Shown in pieces: positions 1-64,000 of a stretch of DNA of 64,000 nucleotides. The notes beneath the pieces were generated by a model that saw only the letters and a program-made list of their open reading frames with translations, was not told the origin of the DNA and ran no database searches. Source of the stretch: Dehalococcoidia bacterium (GTDB taxonomy: Bacteria; Chloroflexota; Dehalococcoidia; Bin125); contig CAXXSR010000001.1 of assembly GCA_963662615.2 (NCBI GenBank), positions 640,001 through 704,000 of the forward strand, written 5' to 3'. Position 1 is the first letter of the stretch. Every line of letters begins with the position of its first letter. The position numbers were made by a program, and so were the translations under genes.

Positions 1-1
1 C

Positions 2-826
2 AGCACCACCGTGCTGGTGGTCTTCATGGCCGGCTGGGCCTCCAACAACAAGTACGCCCTCTTCGGCGCCATGCGCGTCATCGCCATGTCCATCAGCTAC
101 GAGATCCCGGCTGTCTTGGCCCTCCTCACCGTTGTCTTCTTCACCGGCACGCTCAGCGTCAACGGCATCGTCCAGTGGCAGCAGCAGAACGACGTGATCC
201 TGCTGGTGATCCTGCCCATGGCGGCGTTCACGTTTCTCTTCGCCTCCACGGCGGAGCTCAACCGCACCCCCATTGACATCTCCGAAGCCGAGTCCGAGAT
301 CGTCGCCGGCTACCACACGGAGTATTCGGGGATGCGCTTCGGGCTCTTCTACGCCGTGGAGCTGGCCAACACCCTCGCTATTTCCGCCTTCTTCGCCACG
401 TTCTTCTTGGGCGGCTGGTGGCTCTGGGGTCTGGACGAGTGGGTGCCCAGCTGGATGATCCTGCTGGCCAAGACGGGCGCCATGTACTTTGTCTTCATCT
501 GGCTCCGGGGCACGCTGCCGCGCTTCCGCATTGACCAGCTGATGAGCTTCTGCTGGAAGTTCCTGGTCCCCGTGGGGCTTCTCTTTGTGGCCGTGGCGGC
601 GGTGGAGAGGACCCTCCTCATTGAGGAGGTGTGGGATGCCACCGCGGCGCTGCCGGTCTACGCCGTGGTCAACATCGCGCTCACCGCGGCGACCGTCGCT
701 GTCTACGCGCGCCTCAGCGGCACGCCGGCGCAGCGCTTGCCCTCATCCCCAATCATGGCCCAAGGACGCCTGGGCGGCCTGCGGGCAGCGCGAGAACTCG
801 CGCAACCCCTGGGAGGCGGCGACTAA
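2..826 (+). CDS. nuoH: NADH-quinone oxidoreductase subunit H (5' end outside window)
   Basis: Motifs GWASNNKYALFGAMR, AELNRTPIDISEAESEIVAGYHTEYSGMRF, RGTLPRFRIDQLM. Confidence 0.97.
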   Translation, partial: STTVLVVFMAGWASNNKYALFGAMRVIAMSISYEIPAVLALLTVVFFTGTLSVNGIVQWQQQNDVILLVILPMAAFTFLFASTAELNRTPIDISEAESEIVAGYHTEYSGMRFGLFYAVELANTLAISAFFATFFLGGWWLWGLDEWVPSWMILLAKTGAMYFVFIWLRGTLPRFRIDQLMSFCWKFLVPVGLLFVAVAAVERTLLIEEVWDATAALPVYAVVNIALTAATVAVYARLSGTPAQRLPSSPIMAQGRLGGLRAARELAQPLGGGD

Positions 827-866
827 CCCTGCCGGCGCGGCTCGCGCGCCGCTACGGAGCACGGCC

Positions 867-1526
867 TTGGATAGCGTTGGCTTTCATCTCGCTTTTTGGT
901 CGCTGGCCGCCATCACCGTCGGCGGCGCCCTCATGGTGATCGTCAGCCGCAACCTCATCCACGCCGTCATCTACCTCATCCTCTCCTTCATTGGCGTGGC
1001 CGGGCTCTTCCTCACGCTCTCCGCCGACTTCCTCGCGCTGGTCCAAATCCTCATCTACGTGGGCGCCATCGCCGTGCTCATGCTCTTCGCCATCCTCCTC
1101 ACGCCGCATGCCATCCGCGACAATGCGGAGACGCCCATGCGCTACCCCGCGGCCATCCTCATGGGCCTGGTCATCGCTGCGGGCGCCTTTGTCGCGCTCG
1201 AAACCGACTGGGGCGCCATGCGCGACGAGGCCATCCCCGCCCAGGCCCGCGTCATTGGCGAGTCGCTGATCAACCACTACGTGCTGCCCTTCGAGATCGG
1301 CGCCGTCCTGCTCACGGCCGCGCTCGTGGGCGCGATCGCCTTGGCCCGCGAGGATGAGGAGGACGTCCCCATCCATCGCGACAGCCTCGCGCAGGAGAGC
1401 CTCGCGCAGGAGGCGCCGGGCGGCCTCCCTGAAGCTGCGGTGGCCGTCGCCCCGCCCGCGTCCGGTCCCGCCGCCGGCCCCTCGTCTCCCAGCGCGGGAG
1501 GCCCCAGCGCAGGAGGCGGCGCGTGA
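867..1526 (+). CDS. nuoJ: NADH-quinone oxidoreductase subunit J, with low-complexity C-terminal tail
   Basis: TTG at 867 after GGAG; RNLIHA, QILIYVGAIAVLMLF, YVLPFEI motifs. Confidence 0.93.
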   Translation: MDSVGFHLAFWSLAAITVGGALMVIVSRNLIHAVIYLILSFIGVAGLFLTLSADFLALVQILIYVGAIAVLMLFAILLTPHAIRDNAETPMRYPAAILMGLVIAAGAFVALETDWGAMRDEAIPAQARVIGESLINHYVLPFEIGAVLLTAALVGAIALAREDEEDVPIHRDSLAQESLAQEAPGGLPEAAVAVAPPASGPAAGPSSPSAGGPSAGGGA

Positions 1527-1837
1527 CCATCGCCTTGGAGGAATACCTGGTCGTTGCCGCCGTGCTCTTCGGCATCGGCCTCTATGTCGCACTGTCGAAG
1601 CGCAACGCCATTGGCGTGCTCATGGGGATCGAGCTGATGCTCAACTCCGTCAACCTCACCCTCGTGGCGTTCAGTCGCTTCTCGGAAAGCGCCGTCGCGC
1701 TCTCCACGCAGGTATTCGTGGTCTTCATCATCGCGGTGGCGGCGGCGGAAGTGGCGGTCGGCCTCGCCCTGGCGATGGTCGTCTACCGCAACCGCCACAC
1801 GGTCAGCATCGACGAGATCAACTTGATGAAGTGGTGA
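1523..1837 (+). CDS. nuoK: NADH-quinone oxidoreductase subunit K
   Basis: LMGIELMLNSVN, AVAAAEVAVGLA; overlaps nuoJ stop (GTGA). Confidence 0.97.
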   Translation: MTIALEEYLVVAAVLFGIGLYVALSKRNAIGVLMGIELMLNSVNLTLVAFSRFSESAVALSTQVFVVFIIAVAAAEVAVGLALAMVVYRNRHTVSIDEINLMKW

Positions 1838-1855
1838 CGCACGGCAGGAGCGCCA

Positions 1856-2050
1856 ATGTGGGCTGAGTTGATGCAGGTACCGAACCGCTACATCGCCGAG
1901 ACCTGGCGCGATCTCCTCCACGCCGAAGGGATCGCCGTGCGGCTCATCGTCTTCCCGGAGCGCGCCGCCGACGGCGACTTCGCCCCACGACGCCTCTACG
2001 TGCCTGACTCCAAGACGCACGTCGCCCACGAGATCCTGCGCAAGATCTGA
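1856..2050 (+). CDS. Small DUF2007-like (putative signal-transducing, PII-like fold) protein
   Basis: AGGAG RBS, ATG; pattern AE.WRDLL.AEGI...RLYVP....AHEIL; stop overlaps nuoL start (TGATG). Confidence 0.75.
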   Translation: MWAELMQVPNRYIAETWRDLLHAEGIAVRLIVFPERAADGDFAPRRLYVPDSKTHVAHEILRKI

Positions 2051-3972
2051 TGAGCGAACCCGTCCCTGAAGGCATCATCTGGCTGATCTTCTTCTTGCCC
2101 GTGGCCTCCTTCGCGGCCATCGCCCTGTGGCTGCGACGGGCCCCGCGCCTGGCCGGCCTGACCACGGTCTTCGCCATCGCCCTCGCCTTCGCGCTCTCGC
2201 TCTACACGCTGGCGGAGGTGATCGGCGAAAACGGCGTCGCCGTCGGCTTCGGGACGCACGAGCTGTTCAGCGCCGGCGGCCTCATCGTCAACGTCGGCGC
2301 CCGCATCGACGGCCTCAGCGCGGTGATGCTGGTGGTCGTCACCAGCGTCTCCCTGCTCGTCCAGGTCTACTCGCTTGCCTACATGCGCGGCGACCGCGGC
2401 TTCAGCCGTTACTTCGCCTACATGTCTCTCTTCACCGCGGCCATGCTTGGCCTCATTCTTGCCGACAACCTGATCATGCTCTTCGCCTTCTGGGAGCTGG
2501 TCGGCATCGCCTCGTACCTGCTGATCGGCTTCTGGTTCCACCGCCCGGCCGCGGCCGCCGCGGCCAAGAAGGCGTTCTTGGTCACCCGCTTCGGCGACCT
2601 GGGGCTGCTGGCGGCGGTGATTCTGATCTGGTCCCGGGCCGGCACCTTCGACATCGCCGAGATCAACAGCGACGTGGTCGCGCTGGTGGGACTCGGCCTC
2701 TTCGGCCAGACCACGCTCACGCTGTTCGCCCTCGGCCTCATCGCCGGCGCCATCGGCAAGAGCGCGCAGTTCCCCCTCCATATCTGGCTGCCCGACGCCA
2801 TGGAGGGCCCCACGCCGGTCTCCGCTCTGATCCACTCCGCCACCATGGTCGCCGCCGGCGTCTACCTGCTCGCCCGCTTCTTCCCCGTGCTGGAGGCGTC
2901 CGCATTCGCCTCCGACTTCATCGCTTGGATCGGGGCCGTGACCGCGGTCGGCGCGGCGCTGCTCGCTGTCGTGCAGACGGACATCAAACGGGTCCTGGCC
3001 TATTCCACCATCAGCCAGCTCGCCTACCTGATGTTTGCGCTTGGCATCGGCGCCTATCCCGCGGCCGTCTTCCATCTCATGACCCACGCCTTTTTCAAGC
3101 CGTTGCTGTTCCTGGGCGCCGGCTCCGTCAGTCACACGACCAACACCTTCGACATGACGAAGATGGGTGGGCTCCGCCGGGCCATGCCGCTGACCTATAT
3201 CACCTTCGTCATTGGCTCGCTGTCGTTGGCGGGCATCATCCCGCTCGCCGGCTTCTGGTCTAAAGACGAGATCCTGATCGACGCTTGGGACCACAACAAG
3301 GCCATCTTCATCTTTGGCCTGATCGCGGTGGGGCTCACCGCCTTCTACATGTTCCGCGTCATCTCGCTGACCTTCCACGGCGACTACCGCGGCGGCGAGC
3401 CGCCCGCCCCGGACGAGCACGGCGTTGATCCCTCCCATCCCCATGAATCCCCTCGCAACATGACCGTGCCCATGGCGATCCTGGCCCTGATGGCCGTCAT
3501 CGCCGGCTGGATCACGTTTGGCGGCGAGTTTCAGACCTGGGTCAACGGCGCCTTGCCACAGTTCGAGGAGGGCCATTTCGAGTGGCGCACCGGCATCTTC
3601 CTGGCCTCCACCGCCCTCGCTGTCGCCGGCATCGGGGGGGCCGTGCTGATCTATCAGCGCGGCCTGATCGACGTTGCCGCCCTGCGCGCCGCGCCGCTCG
3701 TCGCGCCCATCGACAGGCTCTTGGCGAACAAGTTCTACATGGACGTCCTGGCGGAGGAGCTCTTGGTGCGCCGCCTCTTCTACGGCGGCGGCGCGCGCCT
3801 CGCCGCCGTCTTCGACGTCCAAGTCATCGACGCCACCGTCAACGGCGTCTGGCGCGCGACCTTCAACCTCGGCCGTTGGGGCCGCTTGGCGCAAAACGGA
3901 CAGGTGCAGACCGCAGCGGCGGGCCTGTTCGTGGGCGCGGCTGTCATCTGGGGCGTGGTGGTGATCTTCTAG
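2050..3972 (+). CDS. nuoL: NADH-quinone oxidoreductase subunit L
   Basis: GKSAQFPLHIWLPDAMEGPTPVSALIHSATMV, AYSTISQL, FHLMTHAFFK. Confidence 0.98.
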   Translation: MSEPVPEGIIWLIFFLPVASFAAIALWLRRAPRLAGLTTVFAIALAFALSLYTLAEVIGENGVAVGFGTHELFSAGGLIVNVGARIDGLSAVMLVVVTSVSLLVQVYSLAYMRGDRGFSRYFAYMSLFTAAMLGLILADNLIMLFAFWELVGIASYLLIGFWFHRPAAAAAAKKAFLVTRFGDLGLLAAVILIWSRAGTFDIAEINSDVVALVGLGLFGQTTLTLFALGLIAGAIGKSAQFPLHIWLPDAMEGPTPVSALIHSATMVAAGVYLLARFFPVLEASAFASDFIAWIGAVTAVGAALLAVVQTDIKRVLAYSTISQLAYLMFALGIGAYPAAVFHLMTHAFFKPLLFLGAGSVSHTTNTFDMTKMGGLRRAMPLTYITFVIGSLSLAGIIPLAGFWSKDEILIDAWDHNKAIFIFGLIAVGLTAFYMFRVISLTFHGDYRGGEPPAPDEHGVDPSHPHESPRNMTVPMAILALMAVIAGWITFGGEFQTWVNGALPQFEEGHFEWRTGIFLASTALAVAGIGGAVLIYQRGLIDVAALRAAPLVAPIDRLLANKFYMDVLAEELLVRRLFYGGGARLAAVFDVQVIDATVNGVWRATFNLGRWGRLAQNGQVQTAAAGLFVGAAVIWGVVVIF

Positions 3973-4014
3973 CGGCGCAATGCGTAGCGGCGCATTGCGT
4001 AACGGCGCGATGCG
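3970..4014. repeat. 3 x 15 bp tandem repeat beginning at the nuoL stop codon
   Basis: tagcggcgcaatgcg / tagcggcgcattgcg / taacggcgcgatgcg. Confidence 0.9.
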
Positions 4015-4029
4015 CCAAGGACGGGACTT

Positions 4030-5628
4030 GTGAACGGCGACGGCTTCCCCATCCTCTCCCTCCTGGTCTTCCTGCCCACGGCGGGGGCCCTGCTGATCGC
4101 CCTTCTGCCCAGCGAGCGCGTCCCCACGCACGCCCTCCTCGGCGCCCTGCCGGGCAACGAAGCGCAGCGCGCGCGCTGGCTCGCTCTGCTCATCGCCCTT
4201 GCCTCGCTGGGCATCTCCCTCGGCCTCTTCATCGATTTCGACCGCAGCGCCGGTGGCGCCGCCTTCCAGTACACGGACACGTTCACCTGGATCAAAGCCG
4301 ACGACGTCGGCTTCACGGTGACGTACGCCTTTGGCGTGGACGGGCTTTCCCTGCCCCTGGTCCTCCTCACCAGTCTGCTCACCACCGTCGCCGTCTTGAT
4401 CTCCTGGCGCATTGACCTGCGCCCCAAGGAGTACTTCGCCTGGCTGCTGATTCTGGAAACGGCGGTGCTGGGCGTCTTCACCTCGCTGGACCTGCTCTTC
4501 TTCTTCCTTTTCTGGGAGTTGGAGCTGATCCCCATGTTCCTGCTCATCAGCATCTGGGGCAGCGGCGATCGCAACTATTCGGCGATGAAGTTCGTCCTCT
4601 ACACGGTCTTCGGGTCGGCCTTCATGCTGGTCGGCTTCCTCGCCATGGGCGCCGCCGCCAGCACTTTCGACATGCGCGAGATCCGCGAGGCCGACCTGGC
4701 CGACGCCTTCCTGCCCGTGCAGGCCATCTTCGCCTTCGTGCTCATCGCCTTCGCCGTCAAGCTTCCGGTGGTGCCGTTTCACACCTGGCTCCCCGACGCC
4801 CACAGCGACGCGCCCACCGCCGTCTCCGTCATTCTGGCCGGTGTGCTCCTGAAGATGGGCGGCTACGGCATCCTCCGACTCCTCTTCACCATCATGCCTG
4901 AGGTCGGCGCGGACGCCAGTCTCTCCCTGGCCATCCTCGCCGTCGTCTCCATCCTCTATGGCGCCCTCGTCACGATCCGCCAGACCGATCTCAAGCGGCT
5001 GGTCGCCTACTCTTCCGTCTCGCACATGGGCTTCGTGCTTCTCGGCGTCTCCGCCCTCGGCGTCACCGGCCTCTCCGGCGCGGCCATGCAGCTCGTCGCG
5101 CACGGCCTCATCACCGGCCTTCTCTTCGTCATGGTCGGCCTGGTCTACGACCGTACCCACACCCGCGAGATCGCGGACATGCGGGGACTGGTGCACCACA
5201 TGCCGATCATTGGCGCCGTCATGATCTTCGCCGGCCTCGCCAGTCTCGGCCTGCCGGCGCTGGCCGGCTTCGTCGCCGAGATCACCGTCTTCCTCGGCGC
5301 CTTCTCCCGCCATGAGGTGCCCACGGCGCTCGCGCTGGTGGGGGTGCTGCTGGCCGCCGGCTACATGCTCTGGGTCCTGCAGCGTTCGTTCTTCGGCCCC
5401 CGCGACGACCGCTGGGAGCACCTGGAGGACGCCAAGTCGTGGTGGGAGTACGCGCCCATGGCCGTACTCTGCGGCGCCATCATCCTGCTGGGCGTCTATC
5501 CCAAGCTGGTCATGGAGCTGTTCGAGTTGGGGACGCAGCCCATTGCCGACGGGCTCCAGTTGGTCCGGGCCGGGCTCAGCGACGGCAGCGTCGCGGCGTT
5601 GCCCGGCCTCGGGGGGGGCGGCGGCTGA
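4030..5628 (+). CDS. nuoM: NADH-quinone oxidoreductase subunit M
   Basis: FAVKLPVVPFHTWLPDAHSDAPT, LVAYSSVSHMG, LGLPALAGFVAE. Confidence 0.98.
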   Translation: MNGDGFPILSLLVFLPTAGALLIALLPSERVPTHALLGALPGNEAQRARWLALLIALASLGISLGLFIDFDRSAGGAAFQYTDTFTWIKADDVGFTVTYAFGVDGLSLPLVLLTSLLTTVAVLISWRIDLRPKEYFAWLLILETAVLGVFTSLDLLFFFLFWELELIPMFLLISIWGSGDRNYSAMKFVLYTVFGSAFMLVGFLAMGAAASTFDMREIREADLADAFLPVQAIFAFVLIAFAVKLPVVPFHTWLPDAHSDAPTAVSVILAGVLLKMGGYGILRLLFTIMPEVGADASLSLAILAVVSILYGALVTIRQTDLKRLVAYSSVSHMGFVLLGVSALGVTGLSGAAMQLVAHGLITGLLFVMVGLVYDRTHTREIADMRGLVHHMPIIGAVMIFAGLASLGLPALAGFVAEITVFLGAFSRHEVPTALALVGVLLAAGYMLWVLQRSFFGPRDDRWEHLEDAKSWWEYAPMAVLCGAIILLGVYPKLVMELFELGTQPIADGLQLVRAGLSDGSVAALPGLGGGGG

Positions 5629-7097
5629 TGCTGGGCGAAGTCAACCTGCTGGGACCGGAGCTGGTGTTGATGACCGTGGGCGGCGTCCTCCTGGTCGCCG
5701 ACCTGTTCCTGCGCGACCGCCGCCTGCTCATGGGCGTCGCCATTGCCGCTCTGCTCGGCTCCGTCCTCTACGCCACCATTCTGCTCGCCGACGGCAAAGT
5801 CGGCGGCACCGCCTTCAACGAGATCCTCGTCTTCGACGAATACGCCCTCTTCTTCCAGTTCCTCCTCGCCGGCGGGGCGCTGGCCGCCATCGGTGCCTCC
5901 TGGGAGACGCTGGGCCGCATCCCCTCGCGCCGCGGCGAGTACCTGGCCCTCATCCTCTTCAGCACCACCGGCCTCATGCTGCTGGCCGGGACCCGCGACC
6001 TCATTGGCATCTTCGTGGCGCTGGAGCTGACCAGCCTCTCCCAGTACGTGCTCATTGGCTTTCACAAGGACCGCCTGGGCAGTGAGGCAGGGTTGAAGTA
6101 CCTGCTCCTTGGCGCGATCGCGTCGGCAATTCTGCTCTACGGCATGGCCTTGCTGATCGGCCTCAGCGGCGCGACCAACCTGGGCGCCATCGCCGATTTC
6201 GTGGGTGGCGCGGGGCCCGGCCAGTTCGAGGCCCTGATCTTCGCCACCGTTTTCCTCATCGTCGGCTTCGGCTTCAAGGCGGCCATCGCCCCGTTCCAGA
6301 TGTGGGTCCCAGACGTCTATCAGGGCGGTCCCACGCCCATCGCCGCCTACCTCTCGGTGGCCTCCAAGGCCGCCGCCTTCGCCGTCCTCATCCGCGTCTT
6401 CTTCGAGGCCCTCAGCGACGACCTCCTCAGCGAGCACTGGTCCACCATCTTCGCCGTCCTCGCCACCCTCTCCATGTTCGTGGGCAACGTCATCGCCATT
6501 CAGCAGGACAACATCAAGCGCATGCTCGCCTACTCCTCGATCGCTCAGGCCGGGACGATCGTGATCGGTCTGGCCGCCATCAGCGCCGACCGCTCGGAGC
6601 TGCTGGGCGCGAGCGGCATCCTCTTCTACCTGGCCGGCTACACCGTTACCAACCTCACCGCGTTCCTCGTCGTCATCGCCATCCACAACAAGATCGGCTC
6701 CTATGCCATCGACGACTACCGCGGCCTCGGCCGTCGCGCGCCGCTGCTGGCGCTGCTGCTCGCGTTCAGCCTGATCTCCTTGACCGGCCTCCCGCCCACG
6801 GCCGGCTTCTTTGGCAAGCTCTACCTCTTCCAGACCGCCGTGCAGAGCGACCTTGCCTGGCTCGCCGTGATCGGGGTGGTCAATACCGCCATCGGCGCCG
6901 CCTATTACCTCCGCCCGATCAAGGCGATGTTCATCGACGCCCCCGCCGAGGGAGCGCCCCTGCCCGCCTCGTTCCGGCCCGGCGCCGCCCTCGGCGTCAC
7001 CTTGGCCCTGACCAGCGCCGGCATCCTCGTCATCGGCCTCGCCCCCTCACTCCTGATCGACGTGGCGGAAGAGGCCGTCCGCACCATCATGCTGTAG
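5628..7097 (+). CDS. nuoN: NADH-quinone oxidoreductase subunit N
   Basis: ATG overlapping nuoM TGA; EAGLKYLLLGA, FKAAIAPFQMWVPDVYQG, KRMLAYSSIAQAG. Confidence 0.97.
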   Translation: MLGEVNLLGPELVLMTVGGVLLVADLFLRDRRLLMGVAIAALLGSVLYATILLADGKVGGTAFNEILVFDEYALFFQFLLAGGALAAIGASWETLGRIPSRRGEYLALILFSTTGLMLLAGTRDLIGIFVALELTSLSQYVLIGFHKDRLGSEAGLKYLLLGAIASAILLYGMALLIGLSGATNLGAIADFVGGAGPGQFEALIFATVFLIVGFGFKAAIAPFQMWVPDVYQGGPTPIAAYLSVASKAAAFAVLIRVFFEALSDDLLSEHWSTIFAVLATLSMFVGNVIAIQQDNIKRMLAYSSIAQAGTIVIGLAAISADRSELLGASGILFYLAGYTVTNLTAFLVVIAIHNKIGSYAIDDYRGLGRRAPLLALLLAFSLISLTGLPPTAGFFGKLYLFQTAVQSDLAWLAVIGVVNTAIGAAYYLRPIKAMFIDAPAEGAPLPASFRPGAALGVTLALTSAGILVIGLAPSLLIDVAEEAVRTIML

Positions 7098-7132
7098 CGC
7101 GACATGCTGAAGCGCGACATGCTGAAGCGCGA
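7088..7132. repeat. 3 x 15 bp tandem repeat spanning the nuoN stop
   Basis: catgctgtagcgcga / catgctgaagcgcga / catgctgaagcgcga. Confidence 0.9.
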
Positions 7133-7178
7133 CGGCCCTGTGGTTCGACACCCAGCGCCTCGCACGAGCACGACGTCC

Positions 7179-7661
7179 ATGCCGCTCCATCACCACATCG
7201 ACATCGAGGTCCGCGCGTCGTACCGCCGCCGCGCCGACGTCGCCCTCCTCCGCGCCGCCGCGCAGTGTACGCTCGCCTCGCGGCGGCTGCGGGCGCCGCG
7301 CGGCGTCTCCATTACCGTGACCGACACCCGCACCGTGCGGCGCCTCAATCGCGACTTCCTGGGCCAGGACGAGCCCACCGATGTCCTCGCCTTCAACACG
7401 GACTTCCCCCGCCTCCGCCGGCCCGACGGCGTGCGCGAACTCGGCGCCCTCGTGATCGCCCTGCCGGTCGCGGCGCGGGGCGCACGGGATCGCGGCGTCG
7501 TGCTGGCGGACGAGCTTGCCCTGCTCGTCGTGCACGGCACGCTCCACCTGCTCGGCTTCGATCATCAGACGAGGCGGGACGATGCAGCGATGCGGGCCCT
7601 GGAGCGCGTCGCGCTTGAGCGCTTGGGACGCCCGCAGGCGGCCCGCCCCGCCGCCGGCTGA
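7179..7661 (+). CDS. ybeY: rRNA maturation endoribonuclease YbeY
   Basis: LNRDFLGQDEPTDVLAF and VHGTLHLLGFDH zinc motif; start uncertain. Confidence 0.92.
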   Translation: MPLHHHIDIEVRASYRRRADVALLRAAAQCTLASRRLRAPRGVSITVTDTRTVRRLNRDFLGQDEPTDVLAFNTDFPRLRRPDGVRELGALVIALPVAARGARDRGVVLADELALLVVHGTLHLLGFDHQTRRDDAAMRALERVALERLGRPQAARPAAG

Positions 7662-7746
7662 GCGAGATTGCCCCCCCGATCTGTTGTCGCACGCCTGTTC
7701 GAATGAGGAGGCGCTCTTCGATATACTGACGCCCGGCGTGGCCTGC

Positions 7747-7871
7747 GGCCCCGCGCCAGCCACGCGGGCCGCCTCGATGGAAGATCAATCTTTCGGGGTC
7801 CGCCATCGCTCGAGAGCATCCGGCGCGGCCCGTGGCCCCGCGCAAGCCACGCGGGCCGCCGCGATGGAGGA
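7747..7871. repeat. 38 bp direct repeat (2 copies, 87 bp period) in dnaX leader
   Basis: 7747-7784 vs 7834-7871, 35/38 identical. Confidence 0.85.
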
Positions 7872-7879
7872 AAAGAAAA

Positions 7880-9490
7880 ATGGCGGGGACGGTTCTCTAC
7901 CGCAAATGGCGGCCCCACCGCTTCGCCGACATCGTCGGCCAGGATCCCATCGTGCGGACGCTGAAGAACGCGGTGGCGCAGGACAAGGTGTCCCACGCCT
8001 ACCTTTTCTGCGGCCCTCGCGGCACCGGCAAGACCACCACCGGCCGCATCCTCGCCAAGACGATCAACTGCGAGCACGACTCCGACGGCGAGCCGATCCT
8101 CGACAGCGACAAGGCCCGCGCCTTCGATGAGGGCCGTGCCCTCGACCTCGTCGAGATCGATGCCGCCAGCAATCGCGGCATCGACAACATCCGCGACCTC
8201 CGCGACCGCGCCAACTACGTCCCTACCTCCTCCCGCTTCAAGGTCTACCTCATTGATGAGGTGCACCAGCTCACGGACGCCGCCGCGGACGCCCTTCTGA
8301 AGACGCTGGAGGAGCCGCCGCCGCACGTCGTCTTCATCCTCGCCACCTCCGATCCCGACGCCCTCAAGCCCACCGTCCTCAGCCGCTGCCAGCGCTTCGA
8401 CTTCCGCCGCGTCAGCCTGCCCGACATCGCCGGGCGGCTGCGCCAGATCGCCCATGCCGAGGGCATCACCATCCCGGACGAGGCGCTCAACCTCCTGGCC
8501 CGGGAGGCCACCGGCTCCCTCCGCGATGCCGTGAACCTCTTGGACCAAGTCTGGGCCGCCTATGGCGACGAGGTCTCGCTAGACGACGCCGTCGCGGCGC
8601 TCGGCCTCACCGCCGACAAGCGTGCGCTTGAGCTGGCCCGGGCGGCGCTCACCAAGGAGCTGCAACGGGGGCTGCAACTGATCATTGGCGTGCAAGAGGA
8701 CGCCGTGGACCTGGCCCGCTTCAACCGCCAGGTCGTGCAGCACTTGCGCCACGCCCTGCTCCTCCAGACCGGCGCTGCCGACGGCCTCGCCCTCAGCGAC
8801 GTGGAGCAGGAGGCGCTGCGGACCTTGGTGGAGGGCGTCGATTCGGCGACGACGGTCGCGGCCCTGAAGGCGTTCGCCGCCGCGGATATGCGTGGCGACC
8901 CCTACGCCTCCTTGCCCTTGGAGCTGGCTCTGGCGCAGCTCGTCTATGAGCCCGAAGCGCCCAGCACGGTGCCTGCAGGCGCCCCGGCCCCAGCGGCGCG
9001 CGACGCTGCCGCAGCAGAAGGCCGCCGCGCGCCCCCGCGACGGCGCCGGGCCCGGCCGCCGGCGCCGGGCCCGCAGCCCGCGCCCGCCGAGGCGCGTGCG
9101 CGGTCCCAGGAGGGACCGCCCGCCGTCGCCCCTCCCCCGCCCCGCGCGCGCCCTGAACCGACTCCGGACGAACAGCGTCTGCTGGACATTCGCGCCGCCC
9201 TGCGCCGCCGCCGCGAGTTGAAGCTGGACGCGGCCCTGAACAGGTCCTGCAAGATCCTCCGCGTCGAGGACGACGTCGTCACGCTCGGCTTCTTTCCTTT
9301 CGCGGTGGACTTTCACAAGGGTAAGGTGGAGGAGAAGATTGCCGTTGTCGCCGAAGCCGCCAGTGAGGTCTTCGGACGGCCCGTCACCGTGCGCTGCGAG
9401 GCGGCCGAGGACGAGCCCAAGCGCGAGAGCGCTCTGGTTGAAGCGGCGGTGAAGCAGGGCGCGCGCGTCGTCGATCGCCGCGACGGGTAG
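7880..9490 (+). CDS. dnaX: DNA polymerase III subunit gamma/tau
   Basis: LYRKWRP..F.DIVGQ, GPRGTGKTT, EIDAASNRG, IDEVH, LSRCQRFDF. Confidence 0.97.
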   Translation: MAGTVLYRKWRPHRFADIVGQDPIVRTLKNAVAQDKVSHAYLFCGPRGTGKTTTGRILAKTINCEHDSDGEPILDSDKARAFDEGRALDLVEIDAASNRGIDNIRDLRDRANYVPTSSRFKVYLIDEVHQLTDAAADALLKTLEEPPPHVVFILATSDPDALKPTVLSRCQRFDFRRVSLPDIAGRLRQIAHAEGITIPDEALNLLAREATGSLRDAVNLLDQVWAAYGDEVSLDDAVAALGLTADKRALELARAALTKELQRGLQLIIGVQEDAVDLARFNRQVVQHLRHALLLQTGAADGLALSDVEQEALRTLVEGVDSATTVAALKAFAAADMRGDPYASLPLELALAQLVYEPEAPSTVPAGAPAPAARDAAAAEGRRAPPRRRRARPPAPGPQPAPAEARARSQEGPPAVAPPPPRARPEPTPDEQRLLDIRAALRRRRELKLDAALNRSCKILRVEDDVVTLGFFPFAVDFHKGKVEEKIAVVAEAASEVFGRPVTVRCEAAEDEPKRESALVEAAVKQGARVVDRRDG

Positions 9491-9500
9491 GGGAGGTCGG

Positions 9501-9881
9501 ATGGCCAAGGGACGCGGCGGCATGTTCCGGCAGCCCCGCCGCGCGCGCGGCCAGGGCGTAGCCGCGGGCGGCGGGATCTCCGCCGACATGGTGCGCCAAG
9601 CGCAGGACCTCCAGGACAAGCTGCAGGAGGCCCAGGCGGAGCTGAAAGAGGCCACCGTGGAAGCGACCGCGGGCGGCGGCGTCGTCTCCGTGGTGCTCGG
9701 CGGGGATCACAAGCTGCGCAGCGTCACCGTTGACCCCGACATCCTCGATCCCGACGACGTCGAGATCGTGCAGGACCTCATCGTCGCCGCCGTCAACGAG
9801 GCCACCGCCAAGCTCGACGCCCTACAGGAAGAGCGCATGGCCGGCCTCGGCGGCGGGATGTCCCTGCCGGGGCTGAGCTGA
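9501..9881 (+). CDS. ybaB: YbaB/EbfC nucleoid-associated protein
   Basis: EATAGGGVVSV...DPDDVEIVQDLIVAAVNEA; dnaX-ybaB-recR synteny. Confidence 0.95.
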   Translation: MAKGRGGMFRQPRRARGQGVAAGGGISADMVRQAQDLQDKLQEAQAELKEATVEATAGGGVVSVVLGGDHKLRSVTVDPDILDPDDVEIVQDLIVAAVNEATAKLDALQEERMAGLGGGMSLPGLS

Positions 9882-9885
9882 CTCC

Positions 9886-10557
9886 ATGACCCGTCGGGCG
9901 CCCCTCACCGCCGCACCCATGGCCCGGCTCATTGAGGCGTTTCACCGCTTGCCCGGCATTGGCCCCAAGAGCGCCCAGCGCCTTGCCTATTACATCCTCC
10001 GCGCTCCCAGCGATGAAGCCAACGAACTCGCCGACGCCTTGCGGGAGGTCAAGGTCAGCATCCGCCTCTGCTCCGTGTGCCAGAACATCACGGAGGCGGA
10101 TCCGTGCCCCCTCTGCAGCGACGCGGCCCGGGACCGCGCCACCATCTGCGTCGTGGAGGAGCCGCTGGACATCCTGGCGCTGGAGCGGGCCGGCGCCTAT
10201 TACGGCCTTTACCACGTCTTGCACGGCGCCCTCAACCCCATGGATGGCGTGGGCCCGGAGCAGTTGAAGATGCGCGGGTTGCTGGAGCGGCTCCGCGACG
10301 GCTCCGTTCGCGAGGTGATCCTTGCCACCAACGCCACCCTGGAGGGCGAAGCCACCGCCGCCTATCTCGCCCGCCTGCTGGAGCCCTCCCACATCCGCAT
10401 CACCCGCATTGCCCACGGGCTGCCCGTCGGTTCCGACCTCGAATACGCCGACGAGCGCACCCTCTCCCAGGCGTTGCAACATCGCGTGCTCTTGGGCCCG
10501 GCGCGGGAGCCCCCCGCCGACGTCCCCCCCGACGCCCCCGCCGACGATCTCCGCTGA
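9886..10557 (+). CDS. recR: Recombination mediator RecR
   Basis: LPGIGPKSAQRLA, CSVC..CPLC, EVILATNATLEGEATA. Confidence 0.97.
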   Translation: MTRRAPLTAAPMARLIEAFHRLPGIGPKSAQRLAYYILRAPSDEANELADALREVKVSIRLCSVCQNITEADPCPLCSDAARDRATICVVEEPLDILALERAGAYYGLYHVLHGALNPMDGVGPEQLKMRGLLERLRDGSVREVILATNATLEGEATAAYLARLLEPSHIRITRIAHGLPVGSDLEYADERTLSQALQHRVLLGPAREPPADVPPDAPADDLR

Positions 10558-11348
10558 TGGCCCGCCCGCACGCCTATCGCACGGAGGCGGTCGTGCTGCG
10601 CCAGCGCCCCCTGGGCGACGCCGACAAAATCTGCGTCTTGTTGACGCCGCTGCGCGGGCGCATTGAGGCCGTGGCCAAGGGAGTGCGCCGCCCCAAAAGC
10701 CGCCTCGCCGGTCCGCTCCAGCCGCTCACCCGATCGACCCTGCTGCTGGCGGTCGGCCGCTCCCTGGACATCATCACGCAGGCCCAGACCCTTGACGCCT
10801 ACCCCACGCTGCACGACGAGATCGACCGCCTCAGTCGCGCTCTCTACGTCGCCGAACTCGTCGATCGCGCCACCGGCCCCGGTCCGCACGGGGGCAGCCT
10901 CTACGGCCTCCTCCAGGACACGCTGGGCCGCGTGGACGCCGACCAGAGCATCGATCTGCCCGTCCGTTGGTTTGAGATGCGCCTGCTGGCCGACCAGGGC
11001 TACCAGCCCGAATTGGGCCGCTGCGTGCACTGCCAGGCCGCGCTGCGGCCGGACGGCAACGGCTTCTCCGGCGTCGCCGGCGGCGTGCTCTGTCCCGCCT
11101 GTCGCAGCGCCGTCAGCGGCCGCCCCCTCTCGAGCCGTGCCTTCAAATTGCTACGCTGCCTGCAGTCGGCGCCGTATGAGGAGGCCGCCCGCGTCCGCGT
11201 TGACGCCGCCCTAGCGCGAGAGCTGGAGGCGCACCTCTTGGACGCCGTGCAGGCGGCGCTGGACCAGGAGCTCAAGGCCGTGAAGTTCATCGACGCCGTC
11301 CGCGCGATAGGCGGTAGCGCGCCAACGGCCCCGCTCCCTGGGGAGTGA
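10557..11348 (+). CDS. recO: DNA repair protein RecO
   Basis: TEAVVLR...GDADK, AVAKGVRRPKSRL, CVHC/CPAC; TGATG coupling. Confidence 0.95.
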   Translation: MARPHAYRTEAVVLRQRPLGDADKICVLLTPLRGRIEAVAKGVRRPKSRLAGPLQPLTRSTLLLAVGRSLDIITQAQTLDAYPTLHDEIDRLSRALYVAELVDRATGPGPHGGSLYGLLQDTLGRVDADQSIDLPVRWFEMRLLADQGYQPELGRCVHCQAALRPDGNGFSGVAGGVLCPACRSAVSGRPLSSRAFKLLRCLQSAPYEEAARVRVDAALARELEAHLLDAVQAALDQELKAVKFIDAVRAIGGSAPTAPLPGE

Positions 11349-11349
11349 G

Positions 11350-11853
11350 ATGCCCCTGTACGAATACCTCTGCGACGCCTGCGATGGCATCTTTGAAGTC
11401 GTCCGGCCCATGCAGGAGGCGGGCGATCCCTGCCCCTGTCCCCTCTGCGCCACCGCGGCGCGACGGCTCATGCCCTCCGCCTTCACCGCCTTCGTTATGC
11501 GCCGCGGCTATCCCCGCCGCCTCCCCGACAAAGGCACCTTCTGGCATCTGGGCAAGGAAGTGAGCTACCTGCCCAAGCGCGCTAGGCCCCACGAGCATCC
11601 CCAGCTCAAGCAGGCCGACGACAATCGACCACCTGCCAAACAAGACCGCGAGGACCAGTTGGAGCGCAGGATCGCGACACGGCGAGTGAAGCGCGAGGAG
11701 CAGCGGCGGCAGCGCGCTCTGCGCAAGGATGCCACGGCTCGGCAAAAGAACGCCCGGCAAGACAAGGCTCGGCAAAAGAACGCTCGGCAAGCGAACGCCC
11801 GGCAAGAGAAGCGGGGAGGATCGCAGCGCCCGGCCGCCCGTGGCGGCGGTTGA
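11350..11853 (+). CDS. FmdB-family zinc-ribbon protein with basic repetitive tail
   Basis: MPLYEYLCDAC...CPLC...RRLMPS; tail (xxARQ)5 from 5 x 15 bp repeat at 11731-11805. Confidence 0.85.
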   Translation: MPLYEYLCDACDGIFEVVRPMQEAGDPCPCPLCATAARRLMPSAFTAFVMRRGYPRRLPDKGTFWHLGKEVSYLPKRARPHEHPQLKQADDNRPPAKQDREDQLERRIATRRVKREEQRRQRALRKDATARQKNARQDKARQKNARQANARQEKRGGSQRPAARGGG

Positions 11854-11857
11854 CCGC

Positions 11858-12838
11858 CTAGAAGTCGCGCTCCGTCACGAACCGGGCCACCGCGGCCAGC
11901 GCCTCCTGATGCTCGCTCCGCTCCAGCCCGCTCAGCGCCTCCAGGGCGGATTCGCTCCACTCCCGCGCCGTCAGCATGGAGCGCTCCAGGATGTCGCTCT
12001 TGCCGATCCGCTCAAGCGCCTCCTCAAGATGGCGGCGGCGCTCGTCCGGATCGTCCGTGGCGAAGAGGCGGCTGACCGGGTTCCCTTCCGGCTCCTGCTC
12101 CAGCAGCAAGATCGACGGCAGCGTCAGCGTGCCGGCGATGAGGTCGCCGCCCACCGGCTTGCCCATCTGGGCGCCGTCGCCGCTGAAGTCCAGAATGTCG
12201 TCGACGATCTGGAACGCCATGCCCAGGTCGCGGCCGTAGCGGCGCAGCGCCTCCACCGTTCCCTCGTCGCATGACGCCATGATCGCCCCCGCAGCCCCCG
12301 CCGTCGCAAACAGCGACGCCGTCTTGCCGTGGATGCGCTGGTAGTAGTCGCTGACGTTGCCGCTGGCCGTGTCGTAGGCGCTGATGTCCTGGTTCAGCTC
12401 TCCCTTGGCCATGGTCATGAGCGTTTGTGCGAACAGCCGGATCACATCCACCCGGCCGGTGCGCGAAACCAGCTCGGCGGCGTTGGCGAACATGTAATCG
12501 CCCAACATCACGCTGGCCGCATTGTCGAACATCGCATTGGCGGTGGGCCGCCCCCGCCGGGTGTCGGCGGCGTCAATGACGTCGTCATGCACCAACGTCG
12601 CGATGTGCAGCAGCTCGATCGAGGCGGCCAGGAGCACGTGTCGCTCAGCGTCGTAGGCGCCAAACCTCCCCGCCAGCAGCGCAATCGCCGGTCGCAGCCG
12701 CTTGCCGCTCCGCTCCAGCACCGCTTTGAGCATGGTGTCCAGCGGGTCAAAGTCGGAGCGGCAGACCTGGTCCAGCGTCTCCTCCACGCGGCTGAGGTCG
12801 TCTGCGATCGGGCCGTAGAGCGCGGCCACGCTGGTCAC
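11858..12838 (-). CDS. Long-chain polyprenyl diphosphate synthase
   Basis: GKRLRP, LVHDDVID...RRG, FQIVDDILD, GKPVGGDL. Confidence 0.95.
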   Translation of the reverse strand: MTSVAALYGPIADDLSRVEETLDQVCRSDFDPLDTMLKAVLERSGKRLRPAIALLAGRFGAYDAERHVLLAASIELLHIATLVHDDVIDAADTRRGRPTANAMFDNAASVMLGDYMFANAAELVSRTGRVDVIRLFAQTLMTMAKGELNQDISAYDTASGNVSDYYQRIHGKTASLFATAGAAGAIMASCDEGTVEALRRYGRDLGMAFQIVDDILDFSGDGAQMGKPVGGDLIAGTLTLPSILLLEQEPEGNPVSRLFATDDPDERRRHLEEALERIGKSDILERSMLTAREWSESALEALSGLERSEHQEALAAVARFVTERDF

Positions 12839-13641
12839 GGCGTCACCCTCTCCGGCACCGGCAAACGGAACAGGCGGCGCGCATTCGCGCTGGTCTGCGC
12901 CGCCAGCGTCTCTAGCCTGACCCCCCGCAGCGCCGCAATGACCCGCGCCGTCTCCACGACATAGGCCGGCTCGTTGCGCCGCCCCCGTTTGACCTGTGGA
13001 GCCAGGTAGGGGCAGTCCGTCTCCAGCGCCATGCGCTCCGCCGGCAGCGTCCGCGCGGCCTCCTGCAGGCCCTCATTTTTGGGGTAAGTGACCGGCCCGG
13101 CGAACGAGATCACGAAGCCCAATTCGGCGTAGCGCGCCGCCAGATCGGCGTCGCCGGAATAGCAGTGCAGCACTCCCACCGGGTCGCCACAGCGCGCCCC
13201 CGGGGCCCACTCCCGCAGGATGGCGAACGTCTCATCCTCCGCCTCGCGACAGTGGATCACCACCGGCAGCGTGAGTGCGTTGGCGAGCGCGAGCTGCTCC
13301 CGAAAGGCGCGCTCTTGGGCGTCCGGCGGGGAGAGGTTGCGGTAGAGATCCAAGCCGATCTCCCCCACCGCCACGACGCGGCCGTCGGCCGCGAGCGCGC
13401 CCAGCCGGTCGCGCACCTCGCTGGTCCAGAGCCGCGCGTCGTGCGGATGCAGGCCCACCGTCGCGTACACGTCCGTCTCGCCTCGTGCCAGCGCCAGCGC
13501 CGCCTCGCTCTCCGTCACGTCCGTGCCCACCGTGATCACGGCCTCAAGGCCGGCGGCGCGGGCGCGTGCCAGCACCGCCGGCCGGTCCTCGTTGAAGGCG
13601 CGGTCGTGGAGGTGCGCGTGCGTATCAATGAAGCCGCTCAT
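12835..13641 (-). CDS. tatD: TatD-family hydrolase
   Basis: IDTHAHL, VGLHPH, VGEIGLD, IHCREA, LETDCPYLAP. Confidence 0.95.
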   Translation of the reverse strand: MSGFIDTHAHLHDRAFNEDRPAVLARARAAGLEAVITVGTDVTESEAALALARGETDVYATVGLHPHDARLWTSEVRDRLGALAADGRVVAVGEIGLDLYRNLSPPDAQERAFREQLALANALTLPVVIHCREAEDETFAILREWAPGARCGDPVGVLHCYSGDADLAARYAELGFVISFAGPVTYPKNEGLQEAARTLPAERMALETDCPYLAPQVKRGRRNEPAYVVETARVIAALRGVRLETLAAQTSANARRLFRLPVPERVTP

Positions 13642-15305
13642 GTTCCCAGCCGCGCCTCTTCCGCCTCCACGATCGCGGCGTCTAGCTTCTTGAACAGCGG
13701 CGACGGCTCGTTCAGGGGGGCGCCCGGCGTCAGCGCCTGCAGCATCCAGCCTTGCTCCTCGATCGATCGGTCGGCGCCCAGGAAGTCGTTCAGGCGGCGG
13801 CACGTGAACGGCAGGTAGGGATAGAGCGCGGTGCGCAGGGCCGCGATGACGTTCAGCGCCGTGTAGAGCGATCGCGCCGCCGCTTGTCGGTCCTCCTTGA
13901 TCGCGTGCCAGGGCGCCGTCGCGTCCAAATAGCGGTTCGCCTCCTGCGCCAGCGCGAACGCCTGCTGCAATCCCTGGCGCAGATGGACGCCCCGGATCGA
14001 TTCGCCCACCGCGTCCAGCGTCGACTGGGCCGCGTCCAGCAGCCGCGAGGCGTCGCGGTCCAGCGGCCCCGGGTCGGGCACCCGCCCCTCAAAGTTCCGC
14101 ACCGTGAACGTCAAGACGCGGTGCACCAGGTTGCCCCACGTCGCCACCAGTTCGTCGTTGTTGCGGCGCAGGAACGCTCCCCAACTGAAGTCGCTGTCGC
14201 TCGTCTCCGGCATCTGGCTGGCCAGCGCGTAACGCAGGGGGTCGGGATCGTAGCGGCTCAAGTAGTCCTGGACCCAGACGGCCCAGTTCTGGCTCGTGCT
14301 CGCTTTGCTGCCCGACATGGTGATGAACTGATTGGCGGGGACGTCGTAGGGCAGGTCAAGATCGCCCGCGCCCATAAGGATGGCCGGCCAGACGATCGTG
14401 TGAAAGGGCACGTTGTCCTTGCCAATGAAGTGGTAGGTCTTCGCCTCCGGATTCTGCCAGAACGACTTCCAGGCATCGGCGTCCCCGCTCTGCTCCGCCC
14501 ACTCGATCGTCGCCGACAGATAACCGATCACCGCCTCGAACCAGACGTAGATGCGCTTGTTCTCGAACCCCTCCACCGGCACCGCCACCCCCCAGTCGAT
14601 GTCGCGAGTGATGGCGCGGTCCCGCAGCCCTTCGCGGAGCATCCCCTGCGTGAAGTTGAAGACGTGCTTGCGCCAGTGCTCCTTGCCCGTGCTGAGCCAT
14701 TCCTCCAGTGCGGGGGCGAGGCCGGTGAGGCGCAAGAAGTAGTGCTCGCTCGTGCGCCGCTCCGGCCGTGCTCCCGAGATCCGCGACACGGGATCGATCA
14801 GTTCAATGCCGTCTAGCTGCCGGCCGCAGCTGTCGCACTGATCGCCGCGCGCGCCGGGCGCATCGCAGTAGGGACAAGTCCCCTCGACGTAGCGGTCGGG
14901 CAGGAAGCGATGCTCCACGGGGTCATAGAGCAGCTCCTGCGGCGCCACGTAGAGGTAACCGTTGTCCAGCAGCCGGCGGAAGAGGTCGTGCACCACCCGG
15001 GCGTGGTTCTCCGTGTCCGTGGCCGTGAACAGGTCGAAGGAGATCCCGATCCCCTCCCACGTCTCCAGAAACTCGGCGTGGAACTCGCTTGCCACCTCCC
15101 GCGGCGTGCGCCCTTCCCGCCGCGCGCGCACGGTGATGGGCGTGCCGTGCATGTCGGAGCCGGACACCATCGCGACGCGGTCGCCTTTGAGGCGGTGGTA
15201 GCGGGCGAAGATGTCGGCGGGCAGGTAGGCGCCGCCCAACTGGCCGTGGTGGATGGACCCGTTGGCGTACGGCCAGGCGACCGCGACCAGGATCGTCTCA
15301 CTCAC
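13638..15305 (-). CDS. metG: Methionine--tRNA ligase
   Basis: AWPYANG, CPYC/CDSC knuckle, YVWFEA, FIGKDN; variant HHGQ and KASTS signatures. Confidence 0.97.
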   Translation of the reverse strand: MSETILVAVAWPYANGSIHHGQLGGAYLPADIFARYHRLKGDRVAMVSGSDMHGTPITVRARREGRTPREVASEFHAEFLETWEGIGISFDLFTATDTENHARVVHDLFRRLLDNGYLYVAPQELLYDPVEHRFLPDRYVEGTCPYCDAPGARGDQCDSCGRQLDGIELIDPVSRISGARPERRTSEHYFLRLTGLAPALEEWLSTGKEHWRKHVFNFTQGMLREGLRDRAITRDIDWGVAVPVEGFENKRIYVWFEAVIGYLSATIEWAEQSGDADAWKSFWQNPEAKTYHFIGKDNVPFHTIVWPAILMGAGDLDLPYDVPANQFITMSGSKASTSQNWAVWVQDYLSRYDPDPLRYALASQMPETSDSDFSWGAFLRRNNDELVATWGNLVHRVLTFTVRNFEGRVPDPGPLDRDASRLLDAAQSTLDAVGESIRGVHLRQGLQQAFALAQEANRYLDATAPWHAIKEDRQAAARSLYTALNVIAALRTALYPYLPFTCRRLNDFLGADRSIEEQGWMLQALTPGAPLNEPSPLFKKLDAAIVEAEEARLGT

Positions 15306-15379
15306 GACCGGGCCTCAGCAGCGAAGGCGTAGAGCGTTCTGTACGCACCGGGGCTGGCATCGCCGAACACCCGCCGATT

Positions 15380-16231
15380 CTAGCAACCGCTCTCATTCCC
15401 GTCTGAAGATGCCGGCTCTGTGGGCCAGAGGCCGTACACCTCTCGCCGCGCCCGTCCCGACCGTGCCGCCACGGCCACGGCCGCGTCCCGCCGGCCGCGT
15501 CCCGCCGCTCGCTCCGCAACCAACGCCGCGCGCACCGCATCGTCCGGCCACGACGGCGGCGGCGCCGCTGCCGGCACAATGAGGAAGGCAAATTCACCGC
15601 GCGGCTCCTGGAAGTGTGCCAGCGCCCCCGCCGCAGAGCCGCGCCAGATCTCCTCGTGCAGCTTCGTCAGCTCTCGTCCGACTACCAGATGGGCGTCGGG
15701 CAGCACCGCCGCGCAGTCGCGGAGCGTCGCCCGCAGCCGGTGCGGCGACTCAAACGCCAGGGCCGGCTCCCGGCCCGCCCCCACCTCGGCCAGCAGCCGC
15801 CGTCGTTCGCCGGCCTTGCGTGGCAGAAAGCCGAGCAGCCGCGCCGTTCGCGTCCGTACTCCCGCCACCGAGAGCAAGGCGGTGACCGCGGACGCCCCCG
15901 GCACCGGCGCCACCACCGCCCCCGCCGCCACGGCGGCCGCGACCAGCTCCTGCCCGGGATCGGAGATGCCGGGCGTCCCTGCGTCGGCGATCAGGGAGAT
16001 GCTCGCGCCCTCGGCCAGCGCGCTCAGCAGCCGGCCCGTGGTGCGGGCCTTGTTGCGATCGTTGTAGGCCACGCAGGGGATGCGCAGGCCCAGATGCCGC
16101 AGCAGCTTCGCCGCCGTGCGCGTGTTCTCCGCGGCGATCAGGTCACTCTCAGCCAGGACGCGAGCGGCGCGACGGCTGAGGTCTTCCAGATTTCCAATCG
16201 GCGTCGCCACAACATAAAGCGTGCCCGCCAC
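15380..16231 (-). CDS. rsmI: 16S rRNA C1402 2'-O-methyltransferase
   Basis: GTLYVVATPIGNLEDLS, DAGTPGISDPG, RELTKLHEE. Confidence 0.95.
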   Translation of the reverse strand: MAGTLYVVATPIGNLEDLSRRAARVLAESDLIAAENTRTAAKLLRHLGLRIPCVAYNDRNKARTTGRLLSALAEGASISLIADAGTPGISDPGQELVAAAVAAGAVVAPVPGASAVTALLSVAGVRTRTARLLGFLPRKAGERRRLLAEVGAGREPALAFESPHRLRATLRDCAAVLPDAHLVVGRELTKLHEEIWRGSAAGALAHFQEPRGEFAFLIVPAAAPPPSWPDDAVRAALVAERAAGRGRRDAAVAVAARSGRARREVYGLWPTEPASSDGNESGC

Positions 16232-16271
16232 GCCCGCAGTATACGATCGCCCGCTCTGCCAAGCGCTGTTC

Positions 16272-16300
16272 TTGGCGCACGCCCCACGCGGGCCTATACT
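16272..16300 (+). promoter_or_regulatory. sigma70-type promoter upstream of guaB leader
   Basis: TTGGCG-17 bp-TATACT. Confidence 0.7.
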
Positions 16301-16304
16301 CGCC

Positions 16305-16495
16305 ACCAACCCCGGCCGTCTTTCCAGCGCAGACGGAGCCCATGGTCGAGTGACGCGACCCCAGCGGATGGCACAGAGCCGGCGCCGGCAAGCTGAATCA
16401 GCGCGGCATCACGCCGCGCTGAACTTATTCCCCCTCCGGCGCCACCGGAGCCGCGCGCCAGAGAGAGGACGCGGCCCGGCGGCCTTCCTGGTCCC
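16305..16495 (+). ncRNA. Candidate structured RNA (guaB leader or independent small RNA)
   Basis: Several nested stems downstream of a consensus promoter; no family recognised. Confidence 0.35.
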
Positions 16496-16522
16496 GTGGC
16501 GGCTGTGAACAGGAGCGAGCGG

Positions 16523-17662
16523 ATGCCGGCCCCCTACCGCAAGGAGCTGCGAGAGGCCTACAGCTTCGATGATGTCGCCATCGTCCCCGGCGACGTCACC
16601 ATCAATCCGGAGCTGACGGACGTCTCCACCGAGATCGCCGCCCAGCGCTTGGCCGTGCCCGTGCTGGCCGCCGCCATGGACGCCGTGGTGGACCCGCAAT
16701 TCGCCATTGAGGTCGGCCGCCGAGGCGGGCTGGCCGTGCTCAACCTGGAAGGCCTGCAGTGCCGCTTCGACGACCCCGACGCGGTCATGGCCGAGGTGGC
16801 CGCCAGCGACACCGCCGGCGCCACGGCCATCCTCCAGAAGGCCTATGCCTCCCCCATTCGGGAGGAGTTGGTGTCGAAGCGCATCCGCCAGATCAAGGAC
16901 GGCGGCGTTGGCGCTGCCGCCTCCGTGACACCGGCCCTCACCAAACGACTCGCCCCCCTCGCCCAGGAGGCCGGTGCCGACGTGCTGGTCGTCCAGTCCA
17001 CCGTCACCACCGCGCGCCACGAGTCGCGCTCCGCTCGCGGCCTCCGCCTCCGGGACCTGGTGGAGCAGCTCTCCATCCCGCTGCTGGTGGGCAACACCGT
17101 CTCCACGGCCGCGGCCCTGGAGCTGATGGAGGAGGGGATCGCCGGCCTGCTCGTCGGCGTCGGTCCCGGCGCCGCCTGCACCAGCCGCGAGGTCCTCGGC
17201 ATCGGCGTGCCCCAGGTCACCGCCACCATCGACTGCGCCGCCGCGCGCGACGCCTTCGCCGAGCGCACGGGCCGCTACGTCCCCATCATCACCGATGGTG
17301 GCATCCGCACCGGTGGTGATGTCTGCAAGGCCTTCGCCGCCGGCGCCGACGCCGTCATGCTCGGCTCGCCCTTCGCCCGCACCCGCGAAGCGCCCGGCCG
17401 CGGCTTCCACTGGGGCATGGCCACACCGCACGCCGAGCTGCCGCGCGGCGTGCGCGTGCAGATGGGCCAAGACACGACCCTGGACCGGCTGCTGTTCGGC
17501 CCCACCTCCCGCACCGACGGGACCGAGAACCTGGTGGGCGCGCTGCGCACGTGCATGGGCAGCATTGGCGCGCACACCATTCGCGAGATCCATCAGGCCG
17601 AGATGATCGTCGCGCCGGCCATCAAGACGGAGGGCAAGATCTACCAGATGCTGCGCGACTGA
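16523..17662 (+). CDS. guaB: IMP dehydrogenase-related protein, GuaB3 type (no CBS domains)
   Basis: AYSFDDVAIVP, VGVGPGAACTSR, IITDGGIRTGGD, HWGMAT; AGGAG RBS. Confidence 0.93.
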   Translation: MPAPYRKELREAYSFDDVAIVPGDVTINPELTDVSTEIAAQRLAVPVLAAAMDAVVDPQFAIEVGRRGGLAVLNLEGLQCRFDDPDAVMAEVAASDTAGATAILQKAYASPIREELVSKRIRQIKDGGVGAAASVTPALTKRLAPLAQEAGADVLVVQSTVTTARHESRSARGLRLRDLVEQLSIPLLVGNTVSTAAALELMEEGIAGLLVGVGPGAACTSREVLGIGVPQVTATIDCAAARDAFAERTGRYVPIITDGGIRTGGDVCKAFAAGADAVMLGSPFARTREAPGRGFHWGMATPHAELPRGVRVQMGQDTTLDRLLFGPTSRTDGTENLVGALRTCMGSIGAHTIREIHQAEMIVAPAIKTEGKIYQMLRD

Positions 17663-17698
17663 GCGCCGCCGCTCACCCGGTCCTTGCCCGGCCTCCCC

Positions 17699-18565
17699 CT
17701 AGCCCGCCACGATCTTGACCGCCCGCGGCTCCCCGGACAGGTCCTCCAGCACGTCCACCTTGGCCAGGCCCACCAGCCGCCGCGCCGCCGCCGTCACCGT
17801 CTCCGCCTGATCCGGCGCGATCTCGACCACCGCGACACCGGCCGGCGCCAGCCGCGTCCCCAACTGCGTGACCAGCCGCAAGATCAGCTCTGTCCCCGCC
17901 GTCCCCGGTGTCACTGCACCGCGCGGTTCATGCTCCCTGATCTCCGGCTCCAGTTGCGGCAGCTCCTCTTCTCTCACGTAGGGCAGATTGGCAACCACAC
18001 AGTCCACCGGCCCGGACATGGCGGTGAGCAGGTCGGCCTGCACCCAGTCGCAGCGACGGCGCGGTACCAGCCGCCGCGCGTTCTCCCGCGCCACCGCCAG
18101 CGCCGCCGCCGAGACGTCGATGCCCAGTAGGCGCGCGTCTCGACGGTTCTTGGCAATGGCGATGCCGATCGCGCCGGAGCCGGTCCCCACGTCCGCCACG
18201 CGGGCCCTGCGGATGCGCTGGCGGCGCAGGTGGTCCAAGGCGGCGTCCACGAGCAGCTCGCTCTCCGGCCGTGGGATCAGCACCGCCGGCGTGACGCTGA
18301 AGTCCAGGCTGTAGAACTCGCGGTGCCGGGTGATGTAGGCCAGCGGCTCGCGTTGCAGCCGCCGCCGCAGCGCGTCGGCAAACTGGTCCCGCGCTTTGGC
18401 CGAGATCGGCTCTTCCAGATTCGCGTAGAAGTTGGCGCGGGAGCGGGCGCTGCAGTGCCGCAGCAACACTTCCGCTTCAAAGCGCGCGTCCCCAAGGCCG
18501 GCCTGGGCGAGGCGCTGGGCGGCATCCATCCAGATGTCGCGCAGGCTCGCCCCCGGCTCGCTCAT
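17699..18565 (-). CDS. prmC: Release factor glutamine methyltransferase
   Basis: [29 protein letters not shown]; follows prfA. Confidence 0.95.
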
Positions 18566-19632
18566 GCGACCCGCTGGTCGAGCAGTTTCGCTTCCGTCGC
18601 CGTCGCCGCCGCGTCAATGAGCGGGTCCAGGTCGCCCTCCAGGACTGTCTGGAGGTTGTGCACCGTCAGGCCAATCCGATGATCCGTCACGCGGTTCTCG
18701 GGGAAGTTGTAGGTCCGGATCTTCTCGGAGCGCTCCCCGCTCCCGATCTGCGCCCGACGCGCCTCCGACCGCTCCGTTTCCTGCTTGTGCCGCTTCGCGT
18801 CGTAGAGACGGGCGCGCAGGACGTTCATCGCCTTCTGCCGGTTCTTCAGCTGCGATCGCTCATCACTGCACGTCACCACGATGCCCGTCGGCACGTGCGT
18901 CAAGCGCACCCCGGTTTCCACCTTGTTCACGTTCTGCCCGCCCGCGCCACCGGAGTGGAAGCGGTCCATACGGATGTCGTCGTCGCTGATCGCCACCTCC
19001 ACCGCGTTCACCTCCAGCAGCACCGCGACGGTGGCCGTGGAGGTGTGAATGCGCCCCTGCGCCTCCGTCTTCGGAACCCGCTGCACTCGATGCACGCCGC
19101 TCTCGTACTTGAATCGGGAGAACGCCCGCTTGCCTGCCACCTGGAAGACGATCTCCTTGAAGCCGCCTGCCGGATTCTCACTGACCGACGCCACGCTGCT
19201 CCGCCAGCCGCGCGCTTCGGCGTAGCGCGTGTAGGCGCGGTACAGGTCCGACGCCCACAGTCCCGCCTCATTGCCTCCGGTGCCCGCCCGGATCTCAATG
19301 ATCACGTTGCGCTCGTCGTTGGGGTCGGTCGGCACGAGCGCTCGCCGCGCTTTGCCGGTCAGCTCCTCCAGCCGCGCCGTCAGCGACGCGATCTCGCTCC
19401 GGGCCATCTCCTCCAGCTCGGCGTCCCCCGACTCCGCTGCCACTTCCTCTGCCTGCGTCAACTCGTCGCTGACGCGCTCGTACTCCGTCAGCAGCGCCAC
19501 CAGCGGTTCCAGACCGGCGCGTTCTTTGGCCAGCTCCTGCAGTCGCACGGGCTCTCGGGCCACTTCCGGGGAGGCCATTTCCGCCTCAATCTCCGTGAAG
19601 CGACGGCGCTTTCCAGCCAGCTGGTCCCACAT
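18562..19632 (-). CDS. prfA: Peptide chain release factor 1
   Basis: [14 protein letters not shown] (PxT), [14 protein letters not shown]. Confidence 0.98.
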
Positions 19633-19656
19633 GGCTCGCCCATCTTCGCGACGCGG

Positions 19657-20934
19657 TCACTTGCTCTCAGTATACGGCGCGGCCCGTCGCAGCTCCTCAA
19701 CCACGGCGTCCAGCGCGACGCTGCGTTGCTCCCCGCGACGCAGATCGCGCACCTCGGCCACGCCTGCCCGCAGCTCGCGCTCGCCCACGATCAACGCGAA
19801 GCGCGCCCCCGTGTGATCAGCGTGCCGCAGCTGCGCCTTCAAGGATCGATCGCCGAACGCCAGCGTCGCACCCACGCCCGCGCGGCGCAGGTCGGCCGCC
19901 AGCTGCGACGCGCGCGTCACCGCCTCGGCGCCCACCGGGATCACGAGCGCCGGCAGCGGCGCCGCCGGCTCCGGCGCCTGACCCTGCGCCTGCAGATTCA
20001 GCGCCAGCCGCTCCAGCCCCATCCCAAAGCCGATCCCCGGCGTGGGGCGGCCGCCCAACAGCTCGATCAGCCCGTCGTAGCGCCCGCCCGCGACGATCGT
20101 CGCCTGCGATCCCCCGTTCGCCGGCGCGATCTCGAAGACCGTGTGCGTGTAGTAGTCCAGCCCGCGCACCAGCGTGGACCATTCCTCGAAGGGGATTGCC
20201 AGCGCCTGCAGGCGTTCCTGCACCCCTTCGTAGTGCGCCCGCGACTCCGGCCGCAGGTGGTCGCGGATCAGCGGCGCCCCGCTCTGGTAGGGCCGGCACG
20301 ACTCCTGCTTGCAGTCCAGCAGCCGCATGGGCGCGCGCTGGTAGCGCTGGCGGCAGTCGGCACAGAGCGCCTCCAGGTGCGGCGCGAAGTGCTCGCGCAG
20401 CACCGGCACGTACCCGGCCCGGTCCTCCGCGTCGCCAATGCTGTTGATCCCCAGCCGCAGGTCGCGCAGGCCCACCTCCTCTGTGATCCGCCACCCCAGC
20501 TCAATCACCTCCGCGTCCAACGCCGGGTCCCGCACGCCGATCGCTTCCGCGCCGAACTGCGTATGCTGCCGGTACCGCCCCGCCTGGGGACGCTCGTAGC
20601 GGAAGATGGGCAAGACGTAGTGGAACTTGGCCGGCTGCGGACGGTTGGCGAATCCGTGCTGCAGATAGGCGCGGCAGACCGACGCCGTCCCCTCCGGTCG
20701 CAGCGCCAGCCGATCGCCGCCGCGGTCCTCAAAGACGTACATCTCCTTCTCAACAATGTCCGTGCCCGCGCCCACGCTGCGCACGAACAGGTCGGCGTCC
20801 TCGAACGTCGGCGGCTCGATCGGCTGATAGCCGGCCAGCTCCGCCAGCCGCTCCGCCGTCGCCACCAGATCGCGGCGCACGACGAACTCATCCGGGAGCA
20901 CGTCGTGCGTGCCACGGGGCGCCTGATACTTCAA
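19657..20934 (-). CDS. hisS: Histidine--tRNA ligase
   Basis: LRPEGTA, FRYERPQAGRYRQH, LVRGLDYY, GGRYDGL. Confidence 0.97.
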   Translation of the reverse strand: MKYQAPRGTHDVLPDEFVVRRDLVATAERLAELAGYQPIEPPTFEDADLFVRSVGAGTDIVEKEMYVFEDRGGDRLALRPEGTASVCRAYLQHGFANRPQPAKFHYVLPIFRYERPQAGRYRQHTQFGAEAIGVRDPALDAEVIELGWRITEEVGLRDLRLGINSIGDAEDRAGYVPVLREHFAPHLEALCADCRQRYQRAPMRLLDCKQESCRPYQSGAPLIRDHLRPESRAHYEGVQERLQALAIPFEEWSTLVRGLDYYTHTVFEIAPANGGSQATIVAGGRYDGLIELLGGRPTPGIGFGMGLERLALNLQAQGQAPEPAAPLPALVIPVGAEAVTRASQLAADLRRAGVGATLAFGDRSLKAQLRHADHTGARFALIVGERELRAGVAEVRDLRRGEQRSVALDAVVEELRRAAPYTESK

Positions 20935-21073
20935 GGCTCCTCCACTGCGCCGCTCCCAGCGCCGGCGAATACTGTTCCTGTCGCTAATCTCATCGTACGT
21001 GCGGCCTTCCCGGCACGGAAGTCAACCGACGCCGCTGACGCGCCGGAGCGCCGAGCGACGCTACACTATGGGT

Positions 21074-23278
21074 ATGACCGCGGACGTCGCCGTCGGGAGT
21101 GTCAAGTCGCTGCATCCCGCCCTGGACGATCTGCGCGACGCCACGGAGCGGTACCTCAACCCCGAAGAGATCGGGGAGGTGGAGCGCGCCCATCGCTTCG
21201 CCGCCCACGCCCATACGGACCACCGCCGCCTCTCGGGCGACCCCTACATTGAGCATCCGCTCGCCGCTGCCCTCAGCTGCGCTGATCTCCAGCTCGACGC
21301 GTCCGTGATCCAGGCCGCCCTGCTGCACGACGTGGTGGAGGACTGCGGGGTGAGCCCCGCCCAGCTCGTCGAGGAGTTCGGGGAGGAGGTCGCGCACCTC
21401 GTCGATGGAGTGACGAAGCTCGGCGCCCTCTCGCTGCCCAGCCTCACGGCTGGGGCCGGGGACGAGGAGGTCCAGGCCGAAAATCTCCGCAAGATGTTCC
21501 TGGCCATGGCGGAGGACGTCCGTGTCGTCATCGTCAAGCTCGCCGACCGCCTCCACAACATGCGCACGCTGGACGCGCTGCCGCTGGAGAAGCAGCAGCG
21601 CATCGCTCGCGAAACCATGGAAATTTACGCCCCCCTGGCCTCACGCCTCGGCATCTGGCAGTTCAAGTGGGAGCTGGAGGATCTCGCCTTCCGCTACATG
21701 GAGCCGGACGAATTCTGTCGCATCTCCGAGTTGGTCGCCGCCCGCGGCGCCACCCGCGAACGCTACCTTGCCCAGACCCGCCGCAAGCTGGAGGACGCCT
21801 TGGCCGCCCACGGCATCCGCGCCGAGGTGACCGGTCGCGTGAAGCACATCTACTCCATCCGCCAGAAGATCCAAAAGTACGCCGCCTTGAACAAGACGTT
21901 CAGCGAGATCTACGACCTCCTCGCCCTGCGCGTGCTGACGGAGAAGCCGGAGGACTGTTACAACGCCCTCGGCGTCGTCCATAGCATCTGGCGCCCCATC
22001 CCCGGCGAGTTCGACGACTACATCGGCAGTCCCAAGCCCAGCGGCTACCGCTCTCTCCATACCACCGTCTATTGGACCGCTACGCGCCCGCTGGAGGTCC
22101 AGATTCGCACGCGCGAGATGGACGCCGAGGCGGAATTCGGCGTCGCGGCCCATTGGAGCTATAAGGAGGCCCGCGGCCCCACCACGGCGCCGGATCGCGA
22201 TCGGCTCTCCTGGCTCAAGCAGCTGCTGGAGTGGCAGGGCGACTTGCCCGGCGCGCGCGAGTTCGTCGAAACGCTCAAGTCGGACGTCTTCCAGGACCAG
22301 GTCTTCGTCTACACCCCCCGGGGCGAGATCAAGGACCTGCCCGCAGGCGCCACCCCGCTGGACTTCGCCTTCCGCATCCACACGGACATTGGCTACTCCT
22401 GCGTGGGCGCCAAGGTGAACGCCCGCTTGGTCCAGCTCACCACCCCGCTGCAGAACGGCGACGTGGTGGAGATCATCACCAGCCGCACTTCCCGTGGCCC
22501 CAGCCGCGACTGGCTCAACCCCGCGCTCGGCCTCCTCCAGACCAACCACGCCAAGACCAAGGTGCGCCAGTGGTTCCGGCGGCGCCAGCGCACGGAGAAC
22601 ATCGCCCGCGGACAGGAGGAGCTGGAAAAGGAGCTGCGACGCCTCAGCCTGCGCTTCGCCGACGTTGAGGATGCCGTCGCCGAGCTGCCCGCCTACGACA
22701 GCATGGACGACCTGTTTGCCGCCATTGGCACCGGCGAGGTGACCGCGCAGCAGCTCGCACTCCGCGTCGCCTCCTTGATCGCGGCCGAGGAGACGCCGGA
22801 GGAGCCGTTGGCCGAGCCCGCCCGGCCACGCGATCGCACTGCCGCCGGCGTGCATGTGCTGGGCGCCTCCAACGTCTTGACTCGCTTCGCCGACTGCTGC
22901 AGCCCCGTGCCCGGCGACTTCATCAGCGGCTACGTCACCCGCGGCCGCGGCGTCACCGTCCACCGCAGCGACTGCCACAACGTCATCCAGACACAGGACC
23001 GCGACCGCCTCGTGGATGTCCAGTGGGGCAGGGCTCCCGGCACGCGCTATCCCGCCCAGATCCGGATTGAAGGCTGGGACCGGGTCGGCTTCGTCCGCGA
23101 CATCTCCACCGTCGTCGCCGATGAAGGCATCAACATGGTGGGGCTGCGCACGCTGGAGAGCGCCGACGGGCGCGTCGTGGTTCGCGTCACCGTGGAGACC
23201 GACGGCGTTGCCCACCTCCAGCGCGTCATCCACAAGGTTGATGCGATCCGCGGCGTCCTCGGCGTCCACCGCGACTAG
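21074..23278 (+). CDS. relA: Bifunctional (p)ppGpp synthetase/hydrolase (long RSH)
   Basis: LLHDVVED, KLADRLHNMRTL, PKPSGYRSLHT, TGS (DFAFRIHT), CC and ACT domains. Confidence 0.96.
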   Translation: MTADVAVGSVKSLHPALDDLRDATERYLNPEEIGEVERAHRFAAHAHTDHRRLSGDPYIEHPLAAALSCADLQLDASVIQAALLHDVVEDCGVSPAQLVEEFGEEVAHLVDGVTKLGALSLPSLTAGAGDEEVQAENLRKMFLAMAEDVRVVIVKLADRLHNMRTLDALPLEKQQRIARETMEIYAPLASRLGIWQFKWELEDLAFRYMEPDEFCRISELVAARGATRERYLAQTRRKLEDALAAHGIRAEVTGRVKHIYSIRQKIQKYAALNKTFSEIYDLLALRVLTEKPEDCYNALGVVHSIWRPIPGEFDDYIGSPKPSGYRSLHTTVYWTATRPLEVQIRTREMDAEAEFGVAAHWSYKEARGPTTAPDRDRLSWLKQLLEWQGDLPGAREFVETLKSDVFQDQVFVYTPRGEIKDLPAGATPLDFAFRIHTDIGYSCVGAKVNARLVQLTTPLQNGDVVEIITSRTSRGPSRDWLNPALGLLQTNHAKTKVRQWFRRRQRTENIARGQEELEKELRRLSLRFADVEDAVAELPAYDSMDDLFAAIGTGEVTAQQLALRVASLIAAEETPEEPLAEPARPRDRTAAGVHVLGASNVLTRFADCCSPVPGDFISGYVTRGRGVTVHRSDCHNVIQTQDRDRLVDVQWGRAPGTRYPAQIRIEGWDRVGFVRDISTVVADEGINMVGLRTLESADGRVVVRVTVETDGVAHLQRVIHKVDAIRGVLGVHRD

Positions 23279-23330
23279 GATCACCCTGTGGCGCTTCCGG
23301 GATCACCGCCCCCGCACTAGCATGCCCTTC

Positions 23331-24863
23331 ATGCTGGCTAAGGTGTTCGGCTGTGCGCTGACCGGACTGACGGGAGAGCCGGTCAGCGTGGAGGTCGACA
23401 TCGCCTCCGGGCTGCCGGCCTTCAACATCGTCGGCCTCCCCGACGCCGCCGTCAGCGAGGCCAAAGAGCGCGTGCGCGCCGCCATCCGCAACGCCGGCGC
23501 CACCTTTCCCCCCAAGCGGATCACCGTCAATCTCGCGCCCGGCGATCTGCGCAAGGAGGGCACCGGCTACGACCTCCCCATCGCCGTCGGCATCCTCATC
23601 GCCTCCGGACAGATGCCGGCCGAGATTGCCGCCGGCAGCGTCCTTGTTGGGGAACTCGCCCTCAACGGCGACCTCCGCCACGTGCAGGGCGCGCTCCCCA
23701 TCGCCGCCACCATCCGCGACCTTGGCTTTCGCCGCCTCTTGCTCCCCGCCGTCGACGCCCCGGAGGCCGCCCTGGTCGACGCTCTCGAGATCGCTCCCTT
23801 CGAGAGCCTCGCCGACGTCATCGCCGTCGCCGCCGGGCAGGCCCCGCTGCCACAGTACGACCGCGCCGCCGCGCCACCGCCCGCCGCCGCCCCGCCGTTG
23901 GAGGTGGACTTTCGCGAGATCCGCGGCCAAGAGCACGTCAAGCGCGCGCTGGAGGTCGCCGCCACCGGCGGGCACAACGTCCTCCTGTCCGGGCCCCCGG
24001 GCGCGGGCAAGACGCTGCTGGCGCGCGCGCTGCCGGGCATCATGCCCCCGCTGAGCAATGCGGAGGCGCTCAGCGTCACCAAGATTTACAGCGTCAGCGG
24101 GACCGTCCGGCCGGGACACGCCCTGATGCGCTAGCGGCCCTTCCGCTCCCCCCACCACACCATCTCCAACGCCGGCTTGGTCGGCGGCGGCAGACGCCCC
24201 CGCCCCGGCGAAATCAGCCTGGCTGACCACGGCGTCCTCTTCCTGGATGAGCTGCCCGAGTTCGGCCTGGCCGCGCTGGAGGCGCTGCGGCAGCCCCTGG
24301 AGGATCGCGTCATCACCATCGCGAGGGCGCAGGGCGCCGTCAGCTACCCCGCCGACTTCATGCTGGTCGCGGCCATGAACCCCTGCCCCTGCGGCAACTA
24401 CGGCGACCCTGTCACGCTCTGCACCTGCTCGGAGGGCGTCGTGCATCGCTACCAGCGTCGCCTCTCCGGCCCCCTGCTCGACCGCATCGATCTCTTCGTT
24501 GAGGTGCCCCGGGTCGACTACGAGAAGCTCGCCGCCCTGGACGAGCCGGAGCCCTCCGCCGCCGTGGGCGCACGCGTCGCCGCCGGTCGCGCCGTCCAGG
24601 CCGAGCGCTTTCGCGACGAGGGGCTGACGCTCAACGCCGGCATGACCCCGCGCCTCGTACGGCAGTATGGGCAGGAGCCGCTGCAGGCGGAGGCGCTCTC
24701 CCTGCTGAAGATGGCCATGGCGCAGCTCTCGCTCTCAGCGCGGGCGTTTCACCGCGTCCTCAAAGTGGCCCGCACCATCGCCGACCTCGGCGGCTCGGAG
24801 GCCATCGCCGCGGAGCACCTCGCCGAAGCGGTCCAGTACCGTCGTCGCAACGCCCACAACTAG
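23331..24863 (+). pseudogene. comM: ComM/YifB Mg-chelatase-like AAA+ ATPase with internal in-frame TAG at 24132-24134
   Basis: IVGLPDAAVSEAKERVR, GPPGAGKT, then LMR*RPFRSPHHTIS continuing in frame to FLDELPEF, AMNPCPCG, LLDRID. Confidence 0.9.
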
Positions 24864-24928
24864 CGTCCGGGGACGGGCCCGCGTCGCGCTCCCCGCCGCC
24901 GACGGTGCTACCCTGGCCCCACGCACAC

Positions 24929-25004
<76 letters not shown>

Positions 25005-25303
25005 ACGCCATTCGCGTCGCTTTTTCCAAGTCGATAGCGGTACCCACGCAGCCGCGTCCGGTCCGCGTCGCCGGCCCCTTTCGCCGTTGACACCATGCGC
25101 AACCCGGCTAGCCCCTGCGGGCCGCGCAGCGTGGAGCCGTAACAGGGCCACGGAACGGCGCTGAGGGCACCGACAAGGTCAGTTTCGCGGCCTAGCCGTC
25201 GCGGCCCGGGGCAGTCCGCGACACCACGCCGATCCCCGCCGTGTTAGCCTAGGAATACGGTCCTGGCGGGCCCTTCACGACGGGGAACGGCGGAGGTGCA
25301 GCC

Positions 25304-26203
25304 CTGGCACGCCGAGGACGGAGCGAGCGCACACGCCCCCAGCGGCTTGCCCGTCGACAGGCCGACAGCCGTGGCTTCGACCGCGGCGGCGCCGTTCCCT
25401 TCTACCGCTCTCGCTGGTTCAAGCCGTTGATCGCGTTCGCTGTCATCGGCTTCATTGCCGGCCTCCTCGGCGGCAGCCTCTTCTTCCTCATCGGGAACGA
25501 CCCCCCCGGCAGCAGCGGCACTGGCGCCACGACGGCCACGCAGGGCGCCGTTCGCCGCCTGCCCCAGGAGTCCACCTCCGAGATCGGGGCCGTGGAGGGC
25601 AAGCCCCAGTTTAATGCCCCGCCGGCTCTGACCCTGGACACCGGCAAGTCCTTCCAAGCCCTGCTAGAGCTGGAGGAGGGCGTCGTCAGTATCGAGCTCT
25701 TCGACGACGTGGCCCCCCTGCACGTCAACAACTTCGTCTTCTTGAGCAACGAGGGCTTCTACGACGGCCTCACCTTCCACCGCGTCGTGCCCGGCTTCGT
25801 GGCCCAGGCGGGCGACCCCACCGCCAGAGGCAGCGGCGGCGCGGGCTACGACCTGCCGGACGAGGACGTGGGCGCTGACCCCTCAGCCTTCTCGCTCGGC
25901 GCGCCCGGCATCATCGCCATGGCCCGCAGCGGGCGCGGCGCCTCCTCGTCGCAGTTCTTTATCACCCTCACGCCCCAGGAGCGGCTGGACGCCCTGGGCT
26001 TCACTGCCTTCGGGCGTGTGATCGACGGGCTGGGCCTCCTCCAGCAGCTCCCCGATCGGGATCCCGCCCAGCTCCCGGCGCCGCCGGCCGGCGCGCGCAT
26101 CCTTTCCATTACCATTCAAGAGACTGGCTCTGCTGCCGCAACCGGCCCCGCCGACGCAGCTCCCGACGACGGCACCTCCGCCGCGCCCCGCGAGGGCGAG
26201 TAG
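25304..26203 (+). CDS. Membrane-anchored cyclophilin-type peptidyl-prolyl isomerase
   Basis: FYDGLTFHRVVPGFVAQAGDP, SQFFIT; N-terminal hydrophobic helix; probable CTG start after GGAGG. Confidence 0.9.
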   Translation: MARRGRSERTRPQRLARRQADSRGFDRGGAVPFYRSRWFKPLIAFAVIGFIAGLLGGSLFFLIGNDPPGSSGTGATTATQGAVRRLPQESTSEIGAVEGKPQFNAPPALTLDTGKSFQALLELEEGVVSIELFDDVAPLHVNNFVFLSNEGFYDGLTFHRVVPGFVAQAGDPTARGSGGAGYDLPDEDVGADPSAFSLGAPGIIAMARSGRGASSSQFFITLTPQERLDALGFTAFGRVIDGLGLLQQLPDRDPAQLPAPPAGARILSITIQETGSAAATGPADAAPDDGTSAAPREGE

Positions 26204-26239
26204 CGCCGGCTCCGCAGGACGCCGGAAGAAAGGCATTAC

Positions 26240-26743
26240 ATGGCCAAGCAGTACGAAGTGCGGCCGGCCATGGCGCTCCATTCCGACAAGCTCTATCGGG
26301 CTACCATCCAAATGGCGCGTGGGGGCTCCTTCACCGTTGAGCTGTTTCCGAAGGCCGCGCCGGAAACGGTGAACTCGTTCGTCTTCCTTGCGCAGGAAGG
26401 CTTCTTCAACGGCGTGACCTTTCACCGCGTTGTCCCGGGCTTTGTGGCGCAAGCGGGCGATCCCACCGGCAGCGGCGGCCCCGGCTACCAGCTTCCCGAC
26501 GAGGTCAACGACCTCAAACATCGGGCCGGCGTTCTGGCCATGGCCAAGGCCGCGGAGCCCAACTCCGCCGGTAGCCAATTTTACATAACATTGGCCCCGC
26601 AGGCCCACCTGGACGGCAAGTACACCGTCTTTGGCAAGGTCCGCGACGGCATGGACACGGTGCATGCCATCGCGCCGCGCGAGCCTGGACCCGGCGTGGC
26701 CCCCGGCGACGCCATCGAGTACGTGACGATCACCAGCGAGTAG
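26240..26743 (+). CDS. Cytoplasmic cyclophilin-type peptidyl-prolyl isomerase
   Basis: TFHRVVPGFVAQAGDP, NSAGSQFYIT, HLDGKYTVFG. Confidence 0.95.
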   Translation: MAKQYEVRPAMALHSDKLYRATIQMARGGSFTVELFPKAAPETVNSFVFLAQEGFFNGVTFHRVVPGFVAQAGDPTGSGGPGYQLPDEVNDLKHRAGVLAMAKAAEPNSAGSQFYITLAPQAHLDGKYTVFGKVRDGMDTVHAIAPREPGPGVAPGDAIEYVTITSE

Positions 26744-26949
26744 CGCGCCGCTCCGCGCGCGCGAGCGCCGCGCACGGTCCCCCTCTCGCTTCATTCCCCG
26801 CCGATGATCGGAGAGGCGGCCGCGGTCGCCGGACCCGTCGGCGCGCGCCCGCCCGCAAGACGGGAGTGCCGCCAATGCGACGCGGTGCCGAGGCGAGGCA
26901 GCGCCGTCCGCGGCGCGGCCTGCCTGATCTCGGCAGGGGCTGGTAAGGG

Positions 26950-27174
26950 TCAGGGCGGATCGCTCGGATCGCTCCGCCGCTCCGGAATGAGCCGCTCCAC
27001 CACGTACAGCAGAGACAAGAACGGCCAGAACGTGACGATGGCCACTCCGGCCCACACCCATTCCGCCGCCACCAGCGCCAGGACGGCCACCGAGAAGGTG
27101 AGCCCCATCCCCAAGATGGAGACGACGCGCGCAACGACAGCGAGTGCAGGAATCCGCGGATCCTGGATGGACAT
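26950..27174 (-). CDS. Small two-helix membrane protein, unknown function
   Basis: 74 aa with two hydrophobic segments; TGnTACGCT box upstream. Confidence 0.6.
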   Translation of the reverse strand: MSIQDPRIPALAVVARVVSILGMGLTFSVAVLALVAAEWVWAGVAIVTFWPFLSLLYVVERLIPERRSDPSDPP

Positions 27175-27375
27175 GATCGCGCCCGAGCGTAGCACCGTCC
27201 CCTGCCGGCAACAATTCGCGGTGGGACCGTGACCAGCCGCGACTGTCCCCCCAAGCGTCGGCGCCAAGGCGGGACCGTCCCCCGGCCCGGGCGCGGCGAC
27301 GCACCCTGTCCGCCCTCCGGGAGCGACGACTGCGACCGCCATCTCGATCGGCCGCCCGGTACGGCCCGATACGGA

Positions 27376-30348
27376 CTAGCTCTGTGCAGCCACCTGCTCC
27401 CATGCCAGCGTCACCGTGCCGCCGCTGCCATTGAGGATGAAGAGGCCGTCGAGCCGGTCCACGGTCGTGACGGTGCTCAGGAAGGCGGGTTCGCCGCGCC
27501 GGAAGACGTCGTACCCCTGCGTGGTGGCGTCGTAGCGGAAGGCGGCACTGACCTCGGCCGGCAGAGCGGCCAGGAGGTCGGCCAGCGCCGTCCCCGCCCC
27601 GCCGGTGTAGCCGACGAAGGTGAACCCAGGCGGCAGCTCTACGCTCACCGGCCCCGCCGCCAGCGCATCCGCCCAGGTCAGACTGACCGCCGCCGCGCCG
27701 GCCGGCAGGCGCACGACGAGGACATCCTGCTGGTTAACCGTGAGCAGCGTGTTCAGCCCCGGCACGACGACGTCGGGGCGATGGACCAGCCAGGTCTGCG
27801 TGGCCGCATCGAAGCGGAAGACGGCCTCGAGCGACGGGCCCATGGCGGCGGCCACCTCCTCGATAGGCGTGGCGTCCGCGCCGGGGAAGACGATGGCGTT
27901 GAAGCCGCCCACCAGCGCGAAGGTCACCGTGGCCACAGCGACCTCGACCGTCGTGCTCTCGCCGGGAGCGAGCACCGATTCCGTCCCGTCGCTGGTAACC
28001 GTGACGTCCGCGGCGCTGTCGGGCTCGTTGGCCACCGTGTAGGTGCCATCGCCGTTGTCGGTCACGGTCGCGATGGCGCCGCTGGCAAGCGAGACGACGA
28101 TCTCCCCCTCGCCCAGGAGGAGTTCGACCGATCCTTCCGTGACCGTCACGGTGACGGAGCCACAGCTGAAGGTAACGGTGTCGCCATCAGTGAAGATCAA
28201 CTGGAAGCCGTCGCAGACGCTCACGGTGGCCGTGCCGGCCCCGCCGACCGCCTGGATCACGACGCCGGCGCCCGCATCATCCGTCACGGTGACGGTCAAG
28301 CCACCCCGATCGGTAATGGTTCCGAAGTTGCCGGCGCCGTCGTCGAACGCGTCCGAGAAGACACCGGCGCCGGTGCCGATGTGGTCGGCAATCCCGTCGC
28401 CGTCGAGCCCTTGAAACTCGAACGCGCCGATGTCGCTGATGCCCACGCGGGGCAAGCCGCGCTGGTCGGAGGGCGGCGCGCCGATGTCGCTGCCCGCGTG
28501 GATCGCCGGGCTGCCTACGAGTAACGCGTGCGTCCGGGTGGGCCCACCGTTGTCCTGCAGTGGCCCCAGCAGCGGATCGACCGCAGGTCGATCGCCCCCC
28601 GCCACGAGATTACAGCTCCCGTTCCCATCGATGTTGTGCCCCAACGAAGTGACGGGCCCATCGCAGTCGAGCGCCGTGTTCCCCGCGATGATCGAGTTCT
28701 CCAGCGTGGGCAGGGAGAGTGCGCCCCCCTCGTTGTAGATGCCGCCGCCGGGTCCGCCCGTGCTCATGTTCGCGGTCACGGTGCTGTTGAGCAGCGTGGT
28801 CGAGGTGGGTCCGGCGATATAGATGCCGCCGCCGCCGGTCATCCCTAGCGCACTGTTGCCGCTGACGGTGCTGTTCGACAGCGTCAGGGTGACGTTGTTG
28901 AAAATCCCGCCGCCGCCAATCAGGTGCGCTGTGTTGGCGCTGATCGTGCTGTTCGTCAGTGTCGCCTCGCCGGAGTTCGAAATCCCGCCGCCGCGGCTAG
29001 CGTTGTTGCCACTGACGGTGCTGTTCGACAGGGAGAGCGTGCCCAAGCTGTAGATGCCGCCGCCCGTCCCAGCGATGTTGCCACTGACGATGCTGTTCGT
29101 CACGGAGAGCGTGCTACGGCTGGCGATGCCGCCACCGCCGCCCATGCTCGCCGTGTTGCCGCTGACGGTGCTGTTCGTCAAGGAGAGAGAGCCACTGAGC
29201 ACGTAGATGCCGCCGCCGGCAGGCCCGAGCGTAACCGCGAGGTTGCCGCTGATCGTGCTGCTCGTCAGCGTCGCCGTGCCGCTGTTGAAAATCCCGCCGC
29301 CCTGCCCCGCCTTATTGCCGCTCACAGTGCTGCTCGTCAGCGTCGCCGAGCCGAGGTTCGATATCCCGCCACCGGCGAATTCCGCCGAGTTCTCGCTCAC
29401 GATGCTGTTCGACAGCGTCAGGGACAAGGTGTTCGTGATGCCGCCGCCGGCGTTGCCTACCCCGGGCGCCCTGTTGAAGCGGATGGTGCTGGCCGTCAAC
29501 GCCGCTGTGCCGCCGTTGAAAATCCCGCCGCCCCCCGCCGCCGCCGTGTTGCCGCTGACGATGCTGTTTGTCATGGAGAGCGTGCCATTGATGATGTTGA
29601 GGATGCCGCCGCCGATCCCGTCCGCCGTGTTGCCACGGATGGTGCTGTTCGTCACGGCGAGAAGGCCAGCGCCGGCGTGGTAGATGCCGCCGCCATCGCC
29701 AGCACCCGTCGCGTTGATCAGGAGGGCCGTCGTGACTTGAATGCATGAGCCACTGCCTGAGATCGCGGTGTTGCCGCTGACCGTGCTGTTCTCCAGCGTC
29801 AAGGTCCCAGCGCTGCGGATACCGCCGCCCGGGCCACAGGTGCGGCCACCGCTAACCGTCACCCCGGAAAGCGCGAACCCGGCAGTGCTCAACACGTCCA
29901 AGACTCGGTCGACGCCGCCCCCGTCGATGATGGTGCTGTCCGGGCCCGCCCCATTGATCGTGACTTTCCCGCCCGAAGCGACGATGTCCAAGTCGCCGGT
30001 CGCCGCCGCATCCTCTTCCCCACCAAAGATCGTCAGCCCGTAGGTCCCGGCAGGCAAGGTGATCACGTCATCGCCCGGGAGGGCGTTCGCCTCCTGAATC
30101 GCGGCTCGGAGCGTGCACTTCTTGAAGAGCGGCCCCTGCGCCGCCGCACGAGCGATCACGAGGGGCGGGGTCGCGTCGCACGACCCGTCACCCGGCGCCA
30201 CGTCCGCTGCGTCGTCCGTGCTGCTGACCGTGAAAGTCGCCCCCTGCGCCTCGCCCTGCGTGGGGACGAGCGCCAGCATCGCGGCCAGCACAATTGCGAC
30301 GGCGAGGCCGCCCAGGCGCAGCCACCGAGCAAGCGCGCGTCCCTGCAT
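27376..30348 (-). CDS. Secreted CSLREA / choice-of-anchor-Q-like beta-helix surface protein
   Basis: Signal peptide, [12 protein letters not shown], 14 GGGI repeats (NSTVSGN.A..GGGI.N), [31 protein letters not shown]. Confidence 0.9.
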
Positions 30349-30692
30349 CCCAGTCCTCCGCTCAGCAAGCCACTGCCACGCCCGGAACGGGCATCATCCG
30401 GCACGAGGGCGGCGAGGATAGCAGAGCGGGCTGCGGAGTCGAAAGCAGTGGGATCGGAAGCATCGGCCCAGCTCCTTCGCTACAAGGGCGTGTGCTGCCG
30501 CGGTCACTGGGCGCGCTGCCCCTTCGAGCGCCATTCTTATGGGTTCCGCTTTTTCGCGGCCGGAGGGCAACAGATCGAACCGCCGTGATGGGAGAAGGCG
30601 CTCTTCCGATCAGGGAAGGCAGGAGGAGCAAGAGAGGTCAACGGCACCATTGACGCCATCGCGCCTGCGCGCGCTCGCGGCGCCCGCCGAAC

Positions 30693-32168
30693 CTAGTCCA
30701 TCTGCGCCCGCTGCAGCTTGCCGGAGTAGTCCACGTACACCGTCTTCCACTCCGTGTACGTGTCCAGCGCGGCCTGGCCGGCTTCCCGATGCCCGTTGCC
30801 CGTCCCCCGCGTGCCGCCAAAGGGCAGCTGGATCTCCGCGCCAATGGTGCCCGCGTTGACGTAGACCAGCCCCGTGCTGATCCCCTCGATTGCGCGAAAC
30901 GCGTGCGTCACGTTCTGCGTGTAGACGGACGTGGAGAGCCCGTACGGCACGCTGTTGGCGACATCGATCGCTTCTTCCAGGCCGTCCACCGCGATCACTG
31001 CGGTGACCGGCCCGAAGATCTCCTCCTGTGCAATCCGCATCTGCGGCGCCGCGCTGGTCAGCACCGTCGGCTCGAACCAGTAGCCGTCCTCGCCGCCGGC
31101 AACGCTGCCGATCGCCCCGCCACACGCCACCGTCGCCCCCTCCTCCCGGCCGATGGCCACGTAGCGAGCGATCTTCTCCAGCTGTGACGGATTGATGATC
31201 GGCCCCACGTCCGTGGCCTCGTCCATACCGGGACCGAGCCGCAGCCCCTTGGCGGCGTCGATCAGGCGGGCGCCGAACTCCTCCTGGATCGGTCCCTCTA
31301 CGATCACCCGGCTGGCGGCGGTGCAGCGCTGGCCGGAGGTCCCGAACGCGCTCCAGAGCACTCCCGTGAGCGCCAGATCCAGCTCCGCGTCGGCCAGAAC
31401 AATGATGGCGTTCTTGCCCCCCATTTCCAGGTGCACTCGCGTGCCCGTCTCGGCGCAGCGGACAGCCACCTGCCTTCCCACCGCGTTCGATCCGGTGAAC
31501 GAGATCAGGTGGACGCCGGGATGGTCGACCAGGGCGGCGCCCGGCTCGGCGCCCTCCCCCACCACCAGATTGACCACGCCGCCCGGGAGGCCCGCTTCCT
31601 CCAGCACTCGCACCAGGTTCCAGGCGCTCTTGGGGGTGAATTCAGAGGGCTTGAAGACCACCGTGTTGCCGCCAATGAGGGCCGGCATCAGCTTCCAGGT
31701 CGGGATGGCGACGGGGAAATTCCAGGGCGTGATTGCGCCCACGACGCCCACAGGCTGGCGCACCGCCATGGCGAACTTGTCGGGCGACTCGGACGGCACC
31801 GTCTCGCCGGACAGTCGCCGCCCCTCGCCCGCCATGTAGTAGGTCATGTCAATGCCCTCTTGCACGTCGCCCCGGGCCTCCGGCAGGACCTTGCCCATCT
31901 CCTCCACGAGATCGCGCGCCAGCTCCTCCTTCCGCGCCGCCATCATCTCCGCCGCGCGGAAGAGGATCTCGCCCCGTCTGGGCGCGGGCGTCGCCTGCCA
32001 TTCGGGCTGTGCCGCCCTCGCTGCCTCCACGGCGGCGGCGATATCGGCCGCGTCGGAGCTGGGAAAGGTGTGGATCGCCGCCCCCGTGGCCGGATTCCGA
32101 TTGGCAAATCTGCGTCCGCTCTGGGCCGGAACCCATTCACCGTTGATGTAGTTGTGGTATTGCTCCAT
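30693..32168 (-). CDS. Aldehyde dehydrogenase family protein
   Basis: ITPWNFP, SFTGS, LEMGGKN, GQRCTA, EEIFGPV. Confidence 0.96.
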   Translation of the reverse strand: MEQYHNYINGEWVPAQSGRRFANRNPATGAAIHTFPSSDAADIAAAVEAARAAQPEWQATPAPRRGEILFRAAEMMAARKEELARDLVEEMGKVLPEARGDVQEGIDMTYYMAGEGRRLSGETVPSESPDKFAMAVRQPVGVVGAITPWNFPVAIPTWKLMPALIGGNTVVFKPSEFTPKSAWNLVRVLEEAGLPGGVVNLVVGEGAEPGAALVDHPGVHLISFTGSNAVGRQVAVRCAETGTRVHLEMGGKNAIIVLADAELDLALTGVLWSAFGTSGQRCTAASRVIVEGPIQEEFGARLIDAAKGLRLGPGMDEATDVGPIINPSQLEKIARYVAIGREEGATVACGGAIGSVAGGEDGYWFEPTVLTSAAPQMRIAQEEIFGPVTAVIAVDGLEEAIDVANSVPYGLSTSVYTQNVTHAFRAIEGISTGLVYVNAGTIGAEIQLPFGGTRGTGNGHREAGQAALDTYTEWKTVYVDYSGKLQRAQMD

Positions 32169-32403
32169 CTGCTGCCCCCTTCCCCGCCTTCCGCCCGCTC
32201 GCGATCGCGCTGCCCCCGTGCCGCGATGCGACGCGCTCACCCCTGCCACGTCCCTGCTGGAGCAGTCCGCCTTCCGCCGGCCGTTGCGAGCAAGATCGAA
32301 GAGAGTGCGGGCGCGGGCAAAGCGGCGAACCGGAGCTGCGCGCGCACCAGCGCCCCCCGCCATGGCCAACGAAGCCGGCGGGGAGCGCGCGTCCCCCGTG
32401 CCG

Positions 32404-32796
32404 TTACGCCTTCCACCCCGCCACGTCGAAGTCGGCCGGCAGGAAGATGTAGAGCGCGCGCACCGGCCCCTCCAGCACGCGCCCGTTGTGTCCCTTGCCC
32501 GTGGAGTCGTCTGCCAAGAACGCATCCAGCGGCCCCCACTGCCGCTTCTGGCCGTCGCTGGTCTCGGCCTCTAACCTGCCCGCCAGGACCAGACCGATCA
32601 GCGGCGCGGCGACGTTGTGCCAACCCGACTCAAACCCCACCGGCAGCTCCAGGAGGCGCACACCCGAGGTGGGGATGTCGTTCGAGGCCAGGAACTTGAC
32701 GCCCAGCGCGTTCTCGGCCTCGGTCTCCACGGGGATCTCCAGCTCCTCGAACCTGGACTCCCCGTCCGCAGTGGCGTAGAACCGGGTCACTTTCAC
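32404..32796 (-). CDS. Cupin-like protein
   Basis: Y...DGESRFEE, WHN, DSTGKGH pattern; GAAGGAG RBS. Confidence 0.75.
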   Translation of the reverse strand: MKVTRFYATADGESRFEELEIPVETEAENALGVKFLASNDIPTSGVRLLELPVGFESGWHNVAAPLIGLVLAGRLEAETSDGQKRQWGPLDAFLADDSTGKGHNGRVLEGPVRALYIFLPADFDVAGWKA

Positions 32797-32865
32797 TGCA
32801 ATCTCCTTCGTTGCGGCCCTGCCGGGCGCATCCTAGCAAAGCCCTTCGCGGCCCCGACGACGCTC

Positions 32866-32940
32866 CCGTTCGCCTTGACCTGTCCTTGCCTTCCTGGGAA
32901 GGAGCCTGCCTGTCCTGAGCGCAGCCGAAGGGTCGAAGGG
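32866..32940. repeat. Palindromic mini-element, copy A (doubly nested)
   Basis: ccgttcgccttg[acctgtccttgccttcctgggaagg]agcct[gcctgtcctgagcgcagccgaagg]gtcgaaggg. Confidence 0.75.
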
Positions 32941-32993
32941 CCGCAGGCGCGACCGGCGCCTGCCCGCCGCCCTGACGACGCTGAGGAGAAAGA

Positions 32994-33070
32994 TGGTCGG
33001 GGTGGGCGGATTCGAACCGCCGGCCTCACGGCCCCAAACCGCGCGCTCTACCAGGCTGAGCTACACCCCG
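32994..33070 (-). tRNA. tRNA-Pro(TGG)
   Basis: 77 nt cggggtgtagctcagcctggtagagc...; anticodon arm cgcgg-ttTGGgg-ccgtg; encoded CCA. Confidence 0.96.
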
Positions 33071-33139
33071 CTGCACTCCGAGCGGTGGCTCCGCTCTACG
33101 CTATGCCGCCACCCCGGCCGCTCGCAAGTCACGCTGCCT

Positions 33140-34084
33140 CTAGCCGTTCCGGGCCGCCCCGACCAGCTCCGAGATCGACTCCACCCCTTGCTCCCGGCAG
33201 TACGCCCCCAGCTCCTCCAACACATGCAGCGGCGCCAGCGGGTCGCGGAACGTGGCCGTCCCTACCTGCACCGCGCTCGCCCCGGCCAGGATGTACTCGG
33301 CCGCATCCCGACCGCTGCAGATGCCGCCGCTGCCGATCACCGGAATGGTCACCTCTCGCGCCGTCTCCCAGACCAGGCGCAGCGCCTGGGGCCGGATCGC
33401 CGGCCCCGTCAGGCCGGCCGTGGGCCGCTGCGTGCGCGGCCGCCGCGTGTACACGTCAATGGCCATCCCCAGGAACGAATTGGCGACGCAGAGGGCATGC
33501 GCGCCCGCCGCCTCCACCGCCACCGCCAGCGGCACGATGTCCGTCACGTTGGGGGTCAACTTCACGATCACGGGCAGCGTCGTGGCGCTCACCGTCGCCG
33601 CCGTCACCTCGGCCGCCGCCCTCGGATCCTGCCCGAACTCCATCCCCCCCACGTCCAGATTGGGACAAGAGATATTCAGCTCCAGACCCGCCACGCCCGG
33701 CACGCCGTCCAGCTCCCCCGCCAGCGTCGCGAACTCGCCCACCGTCTCCCCGAGCACGTTGACGACGACCGGCGTGTCCCAGGTCGCCCACACCGGACAG
33801 ACGTCCCGCACCAGCTTGCGCAGGCCGATGTTCTGGAAGCCAATGCTGTTGAGCATCCCCGCCGGCGTCTCCACGATGCGCGGCGTCGGATTTCCTTTGC
33901 GCGGCTGCAGCGTCAGCCCCTTGGAGACGACGGCCCCCAGCCGCTGGACATCGAAGACCTTGCTGAACTCCAGCCCGTTGCCAAACGTGCCAGAGCCGGT
34001 CATGACCGGGTTGCGCAGGACAAGGCTGCGCTTGCAGTTGGGCGCCAGGTCCACGGACAGGTCCAGCTCCACGGCGCGGGTCAT
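33140..34084 (-). CDS. pyrD: Dihydroorotate dehydrogenase family 1B catalytic subunit
   Basis: NPVMTGSGTFG, GMLNSIG.QN, ELNISCPN, KLTPNVTDI. Confidence 0.96.
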   Translation of the reverse strand: MTRAVELDLSVDLAPNCKRSLVLRNPVMTGSGTFGNGLEFSKVFDVQRLGAVVSKGLTLQPRKGNPTPRIVETPAGMLNSIGFQNIGLRKLVRDVCPVWATWDTPVVVNVLGETVGEFATLAGELDGVPGVAGLELNISCPNLDVGGMEFGQDPRAAAEVTAATVSATTLPVIVKLTPNVTDIVPLAVAVEAAGAHALCVANSFLGMAIDVYTRRPRTQRPTAGLTGPAIRPQALRLVWETAREVTIPVIGSGGICSGRDAAEYILAGASAVQVGTATFRDPLAPLHVLEELGAYCREQGVESISELVGAARNG

Positions 34085-34182
34085 CGTGGCCTTCCCCTCC
34101 GGCCGATTCTAGATCGCCGCCCGGTCTCCGAGTCGAGCGGCCGGTCCAGCGCCGCGCGGGGGAGGGTATGGGGACGCGGGCA

Positions 34183-34218
34183 CAAGACAAACCGCCCTTC
34201 CGGATCGGAAGGGCGGTG
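34183..34218 (-). terminator. Intrinsic terminator after the small zinc-ribbon gene
   Basis: Minus strand accgcccttccg-atc-cggaagggcggt followed by ttgtcttg. Confidence 0.7.
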
Positions 34219-34253
34219 CCATGGCCCGTAGGCCGTGCTGCCGGTCCAAACTC

Positions 34254-34547
34254 TCAGGCGGGGACCACATTCTCCCCCGACACCGGCTCTTCCAGGGCGC
34301 GGCGGCGGCGGGAGGTCCCCATCTCGTTCCAGCGCGAGCGCCCCTCCGCCCCGTCCCAGATGGAGTCTTCCGAGGAGTTGGGGAACTTCCGCTGGCGACC
34401 GCACAACTTACAGTGCCCGGCGCTCTTGGGCCCGTTTGGGGGATCGATCACCCAGTGGTGGTGACACCGCGGCCTGCGACGGCCGCGCGCCGGCATCCCC
34501 GGGGCGCTCGCTCGAGTGCCGCGGGTGCCAATGGTGTTCGTCGCCAT
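34254..34547 (-). CDS. Small basic Cys/His zinc-ribbon-like protein
   Basis: CHHHWVI.PPNGPKS.G.CKLCG...F.NS; GGGAGG RBS; downstream terminator. Confidence 0.75.
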   Translation of the reverse strand: MATNTIGTRGTRASAPGMPARGRRRPRCHHHWVIDPPNGPKSAGHCKLCGRQRKFPNSSEDSIWDGAEGRSRWNEMGTSRRRRALEEPVSGENVVPA

Positions 34548-34625
34548 GCCTCCCGCAATTCCTTCCTGCCAACCCCCGCAGGCGCTCTTCGCGCGTCGCC
34601 TAAAGAGTCCTCACCGATGCAATCA

Positions 34626-34718
34626 TTGACAGCGATCTTGCCCACTGTCAAGGATCATAAGCAAAATACGGTATCCAACGTGTAAACCTTGACACCTTCG
34701 CTCAACCGTCAATACGAT
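34626..34718. promoter_or_regulatory. Divergent promoter region with two TTGAC...GTCAA inverted repeats
   Basis: ttgacag-N12-ctgtcaa (34626-34651); ttgac-N14-gtcaa (34689-34712) inside TTGACA-18-TACGAT. Confidence 0.65.
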
Positions 34719-34783
34719 GGATCAAGCCGGAGAGATTCGTGCCCACCACCCGGCGGCTCTCTCTGGTCCCTGGCGGAGGTCCG

Positions 34784-35416
34784 ATGCACGCGACGCGCGA
34801 GCGGATCCTCGCCCACCTCAAGCGGCAGCCGCGAGCCAGCGTGGGCGCGCTCGCTGAATCCCTTGACCTCGCTTCCATGACCGTTCGCCAGCACCTCACC
34901 AAGATGTCCGGCGATGGCCTCGTCGAAGCCCAGGCCGAGCGCCGCCCCACCGGTCGCCCCGCCCACGTGTATTCCCTGACGCCGAAAGGGGAGGATCGGT
35001 TCCCCAAGGCCTACGATCGACTCGCCAAGCTCCTCTTGGAGGAAGTCACCGCCCTCGACCCCGAAGAGATCGTCGGCCTCAGCCCCGAACAGCGGCGCGC
35101 GCTCCTCTTTCGCCGCAGCGCCCAGCGCGCGGCCGAGCCGCATCGGGCCGAATTGGAACGCCTGCAAGGCCGCCCGCGGCTGGAGGCAGCCGCGGCCATC
35201 ATGCGGGGTGAGAGCGGTTTCACGGAGTTGGAAGACTCCAGCGCCGGCGTCCTGGTCCGGGAATACAACTGTGTCTACAAGCGCGTGGTGGAAGAGCATA
35301 ACGACGTCTGTATCTTCCACACGGAATACGTCAGTCTGCTCGTAGGGGCGCCCGTTGAGCTTGAAGGGTGCCAGTGCGACGGCGCCAACGCCTGCACGTT
35401 TCGCGTCTCCCTGTAG
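34784..35416 (+). CDS. SufR-like wHTH transcriptional regulator with C-terminal Cys cluster
   Basis: TVRQHL...GLV....GRP...YSLT.KG..FPKAY; YNC-x12-C...C. Confidence 0.85.
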   Translation: MHATRERILAHLKRQPRASVGALAESLDLASMTVRQHLTKMSGDGLVEAQAERRPTGRPAHVYSLTPKGEDRFPKAYDRLAKLLLEEVTALDPEEIVGLSPEQRRALLFRRSAQRAAEPHRAELERLQGRPRLEAAAAIMRGESGFTELEDSSAGVLVREYNCVYKRVVEEHNDVCIFHTEYVSLLVGAPVELEGCQCDGANACTFRVSL

Positions 35417-35461
35417 GAGGCGGACGCCCCGGCGCAACGCCCTACTCCGGAGGAGTGCTGC

Positions 35462-36514
35462 ATGGCGATCACGGAAGCGGCGGTCCTGGCCGCCCTGAGC
35501 GAGGTCCAGGATCCGGAACTACACCGCGACCTGGTCACGCTCAACATGATTCAGGACTTGGTGGTAGAGAATGAAACCGTCTCTCTGAAGGTCGTTCTCA
35601 CCACCCCCGCCTGCCCCCTCCGCGGCCAGATCGAATCCGAAGTCACTGCTGCCCTCAACGCCGCCGGCGCCAAGGACGTCAACATTGCCTGGGGCGCCAG
35701 CGTGCCCTCGTTCGCCCAGCCGGATGGCCCGGAGCCCATTGAGGGCGTCAAGAACATCGTCGCTATTGCCTCCAACAAGGGCGGCGTGGGCAAGTCCACT
35801 GTCGCCTCCAACCTCGCCGTGGCCCTCGCGCACGCCGGCGCCGCCGTAGGCCTCATCGACGCCGACATCACCGGCCCCAACCTCCCCACCATGTTCGGCT
35901 TGTCCGCCGGCTTTCAGGCGCAGAGCGAACAAGGGCTCCATCCCGTTGAGCGCTACGGCGTCAAGCTCATCTCGCTCGGCTTCCTGCTCCCGCCCAATTC
36001 GCCGGTCGTCTGGCGCGGCCCCATGATCGGCAGCGGCGTCCGCCAGCTCCTCCACGATGTCACCTGGGGCGAGATCGACTATCTCTTCGTCGATCTTCCC
36101 CCCGGCACCAGCGACGCTCCCATGTCCATGGCGCAGCAGGCGCCCATCGCCGGCGCCATCATCGTCTCCACGCCCCAGCCCGTCGCGCTGGAGGACGCCG
36201 GCAAGGCCATTACCATGTTTGAAAAGCTCAACGTGCCCATCTTCGGCATCATTGAGAACATGTCCTACTTCATCACTCCCGACACGGGCCACCGCGTGGA
36301 GATCTTTGGCCACGGCGGCGCCCGTGAGGCGGCCGACGAGCACGGCATCGACTTTCTCGGCGAGATTCCGCTGGCCACGGAACTGCGCCGCGCCGGCGAC
36401 GAGGGCCACCCCCTCGTCGAATCTGATCCCTACTCGCCGGTCAGCCAGGCCTTCACGCAGATCGCCCAGACGATCGCGGCCAAATTGAGCGTCTTGACCC
36501 TCATGCAGACCTAG
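35462..36514 (+). CDS. mrp: Mrp/ApbC (NBP35 family) Fe-S carrier ATPase
   Basis: LTTPACP, KGGVGKST, WRGPM, DLPPGTSD, GIIENMS. Confidence 0.95.
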   Translation: MAITEAAVLAALSEVQDPELHRDLVTLNMIQDLVVENETVSLKVVLTTPACPLRGQIESEVTAALNAAGAKDVNIAWGASVPSFAQPDGPEPIEGVKNIVAIASNKGGVGKSTVASNLAVALAHAGAAVGLIDADITGPNLPTMFGLSAGFQAQSEQGLHPVERYGVKLISLGFLLPPNSPVVWRGPMIGSGVRQLLHDVTWGEIDYLFVDLPPGTSDAPMSMAQQAPIAGAIIVSTPQPVALEDAGKAITMFEKLNVPIFGIIENMSYFITPDTGHRVEIFGHGGAREAADEHGIDFLGEIPLATELRRAGDEGHPLVESDPYSPVSQAFTQIAQTIAAKLSVLTLMQT

Positions 36515-36523
36515 GGGCACACC

Positions 36524-37645
36524 GTGGCACGATTCCTCCGGCGATCGCCGGACAACGCATCCGAGCACATCTCCACTTCTGAGACCGTCGATCCACCCAC
36601 TTCTGAGCCCGCCGATCCACCCAAGCGCACGTCCCGGCGCGGACGCGGGCGAGGGGCGGCTAAAGCGGCGACGGCGGCCACGGAGACGACGGCGACTTCG
36701 AGCGATCGCGGCGCTGCCGAGAGCGCGCCCTCGCCCCGCTCCGACCGCGCCCGCGCGGCATCCCGCAGCCCGCAGGCTCCGGCTCCCGCCCCCCCGCCGG
36801 CCGCCACCAAGAGCGCCGAGGCGCCCAAGCGCAAGCGTGCCCCGCGCCGGGCCAAGCAAGACGCGCCGGCCAAGCAAAGTGCAACGGCCCAGCAAGGCGC
36901 GACGGCGAAGCAAGGCGCAACAGCGAAGCAAGGCGCAACAGCGAAGCAAGGCGCAACAGCGAAGCCCGCCGCCGCTTCAGATGGCGAAAGCGACATCGCT
37001 CAACTCCTGCGGCAGCAGGCCGAGCTCATGGAGAAGCAGACGGCGCTGCTGGGCTCGCTCCTGGAGGCGCAGAAGCAAGAGGGCCGCCACATCGAGGAGC
37101 TGGTCCGCCGCCGGGCGCCCCTGGAATCCGACGGCGACGGGCTCTCCCTGGCGCTCAAGCCCCGTCTCGCCGTCTTCGTCGACGTCCCCAACATCCTCTA
37201 CGGCGCGGAACGGTCCGGAGTCACGCTGGATTGGGCCAAGGTCGCCAACTTCCTCTCGCGCGGCCGCACCCTCGTCCGCGCCGTCGCCTACGCCCCCATC
37301 TCCGACGACCCCAGCGCCCGCCAAGAGAACGAGCGCTTCGTCGTGCCCTTCCTGGACAAGGGCTACCGCATCGTCACCAAACCGCTCAAGCGCTTCGCCG
37401 GCGGCAGCGTCAAGGCCAACTTCGACGTCGAACTCGCCATCGACATCCTCACCATGGCCGACCGTTTGGACGTCATCGCCCTCGCCTCGGGCGACGGCGA
37501 TTTCCGCCGCCTGGTCGAGATCGTCGGCAGCCAGGGCGTGCGCGTGGAGGTGATCGCCTTCGGCCACAGCACCTCCGACGATCTCCGCGCCGCCGCCGAC
37601 CGCTACATCGATATCGCCGCGTACATCCCGGAACTCAGCGCCTAG
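36524..37645 (+). CDS. NYN/LabA-DUF88 (PIN-like) protein with long disordered N-terminus
   Basis: VFVDVPNI, KANFDVELAID, SGDGDF, LRAAADRYIDI; N-terminal tandem repeats. Confidence 0.9.
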   Translation: MARFLRRSPDNASEHISTSETVDPPTSEPADPPKRTSRRGRGRGAAKAATAATETTATSSDRGAAESAPSPRSDRARAASRSPQAPAPAPPPAATKSAEAPKRKRAPRRAKQDAPAKQSATAQQGATAKQGATAKQGATAKQGATAKPAAASDGESDIAQLLRQQAELMEKQTALLGSLLEAQKQEGRHIEELVRRRAPLESDGDGLSLALKPRLAVFVDVPNILYGAERSGVTLDWAKVANFLSRGRTLVRAVAYAPISDDPSARQENERFVVPFLDKGYRIVTKPLKRFAGGSVKANFDVELAIDILTMADRLDVIALASGDGDFRRLVEIVGSQGVRVEVIAFGHSTSDDLRAAADRYIDIAAYIPELSA

Positions 37646-37735
37646 CGTTCCCCGCCCGCGCTCCCCACGACGGACCAGCGAGACGAGAGCGGCGGATGCG
37701 CGCACTCGTCCGGCTGGGCGCCGCCCCGGCGCGGA

Positions 37736-38581
37736 TCAGGGAAGCGGCCGGAACACCCGCTTGCCGCCGTCCTGCACGGCGTGCCCCAGGCCGGGGAAGG
37801 GGAAGTGGCCGCTGGCGATCAGCGCCCCCTCCTCCTCAATGCGATCGAACAGGGCCAGGCGGTTCCGCGCTGCCTCCTCTGGATCAAGGTCGGCCGACGC
37901 GCACCAGCTTGTCTCGGTGAGCTGCTCCGGTTGATGGGCCGCGTCGCCAAGGAGGTAGGCGCGTTCGCCGCCGCTGGCGACGACGAAGGAGACGTGTCCG
38001 GGCGTGTGTCCCGGCGTGGGCACCGTCACCACCTCGCTGGTGACCGCGTGCTCGCCCTCCACCAGGTCCAGCTGGCCGGCCCGCTCAATGGGGGCCAGCA
38101 AGGTGTCGTAGTCCGACGAGCGCGCCGCCCCCTTGGCCGGGCCCGTCCAGTATTCCCACTCGCGTCGCTGCACCACGTGGCGCGCGTTGGGGAACAGCGG
38201 CACGGGGCTGCCCCCTTCGTCCACGGTGTTCCAGCCGCAGTGGTCAAAGTGGAGATGCGTGAACACCACAACCTCCACCGCTTCCGGCTTCACACCGGCC
38301 GCCTCCATCACCTCGGGAAGCGCCGCCGGCTCCTGTAGCGCCATCGGCGAGGGACGCCCGCCGATCCCCGTATCAACCAGGATCGTCCGGCCGGCGCTGT
38401 GAATCAGCCAGACGCCCAGGTTGAGCGTGAGATTGCCGTCGGCGTCCAGCAGCTCCCTGTAGGGGTCCCACGCCTCGGCCGGCACCGAAGGGAAGAACTC
38501 ACCCGGTGCCCGCGCCACCCAGCTGTCGCGCAACGCGATCAGCTCCGCATTGCCTATCCGCGTCTTGTGGAATCGGGCCAT
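37736..38581 (-). CDS. MBL-fold metallo-hydrolase (AHL-lactonase-like subgroup)
   Basis: LVDTG, THLHFDHCG, TPGHTPGH, GDAAH. Confidence 0.93.
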   Translation of the reverse strand: MARFHKTRIGNAELIALRDSWVARAPGEFFPSVPAEAWDPYRELLDADGNLTLNLGVWLIHSAGRTILVDTGIGGRPSPMALQEPAALPEVMEAAGVKPEAVEVVVFTHLHFDHCGWNTVDEGGSPVPLFPNARHVVQRREWEYWTGPAKGAARSSDYDTLLAPIERAGQLDLVEGEHAVTSEVVTVPTPGHTPGHVSFVVASGGERAYLLGDAAHQPEQLTETSWCASADLDPEEAARNRLALFDRIEEEGALIASGHFPFPGLGHAVQDGGKRVFRPLP

Positions 38582-38597
38582 GCGACGCTCCCCCCTG

Positions 38598-39395
38598 TCA
38601 GGCTCGCCCCTCGCGCCTCTTCAACGCAGCTTTGAGCTCCCGCAACCGTGTTCGCGCCAAGGTAGCGTACCCCTCCACCGACTCGATCAGCAGCCAGTCG
38701 CGCCCGTGCTGCGCCGCCGCCAGCGCCAGTGTCCCCGCCCCGCCGAAGGGGTCCAGCACCACCTCGCCCGGCTTCGTCGCCACCAGGATCAGCCGCTCCA
38801 CCAGCGCCAGCGGTTTCTGCGACGGGTGCTTCCCGTGCGCGCGCTCTCCCTTCGGTGTGACCGAGAACTCCCAGAGGTTGCGCAACTGCCGGCCGTTGTT
38901 CATCTCCTTGGCGTCCCAGTAGTTGAACGTCCAGCCCGTCGCCTTCCCTTTCCCCGACGGCGTCCCGTTCACCGCCCAGACCAGGTGCTCCGTGCTCTCC
39001 GTCAGCGTGCGCGCCGTGATGTTGGGCTGCGCGTTCGGCTTGTACCAGACGATGGAGTTGAGGATGCGACGGTCCAGCCCGCTTTGGAGGATGAACCCAA
39101 GCTGATAGATGTTGTGGTACGTGCCGAAGACAATGATGTTGCCGTTCGGCTTGACCACCCGGCAGACCTCGCGCAGCCATTCCACGTTGAAGCGGAAGAA
39201 GTCGTCGTCACCGAAGCGGTCCCACGATTCCTGCATCGTCACGTGCGAGGAGAAGGCCCAGCCCAGCCCCCGCTTCTTGCTCATGTTGAAGGGTGGGTCG
39301 GCGATGCAGTGATCGAAGCAGCCGTCCGGCCAGCCCCGCAACACTGCCAGCGCGTCGCCGTGGATGATCTTGTTGTGGGGCGGCTTGCGGGGCAT
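38598..39395 (-). CDS. Orphan N6/N4 DNA methyltransferase, beta class
   Basis: IADPPFN before HPSQKP and VLDPFGGAGT. Confidence 0.93.
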   Translation of the reverse strand: MPRKPPHNKIIHGDALAVLRGWPDGCFDHCIADPPFNMSKKRGLGWAFSSHVTMQESWDRFGDDDFFRFNVEWLREVCRVVKPNGNIIVFGTYHNIYQLGFILQSGLDRRILNSIVWYKPNAQPNITARTLTESTEHLVWAVNGTPSGKGKATGWTFNYWDAKEMNNGRQLRNLWEFSVTPKGERAHGKHPSQKPLALVERLILVATKPGEVVLDPFGGAGTLALAAAQHGRDWLLIESVEGYATLARTRLRELKAALKRREGRA

Positions 39396-39491
39396 GCCCC
39401 ATTAGATCATGCCGCCGATCGAGAGGGAAGGCCCTCCGCCGCCCGACCCGCTAGCATGACGCCGCTGTCCCGTCGCAGCGTGGAGGAGTCA

Positions 39492-39992
39492 ATGCCCGAG
39501 CACCGCTTCCCCGTTGAGGCGGGCCACATCCTGCTCTTCGCCCGCGCCATGGGCGACCCCAACCCCATCTACGCCGATGCCGACTACGCGCAGACCACCG
39601 AGGTCGGCGGCATCATCGCCCCGCCCACCTTCGAGCGCGCCAGCGTCCAGTTCGACCCCAGCTACCACCTGCGTCCCAAGAGCGGCGAGCCCTGGTTCGG
39701 CTCCGGCCGCGAGCCCTCCGGCGGCCCGCATCCGCAGGCTCCCGAGGGCGGCACCGCCATGCACGCCGAGCAGCACTACGAATACCACCGGCCCCTCCGC
39801 CCCGGCGACCTCCTCACCGTCAAGACCAGACCGGGCAAGCGCTGGGAGCGCGCGGGCCGCCGCGCCGGCACGCTCTCCTTCGCCGAGACGGTCCATGACT
39901 ACTATGACCTGCACGGCGACCTGGTGATGACCGCCCGCCACATCCGCGTCCGCACCGAGCGCGTCGTCGATCAGGAGGAGGAGCGGGCATGA
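39492..39992 (+). CDS. MaoC-like dehydratase, N-terminal-type subunit
   Basis: FARAMGDPNPIY, IAPPTF, HAEQHYEYHRPLRPGD; GGAGG RBS. Confidence 0.9.
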   Translation: MPEHRFPVEAGHILLFARAMGDPNPIYADADYAQTTEVGGIIAPPTFERASVQFDPSYHLRPKSGEPWFGSGREPSGGPHPQAPEGGTAMHAEQHYEYHRPLRPGDLLTVKTRPGKRWERAGRRAGTLSFAETVHDYYDLHGDLVMTARHIRVRTERVVDQEEERA

Positions 39993-40414
39993 CGCCGCTG
40001 AAGGCGAGCCGGCTCCACGCGGGTGACACCTACGATGAGGTCGTCGTCGACAACCTCAGCCGCACCCAGATCGTCATGTACGCCGGCGCCTCCGGCGACT
40101 ACAATCCCCTCCACACCGACGAGGTCTGGGCCACTAAGGTCGCCGGCTACCCCACCGTCTTCGCGCACGGCATGCTGACCATGGGCCTCACCGGCAAGGC
40201 GCTCACCAATTACGTGGGCGACGGCCGCCTCACGAGATTCAGCGTCCGCTTCACACGACAGGTTTGGCCGGGTGATACGCTCACCTCGAAAGTCACCGTG
40301 GAGGCGCTGCGCCAAGAGGACGGCGGGCACTACGTCGATTTGGCCGTCTCGACGGTGAACCAGGACGGGCATGAGGTCGTGCGGGGCAACGCCACCGCCC
40401 TGATCGACGCGTAA
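39989..40414 (+). CDS. MaoC family (R)-hydratase/dehydratase
   Basis: YAGASGDYNPLH, FAHGML. Confidence 0.93.
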   Translation: MTPLKASRLHAGDTYDEVVVDNLSRTQIVMYAGASGDYNPLHTDEVWATKVAGYPTVFAHGMLTMGLTGKALTNYVGDGRLTRFSVRFTRQVWPGDTLTSKVTVEALRQEDGGHYVDLAVSTVNQDGHEVVRGNATALIDA

Positions 40415-40599
40415 TCTGCGGCCGCGTCCGTCCCCACCGGTTCGCCGCAGGCGGACACCAGCTCGGCCCCGCCGTCACGCAGCTCACGCGGCAGTCTGTC
40501 CTTCTCGGACTCGAACACCGGCATGGCGGCCTCCCATCAGCGGTGGCGGGAGCATAGCCCTCGTCCGCGGCCTTCGGCACCCACCGTCCGCGGGCCGGG

Positions 40600-41101
40600 T
40601 CATGGCGAATACTGGTCGTGGCGACGGACCCAAGCCATCGGCCATTCGAGCTGGTCCTCGTCTCGACCGCGCGGCGCGAGATCCAGCAGTTGATACGCGC
40701 CATTGAGGGCATCGACGCCACGCGCGTACGTCGAGTACGTGTGGTAGACCGTGCCCTCGTGCAGCGCGAACGCGCTCAGGCCGTGCAATTCATCCCCAGG
40801 GTTGGGCACGTGTCGGTAGTTGTATTCCGCGCCCGACGCCTGCTCCTCCGGCGTAAACGAGACCCCGAAGTCAAAGTTGAAGCGCGAAGGGGCGGACGAC
40901 ACCCACGGAAACGTCCACCCCATGCGTTGGCGGTACGCCCCAATCCGCTCCAACGGCGCCCGCGAGCAACACGTGAAGGTGACGTCTCGTGCGGCGAGGT
41001 GGATCCCAAGACCCTCGTACGTGTCCGCCCAGAAGGAGCAGCTCGGGCACCCCTCCTCCCACTCCGGACCCATCATGAAGTGGTAGACGAGAAGCTGTGA
41101 G
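40600..41101 (-). pseudogene. DUF899 (thioredoxin-like) protein, 3' part only, cut by IS
   Basis: SQLLVYHFMMGP..EGCPSCS...HTYSTYARG...LLDLAPRGR..WVRRHDQY; begins abruptly at IS end. Confidence 0.88.
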
Positions 41102-41130
41102 TGACCTGCCCCCGATTGTTGTACCAGGGC

Positions 41131-41996
41131 TTAAGTTAGTGCCAGAACCATCCGGTCTGCCAAAGGGGTGGGGTGGGGAGGTCCGACCTCCAGGGTCTCT
41201 GGGGCGGGGGGCGGTAGCCGAGGGCGCTGTGAGGCCGGACTTGGTTGTACTCCCGGCGCCAGCGATCGACCAGGATCTGCGCTTCCGTGAGCGTGGTGAA
41301 GATCTCGGGGTTGAGGCACTCGTCGCGCAGCTTGCCGTTGAAGGATTCCACATAGCCGTTCTCCCAGGGGCTGCCGGGCTCGATGAAGAGTGTCGTCACG
41401 CCGAGGCGACGCAGCCAGGAACGCACCGCCGTCGCCGTGAACTCGGGGCCGTTGTCGGAGCGGACGTAGGTGGGCGGGCCCCGCTGCACGAAGAGCGCCG
41501 TCAGCCGGGCGAGGACGTCGTCGGACCGCAGGCGCCGGGCCACGTCAATGCTGAGGCACTCCCGCGTGTACTCGTCGACGATGGTCAGCAGGCGCAGGGG
41601 CCGGCCGTCGTGGGTCCGCTCGCTGACGAAGTCGTAGGACCAGACGTGGTTCGGGCGCTCCGCCCGGCGCCGCGTGCAGGATCCATCGGCCGCCCAAAGC
41701 CGCCGCCGGCGCGGGGCTTTCCGGGGCACCCGCAGCCCTTCCTGCCGCCAGAGCCGCTCCACCCGCTTGTGGTTCACCCGCCAGCCCTCGGCCCGCAGCA
41801 GCGCCGTGATGCGCCGGGAGCCGTAGCGCCCGAAGCGGCGGGCAAGGGCGATGATCCGGGCGATCAGAGCCGGCTCGTCCGCGGGCACCTGCACGGGGTG
41901 CCGCTGCGTGCTGCGCGGCTGGGCGAGGGCCCGGCAGGCCCGACGCTCCGAGACGGCCAGCGCGGTTCGCACGTGCGCAACCGCCTGCCGCCGGGC
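41131..41996 (-). pseudogene. IS3 OrfB DDE transposase with apparent indels
   Basis: WSYDF, VDEYTRE, SDNGPEF, PWENGYVESFNG; same frame as OrfA instead of -1; C-terminus shifted in a C run. Confidence 0.85.
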
Positions 41997-42275
41997 TCAG
42001 AAGTTTCCCGACGCCACCTCTTTGAGGATGGCGTGGTCCAGCGCCTGATCGGCCACCAGCCGCTTCAGCCGCGCGTTCTCCTGCTCCAGCTCCTTGAACC
42101 GCTTCGCCTGATCCAGCCGCAGGCCGCCGTACTCCCGCCGCCAGCGGTAGTAGGTCTGCTCGGCGACGCCGAGCCGTCGTGCCACTTTGGCCACACTCTC
42201 GCCCTGCGCCAGGGCCACCTCCGCCTCCCGCAGTTTCCCGATGATCTGCTCTGCCGTGTACCGCTTCCGCGCCAT
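41997..42275 (-). CDS. IS3 OrfA
   Basis: RYTAEQIIGKLREAE...TYYRWRREYGG...LEQENARLKRLVAD; ends GGGAAACTTCTGA. Confidence 0.93.
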   Translation of the reverse strand: MARKRYTAEQIIGKLREAEVALAQGESVAKVARRLGVAEQTYYRWRREYGGLRLDQAKRFKELEQENARLKRLVADQALDHAILKEVASGNF

Positions 42276-42338
42276 GCCGACTCCCTCCTCCCAGCCCGGA
42301 TCCTCGCATAGGATCTGGACCGGTTTTGGGGGGGCAGG

Positions 42339-43112
42339 TCACATCACCGTCACGGCCTGCCCGCCGATCTTCGGCGGCGCAATGCGTCCCTCGCCGTCGT
42401 AGCCCACCTCGGCCTGCACCCGCCCCGGTCGCTGCACTTGGTCCCCCTGCTCCAGCCGGTACGTCCCCGGCTCCAGCACCCCGTAATGGAGCAAGTAGCA
42501 GACCATCCCTCCCGACGCCGAGCCCGTCACCGGGTCTTCGAACAAGCCTGACTCGTGGAAGCCCCAGTGGCGGCTGTGAGCGCTGCTGCCCGCCTCCACA
42601 GTCTCGGTGGTGAAGGCGTGCACGCTGAAGAAGCCGGCCTTGGTCCGCAGCTCCCCCAGCCGCGCCGCGTCCGGCCGCGCCTGGCGCAACGCCGTCAAGG
42701 ACTCCAACGGGATCATCAACTGTGGCGTCCCCGTGCTGACGACCTGGACGGGCAGGTCCCGGCGCACGCTGGTCGACGGTACGCGCAGGGCCACCGCCAG
42801 CTCCAGCCTCACCGCCACCGGGGCCACAGCGTCGGCCGGGATGCGGCCCAGCTCCCCCAAGGCGTGTACCGTCGCGATGGTGGGATGCCCTGCCAGCGGC
42901 ACCTCCTCCGCCGGCGTGAAGTAGCGACACTTGAAGTCGGCCTCCGCCGATGGCAGCACGAACGCCGTCTCCGACAGATTCATCTCCCGCGCGATCGCCT
43001 GCATCGTCGCTTCGTCCAGCCCTTGGGCGTCCGGGATCACAGCGCAGGGGTTGCCCGCGAACGGCGTGGTGGTGAACGCATCAACTTGGAGGAGGTCGTA
43101 TTGGCGCGGCAT
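42339..43112 (-). pseudogene. PhzF-family isomerase/epimerase, C-terminus clipped by IS, probable internal deletion
   Basis: VDAFT..PFAGNP, EMNLSETAF, EEVPLAGHPT, EDPVTGSA; stop is the IS terminal TGA. Confidence 0.8.
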
Positions 43113-43299
43113 GCGCGGCAGAGCATAGAGGAGTGCCGCAGCGGCGCTTTCCGCGCGCTCGGATCGCGCAGGCTCGGATCGAAAAGCGCCGCTCGGTTCG
43201 CGCAGCGCTGCCCCGTCCTCCTGCCTCCCGCGACGACGAAACGGCCGCAAGCGGCTCTGCCCCGCTCGTCCTTGACGCATCGCACCCCCGCTGCCATGC

Positions 43300-43441
43300 T
43301 GGCGCGCACGACCCACGAGTAAGGCGCCCCGCGGGGGAAGTCCGGTGCGAATCCGGCGCTGTCCCGCAACGGTAACTCCTCCGAGAAGCCCGACCGCCCG
43401 CTGGACGCCAACGCCACAGAAACCGCCTTCGAGGAAAGGCT
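43300..43441 (+). ncRNA. Cobalamin riboswitch
   Basis: gggaagtccggtgcgaatccggcgctgtcccgcaacggtaa...agcccgaccgccc core; upstream of a btuF-like gene. Confidence 0.92.
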
Positions 43442-43451
43442 GGGGCGCATT

Positions 43452-43483
43452 GCGGCTATCCCCTCGGGCTGGCCGCCTTTTTT
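43452..43483 (+). terminator. Riboswitch-linked intrinsic terminator
   Basis: gcggcta...tggccgc stem followed by cTTTTTT. Confidence 0.7.
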
Positions 43484-43544
43484 CGCCCTCCGCCTCATCC
43501 CCGCCGGGTGCGCTGCGGCAGCCGGAAGGCCGCGGAGGAGCGCT

Positions 43545-44573
43545 ATGTCCCGACCGGCCCCACTCTTTCTCCGTTCCCGTCCGCGACCGATGTGGCTTCT
43601 CGCGCCCATCAGCATCGCCATCGCGACGCTCGCCCTCGTCGCCTGCAGCGATGGCGATGACGTTGCCGCCACCGCCACAGCCTCGGACGCGCCGGACCCC
43701 ACCGTCCAACCGCTCATCGTCACGGACGACACCGGTGCACAGGTCGAGATCGCCGCCCCCCCCCGCCGCATCGTCGCCGTCCTCCCCTCGGTCACCTACC
43801 TCCTCCTCGACTTGGGCCTGGGCGATCGCATCGTGGCGTCGGACAACTTCTCCTTGGAGGCCGCGCCGGAGATGGGCGACGTTCCCAGCGTGGGCGGAGA
43901 GGGCTTCGCCTTCAATCTGGAGCTCACCACGGCGCTGCAACCGGATCTGATCGTGATCGCGACCGGTGGCACGGAGTCGTTCGTCGATCAGGCTCGCGCG
44001 CTGGACATTCCCGTTCTCGCCCTCGACTTCCCCTCCAGCGTCGACGAGATGCTGGAGCAGGTGATCTTGCTGGGCGACGTCTTCGACGTCCGCGACGAGG
44101 CCGCCGCTCTGGTGGCCGATCTCCGCGCCCGCCTCGATGCCGTCAGCGCCCGCTATGCCGGTCTCCCGCCCGTGCGCGTCTACATGGAGCTCGACCAATC
44201 CACGCCCACGCGCCCCTTCTCCGTGGGACCCGGATCCCTCCACGACGACGTCATCCGCCGCGCCGGCGGCGTCAACATCTTGAGCGACGCGGCCAGCGCC
44301 TTCCCCCAGGTCAACTATGAAACGATCATCGCCGCGGACCCCGATCTCATCCTGCTACTCAACTCCGCGGAGTTCACCAGCGAGCTGGCGTCCAATCCCG
44401 TCTCGCCGGCTCAGATTGGCGACCGGCCCGGCTGGGGCGGGTTGACGGCGGTGCGCAACGGCAACGTCGTCGGCGTGGATCAGGCGCTGTTCGGCGGTGG
44501 ACTCCGCATCGTCGACGCCGTGGAGCAGGTGGCCCAGGCCCTGGCGCGCGCCCGAGCCGCGACGGCGCCATAG
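43545..44573 (+). CDS. Cobalamin/iron-siderophore ABC substrate-binding lipoprotein (BtuF-like)
   Basis: Lipobox LVAC; VTDDTG...PRRIV, PDLI, AVRNGNV; B12 riboswitch upstream. Confidence 0.88.
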   Translation: MSRPAPLFLRSRPRPMWLLAPISIAIATLALVACSDGDDVAATATASDAPDPTVQPLIVTDDTGAQVEIAAPPRRIVAVLPSVTYLLLDLGLGDRIVASDNFSLEAAPEMGDVPSVGGEGFAFNLELTTALQPDLIVIATGGTESFVDQARALDIPVLALDFPSSVDEMLEQVILLGDVFDVRDEAAALVADLRARLDAVSARYAGLPPVRVYMELDQSTPTRPFSVGPGSLHDDVIRRAGGVNILSDAASAFPQVNYETIIAADPDLILLLNSAEFTSELASNPVSPAQIGDRPGWGGLTAVRNGNVVGVDQALFGGGLRIVDAVEQVAQALARARAATAP

Positions 44574-44767
44574 CATCGGCCGCTTTGGGACTGGCGGGCG
44601 CGGTCGTTTGGGTGCTCGAGCTGGCGCCGGGGCCGGATGCCGGCGGCGTGATGATGGGAATGGCGGCGCCGTGAGGGCCCCGGGAGCGCAGCGCTACAGC
44701 GGGGCCCCCTCCCGGTTGGCCTCGGCAAGCACAAGTGCCCCGGCGATCAGGCAGAGAAGCCGGCGCT

Positions 44768-45678
44768 TCAGCGCCTCGGTTGCAGGTGCGTTGTGTACCA
44801 CGCCGCCATGCGGCCCACCGCCTCGGAGAACCAGGGCTCCTGCTCGTAAATCTCGAAGTGGCCGCAGGGAGCCACGTGAAGTTCCTTGGGCTTCCCTGCC
44901 CGTTCAAACGCCGCCCGCGCCAGGTCCGCGGGAATCAGCGCGTCTGCCTCGGCGATCACCATCAAGAGCGGCGTCGGGGAGATCAGCTCAATACGCGCGG
45001 TCGGAAGGTACTGGACGTAGTCCTCAAGCGACTCCAGCGTCACGGAGTTGACCCAGCTCGGTGCGATCATGGCCTGACGGATCATCGCCTCATACGCCTC
45101 CGGGACGCTCAGGGCCGAGAGCTCGCCTTCCGGCGCCACCACCTTCACCCGGCCCGACGGTTCCCCGTCGAAGCGCTGTTCCCGGTCCGTCGCCAGCATT
45201 TCCAGGAGGCGCTCGAGGCCGTCCCGTCCGCTTCGGCGAATGATCTGTTCGACGGGGTTGATCGTCGGGACCTGCGAGACGACAGCCTTGATACGGCGGT
45301 CGAATCCCGCCAAGTGCAGGACGTGGCCTCCGCTGTAGGAGGGCCCCACACTCCGATGCGGTCCTCATCGACCTCGGGTTGCCGTGACAGCCAGGTGATG
45401 GCGTTGCGAATGTCCTCACACTGCTCGTGGGACACAATCTGGCCACGTGGATCGCCCTCGCTTGCGCCCAGGAATCGAAAGTCGAAGACGAGAGTGACAA
45501 AGCCGGCATCCTTGAACCTCTCCGCGTAGCGGGAGACTTGGAACATCTCCTTCACCGCCGAGAAGCCGTGTGCCATCACGATGGCCGCAGCGGCGTTACC
45601 TTTCACCAGATCGTCAGGGACGTACAACCATCCGCGGCACCGCACTCCCTTGCTCCGAAACTCAACGTCCCGTTGCAT
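44768..45678 (-). pseudogene. Alpha/beta hydrolase with 1-nt frameshift at the nucleophile elbow
   Basis: MAHGFSAVKE, FDFRFLGASEG, RIGVWG then other frame PSYSGGHV...GHFEIY; break near 45345. Confidence 0.85.
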
Positions 45679-45731
45679 GGTTCCTCTCCTGTCCTCGACG
45701 AGATCCCCGGTGCGATTGTCCGCTGCTGATT

Positions 45732-45744
45732 GTGACCAGGTCAC
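45732..45744. promoter_or_regulatory. Perfect palindrome upstream of the hydrolase, candidate operator
   Basis: GTGACC-A-GGTCAC. Confidence 0.45.
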
Positions 45745-45837
45745 GAGGCTCACGGGGCCGCGTCACGACAGACGCCACCCCCGACGCGGGCGCCGCCCGA
45801 CTCCTAGCGTGCCCCGCCGTCCCCACGACGACGGCCC

Positions 45838-45888
45838 CATCCGAGCAACGCTGCCACCCGACCAACACCGCCACCCGAGCAACACCGC
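45838..45888. repeat. 3 x 17 bp tandem repeat
   Basis: catccgagcaacgctgc / cacccgaccaacaccgc / cacccgagcaacaccgc. Confidence 0.85.
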
Positions 45889-45898
45889 AACCGACTCG

Positions 45899-46102
45899 CT
45901 ACTCGGTCGGCTCCCCGCAACCGCGCTCCCGCATCAACATGCGCAGGTCGTCCAGGCGGGCCAGCAGGCGGTCGGCGTCGGGCGTGGGCGCATCGTGCCG
46001 GCCCAGCGGCTCGGTGGTGAGCAGGTGCTGCTCCCGCAGCGCCGTTCGCCGCTCGCGCCACTCCTGCAGCAGCTCCTCGCACGACGGCCCTTGGCTACTC
46101 AT
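45899..46102 (-). CDS. Small helical hypothetical protein at the end of the pyr operon
   Basis: 67 aa, purine-rich RBS, 20 bp after pyrK stop. Confidence 0.6.
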   Translation of the reverse strand: MSSQGPSCEELLQEWRERRTALREQHLLTTEPLGRHDAPTPDADRLLARLDDLRMLMRERGCGEPTE

Positions 46103-46122
46103 CTCACTCTCCCCCGCCTCGT

Positions 46123-46896
46123 TCAGAACACATCCAGCAACTCGAAGCGCGGCCCGTCTTTACAACAGAGCTTCACACCGCGCTTGGTGAAGACGGCGCA
46201 GCCGTAACAGACCCCGGTCCCGCACGCCATCTCCGTCTCCATCAAGATCTGAGCCGAGCGGCGCATCCCGTCCGACCGCACCACGCTCGCCATGCTCCGG
46301 AACATCGGTGTGGGTCCGCAGGCGAGCGTCTGGTCCGCCCAGGGCAAGTATTCGGCGAAGAGGTCGGTGACCAGCCCCCGACGCCCCCCCGACCCGTCCT
46401 CCGTGGCGACGGCGTACTCCACCTCGGCGGGCAGCTCGGCGGCGGGAAAGACGCCCGCCGCGCTCCGCGCCCCGAAGCACAGCACAATGTTGCTTCCCCG
46501 CGACAGCTGCTCGTCAACCAGCGCCACCAGCGGCGCGATCCCCACTCCCCCGCCCACCAGCAGCAGGTTCGCCGCGCCACTGCGCACCTGAAAGCCGCGT
46601 CCCAGCGGCCCTGTCATCAGCGCGCTCTCGCCCGGCCGCTGCGCCGCCATCAGCGCCGTCACTGCGCCCGTCACCGCGTACAGCAGCGCGAACTCTCGCT
46701 CGCCCTGGCGCTCGCGGAATCGATAGAAGGTGAACGCGCGCGGCAGGAACGGGTCCAGGCCGGCGCGCGGCTGCACCATGGCGAACTGCCCCGCCGACGC
46801 CGCGGTGGCAAGCTCCGCCCCGGCGTACCAGGTCACGAAGGTGCCGGGATAGATCTCCTCGCTCTCCAGCACTCGCGCTTCGACCTGATGGATCAC
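46123..46896 (-). CDS. pyrK: Dihydroorotate dehydrogenase electron transfer subunit
   Basis: [34 protein letters not shown]...CKDGP. Confidence 0.94.
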
Positions 46897-49800
46897 GATC
46901 GCGCCTCGGCCGCGTCCCCGACGGGCGCTACCCGCCGCGTATATTCCGAGAGAGGCAGCACGCTGTAGCGATCGTTCCCGCTCACCATCGCCCCGACCGC
47001 GTGCAGGGCCGTGTCGATGCTGGTGAAGCACGGGGTCCGATGCTCGCTCGCCGCCCGCCGGATATGGAAGCCGTCGCGCAGCGTGCTCCGGCCCCCCTCG
47101 GGCGTGTTGACGACGAAGTCCACCGTCCCGTCCTCAATCACGTCCACCACATTGGGGTGGCCTGCACTCAACCGCTTCGGCACCACGATCGCTTCCAGGC
47201 CCAGGCCGCGCATCAGCTCCGCGGTGCCCTCCGTCGCGTAGATCGTGTATCCCGCAGCGCTCAAATTGCGGATCATGGGAATCGCGTCCGCCTTGTCCTG
47301 ATCGGCGATGCTCAGCAACGCCGTGCCGTGCGCCGACAGCGCCAGCTCCGACGCCAGCAACGCCTTCGTCAAGGCGCTGTCGAACGTCCGGTCGATCCCC
47401 ATCACCTCGCCCGTCGACTTCATCTCCGGCCCCAAGTAGGTGTCCACGCCCACTAGCTTCGCCATGCTGAACACAGGCGCCTTGATCGCCACCAGATCCC
47501 GCGCCGGCCAGAGACCGTCTGGGTAGCCCTGCGCCGCGATCGAGCGACCCAGCATCACGTTCACCGCCACCTGCACCATGGGCACCGTAGTCACCTTGCT
47601 CAGAAACGGCACCGTGCGGCTGGCGCGCGGATTCACCTCCAGGACAAAGAGGGAACTCTCGCCGGCCTCGCGCATGACGACATACTGAATGTTCATCAGC
47701 CCGCGTATCTGGAGCCCCAGCCCGATCTGGCGCGCGGAGTCAATAACCGTCTCGATCTCCGCAGGCGTCAGGCTGGGCGCCGGGTACACCGCCATGGAGT
47801 CGCCGGAGTGCACGCCGGCCCGCTCAATGTGCTCCATGATCCCCGGAATGAGCACCCGCTCGCCGTCGCAGATTGCATCGACCTCGATCTCCAGCCCGGC
47901 CAGGTACTTGTCGATCAGCAGCGGCTTGTCGGGCGCGGCTTCCAACGCGATGCTCGCGTAGCGCGCCAGCTCGCCCGGCCCCTGCGCGATCTCCATCGCC
48001 CGCCCGCCCAGCACGTACGAGGGACGCACCAGCACGGGATAGCCGACCGTCTCCGCAACCTGGATCGCATCCTCCACGTTGCCCACGGCGGCCCCGGGCG
48101 GCTGCGGAATGCCCAACTCCGTCAGGAACCGCTCGAACCGCTCCCGGTCCTCCGCCAAATCGATCACCTCTGCCGACGAGCCCATGATCGGCTGGGCGGC
48201 CAGCGTCAGCGGCCCCGCCAAGTTGATCGCCGTCTGCCCGCCAAATTGGAGGATGGTGGGCACGCGCTCCATCCCCTCCGGGCCGCCATTCGGCGCCGGC
48301 CTCTCGTTGTCCAGAATGTCCCGCGCCGCCTCCTCGTCCAGCGGCTCGAAGTAGAGCCGGTCCGACGTGTCGAAGTCCGTCGAGACGGTCTCCGGGTTGC
48401 TGTTCGCCATGATCGCGGCGTACCCGGCCGCCTGCAGCGCCTGCGCCGCCTTCACCGACGCGTAGTCGAACTCGATCCCTTGGCCGATCCGGATCGGCCC
48501 GCTGCCGATCACCAGCGCCCGCGACGTCGCCTCGGGGAGCGCTTCGTTCTCCTCTTCGTAAGTTGAATAGAAGTAGGGCGTGACCGCGTCGAATTCGGCG
48601 GCGCAGGTATCCACCATCTTGTAGACGGGCCGGATGCCCCAGCTCAGCCGCTGCTGTCGCACCTTCTCCGTCACGGAGCCGGCCAGGTTGGCGATCTGCT
48701 CGTCGCTGAAGCCCAACCGCTTCGACTCTCGCAGCAGACCCGGCGATAGCCGCTCGCTGAGGAGGCGGGTTTCCATTCGCACCAGAGTGAGCAGGCGCTC
48801 CAGGAACCAGGGATCGACCGCCGTCCGGCGCGCCAAGCTCAGCGTGTCAGGGTCGCGACGCAGCGCCGCCATCAAGTGCCAGATGCGGTTGTCGGTGGCC
48901 CCGGCGGCCAGGGGGTCGGCTTCCTCGCGCTCCTCCCAGAGCAGCGAGCTCCCCTCCACTTCCATGGACCGCACGGCCTTCTGCAGCGCCGCCTCAAACG
49001 TCCGATCGATCGCCATCACCTCGCCGGTCGCCTTCATCTGCGTGCCCAGCGTGCGGTCCCCCGCGCCGAACTTGTCGAAGGGCCAGCGCGGCACCTTCAC
49101 CACCACGTAGTCCAGCGCCGGCTCGAATGCGGCCGTCGTCTTCCCCGTCACCTGGTTCTGGATCTCGTCCAGCCGCTTGCCCGCCGCGATCTTCGCCGCC
49201 ACCCGCGCGATCGGGTAGCCCGTCGCTTTGCTCGCCAGCGCCGACGATCGGCTGACGCGGGGATTGACCTCAATCACGTAATACGGCAGGTCACGCTCGT
49301 CGCCCCGCGTCTCCCCGGCCGCCCGCCAGTCCAGCACGTCGGGACGGGGCGCGAGCGCCAGTTGCACGTTGCAGCCGCCCTCGATTCCCAGGGCGCGAAT
49401 GATCTTCAACGACGCCTGCCGCAGCCGCTGGTAGTCGCGGTCCGAGAGCGTCTGGCTCGGCGCCACCACGATCGAGTCGCCCGTGTGGATCCCCATGGCA
49501 TCCACGTTCTCCATGTTGCAGACCGTGATGCATGTGTCGGCGCCGTCGCGCATCACCTCGTACTCCACCTCTTTCCACCCCAGCAGCGATTGCTCCACCA
49601 GCACCTGCTGCGCCGGGCTCGCCGCCAGCCCGCCTCGGACGATGCGTTCAAACTCCTCCCGCGTATGCGCGAAGCCGCCGCCGGTCCCACCCAGCGTGTA
49701 GGCGGGCCGGATCACCACCGGCAGCCCGACCTCCTCCAGCGCCGTCCAGGCCTCGTCCAGGGAGGCGACGGTCCTGCTCGGCGGGATCGGCTCGTCAATC

Positions 49801-50204
49801 TCCTGCATCGTGGTGCGAAAGAGCTCGCGGTCCTCCGCCTTGCGGATCGCCTCAAGCGGCGTGCCCAGCAGCCGTACCCCGAAGCGGTCCAGCACGCCCG
49901 CGTCGTGCAGCTCCACCGCCAGGTTCAGCCCCACCTGCCCGCCCAGCGTCGCCAGCAGCCCGTCCGGCCGCTCCCGTTCAATGATTCGGCTGATCACGTC
50001 CAGCGTCAGCGGCTCAATGTAGACCACGTCCGCTACGCCCTCGTCCGTCATGATCGTGGCCGGGTTGGAGTTGACCAGCACGGAGGTGACGCCCTCTTCG
50101 CGCATCGCTTTGCAGGCCTGCGTGCCGGCGTAGTCGAACTCGGCCGCCTGCCCGATCACAATCGGCCCGCTGCCGATGATCAGCACCTTCTCCGGCTTAG
50201 GCAT
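46893..50204 (-). CDS. carB: Carbamoyl-phosphate synthase large subunit
   Basis: [18 protein letters not shown], duplicated ATP-grasp domains, MGS domain. Confidence 0.98.
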
Positions 50205-50224
50205 GGCTCACTTTTCGCTACCCT

Positions 50225-50276
50225 CCGTCCTGAGCCTGCCTGTCCTGAGCTTGTCGAAGGGTCGAACCACGAACGG
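50225..50276. repeat. Palindromic mini-element, copy B (nested), carA-carB gap
   Basis: ccgtcctgagcct[gcctgtcctgagcttgtcgaagg]gtcgaaccacgaacgg. Confidence 0.85.
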
Positions 50277-50289
50277 CCGCTCACTCACC

Positions 50290-51405
50290 TCAACCACCCT
50301 TCGCTCCCCGCACCAACTCCAGAAAGCGGTCAAACAAGTAGCCGTTGTCCAGCGGCCCCGGCGCCGCCTCCGAGTGGTACTGAATCGACACCAGCGGATA
50401 GTCCCGATGCGTCAGCCCCTCCACCGTCCCGTCGTGCAGGTTGACGTGGCTCACCTCCGCGCCGCCGCGCAGGCCCTCGGGGTCCACCGCGTAACCGTGG
50501 TTCTGCGCCGTGATGTAGACCCGCCCGCTGGCCAGCTCCCTCACGGGATGGTTCCCGCCCCGGTGCCCGAACTTGAGCTTGAACGTGCCCGCCCCCAGCG
50601 CCCGGCCGATCACCTGATGTCCCAAGCAGATCCCCATCAGCGGCACCCGCCCCAGCAACCGTTCCACGCCCTTCACCTGCACCTCCCGCAGCGCCGGATC
50701 GCCGGGGCCCGGCGACAGCAGCACGCCGTCCGGCGCCAGCGCCAGCACCTCTTCCGCCGTCGTCTGTGGCGGCAGGCACGTCACCCGGCAGTCCCGCCGG
50801 CGCAGATGGCGCAGGATGTTGTACTTGAGCCCCTCGTCCAGCACGACGATGTGATGCGCGCCTTCGGTGCTCCCCTGGGCGACCGCGGCGTCCTCCCACT
50901 CGTACGGCGCCGGCGTCCCCACCTCCGCAACGAAATCCTGACTCTCGTACGACGGCAGATCGGCCAGGCGCGCCTGCGCTCGCTCCACCTCCTCCTCGCT
51001 CACGATCAACCCTTGCATCACCCCCCGCGATCGGATCCGCCGCGTGACCGCGCGCGTGTCCACGCCGGCCAGCCCCGGCACGGCCCCGGCCAGGAGGTAC
51101 TCGTGCAGCGTGATCCCGCCCAGTGGATGGCTGGGCCTGTCGCAGTCGCTCCGCACGATCAGGGCCCGTACCTGAATCTGCGCGCTCTCGTCCACGGGCG
51201 GATCGAGCCCGTAGTTGCCGATCAGCGGGTACGTCAGGACCAGCATCTGCCCCGCGTAAGACGGGTCGGTGAGCATCTCCTGGTAGCCGGTCATCGACGT
51301 GTTGAAGACCACCTCGCCCCAGGCGTCGCCGAAGTGCCCGATCCGATGTCCCCGGAAGACGCTGCCGTCCTCCAGCACCAGCGCGGCCGGCTGCCGCTCA
51401 CCCAA
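50290..51405 (-). CDS. carA: Carbamoyl-phosphate synthase small subunit
   Basis: GEVVFNTSMTGYQE, SPGPGDP, GICLGHQ, QYHSEA; TTG after GAGGAGG. Confidence 0.96.
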   Translation of the reverse strand: MGERQPAALVLEDGSVFRGHRIGHFGDAWGEVVFNTSMTGYQEMLTDPSYAGQMLVLTYPLIGNYGLDPPVDESAQIQVRALIVRSDCDRPSHPLGGITLHEYLLAGAVPGLAGVDTRAVTRRIRSRGVMQGLIVSEEEVERAQARLADLPSYESQDFVAEVGTPAPYEWEDAAVAQGSTEGAHHIVVLDEGLKYNILRHLRRRDCRVTCLPPQTTAEEVLALAPDGVLLSPGPGDPALREVQVKGVERLLGRVPLMGICLGHQVIGRALGAGTFKLKFGHRGGNHPVRELASGRVYITAQNHGYAVDPEGLRGGAEVSHVNLHDGTVEGLTHRDYPLVSIQYHSEAAPGPLDNGYLFDRFLELVRGAKGG

Positions 51406-51424
51406 CTGCGCCTCCTCTACCGCG

Positions 51425-51457
51425 CCGTTCGTCCTGAGCCCGTCGAAGGACGAACGG
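51425..51457. repeat. Palindromic mini-element, copy C (simple hairpin), pyrC-carA gap
   Basis: ccgttcgtcct-gagcccgtcga-aggacgaacgg, 11 bp perfect stem. Confidence 0.85.
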
Positions 51458-51460
51458 CTC

Positions 51461-52858
51461 TCATTCCCGCTCCTCATGCACCACCCGACCGCCAAACACC
51501 GTCGCCACCACCCGCCCCGTCAGCTCCATCCCCGCCAACGGCGTGTTCTTCCCCTTCGACGCGAACGCGGTCGGATCGACCGTCCACACCGCCTCCGGAT
51601 CGACGATGGCCAAGTCGCCCGGTGCCCCCTCGCTCAAGCTGCCCAGCCCCGCCAGATCGCCCCGGTCCAGCCCCCATGCCCGCACCGGCCCGATCGTCAT
51701 TCGCTCGATCGCCGTCGCGAGTGTGAGCCGTCCCCGCGCCACCAGCGTCGCCAGCACGCCGAACGCCGTCTCCAGCCCGCTGATGCCGAAAGCGGCGCCG
51801 TCGAATTCGCAGCGCTTGTCCGGCTCGGCGTGCGGCGCGTGGTCCGTCGCCACCGCGTCAACGACTCCCGCCGCCAGCGCCGCCAGGCAGGCGTCTACGT
51901 CGGCAGCGGAGCGCAGGGGCGGATTCACCTTCGCGTTCGTGTCGTAGGCCAGCCTCTCTAGAGGAAGGGCCGCGCCGCCCTCCGCTTGTCCTGAACCTGT
52001 CCCGAGCTTGTCGAGGGAGCCTGTCGAAGGATTCCACCCAGCGACGGCCGCCTCGGTCAGGAAGAGGTGGTGGGGCGTCACCTCCGCCGTCACGGCCAGG
52101 CCGCTCGCTTTCGCCGCCGCGATGGCGGCACACGCTTCCGCCGTGCTCACGTGGCACAGATGCAGCCGCGCGCCCGTCAGCGCCGCCAGGCGAAGATCGC
52201 GCTCCACCATGGCGACCTCCGCCAGCGACGGCAGCCCCCGCAGCCCCAGCCGTGTCGACACCGGGCCTTCGTGCATCACGCCGCCCGCGGCCAGCGCCGG
52301 CTCCTCGGGGTGCTCGGCCAGCGGCAGCCCCAGGTCGGCGGCGTACTCGAACGCCCGCCGCGCCAGGGCGCCGTCGGCAACGCCGTCGCCATCGTCGCTG
52401 AACCCCACGACGCCGGCGGCGCGAAGGTCGTCCAGCTCCGCCAGCTCCCTCCCGGCTCGGCCCTTCGTGATCGCGCCGATCGGCAGAACGCGCGCGCACG
52501 CGTCACGAGCGCCGTTCAGAACCTGTGCCACGACCGCGGCCGTGTCCATCGGCGGCTGCGTGTTCGGCATGGCGCAGACGGTCGTGAAGCCGCCCCGCCC
52601 GGCGGCCGCCGTCCCCGTCGCGATGGTCTCCTTGTGCTCCTCGCCCGGTTCGCGCAGATGGGTATGCAGGTCCACGAAGCCCGGCGTCACCACCAGGCCG
52701 CTCGCGTCGAGACGCGGCGCCTCGGCGCTGAGGTCCGCGGCGACTGCGGCGATCCGACCGCCGTGGATGAGCACGTCCTGCACCCCGTCGATGCCGTTCG
52801 CCGGATCGATGACCCGGCCGCCCTTGACCAGCAGGTCCAACCCGCTCCCCGCGTTCAT
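51461..52858 (-). CDS. pyrC: Dihydroorotase
   Basis: PGFVDLHTHLREPG, MPNT, EVTPHHL, KVNPPLR, ATDHAPH. Confidence 0.96.
   Translation of the reverse strand: MNAGSGLDLLVKGGRVIDPANGIDGVQDVLIHGGRIAAVAADLSAEAPRLDASGLVVTPGFVDLHTHLREPGEEHKETIATGTAAAGRGGFTTVCAMPNTQPPMDTAAVVAQVLNGARDACARVLPIGAITKGRAGRELAELDDLRAAGVVGFSDDGDGVADGALARRAFEYAADLGLPLAEHPEEPALAAGGVMHEGPVSTRLGLRGLPSLAEVAMVERDLRLAALTGARLHLCHVSTAEACAAIAAAKASGLAVTAEVTPHHLFLTEAAVAGWNPSTGSLDKLGTGSGQAEGGAALPLERLAYDTNAKVNPPLRSAADVDACLAALAAGVVDAVATDHAPHAEPDKRCEFDGAAFGISGLETAFGVLATLVARGRLTLATAIERMTIGPVRAWGLDRGDLAGLGSLSEGAPGDLAIVDPEAVWTVDPTAFASKGKNTPLAGMELTGRVVATVFGGRVVHEERE
51984..52031. repeat. Palindromic mini-element, copy D (nested, 48 bp, in-frame inside pyrC)
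   Basis: gcttgtcctg[aacctgtcccgagcttgtcgaggg]agcctgtcgaagga. Confidence 0.85.
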
Positions 52859-53880
52859 GCCGCCTTCCTCGTCAGCAGGTAGAGCACGGCCATGCGCACG
52901 GCCACGCCGTTCTGCACCTGCCGCTCCACGTGGCTCCGCAGGCCGTGCGCCACCTCCCAGGCGATCTCCACACCCTCGTTCACGGGACCGGGGTGCAGCA
53001 CCACCGCGCCCTCGGCCGCGCGCGCCAGGCGGGCCGAAGTGATCTGATAGCGCTTCACGTACTCCCGCAGCGACGGCACGGCCGCGCCCCGCATCCGCTC
53101 GTGCTGCAGGCGCAGCGCCATCACCGCGTCCGCTCCCTCAATGGCGCGGTCCAGGTCGTCCGCCACCTTCACGGGCGGGAGGCCAAGCGGGTGCGACGTG
53201 TTGAGGCCCGCGGGCAGGAGCGTGCGCGGCGCCACCAGCGTCAGCTCCGCCCCCAGCGTCGTCAGCGCCCACAGGTTCGACCGCGCCACCCGCGAGTGCT
53301 TCACGTCGCCCACAATGCAGATACGTTTGCCCTCCAGCGACCCCAGCGCCGCACGCAGAGTGAAGGCGTCCAAGAGCGCTTGCGTGGGGTGGGCGTGGAG
53401 GCCGTCGCCGGCATTGACCACGTGGGCGGCGCTCAGGGTAGCCGCCAGGTACGGCGCCCCACTGGCCGGGTGCCGCATCACGATCACGTCCGCGCCGATC
53501 GCCTCGATCGTCCGCACGGTGTCGGCCAGCGACTCCCCCTTCCCGACGCTCGAATCCCCGCCGCTCACGTTGATCACGTCCGCCCCCAGCGCCTTCCCCG
53601 CCAGCTCGAACGAGGCGCGCGTGCGCGTGCTCGCTTCGTAGAAGAGATTGAACACCGTCACGCCGCGCAGGGCCGGCGTCCGCGGCACCTGGCGCTGCAG
53701 CACCTCCTGCATCGCCTCCGCCGTGTCCAGCACGTGCAGGATCTCGTCACGGCCAAACTCATCCACGTCGAGCAGGTGCTGCCGCCGCCATGGCGACCCG
53801 TCCGATTCCGGCACCGATGGCAGCGTCGCCGCTTCCGCTTCGGGAGCCGTTGCCGTTTCAGGCTTCGGTTTGGCGACCAC
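52855..53880 (-). CDS. pyrB: Aspartate carbamoyltransferase catalytic subunit
   Basis: [34 protein letters not shown]. Confidence 0.97.
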
Positions 53881-54481
53881 GACCGTCTCCTCCCCGCTCC
53901 TCGTCGGCGGCGCCGGCGGCGCTGCCCGGGCCGCGCACCACGACTTCGTCCACTCCGTCTGTCTCCACCAGGCGCACGGACACGTCGTCGTCACGCCCCG
54001 TGGGGACGTTCTTGCCCACGTAGTCCGGTCGGATGGGCAGCTCGCGGTGCCCGCGGTCCACCAGCACGGCCAGCTCAATCGCCGCCGGGCGGCCGTAATC
54101 CGTCAACGCGTCCAGCGCCGCGCGAATCGAGCGGCCGGTGAAGAGCACGTCGTCCACAATGACGACCACTCGGTCATCGATGGTGGAGGGCAGGTCGCTG
54201 GGCTGCAGCCTCGGGCCGATCCCCTGCAGCGACAGGTCGTCGCGGTGCAGTCCAATATCCAAGGCCCCCGTCTCCACCGGCGTTCCCTCGAACTCCGTGA
54301 TGGCCCCGGCGATCCGCTCCGCCAGCGGCACACCCCGCGTCCGCATGCCCACCAGCACGAGCTGCGCCGGATCGGGATGACGCTCCATGACCTCATGGGC
54401 GACGCGCACCAGCGCCCGCCGCATCCCCTCCGCGCCCAGCACCAGCGCTTCGGCCCGGCGCGATTCTGGTGACGCCGTCAT
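53858..54481 (-). CDS. pyrR: Pyrimidine operon attenuation protein / UPRTase
   Basis: [42 protein letters not shown]. Confidence 0.97.
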
Positions 54482-54552
54482 GCCACGCTCCAGCGGCGAT
54501 GTCTAAACGGCACGACGGCAGATGGGGTGATCGACACAGGGGGCACGCCCTT

Positions 54553-54587
54553 GTCCTTTCCGGCCTCGCGGGACCGGTTTAAAGTCC
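54553..54587 (-). promoter_or_regulatory. PyrR-binding RNA stem-loop
   Basis: Minus strand CTTTAAaccGGTCCcGcGAGGCcggAAAGG matches the PyrR binding-loop consensus. Confidence 0.88.
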
Positions 54588-54762
54588 AAGCAGTCGGTGC
54601 TGTCCGCAGCCTAGCACGCCGCCTCGCTCGGACGGCGACCGCTTCTGTCACTGGCCGCACTCTCCGCGGCCGCCTCGCGACGATCCCCGCTTCGATTTGA
54701 GCTGCGGCGATCGCACTTCCTACACTGCAGGGGCGCTGCGCCGTCCCTGGGGCGCGCGCCAG

Positions 54763-54846
54763 CGACAGCGATGAGACGACGGCGAAGAAACGACGGCGAA
54801 GAGACGACAGTGAAGGGGCCACAGTGAAGGGGCCACAGTGAAGAGG
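54763..54846. repeat. 6 x 14 bp tandem array with stepwise drift
   Basis: cgacagcgatgaga/cgacggcgaagaaa/cgacggcgaagaga/cgacagtgaagggg/ccacagtgaagggg/ccacagtgaagagg. Confidence 0.9.
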
Positions 54847-55563
54847 AGAGCGGCCGGGCTGCTCACGGCGCCCACTGGAGCCCGGCTCTGGACCCGCGTG
54901 CTGCTCCCGGTCGCGCTCGCCATCGTGCTGCCGCTGGCCGCCTGCTCCGACGACGACGATGACGCCGCCGCCGCCGACGCCGCCGACTCCGCCACCCCCA
55001 CAGCCATTGTCGCGCCCGCGGCGCTCACCACGATCGTCGCCCCGCCGCCGCCCGACATCGTCCCGCAAGATGCGGCGGAAGCGTCGCGCGCTTTCCAGAA
55101 CGACCCCGATCTGGAACCGTTCCTCGAGCACGACGCGCTGGCCCTGCCCGACCGCTTCCAGCTCGTGGCGCGCGAGGACCTGGAGCCGATCCTCGCGCTG
55201 GGCCTCGTCTCCGGCGCGGCCCGCGTCACCTTCAGCAGCGGCATTACCAACGAGCTGCTGCTCGTTGACCTACTGCGGCTGGAAGACGGCCTGGACGGCG
55301 GCGCCTTCTTCGATGACTTCGCCGACGCGGTTGCAGACGACAGCGCCTTTGGCCGTATCCGCTCGCTGGGCATCCCCCGCGGGATCGGCGAGCGCGCCCG
55401 CCATTACACCTTCAGCGTGGACGACGATGAGGCAGACGCGGCCGTGCTCCTCCGCGAAGGGGTGATCGCCTTCGTCAAGTACCGCCGCCCGCCCTACCTG
55501 CGCCAGCCCGTGGACGTCGCCGCTCTCTTGCAGACGCTGGACGCGGCGCTCCAGAGCGGCTGA
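54838..55563 (+). CDS. Hypothetical lipoprotein
   Basis: Lipobox LAAC followed by acidic linker; start uncertain (54838 or 54898). Confidence 0.75.
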   Translation: MKRRAAGLLTAPTGARLWTRVLLPVALAIVLPLAACSDDDDDAAAADAADSATPTAIVAPAALTTIVAPPPPDIVPQDAAEASRAFQNDPDLEPFLEHDALALPDRFQLVAREDLEPILALGLVSGAARVTFSSGITNELLLVDLLRLEDGLDGGAFFDDFADAVADDSAFGRIRSLGIPRGIGERARHYTFSVDDDEADAAVLLREGVIAFVKYRRPPYLRQPVDVAALLQTLDAALQSG

Positions 55564-55595
55564 GCACGGCTGAGCACGGCTGGCGCGGCCGGCGC

Positions 55596-55799
55596 TCACT
55601 CCGCCGCTTTGTCCCCGCCTTCCTGCATCTCCGGCGGCAGCAGGTTGGGAATGCCGTCCTCGATCGGGTACTTGAAATCGATCGATCGGGAGTACAGCGC
55701 GCCACGGACGATCTCGTCCCCGTCTTCTTCCTCCACAATGAGTTCAAGTGGTTCCTTCGTGACGGGGCAGACGAGGATCTCCAGCAGATCGCGATGCAT
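55596..55799 (-). CDS. Trm112-family protein
   Basis: LLEILVCP..K.PL...YPIEDGIPNLLP; AGGAG RBS. Confidence 0.88.
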   Translation of the reverse strand: MHRDLLEILVCPVTKEPLELIVEEEDGDEIVRGALYSRSIDFKYPIEDGIPNLLPPEMQEGGDKAAE

Positions 55800-55995
55800 C
55801 AACGGCTCCTTCCAACAGCGCCTCCTGTAAGGGTAGCAACTGCCACGCCCGCCGCCAGGACCGCCTCGCTGCCTCGCTTGACAGGAGCGCGCAGCGCCGG
55901 TGATCATGCGCGGCGTCACGGGATCGCGGGCGGAGCCGGTCGCAAGGCCGGCTCCATCGCACTGGACGCGGCCGCCCCGGGCTGAGGTGAGTCGA

Positions 55996-56208
55996 ATGGC
56001 CGAAGTGCGAGCGCCCATGGCCGGCACCGTCCTGGAGGTCCTCGTTGCCGTCGGCGACACCGTCAGCGGCGGCGACGAACTCCTCATCCTCGAATCCATG
56101 AAGATGGAGATCCCCGTGGAAGCGCCCGCGCCCGGCTCCGTCGCCTCCCTCGCCGTGACGCCGGGCCAGCCCGTTCAGGAGGGCGATCTCCTCCTCACCA
56201 TTGAATGA
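55996..56208 (+). CDS. Stand-alone biotin carboxyl carrier protein
   Basis: APMAG.V, LESMKMEIPV biotinylation motif. Confidence 0.93.
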   Translation: MAEVRAPMAGTVLEVLVAVGDTVSGGDELLILESMKMEIPVEAPAPGSVASLAVTPGQPVQEGDLLLTIE

Positions 56209-57548
56209 CCGGCATGTTTCAGCGTGTCTGCATTGCCAACCGCGGCGAGATCGCCGTCCGAGTCATGCGGACCTGCCGCACCCTCGGCATCGCCACCCAC
56301 GCCCTCTACTCCGACGCTGACGCCGGCGCCCTGCACGTGCGCTCGGCTGACGGCGCCACGCGCATCGGCGCCGCCCCTGTGGCGGAGTCCTACCTCAACG
56401 CCGAAGCGGTTCTCGACGCCGCCGTCGCCGCCCGCTGCGACGCCGTCCACCCGGGCTACGGCCTCCTCTCGGAGAACCCCGCCTTCGCCCGTGCCTGTGC
56501 CCAGCGCGGCCTCACCTTCATTGGCCCTGATCCCCTGCACATTGAGCAGATGGGCGACAAAGATCGGGCCCGCGCCCTCATGCGCGCTCTCGGCATCCGC
56601 CCGATCCCCGGCTCCGCCGCCATTCTCCCTGACGACGACGTCGACGGGATCGCCGCTCAGGTGGGCTACCCCCTGATCGTCAAGGCCAGCCGCGGCGGCG
56701 GCGGCATCGGTATGGCCGTCGCGCGGGAGCCCGACCAGCTCGCACGCGCGCTCCGGCGCGCCCGCTCTACCGCTTCCCGTGCCTTCGGATCGCAGGAGAT
56801 CTACCTGGAGCGGCAGATCCTCGGCGCGCACCACGTGGAGGTGCAGCTGCTCGGCGACGGCGAAGGCGCCGCTCTCCACCTGGGCGAACGCGAGTGCTCC
56901 GTGCAGCGACGCCACCAGAAGGTGATTGAGGAGACGCCCGCGCCCAGCATCTCCGCCTCCCTCCGCCGCGACCTCCTCAACCGCGCCGTCGCCGCCATGG
57001 AGCAGATCCGCTACCGCAACGCCGGCACTGTCGAATGCCTGGTCACGCCGGAGGACGTCTTCTACTTCTTGGAGATGAACACGCGCTTACAGGTGGAGCA
57101 TCCCGTCACGGAGATGGTGACCGGCCTCGATCTCGTCGCATGGCAACTCCGCCTCGCCGCCGGCGAGCCGCTCCGCCTGCCGCCCCACGCCGCCACGCCG
57201 AACGGCCATGCCATTGAGGCGCGCATCTACGCCGAGCACCCGCAGACGCTCCTGCCCGCGCCCGGCCGCGCCGGCGACGTCCGTTTCCCCAGCGGCGACG
57301 GGATCCGTGTTGACGCCGCCATCGAAAGCGGCGACGAGGTCTCGCCCTACTACGACCCCCTCATCGCCAAGCTCGTTGTCTGGGGCGGGGACCGCGACAC
57401 CGCCGTGCAGCGCCTGACTGAGGCCCTCGCCGCTGTCGAGATCGACGGTGTGACGCACAACCTGCCGCTGCTACAGCGCATCGTCGCGGCTCCCGCCTTC
57501 GTTGCCGGCAACTATGACGTGTACTTTCTGGAATCGCTGCTCGGCTAG
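56205..57548 (+). CDS. accC: Biotin carboxylase
   Basis: IANRGEIA, HPGYG.LSEN, ERECSVQRRHQK, EMNTRLQVEHPVTE. Confidence 0.93.
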   Translation: MTGMFQRVCIANRGEIAVRVMRTCRTLGIATHALYSDADAGALHVRSADGATRIGAAPVAESYLNAEAVLDAAVAARCDAVHPGYGLLSENPAFARACAQRGLTFIGPDPLHIEQMGDKDRARALMRALGIRPIPGSAAILPDDDVDGIAAQVGYPLIVKASRGGGGIGMAVAREPDQLARALRRARSTASRAFGSQEIYLERQILGAHHVEVQLLGDGEGAALHLGERECSVQRRHQKVIEETPAPSISASLRRDLLNRAVAAMEQIRYRNAGTVECLVTPEDVFYFLEMNTRLQVEHPVTEMVTGLDLVAWQLRLAAGEPLRLPPHAATPNGHAIEARIYAEHPQTLLPAPGRAGDVRFPSGDGIRVDAAIESGDEVSPYYDPLIAKLVVWGGDRDTAVQRLTEALAAVEIDGVTHNLPLLQRIVAAPAFVAGNYDVYFLESLLG

Positions 57549-57707
57549 GCCGGTCGGGCCATTACGCTTGCCGAAAGCGCGGCCCCGGCGGAAGATGACG
57601 CCGAGAGCGCCGCATGGCCGAAGGGAAGTTGCCTCGGTGGAGAGCGCCGTCTTGCCTCCCATCGCACCGCGACCACATGGCGGCTCCGTGCCACGGACGC
57701 CGCCTCC

Positions 57708-58409
57708 ATGAAGCGCTCTCAGAATCCCACGATCCTCATCGTTGATGACGAGCCTCGCATCCGTCGCTTCGTTCGCCTCGCCTTGGAGCGCAGTGGCTGG
57801 TCGGCCCTTGAAGCCGGCACCGGCGCCGACGCGGTGGCGATGATCCGCGACCTCCATCCCGACTGCGTCCTCCTTGACATCGTCCTTCCCGACATCGACG
57901 GCTTCGAAGTGATCCGCACTGTCCGCAAATTCTCGGACACGCCCATCCTCATGCTCACCGCCCGCGACGGGGAGGACGACCGCATCCGCGGGCTCGACCT
58001 CGGCGCCGACGACTACATCGTCAAGCCCTTCGGAGTGTGTGAGCTGCTGGCGAGGGTGCGCGCCAACCTCCGCCGCGCCGCTGCTCGCCCGGCGCTGCCG
58101 GAGGCCATCACGCACGACGCCTTGACGGTGGACTTCGCCATGCGCCGCGCCCTCCTGGACGGAGTGCCCATCCCCCTCACCCCCATTGAATTTGAGTTGC
58201 TGGCGGAACTGGCCCAGAGCCCCGGGCAGGTGATCTTTCCCGCTGACCTGCTCCGCGCCGTCTGGGGCCCTGCCTACGTCGATGACGTGGGCCTCCTCCG
58301 CACCGCCGTCTGGCGCCTTCGCCGCAAGCTGGAGCCCAACGCCCAGTCGCCTGCCTACGTCGTCACGGTCCCCCGTGTTGGCTACACCTTCGCCCCCGGC
58401 GATCACTGA
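57708..58409 (+). CDS. OmpR/KdpE-family response regulator
   Basis: IVDDE, LLDIVLP, GADDYIVKPF, winged-helix LRRKLE...TVPRVGY. Confidence 0.94.
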   Translation: MKRSQNPTILIVDDEPRIRRFVRLALERSGWSALEAGTGADAVAMIRDLHPDCVLLDIVLPDIDGFEVIRTVRKFSDTPILMLTARDGEDDRIRGLDLGADDYIVKPFGVCELLARVRANLRRAAARPALPEAITHDALTVDFAMRRALLDGVPIPLTPIEFELLAELAQSPGQVIFPADLLRAVWGPAYVDDVGLLRTAVWRLRRKLEPNAQSPAYVVTVPRVGYTFAPGDH

Positions 58410-58529
58410 CCGGCTCCGGGCCCGCCCCTGGCTGCTCCTCCCCCCGCAAGGGCAGATGCGGACGGTCGCTTGTGATCGGATCGTGATCTTCCCGCGCCGC
58501 CATGAGATGCCCCGGTGATGCAGCGGCAC

Positions 58530-58571
58530 CTACGATCGTCGTAGTGCGAAGTACGATCTTCGTAGTGCAAA
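58530..58571. promoter_or_regulatory. Two palindromes TACGA-N3-TCGTA at 21 bp period, candidate regulator sites
   Basis: ctacgatcgtcgtag-tgcgaa-gtacgatcttcgtag-tgcaaa upstream of the NarL-type gene. Confidence 0.7.
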
Positions 58572-58622
58572 TTGGTGGGTCGGGTACAACTTTTGGGCCG
58601 CCGTCCCTAGGGAAAAACTGAA

Positions 58623-59297
58623 ATGACCACAGCAGTTGACGAACTCAAAGTCTTGGTCGTAGACGATCACGGACTCCTGCGCAGCGTCATGACCATGGCA
58701 CTCGAATCGCTGGACGGCATACGCGTAGTGGGCCAGGCCGAAAACGGCCGTGCCGGCGTTGAGGCAACGCTGGAGCATCAGCCGGACTTGGTTCTCATGG
58801 ACATCCTCATGCCGCTCCTGGACGGCTTGGAGGCCACCCGCCGCATCAAGCGAGAGTCGCCCGCCTGCAAGATCCTCGTGCTCACCGGCGTGGTCGGTTC
58901 CGACGCCGTGCTGGATGTCCTCCGCGCCGGCGCCAGCGGGCTGGTCCCCAAGACGGCGGAGCTCAGCGAAGTGGAGACCGCCATTCGCGTCGTCGGCCGC
59001 GGTGAGATCTACGTCAGCCCGCAGCTCGCTGGGCCGGTGCTGGCGACCATGGCCTCCCGCCCCGCCGACGATGTCAACGCCGGCCTCTTTGCCCTCCTCA
59101 GCGGACGCGAGCGGGAGGTCATTCAGCTCATTGGGGAGGGGCATAGTACGCAGGAGATCGCCAGCGGTCTCTACATCAGTCCCAAGACCGGCGCGCAGCA
59201 CAAAGCGAACATGGTCAAGAAACTCAGCTTGAAGAGCACGCGCGACTTGCAGATCCTGGCGGCCCGGCGCATCGTGGCGCGGCAGGCCGTCGTCTAG
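58623..59297 (+). CDS. NarL/LuxR-family response regulator
   Basis: VVDDH, VLMDILMP, LSGREREV...EIA..LYIS.KT. Confidence 0.94.
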   Translation: MTTAVDELKVLVVDDHGLLRSVMTMALESLDGIRVVGQAENGRAGVEATLEHQPDLVLMDILMPLLDGLEATRRIKRESPACKILVLTGVVGSDAVLDVLRAGASGLVPKTAELSEVETAIRVVGRGEIYVSPQLAGPVLATMASRPADDVNAGLFALLSGREREVIQLIGEGHSTQEIASGLYISPKTGAQHKANMVKKLSLKSTRDLQILAARRIVARQAVV

Positions 59298-59345
59298 GCG
59301 CCGCAGCGGACCCCCCGCCGGACTCCACCGCCGGAGCGTTGCCGC

Positions 59346-60350
59346 CTAGCCCTGGACAAGCGTTCCCAGCACGCGCTCCGTTTCCTCCAGCGACCCCGGC
59401 GGCAGCGTCAGGATGGGGAGATCGACGCCGCGCTCGAAGAGCGTGTCCAGTCCTTGGCGCACGTCATCCAGGGTCCCCGCCAGCGTGGTGTCGTCCAGCA
59501 TTCGCTCGGGGATGGCGGCGCCGGCGGCGGTCGCATCGCGCTGCGCCCAACCGGCCCGGCACGCTTCTACCTCCGTGGCATAGCCGTTGCGCGACAGCAT
59601 CTGCGCGTAGAACGTCCCCATGCGGCCAATGTAGAAAGAGAGCGCCTCGCGTGCCTGCGCCCGCGCCGACACGGCGTCGTCCCCAATCGTCATCGCGATG
59701 GCCGGCGCGAACGCAATCTCCTCCCGCGCCCGCCCGGCCTCTTGCGCCCCCTGCGCAAGCAGCGCCAGGCCCTCGCCGTATCGGGACGCGGGCCAGTAGT
59801 AGGGCATCCACCCGTCCGCCTGTTCGCCCGTCTGCGCCACCGCGCGCGGCGCCAATGACGCCAGATAGATCGGGATATGCTCGCGCACCCGTTCAATCTC
59901 GAACCGGAAGCCGAGGTCCAGCTTGAAGATCTCGCCCTCGTAGACCACACGCTCGCCCGACAGGATCAGGCGGATTACCTCCACGTACTCGCGCAGGCGT
60001 TGCAGCGGCCGCGCAAACGGTTCACCGTGCCAGTGCTCCACCACCCGGGCGCCGGACCCGCCCAGCCCCAGCGTCATGCGCCCGCCGCTCAGCTCGTCCA
60101 GGCTGGCGATGGTCATCGCCAGCACCGCCGGCGACCGGCCGTACACAGGCGCAATGCCCGTCCCCAGCCCGATCCGCTGCGTCTCCAGGGCCAGCTCCGT
60201 CAGGAAGGTGAACTGGTCCCGCCCCCACCGCTCCGCCGTGAACGCCGCCGCGACGCCCACCTCCTCGGCCACCTTGACCTTGCCGATCACCTCGCCGCGC
60301 TCCTCGCGCGACCGCGGCGGTTGGACGGAGATCCCGATCCGGCGTGGCAT
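59346..60350 (-). CDS. LLM-class flavin/F420-dependent oxidoreductase
   Basis: AERWG.D, GTGI...RSPA.LAM, LDELSGGR..LGLG, ADGW. Confidence 0.9.
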   Translation of the reverse strand: MPRRIGISVQPPRSREERGEVIGKVKVAEEVGVAAAFTAERWGRDQFTFLTELALETQRIGLGTGIAPVYGRSPAVLAMTIASLDELSGGRMTLGLGGSGARVVEHWHGEPFARPLQRLREYVEVIRLILSGERVVYEGEIFKLDLGFRFEIERVREHIPIYLASLAPRAVAQTGEQADGWMPYYWPASRYGEGLALLAQGAQEAGRAREEIAFAPAIAMTIGDDAVSARAQAREALSFYIGRMGTFYAQMLSRNGYATEVEACRAGWAQRDATAAGAAIPERMLDDTTLAGTLDDVRQGLDTLFERGVDLPILTLPPGSLEETERVLGTLVQG

Positions 60351-60666
60351 CGTGCCCTCGATTCTCCCTCGCAACGGCTGCCCCCAGCTGCACCGCCGTC
60401 GCGGCGCCACCATGGGGGCGCGGCTGCGGTCGCCACCGCGCTCGGCGCGGAACGCTCCGCCGACAATGAGAGACGGGAGGGTACGAGAATAGCGCACGCC
60501 GTTCCCGGCGCAGCTGCTCCAGGCAACTTGCTCTCGCGGGCCGGCTGGGGGGAAACGAGGGGGCGCTCCCGCGCCGGAAGGCGCTGCGATCGGCACGCGA
60601 TGGGTGAAGAGGCGGGGGCTGCGTCGCTCGCCGGGAGGCGGCCCGTCCGCAGGAAGGGGGCGCCGC

Positions 60667-61194
60667 TCAGGCGGCCAGCACCGTGTCCTCCAGATCTCCG
60701 GCGGCAATGCCGCCCAGCAGGCTCTCCATGTTGATCAGGATGATCAGCTTTTCGGGCAGGTTGACAATGCCGCGCAGCTCCGACGTCATCGAGGCGGCGG
60801 CCAGATTGCTCACCGGCTCAATCGACTTCTCCGGCACCGTGATCACTTCCGTGACGCCGTCCACCACCAGCCCCACTGTGTGCTGCCGCACGTCCACCAC
60901 GACAATGCGCGTCTCTTCCGACTGCTCCGACGCTTCCACGCCGAAGCGCTTGCGCAAGTCCACCACCGGAATCACCGATCCGCGCAGGTTGATGATCCCC
61001 TCCACGAAGGCGGGCGCCTGCGGAACCTCCGTGATGTTCTGCATGCGGATGATCTCGCGGACATGGGTGATGTCAATGCCGTAGTCCTCGCTGGCCAGAC
61101 GCATCACCACCAGCTGCTCGGTCGCGGACTCGTCTCCCTGCTGACCTACATCGACAGTCTCGCCGCTCGCGGTGGCCGTGGTTTCGTCTGCCAT
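60667..61194 (-). CDS. cheW: Chemotaxis coupling protein CheW
   Basis: YGIDI..VREI, VPQAPAFVEGIINLRGSVIPVVDLRKRF, GLVVDGV. Confidence 0.95.
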   Translation of the reverse strand: MADETTATASGETVDVGQQGDESATEQLVVMRLASEDYGIDITHVREIIRMQNITEVPQAPAFVEGIINLRGSVIPVVDLRKRFGVEASEQSEETRIVVVDVRQHTVGLVVDGVTEVITVPEKSIEPVSNLAAASMTSELRGIVNLPEKLIILINMESLLGGIAAGDLEDTVLAA

Positions 61195-61436
61195 TGCTCT
61201 TCTCCTGCTGACGCCGCTCTGCTCGCAGGGATCTGGACTGGAGCGAAAACACCGCCGCGAGCGATTCGCGCAGCCCCTCCATCATGCCGCGCGCGCCTGT
61301 TGCCGCCCATCAGCGATTTCCCCCATCAATCCGCAGCAGGGAGTTCAGTGCGGTCTGGGAATCGGCCCAGCCAAATGAGGGATTTGGCTCAGGCGGCGCC
61401 GCCCCCCGCCCCCCCGTCTCCACCATCGGCGCGCTT

Positions 61437-62381
61437 CTACTCGTGGCGAAACAGCTGCTGAAGCGCAAACCACAAATTCGCCGGGCGTTCGGCCAGCCGG
61501 CGCATGACATACGGGTACCAGCGTCGGCCGTACGGTAGGTAGACGCGGACGGGGTACCCTTCCCGAAGCAACTGCGCCTGCAGCCGTGGCCGCACCCCGT
61601 ACAGCATCTGGACCTCCCACCGACCCGCCGGGGTGCGCTTGCGAAACGCCCGGGTCCGCGTCCCCGCAATGATCCGCAGGTCGTGAGTGCCAACGGCCAG
61701 GAACGCCCCCCCGCGCATCGCCTCCGGCGCCAGCGCCATCCGCACCAGGCGATGGAACGCCGAGGCGATCGCCCCCGCCCCGCTGTAGGCGATCGCGCCG
61801 CTCTCCGCATAGGCGCCCTTGACTATGCGCACATGCGCCACGCCCTCCTCAATCAGCCCCTGCAGGTCCGCCTCGCTGCGGCGCAGCGACGCCTGCAAGG
61901 CCACGCCCATTTCGGGATGGTGCGCCCGGCCCCGGCGGTACAGCGCCAACGTCGCGTCCACACTCGCGGCGCGCTCCATATCCAGTTCCAGCCCGGTTCC
62001 AATCTCTGCCGACGCCTCGGCCACCCGCTGCAGCGCCCCCGCCGCGACCTCCTGCCCCACCGCCAGACCGAGCAGCGACGGCTTCACGGCGATCGTTGTC
62101 TCCGCGGCGATCCCGGCCTGCGCCACCGCCTCCAGCAGCGCGTGGTACTCGCCCACGGCCGCTGCTGCCTCGGCCTCGCTCGTCACGCCCTCCCCCAGCA
62201 GCGAGAACGAAACCGTAAATCCTCGCGCGATCAACGGCTGTGCGGCCGCCACGGCCTCGTCGTGCCTGCGCCCGGCCACGAAGCGGGACACCAAGCGCTT
62301 ACTCGGCGGCCACCGCTCCAGCCGGTCGCCCAGCGCCTCCCGGTGCGACAGCCACAGCAGCAGGGATCGCAGCGGTTGCAC
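61437..62381 (-). CDS. Monofunctional proline dehydrogenase family protein
   Basis: RFVAG, LDME, RIVKGAY.E, GTHD, QMLYG.R, VYLPYG..WYPY.MRRLAERPAN. Confidence 0.92.
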   Translation of the reverse strand: MQPLRSLLLWLSHREALGDRLERWPPSKRLVSRFVAGRRHDEAVAAAQPLIARGFTVSFSLLGEGVTSEAEAAAAVGEYHALLEAVAQAGIAAETTIAVKPSLLGLAVGQEVAAGALQRVAEASAEIGTGLELDMERAASVDATLALYRRGRAHHPEMGVALQASLRRSEADLQGLIEEGVAHVRIVKGAYAESGAIAYSGAGAIASAFHRLVRMALAPEAMRGGAFLAVGTHDLRIIAGTRTRAFRKRTPAGRWEVQMLYGVRPRLQAQLLREGYPVRVYLPYGRRWYPYVMRRLAERPANLWFALQQLFRHE

Positions 62382-62482
62382 GGCCGCCACTCCTTCGCCG
62401 CCCTCCGGCGGCGCCCCCACGACAAACGCCGGGCCTTGCGCCCGGCGCACTCACCGTCCGCCGCAGTCCACGCCGGAGGCGC

Positions 62483-62599
62483 TTACCCCTGGCGCTGCTT
62501 ATTGCGGGGATTCTTCTTGTTGATGATGTAAACGCGGCCCTTGCGACGGACGATCTGATCGTCGCGGGATCGCTTCTTGACGGACGTCCGAACCTTCAT
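62483..62599 (-). CDS. rpmJ: 50S ribosomal protein L36, cysteine-free form (not in ORF track)
   Basis: [38 protein letters not shown]; GGAG RBS. Confidence 0.96.
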
Positions 62600-62697
62600 C
62601 GCACCCGCTCCATCTCTGGCCTTTCACGCTAGCACACCGAGATGGCTGGCGCCCTTCGCGACGACCGTTCGCGACGACCGTTCGCTACGATGAGTGC

Positions 62698-63903
62698 GTG
62701 GATCGTTCCGCTTCGCTCCTGACCACAGCCGCCGCCCTTGACGCTCTCGTTGACGCCATCCGCGACGCCGGCCGCTTCGCCATCGATACGGAGTTCGTCG
62801 GCGAGCGCACCTACCGTCCCCAACTCGCGCTGGTGCAAATCGCCCTCCCCGACCGCGTCGCCCTCATCGATGCCCAGGCGCTGCCCGATCTGACGCTGCT
62901 CTGGCGGCAGCTCGCCGATCCCGCCGTTGAGACCGTGGTCCACGCCGGCGAACAGGAGGCCCGCTTTTGCTGGGACATCGTGGGCGCTGTCCCCGACCGC
63001 CTCTTCGACGTCCAACTGGCCGCGGGGTTCGTGGGCCCTCGCTATCCGCTCTCCCTGGCCGCGCTGGTGCAGGAGCAACTTCACGCCCGGCTTCGCCAGG
63101 GGCAGACCCGCACCGACTGGACGCGCCGGCCGCTGAGCGCAGCGCAGTTGGACTACGCCGTTGAAGACGTCCGCTATCTCCTGACGCTGCGCCAACGCCT
63201 CGGCGATCGCCTGGAGGCGCTGGACCGCCCTGCCTGGCTGGAGGAGGAGAGCCGCCACCGCCTGCAGGCGCTGGAAGATGACCTCTTGCATCCTCGCTGG
63301 TGGCGCGTCTCCGGGGCGGAGCGACTCGGCCGCCGCGAGCTGGCCGCCCTGCGCGAACTCTACCTCTGGCGCGAGGCCGTGGCCGAAGAGCGGGACCTCC
63401 CCCGCAAGCGCATCCTCCCCGACCACCTCATCATGTCGGCGGTCCAGGCCCTCCCCAGCGATGAAGAGGAGCTACGTCGCCTGCGTGGCTTCGAGCGCTA
63501 CGGCCGGCGGGACATCGCCGCGCTGCTGCGCTGCCTGCGGACGGCACAGGGCCTGCCGCAAGATGAGCTGCCCCCGCGCCGAAGCCGCGGCGGTCGCACC
63601 GCGACCTCCGCGGCCACTCTCACGCCGTTCCTGCAGACGGTCATGGAGACCGCGGCCAATGAGCGGCAGGTGGCGCCCGCCCTCGTCGGCGGCGCCGCCG
63701 ACCTCCGTGAACTCGTGCACTGGCGCCTCCACGGTGGCGCCACCGACTCCCTGCCCGTGCTGTTGCAGGGCTGGCGCGGCGCCGTCTGCGGCGACCTCCT
63801 CCAGGCCGCGCTGGCGGGCCGGCTCAGCGTCCGCATCAAGGACCCGGCCTCGGCGCAGCCCCTCGCGGTGGAGACCGTAGCGGTGGAGCCTGTGGCCAAA
63901 TGA
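62698..63903 (+). CDS. rnd: Ribonuclease D (3'-5' exonuclease plus HRDC)
   Basis: AIDTEF..ERTY.P.L.L.QI, TDW.RRPLS..QLDYA.ED, WRE..A...DLP, GWR. Confidence 0.94.
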   Translation: MDRSASLLTTAAALDALVDAIRDAGRFAIDTEFVGERTYRPQLALVQIALPDRVALIDAQALPDLTLLWRQLADPAVETVVHAGEQEARFCWDIVGAVPDRLFDVQLAAGFVGPRYPLSLAALVQEQLHARLRQGQTRTDWTRRPLSAAQLDYAVEDVRYLLTLRQRLGDRLEALDRPAWLEEESRHRLQALEDDLLHPRWWRVSGAERLGRRELAALRELYLWREAVAEERDLPRKRILPDHLIMSAVQALPSDEEELRRLRGFERYGRRDIAALLRCLRTAQGLPQDELPPRRSRGGRTATSAATLTPFLQTVMETAANERQVAPALVGGAADLRELVHWRLHGGATDSLPVLLQGWRGAVCGDLLQAALAGRLSVRIKDPASAQPLAVETVAVEPVAK

Positions 63904-64000
63904 AGGCGAGCCTAATCGCCGTGGGAGCGATCGTCCTCGCCGCTCGCCCCCTCAGCTGATCCGTCCAGCCCCGCTCCGTCCAGTGCCCTGTCCAGTGCCC

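Follow-up and report, generated by a model that had tools for sequence, protein, structure and literature searches.

Organization of the four loci

The window (the whole 64,000-nt stretch of DNA that was analyzed) contains a tRNA-Pro(UGG) gene and the pyrC, carA and carB genes, and four copies of a short repeat are associated with these genes. Locus 1 is situated directly 3' of the tRNA, and synteny with relatives ends at this 3' end. Locus 2 is in the 85-nt carA-carB spacer, locus 3 falls between the stop codon of pyrC (51461-51463) and the TTG inferred to start carA (51403-51405), and locus 4 is within the pyrC reading frame, with an arm, CCGCTTGT (51982-51989), directly 5' of its outer left piece. 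In the following list, alpha denotes a unit with the core and beta a unit with a TCCTTC...GAAGGA mini-hairpin. Locus 1 arm, the 9-nt repeats and the right-hand parts of loci 2 and 4 were read from the sequence, the pieces and inserts of locus 1 and the inserts of loci 2 and 4 from the sequence with a parse, locus 3 from folding and pyrC from orthologue comparison.

32856-32864, no strand: 9-nt direct repeat GACGACGCT, left copy, near locus 1
32865-32874, +: locus 1 outer 5' arm CCCGTTCGCC, without a complementary 3' arm
32874-32878, +: locus 1 outer left piece, degenerate CTTGA (canonical CCTGA)
32879-32903, +: locus 1 beta insert CCTGTCCTTGCCTTCCTGGGAAGGA, 25 nt, hairpin-bearing, core position 3-5
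32904-32908, +: locus 1 outer middle piece GCCTG
32909-32932, +: locus 1 alpha insert CCTGTCCTGAGCGCAGCCGAAGGG, 24 nt, core-bearing, core position 9-10
32933-32939, +: locus 1 outer right piece TCGAAGG
32974-32982, no strand: 9-nt direct repeat GACGACGCT, right copy, near locus 1
32994-33070, -: tRNA-Pro(UGG)
50229-50238, +: locus 2 outer left piece CCTGAGCCTG
50239-50261, +: locus 2 alpha insert CCTGTCCTGAGCTTGTCGAAGGG, 23 nt
50262-50276, +: locus 2 degenerate outer right piece TCGAACC (50262-50268) and 3' arm ACGAACGG
51425-51457, +: locus 3, simple 33-nt hairpin CCGTTCGTCC / TGAGCCCGTCGAA / GGACGAACGG
51461-52858, -: pyrC (dihydroorotase), with a repeat-encoded extra loop
51990-51994, +: locus 4 outer left piece CCTGA
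51995-52018, +: locus 4 alpha-variant insert ACCTGTCCCGAGCTTGTCGAGGGA, 24 nt, core position 3-5
52019-52030, +: locus 4 outer right piece GCCTGTCGAAGG

A sequence-only reading of this DNA had described four loci in a single orientation, three of them holding a 23- to 25-nt unit inside an outer unit at two positions. This description was upheld: the core CCTGAGCYTGYCGAAGG is present on the + strand at each of the four loci, the three nested loci have the inserts listed above, and the earlier coordinates agree with direct reading to within 1 to 2 nt. No transposase adjoins any of the four loci, as had also been noted. The claim that target duplications are absent stood for loci 2 to 4 but not fully for locus 1, where a doubtful 9-nt direct repeat (GACGACGCT) encloses the element and ∼34 nt besides; this pair could be a target duplication or a chance occurrence, and rough arithmetic allows chance. 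The arm of locus 1 is of a type, CYGYTCRY, that is common to other copies, and the local helix of its beta insert was present in computed folds.

Copy number and distribution of the repeat

Genome-wide scanning detected 96 cores with up to 2 mismatches (34, 32 and 30 copies of the 17-mer with 0, 1 and 2 mismatches, respectively), compared to none at any of these levels in the reversed genome. The search pattern proposed in the sequence-only reading gave 75 matches genome-wide; two of these were in the window, against an expectation of 0.04, and none of 100 shuffles reached two. The 16-mers of the family rank among the most overrepresented in the genome. Most copies are intergenic, with clustering in a few repeat islands, and repeats of this family are mixed in mosaics with several further small modules. 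The four loci are members of a family of short, noncoding, presumably nonautonomous repeats.

An exact core was detected in 13 of 41 relatives, with genomes of a single class differing in count between 0 and 52, and was absent from 20 of 24 genomes of the same family. Scans of genomes and of viral contigs detected the core in at least 118 genome stretches, from many bacterial phyla, and in at least 120 viral stretches. Among the matches listed, the CYGYTCRY arm preceded 28 of 137 cores in the genome sample and 23 of 135 in the viral sample; its frequency at random positions was 0.04%. The same core and arms are shared by many phyla and by viral contigs and yet are very patchy among close relatives, which is the pattern that a horizontally spreading element would give.

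Empty alleles and in-frame insertions

Comparison with orthologues indicated that pyrC is 19 amino acids longer than its closest orthologue and that the in-frame insert is present in none of 29 orthologues. In relatives, pyrC and carA abut, with the carA frame starting within ∼10 nt of the pyrC stop codon in 10 of 13 cases, and the spacer here is ∼55 nt and contains the locus 3 hairpin. Empty alleles, for which the sequence-only reading had proposed a search, are hence present at both pyrC and the pyrC/carA junction, and insertion at these two sites is real. No polymorphism was detected at loci 3 and 4 in contigs from four public runs (four studies), all of which carried identical alleles. Copies in frame inside proteins were found not only in pyrC but also in the editing domain of a LeuRS, a HemN-like linker, a NuoF-like N terminus and a DM13 protein. 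The pyrC/carA/carB loci show that copies can reside within an essential operon without disrupting it.

The basic unit and its folding

The basic unit is a ∼33-nt hairpin, CCGYTCRYCC-TGAGCYTGTCGAA-GGRYGARCGG, whose conserved 17-nt core consists of a 13-nt loop and three closing pairs. The loop is conserved across phyla, and the inner stem pairs are variable and partly covarying. Folding of the copy at 51425 agreed with its earlier description as a simple hairpin (12 bp; z of -3.6 to -4.0 as DNA or RNA). The term "palindromic" had to be dropped for the 23-nt unit, which is not self-complementary, and the folds of loci 1, 2 and 4, computed as DNA and as RNA, did not surpass those of shuffled sequences (z values were positive). 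A flanking stem of at least 6 bp was present in only 30 of the 96 cores genome-wide. As the stem is retained in so few cores and loci 1, 2 and 4 do not fold, a hairpin-loop target is not general among present copies. A search of Rfam gave no family match to the repeat, even at a relaxed threshold.

Strand polarity

The orientation of 94 of the 96 cores tracked the sign of the local GC skew and not the gene strand, concordance being defined as + strand where C exceeds G and - strand where G exceeds C. All 45 hairpin-bearing (beta) composites were concordant. Predicted genes were divided ∼45:55 between the strands in both skew classes, and core orientation was unrelated to the direction of flanking genes. 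Neighboring cores no more than 300 nt apart were co-oriented in 30 of 30 pairs. In a genome of another family (G029), 37 of 46 cores were concordant, including all 21 with an absolute skew above 0.1, and all nine discordant cores were at an absolute skew of 0.083 or less. The skew curve of the present genome has many switches, and dnaA, on contig C2, is located within a stretch of uniform skew.

This near-perfect orientation, comparable to that of known replication-oriented motifs, raised the possibility that the hairpin is a functional cis-element and no parasite, either a structured RNA signal or a strand-specific DNA site that is read at the replication fork, with a loop held constant by selection and nested forms that are tolerated structural variants. 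Conservation of the loop across phyla while inner stem pairs vary and partly covary would fit such a function, as would the undisturbed residence of copies in an essential operon. A cis-acting role is nevertheless improbable, given the absence of the exact core from most genomes of the same family, the clustering of copies in a few islands, the loss of the stem from most copies, the occurrence of copies in frame inside proteins and the lack of an Rfam match. An RNA role in particular is unlikely because orientation is independent of the direction of flanking genes.

Nested forms

Nesting at the two positions seen in the window recurred genome-wide. A core-bearing insert was present at core position 9-10 in ∼12 loci; L-L-R-R loci numbered 8 in a strict parse and 11, plus window locus 2, in a looser one. 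Hairpin-bearing inserts at core position 3-5 were detected in 25 loci by exact parsing and in up to 45 by looser parsing, and beta hairpins were almost confined to the core context. Removal of the insert restores an intact core. Outside the host phylum, nesting at position 9-11 was found in 3 of 142 listed cores, in three unrelated genomes of other phyla, and three different inner leaders are used at position 9-10 in different lineages. Overall, three kinds of unrelated insert occupy only two positions, and for every kind a junction following a CCTG is compatible with the sequence. The point just 3' of CCTG falls within both ranges of ambiguity (3-5 and 9-10); the junctions are ambiguous by 1 to 2 nt, and placement after CCTG is one of several readings that agree with them, placement after CCT being another.

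An origin of the nested forms inside individual copies, by tandem duplication or by the local slippage that the sequence-only reading had named as a competing account, could draw on short direct repeats in the core (CCTG twice and GCCTGTC-like blocks), on R-only duplications (L-R-R, at least three loci) and on the left-arm duplications present in G029. Neither tandem duplication nor simple slippage, however, accounts for an L-L-R-R order, and beta inserts are unrelated in sequence to the host unit, which slippage likewise fails to explain. The 23-nt insert has no flanking direct repeat of more than 1 nt, so that slippage cannot precisely create or remove it. Slippage is already disfavored by these results and is hardly credible as the source of the nested forms. 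The partial forms (L-R-R and, at one locus, L-L-R), together with the left-arm duplications of G029, in which no L-L-R-R form was found, point to other rearrangement routes.

Besides any repeated insertion at the same positions, at least some composites were copied whole. The pyrC composite has a twin (G000:C1:1451266) with the same rare variants and different flanking arms, and a GCC signature is present in 7 of 10 inner units compared to 13 of 86 units elsewhere (Fisher P = 5e-4). These two observations indicated that such composites were duplicated intact instead of being assembled anew by further insertions; the notion of one composite moving as a unit, raised earlier as a challenge to self-insertion, holds to this extent. 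The shared signatures and the twin also fit one founding event, or a few, after which units were copied or altered by gene conversion, a course that requires no self-targeting. Each composite type would then have arisen once or a few times by rare rearrangement. Its spread would have been due to the copying of entire composites and to gene conversion or template switching among the many co-oriented copies, for which the core halves and arms that they have in common would provide short homology. A single lineage-specific origin would fit the beta long form, whose leader 14-mer has 44 copies here and none in 40 relatives. An identical inner leader in L065 and L077, which belong to different phyla, mismatched left and right arms in several L-L-R-R loci, the partial forms and the empty transposase searches of this genome (see below) are likewise in its favor. 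Against this, the use of three inner leaders at position 9-10 across lineages would require repeated independent origins, and beta has at least six loop variants (in one of which a pair shows a compensatory change) combined with several outer-arm types. The restriction of three unrelated kinds of insert to two CCTG-adjacent positions is also contrary to rare rearrangement, and gene conversion leaves the first event unexplained. We therefore regard an origin without self-targeting as rather unlikely, though deserving of serious consideration.

Search for a mobilizing enzyme and comparison with known systems

No Y1/RAYT, TnpB, IS110 or reverse transcriptase gene was detected in this genome (93.6% complete, so that a gene could be missing), and in relatives none of these co-occurred with the repeat. 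Any catalyst therefore falls outside the recognizable members of these groups. As no candidate enzyme was found, the site-directed copying of the sequence-only reading is still inferred, and no gene lends support to mobility in trans.

The same reading had placed the repeat among REP-like palindromes, and on this view a REP-type palindrome (GTAG or CGTC tagged) would depend for its movement on a RAYT/HUH Y1 transposase that acts in trans and whose gene is at another place in the genome. Like the REP/BIME/REPIN elements with RAYTs of E. coli, Pseudomonas and Stenotrophomonas, the repeat forms short, GC-rich, extragenic hairpins of high copy number in mosaic clusters with other small motifs and is presumed to be nonautonomous. 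REPs of other species inserted into small palindromes and inside open reading frames are described in a section of PMC3733652, and strand polarity fits single-strand transposition as outlined in part of PMC6006769. In contrast to REPs, the repeat has no GTAG, GTGG or CGTC guide or other conserved tetranucleotide at the hairpin foot, CGTC being merely part of one stem variant, and its conserved loop is 11 to 13 nt, against 2 to 5 nt in the REP search rules given in PMC6006769. Inverted doublets were found in 0 of 30 neighboring pairs, and the sequence is shared across phyla and is not species specific. The proposed co-occurrence with RAYTs was not borne out: PF01797 had no match in this genome and exceeded the cutoff in 0 of 13 core-positive genomes, the only strong matches being in a core-negative relative (G031). 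The REP/RAYT explanation is already largely refuted, and we consider it very improbable.

Other systems share some of these properties. According to portions of PMC6006769 and PMC8266576, IS200/IS605 elements insert beside a specific tetranucleotide and do not duplicate the target, their "empty" sites are precise, their substrate is a hairpin, and they are strongly polar with respect to the replication strand. The junctions and polarity of the repeat suggest the same properties as in IS608, ISDra2 and their miniature derivatives, but there is neither a Y1 transposase nor TnpB here, the units are 23 to 33 nt with at most one hairpin and not two distinct subterminal hairpins, and the target is inside the element's own loop. 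Rickettsia palindromic elements (RPEs; mentioned in PMC3733652) and REPs internal to open reading frames resemble the repeat in that tolerated in-frame insertions add a short peptide to real proteins; the repeat differs from RPEs in being unrelated in sequence and much shorter and in having a free-living, GC-rich host and mostly intergenic copies. MITEs derived from DDE insertion sequences are likewise small, nonautonomous, multicopy and able to nest, whereas the repeat has no terminal inverted repeats, a strictly polar orientation and no regular target duplication beyond the doubtful case at locus 1.

Proposed origin of the nested repeats

The best overall explanation, about which we are evenly balanced, is of a strand-polar mobile repeat in which nesting was derived by insertion and was followed by copying of whole composites. 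Derivative units of 23 to 25 nt would have entered copies already in place at their exposed loop, probably directly 3' of one or the other CCTG in the core, in one orientation and without target duplication. Movement may have been by a single-stranded-DNA, replication-fork-linked process of the IS200/IS605 or REP type, presumably acting in trans. Such a process is suggested by the strand polarity and by junctions that adjoin a tetranucleotide and show no duplication, as well as by an "empty" form that seems to be precise. The repeat behaves like REP/BIME and RPE elements and yet does not classify as a REP. Composites would next have been copied whole to new sites, which may include the in-frame position in pyrC and the boundary between pyrC and carA, two genes that formerly overlapped.

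Structure of the four repeat loci

The sequence-only reading described a palindromic mini-element at four sites, and reexamination of the sequence agreed with its anatomy of these sites to within 1 to 2 nt. The repeat is a hairpin of about 33 nt built around a conserved 17-nt core, whose left and right halves are designated L and R; a nested arrangement therefore reads L-L-R-R. Alpha inserts are 23- to 24-nt units that carry a core, and beta inserts are 25-nt units with a TCCTTC...GAAGGA mini-hairpin.

Repeat loci in the window
32866-32940, + strand: locus 1, CTTGA, a 25-nt hairpin unit, GCCTG, a 24-nt core unit and TCGAAGG (both insert kinds in one outer unit)
50225-50276, + strand: locus 2, CCTGAGCCTG, the insert CCTGTCCTGAGCTTGTCGAAGGG and TCGAACC
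51425-51457, + strand: locus 3, a plain hairpin with arms CCGTTCGTCC and GGACGAACGG around the loop TGAGCCCGTCGAA
51984-52031, + strand: locus 4, CCTGA, the insert ACCTGTCCCGAGCTTGTCGAGGGA and GCCTGTCGAAGG

The pattern derived from these sites was far beyond chance in the window, with 2 matches against 0.04 expected. Locus 3 folded into a 12-bp stem with an 11-nt loop (z, -3.6 to -4.0), as DNA or RNA and on either strand. Folding of loci 1, 2, and 4 was no better than that of shuffled sequence and the 23-nt unit was not self-complementary, so the description of the element as palindromic applies to the full hairpin form only. Locus 1 lies directly 3' of a tRNA-Pro gene. The other three loci share one minus-strand operon, with locus 4 within pyrC, locus 3 at the pyrC/carA junction, and locus 2 at the carA/carB junction. 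The reported lack of a target duplication was borne out at loci 2 to 4 but not strictly at locus 1, where a 9-nt direct repeat, GACGACGCT, at 32856-32864 and 32974-32982 flanks the locus plus a further stretch of about 34 nt with a 7-bp hairpin (CAGGCGC...GCGCCTG). The two copies may have been duplicated at the target when a larger element inserted, or their match may be due to chance.

Insertion of copies into conserved genes

Comparison with relatives detected empty alleles. The PyrC protein has 465 amino acids, 19 more than its closest orthologue (78% identity) from the same-family genome G009, and the extra residues lie in a variable loop with a conserved block on each side. The insert was absent from 29/29 aligned orthologues, and the Pfam match to PyrC indicated an intact amidohydrolase. 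In 10/13 relatives, the carA frame starts no more than about 10 nt from the pyrC stop, with a 4-nt overlap in 9 of these, whereas the source genome (G000) has a spacer of about 55 nt that holds the locus 3 hairpin and an inferred new TTG start. Downstream of tRNA-Pro, relatives had unrelated sequence. The G009 pyrC/carA junction was rejected as a clean empty allele because it has a different insertion of its own (G009:C9:100200-100500), consisting of a CCCCCTCTCCATCG...CGATGGAGAGGGGG hairpin module flanked by a duplication of about 50 nt from the 5' part of carA. That genome has the module again at its carA/carB junction.

In-frame copies were also found in six other proteins of the source genome, namely, LeuRS (in the editing domain), a HemN-like protein (in a linker), a NuoF-like protein (at the N terminus), a DM13 protein, and two proteins lacking Pfam matches. 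The sites on contig C1 are 432941-435544, 1245465-1246751, 527154-528770, 404878-406044, 460454-462115, and 1078496-1079047. Most of these copies encode an ARPEPVEGRA-like peptide and one encodes RPSTGSGR. In LeuRS, the repeat peptide is at residue 283, and the editing domain takes up 205 amino acids for 182 positions of the profile. The presence of a repeat-encoded peptide inside conserved, intact proteins (pyrC, LeuRS, HemN-like, NuoF-like, and DM13) resembles RPEs; this is a common behavior and not a sequence kinship.

The same alleles of loci 3 and 4 were detected in contigs from four public metagenome runs of four studies (region 32600-52400), with gap-free bridging contigs from one run for locus 3 and from three runs for locus 4. 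The repeats interrupt many of the contigs, and the joints listed there are due to repeat cross-matching, so that empty alleles may or may not be present in these samples. Separately, window positions 41193-42514 had a summed contig depth of 1100 to 2800, compared to about 5 to 100 in most other bins of the four runs, with many joints and loose ends; this peak probably reflects a gene that is shared by many organisms of those samples through conservation or is multicopy in them.

Abundance of the family and positions of nesting

The source genome comprises 2.66 Mb in two contigs (68% GC) and is 93.6% complete. Searches with the core, CCTGAGCCTGTCGAAGG, detected 34, 32, and 30 matches at 0, 1, and 2 mismatches, respectively, and none in a reversed-genome control; at 3 mismatches there were 50 matches versus 17 in the control. 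The 16-mers of the family were among the most overrepresented in this genome, and further overrepresented 16-mers were supplied by companion modules.

Companion modules
TCCTTC...GAAGGA mini-hairpin context
CCCCCTCTCCATCG...CGATGGAGAGGGGG hairpin
82-nt unit in tandem arrays

The 82-nt unit includes GCGAGCCGCCACCAACGCCGCGC and CGCGAGCGCGGGTCAAAAAAA and is present in up to five tandem copies at G000:C1:363600-364100 (covered by locus L194) and 1446000-1446300, often with hairpin repeats at the unit boundaries. Overall, the repeats were gathered in a few islands surrounded by ordinary metabolic genes. A flanking stem of at least 6 bp was present at only 30/96 cores, and there was modest covariation of the stem (at stem position 5, 19 T-A and 8 C-G pairs). 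The mean number of paired stem positions was 6.30, compared to 5.84 when the right arms were reshuffled (maximum of 1,000 shuffles, 6.23).

Nesting was a genome-wide property. Clustering of exact tokens gave 52 L-R, 8 L-L-R-R, 8 L-R-R, and 1 L-L-R arrangements as well as mixed forms. Some of the L-R-R clusters are L-L-R-R forms with a degenerate outer L, while at least three have a normal arm immediately before L. A looser parse detected the 23-nt core-bearing insert at 11 loci in addition to locus 2, and at two loci it detected a variant of 24 nt in the other position. Beta inserts at core position 3-5 were found at 25 loci by exact matching and at 45 loci by a tolerant parse; the right half was intact in 24 of the 45, a core-bearing insert was also present in 4, and 17 were otherwise modified. 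In every case, excision of the insert in silico restored a canonical core. The proposal that nesting occurs at two positions only was thus upheld across the genome, the sites being core positions 3-5 and 9-10. Each of these ambiguity windows spans the site directly after one of the two CCTG motifs of the core, and all nested units were co-oriented with the host unit. A third insert kind, CCGCAGGTCCTTCTGCGACCGCAGGGAGC, was observed after the outer GCCTG (position 10) in five composites, at G000:C1:886801, 1874945, 1889115, 1889225, and 1889382.

The beta unit was found almost exclusively in the core context. Its 14-mer leader had 44 copies in the source genome and none in 40 relatives, indicating that the unit expanded in this lineage. 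Strict L-L-R-R forms were present twice in G009 and were absent from four other core-bearing genomes (G029, G035, G040, and G033), with G029 having left-arm duplications instead. In the cross-phylum sample, 3/142 cores among the matches listed were nested, at position 9-11 and with two other leaders.

Polarity of the repeats relative to GC skew

The shared orientation noted for the four loci proved to be a genome-wide rule when set against the sign of the GC skew. For 94/96 cores, the repeat was on the + strand where the surrounding 5 to 50 kb had C>G and on the - strand where it had G>C. The same rule was followed by all hairpin-bearing (beta) composites (45/45), and neighboring core pairs within 300 nt were always co-oriented (30/30, with no inverted pair). 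Gene strand does not account for this polarity, as predicted genes were split about 45:55 between strands in both skew classes and the flanking-gene configurations of 76 intergenic cores were mixed (30, 19, 18, and 9); these gene-context counts are approximate, having been obtained with a crude GC3-based open reading frame (ORF) picker whose calls covered 76 to 80% of the genome. In G029, which belongs to another family, 37/46 cores were concordant with the skew rule. All 21 cores at an absolute skew of >0.1 were concordant, and the nine exceptions were all at an absolute skew of ≤0.083.

The G-rich strand is usually the leading strand. The cumulative GC skew of the source genome had many turning points, and predicted gene strand was uncorrelated with skew. 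The dnaA gene is on the smaller contig, C2 (407705-408178), inside a stretch of uniform skew and away from the skew extremes. The genome has one small-subunit rRNA gene, on the - strand at C1:1162980-1164480.

Distribution beyond the source genome

The exact core had a patchy distribution in a set of 40 relatives. It was present in 22 copies in G009 and in 46, 52, 27, 13, and 11 copies in genomes of five other families, all in the same class as the source genome, and it was absent from 20/24 same-family genomes. At least 118 core-bearing stretches, from many phyla, were detected when one genome per species was scanned, and at least 120 were detected in viral contigs. By our arithmetic, a pattern of this size would have a few hundred chance matches in 596 Gb. 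Two features of the flanks argue that the cross-phylum matches are not due to chance: in the genome sample, the first flanking pair was complementary in 115/137 cores among the matches listed, and a CYGYTCRY arm preceded 28/137 cores of the genome sample and 23/135 of the viral sample (again among the matches listed), compared to 0.04% of positions drawn at random from these loci. The part conserved between phyla was the loop, (T/G)GAGCYTGTCGAA, with closing pairs that were variable yet complementary. Unannotated hairpin matches were also detected in a plasmid collection, on large replicons of Sphingobium, Novosphingobium, Sphingomonas, and Comamonas. At 5100-5215 of viral contig L280, five cores spaced by about 45 nt alternate in orientation, an inverted, BIME-like layout that was never found in the source genome; inverted core pairs exist in loci of some other organisms (L027, L060, and L280).

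Search for a mobilizer and comparison with known repeats

The sequence-only reading suggested a test of co-occurrence with RAYT/HUH transposases, and no such association was found. There were no matches to PF01797 (Y1/RAYT, IS200) in the source genome and none above the cutoff in 13 core-positive genomes, of which G032 had one weak match below it; strong matches were present only in a core-negative genome (G031). TnpB (PF07282) was absent from the source genome and present in 1/13 core-positive genomes (G029). IS110 (PF01548) was absent from the five richest genomes (G000, G009, G029, G035, and G040); some genomes without the core had it. A search for reverse transcriptase (RVT_1) found none. 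Y2_Tnp (PF04986) gave no match, and its control set also matched nowhere. As the source genome is 93.6% complete, these absences are not proof that it lacks a mobilizer.

The family was compared with REPs using definitions given in PMC6006769 and PMC8266576, for the guide tetranucleotide and hairpin shape, and in PMC3733652. In REPs and REPINs, a GTAG, GTGG, or CGTC guide lies 0 to 2 nt from the hairpin foot, whereas the present repeats have none and their arms are CCGYTCRY; the CGTC tag suggested earlier is confined to one stem variant, GTTCGTC, where it is internal, and gives way to other bases in the variants GCTCACC and GTTCGCC. REP hairpins have 7 to 20 paired nucleotides and a loop of 2 to 5 nt, while the best copy here has 12 bp and an 11-nt loop, and the conserved part is the loop sequence rather than a stem, which reaches 6 bp in only the minority of copies already noted. 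A cognate Y1 transposase, usually flanked by repeats, accompanies REPs and REPINs, in contrast to its absence from the source genome, and the inverted doublets of REPs, REPINs, and BIMEs contrast with the 0/30 inverted neighboring pairs of that genome. REPs are species specific, whereas here many phyla, as well as viral contigs, shared the same core and arms. The RAYT framework was rejected on these grounds: no PF01797, no guide tetranucleotide, a long conserved loop, no inverted doublets, and no species specificity. The formation of mosaics by small repeats is a likeness to REPs and BIMEs, and the nearest published precedent found for nesting is that of Thermomicrobium roseum, whose REPs are reported in PMC3733652 to occur in clustered blocks and as insertions inside small palindromes; this parallel is one of arrangement.

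The polarity and junctions recall single-strand transposition of the IS200/IS605 type. Those elements insert 3' of a fixed tetra- or pentanucleotide without duplication. At the nesting sites no duplication was seen, and the windows at core positions 3-5 and 9-10 include the site after CCTG as one of several possible readings, with junctions ambiguous by 1 to 2 nt. Their replication-orientation bias is matched by the concordance with GC-skew sign, skew being a putative proxy for replication. IS200/IS605 elements use a Y1 HUH TnpA, often with TnpB, while the source genome has neither PF01797 nor PF07282. DDE-type MITEs have terminal inverted repeats and a fixed-length duplication; the present repeats have neither, save the 9-nt repeat at locus 1.

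Integron attC sites and small self-cleaving ribozyme cores were set aside as unlikely candidates, the arm polarity and core appearing to differ from the patterns of these elements. Rfam 15 had no match to the repeats in the window and 18 foreign loci (gathering score) or in a 6-kb repeat island (E up to 1); these searches returned only tRNAs and two chance microRNA matches. Full-text literature searches with 12-nt core strings and repeat peptides found no description of the family, which figures or supplements may hold, and gave only chance primer matches or nothing relevant.

Origin of the nested forms

The nesting, with its two fixed sites, is genuine, and it could plausibly have arisen by site-specific insertion. 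Self-targeted insertion is favored by the use of only two positions by several insert kinds, by the combination of several beta loop variants with several arm types, and by the recurrence of the same position in other phyla. Slippage is unable to give the L-L-R-R order or an insert unrelated to the host. The simple form, being the widespread one, is probably ancestral.

The alternative is that composites are copied or converted as whole units, and this is certainly true of at least part of the data. Three observations point to unit copying and stand against self-targeting. Locus 4 has a twin at G000:C1:1451266 that is identical at 41/43 positions by our count and shares three rare variants, with different arms. 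A GCC signature was present in 7/10 inner units versus 13/86 elsewhere (Fisher P = 5e-4). Finally, one leader was common to two nested copies from different phyla. Movement of a composite as a unit, which the sequence-only reading had set against its own proposal, was therefore found for at least part of the data.

A broader reading, which we regard as improbable, is that the family is a pan-bacterial, single-strand mini-element that integrates into itself without a RAYT. Integration of a unit of 23 to 33 nt would take place on the 3' side of CCTG, where the loop of its own hairpin is exposed, and on one replication template strand only. The mover would be an enzyme family not yet recognized as a transposase or the core replication or repair machinery, and phages would carry the element between phyla. 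If this reading were true, the units would be among the smallest mobile DNAs.

Implications of the repeat family

REPs and similar small repeats of bacteria are generally regarded as lineage specific and tied to a domesticated Y1 transposase. The family examined here is abundant, strand polar, and spread across phyla, and it differs from REPs in that a 17-nt loop with its arms extends across phyla and viral contigs, polarity is nearly absolute, nesting occurs at fixed positions, and there is no tie to any of the mobilizers tested. If the family is a decaying, REP-like relic, the result is an ordinary one. The repeats are relevant to annotation, as they add short peptides to enzymes (pyrC and LeuRS) and create spurious ORFs. 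Should there be a catalyst, whether dedicated or host-borne, the family is a clean and very small substrate with which to find it, and the repeats would mark the direction of replication and recent genome rearrangement.
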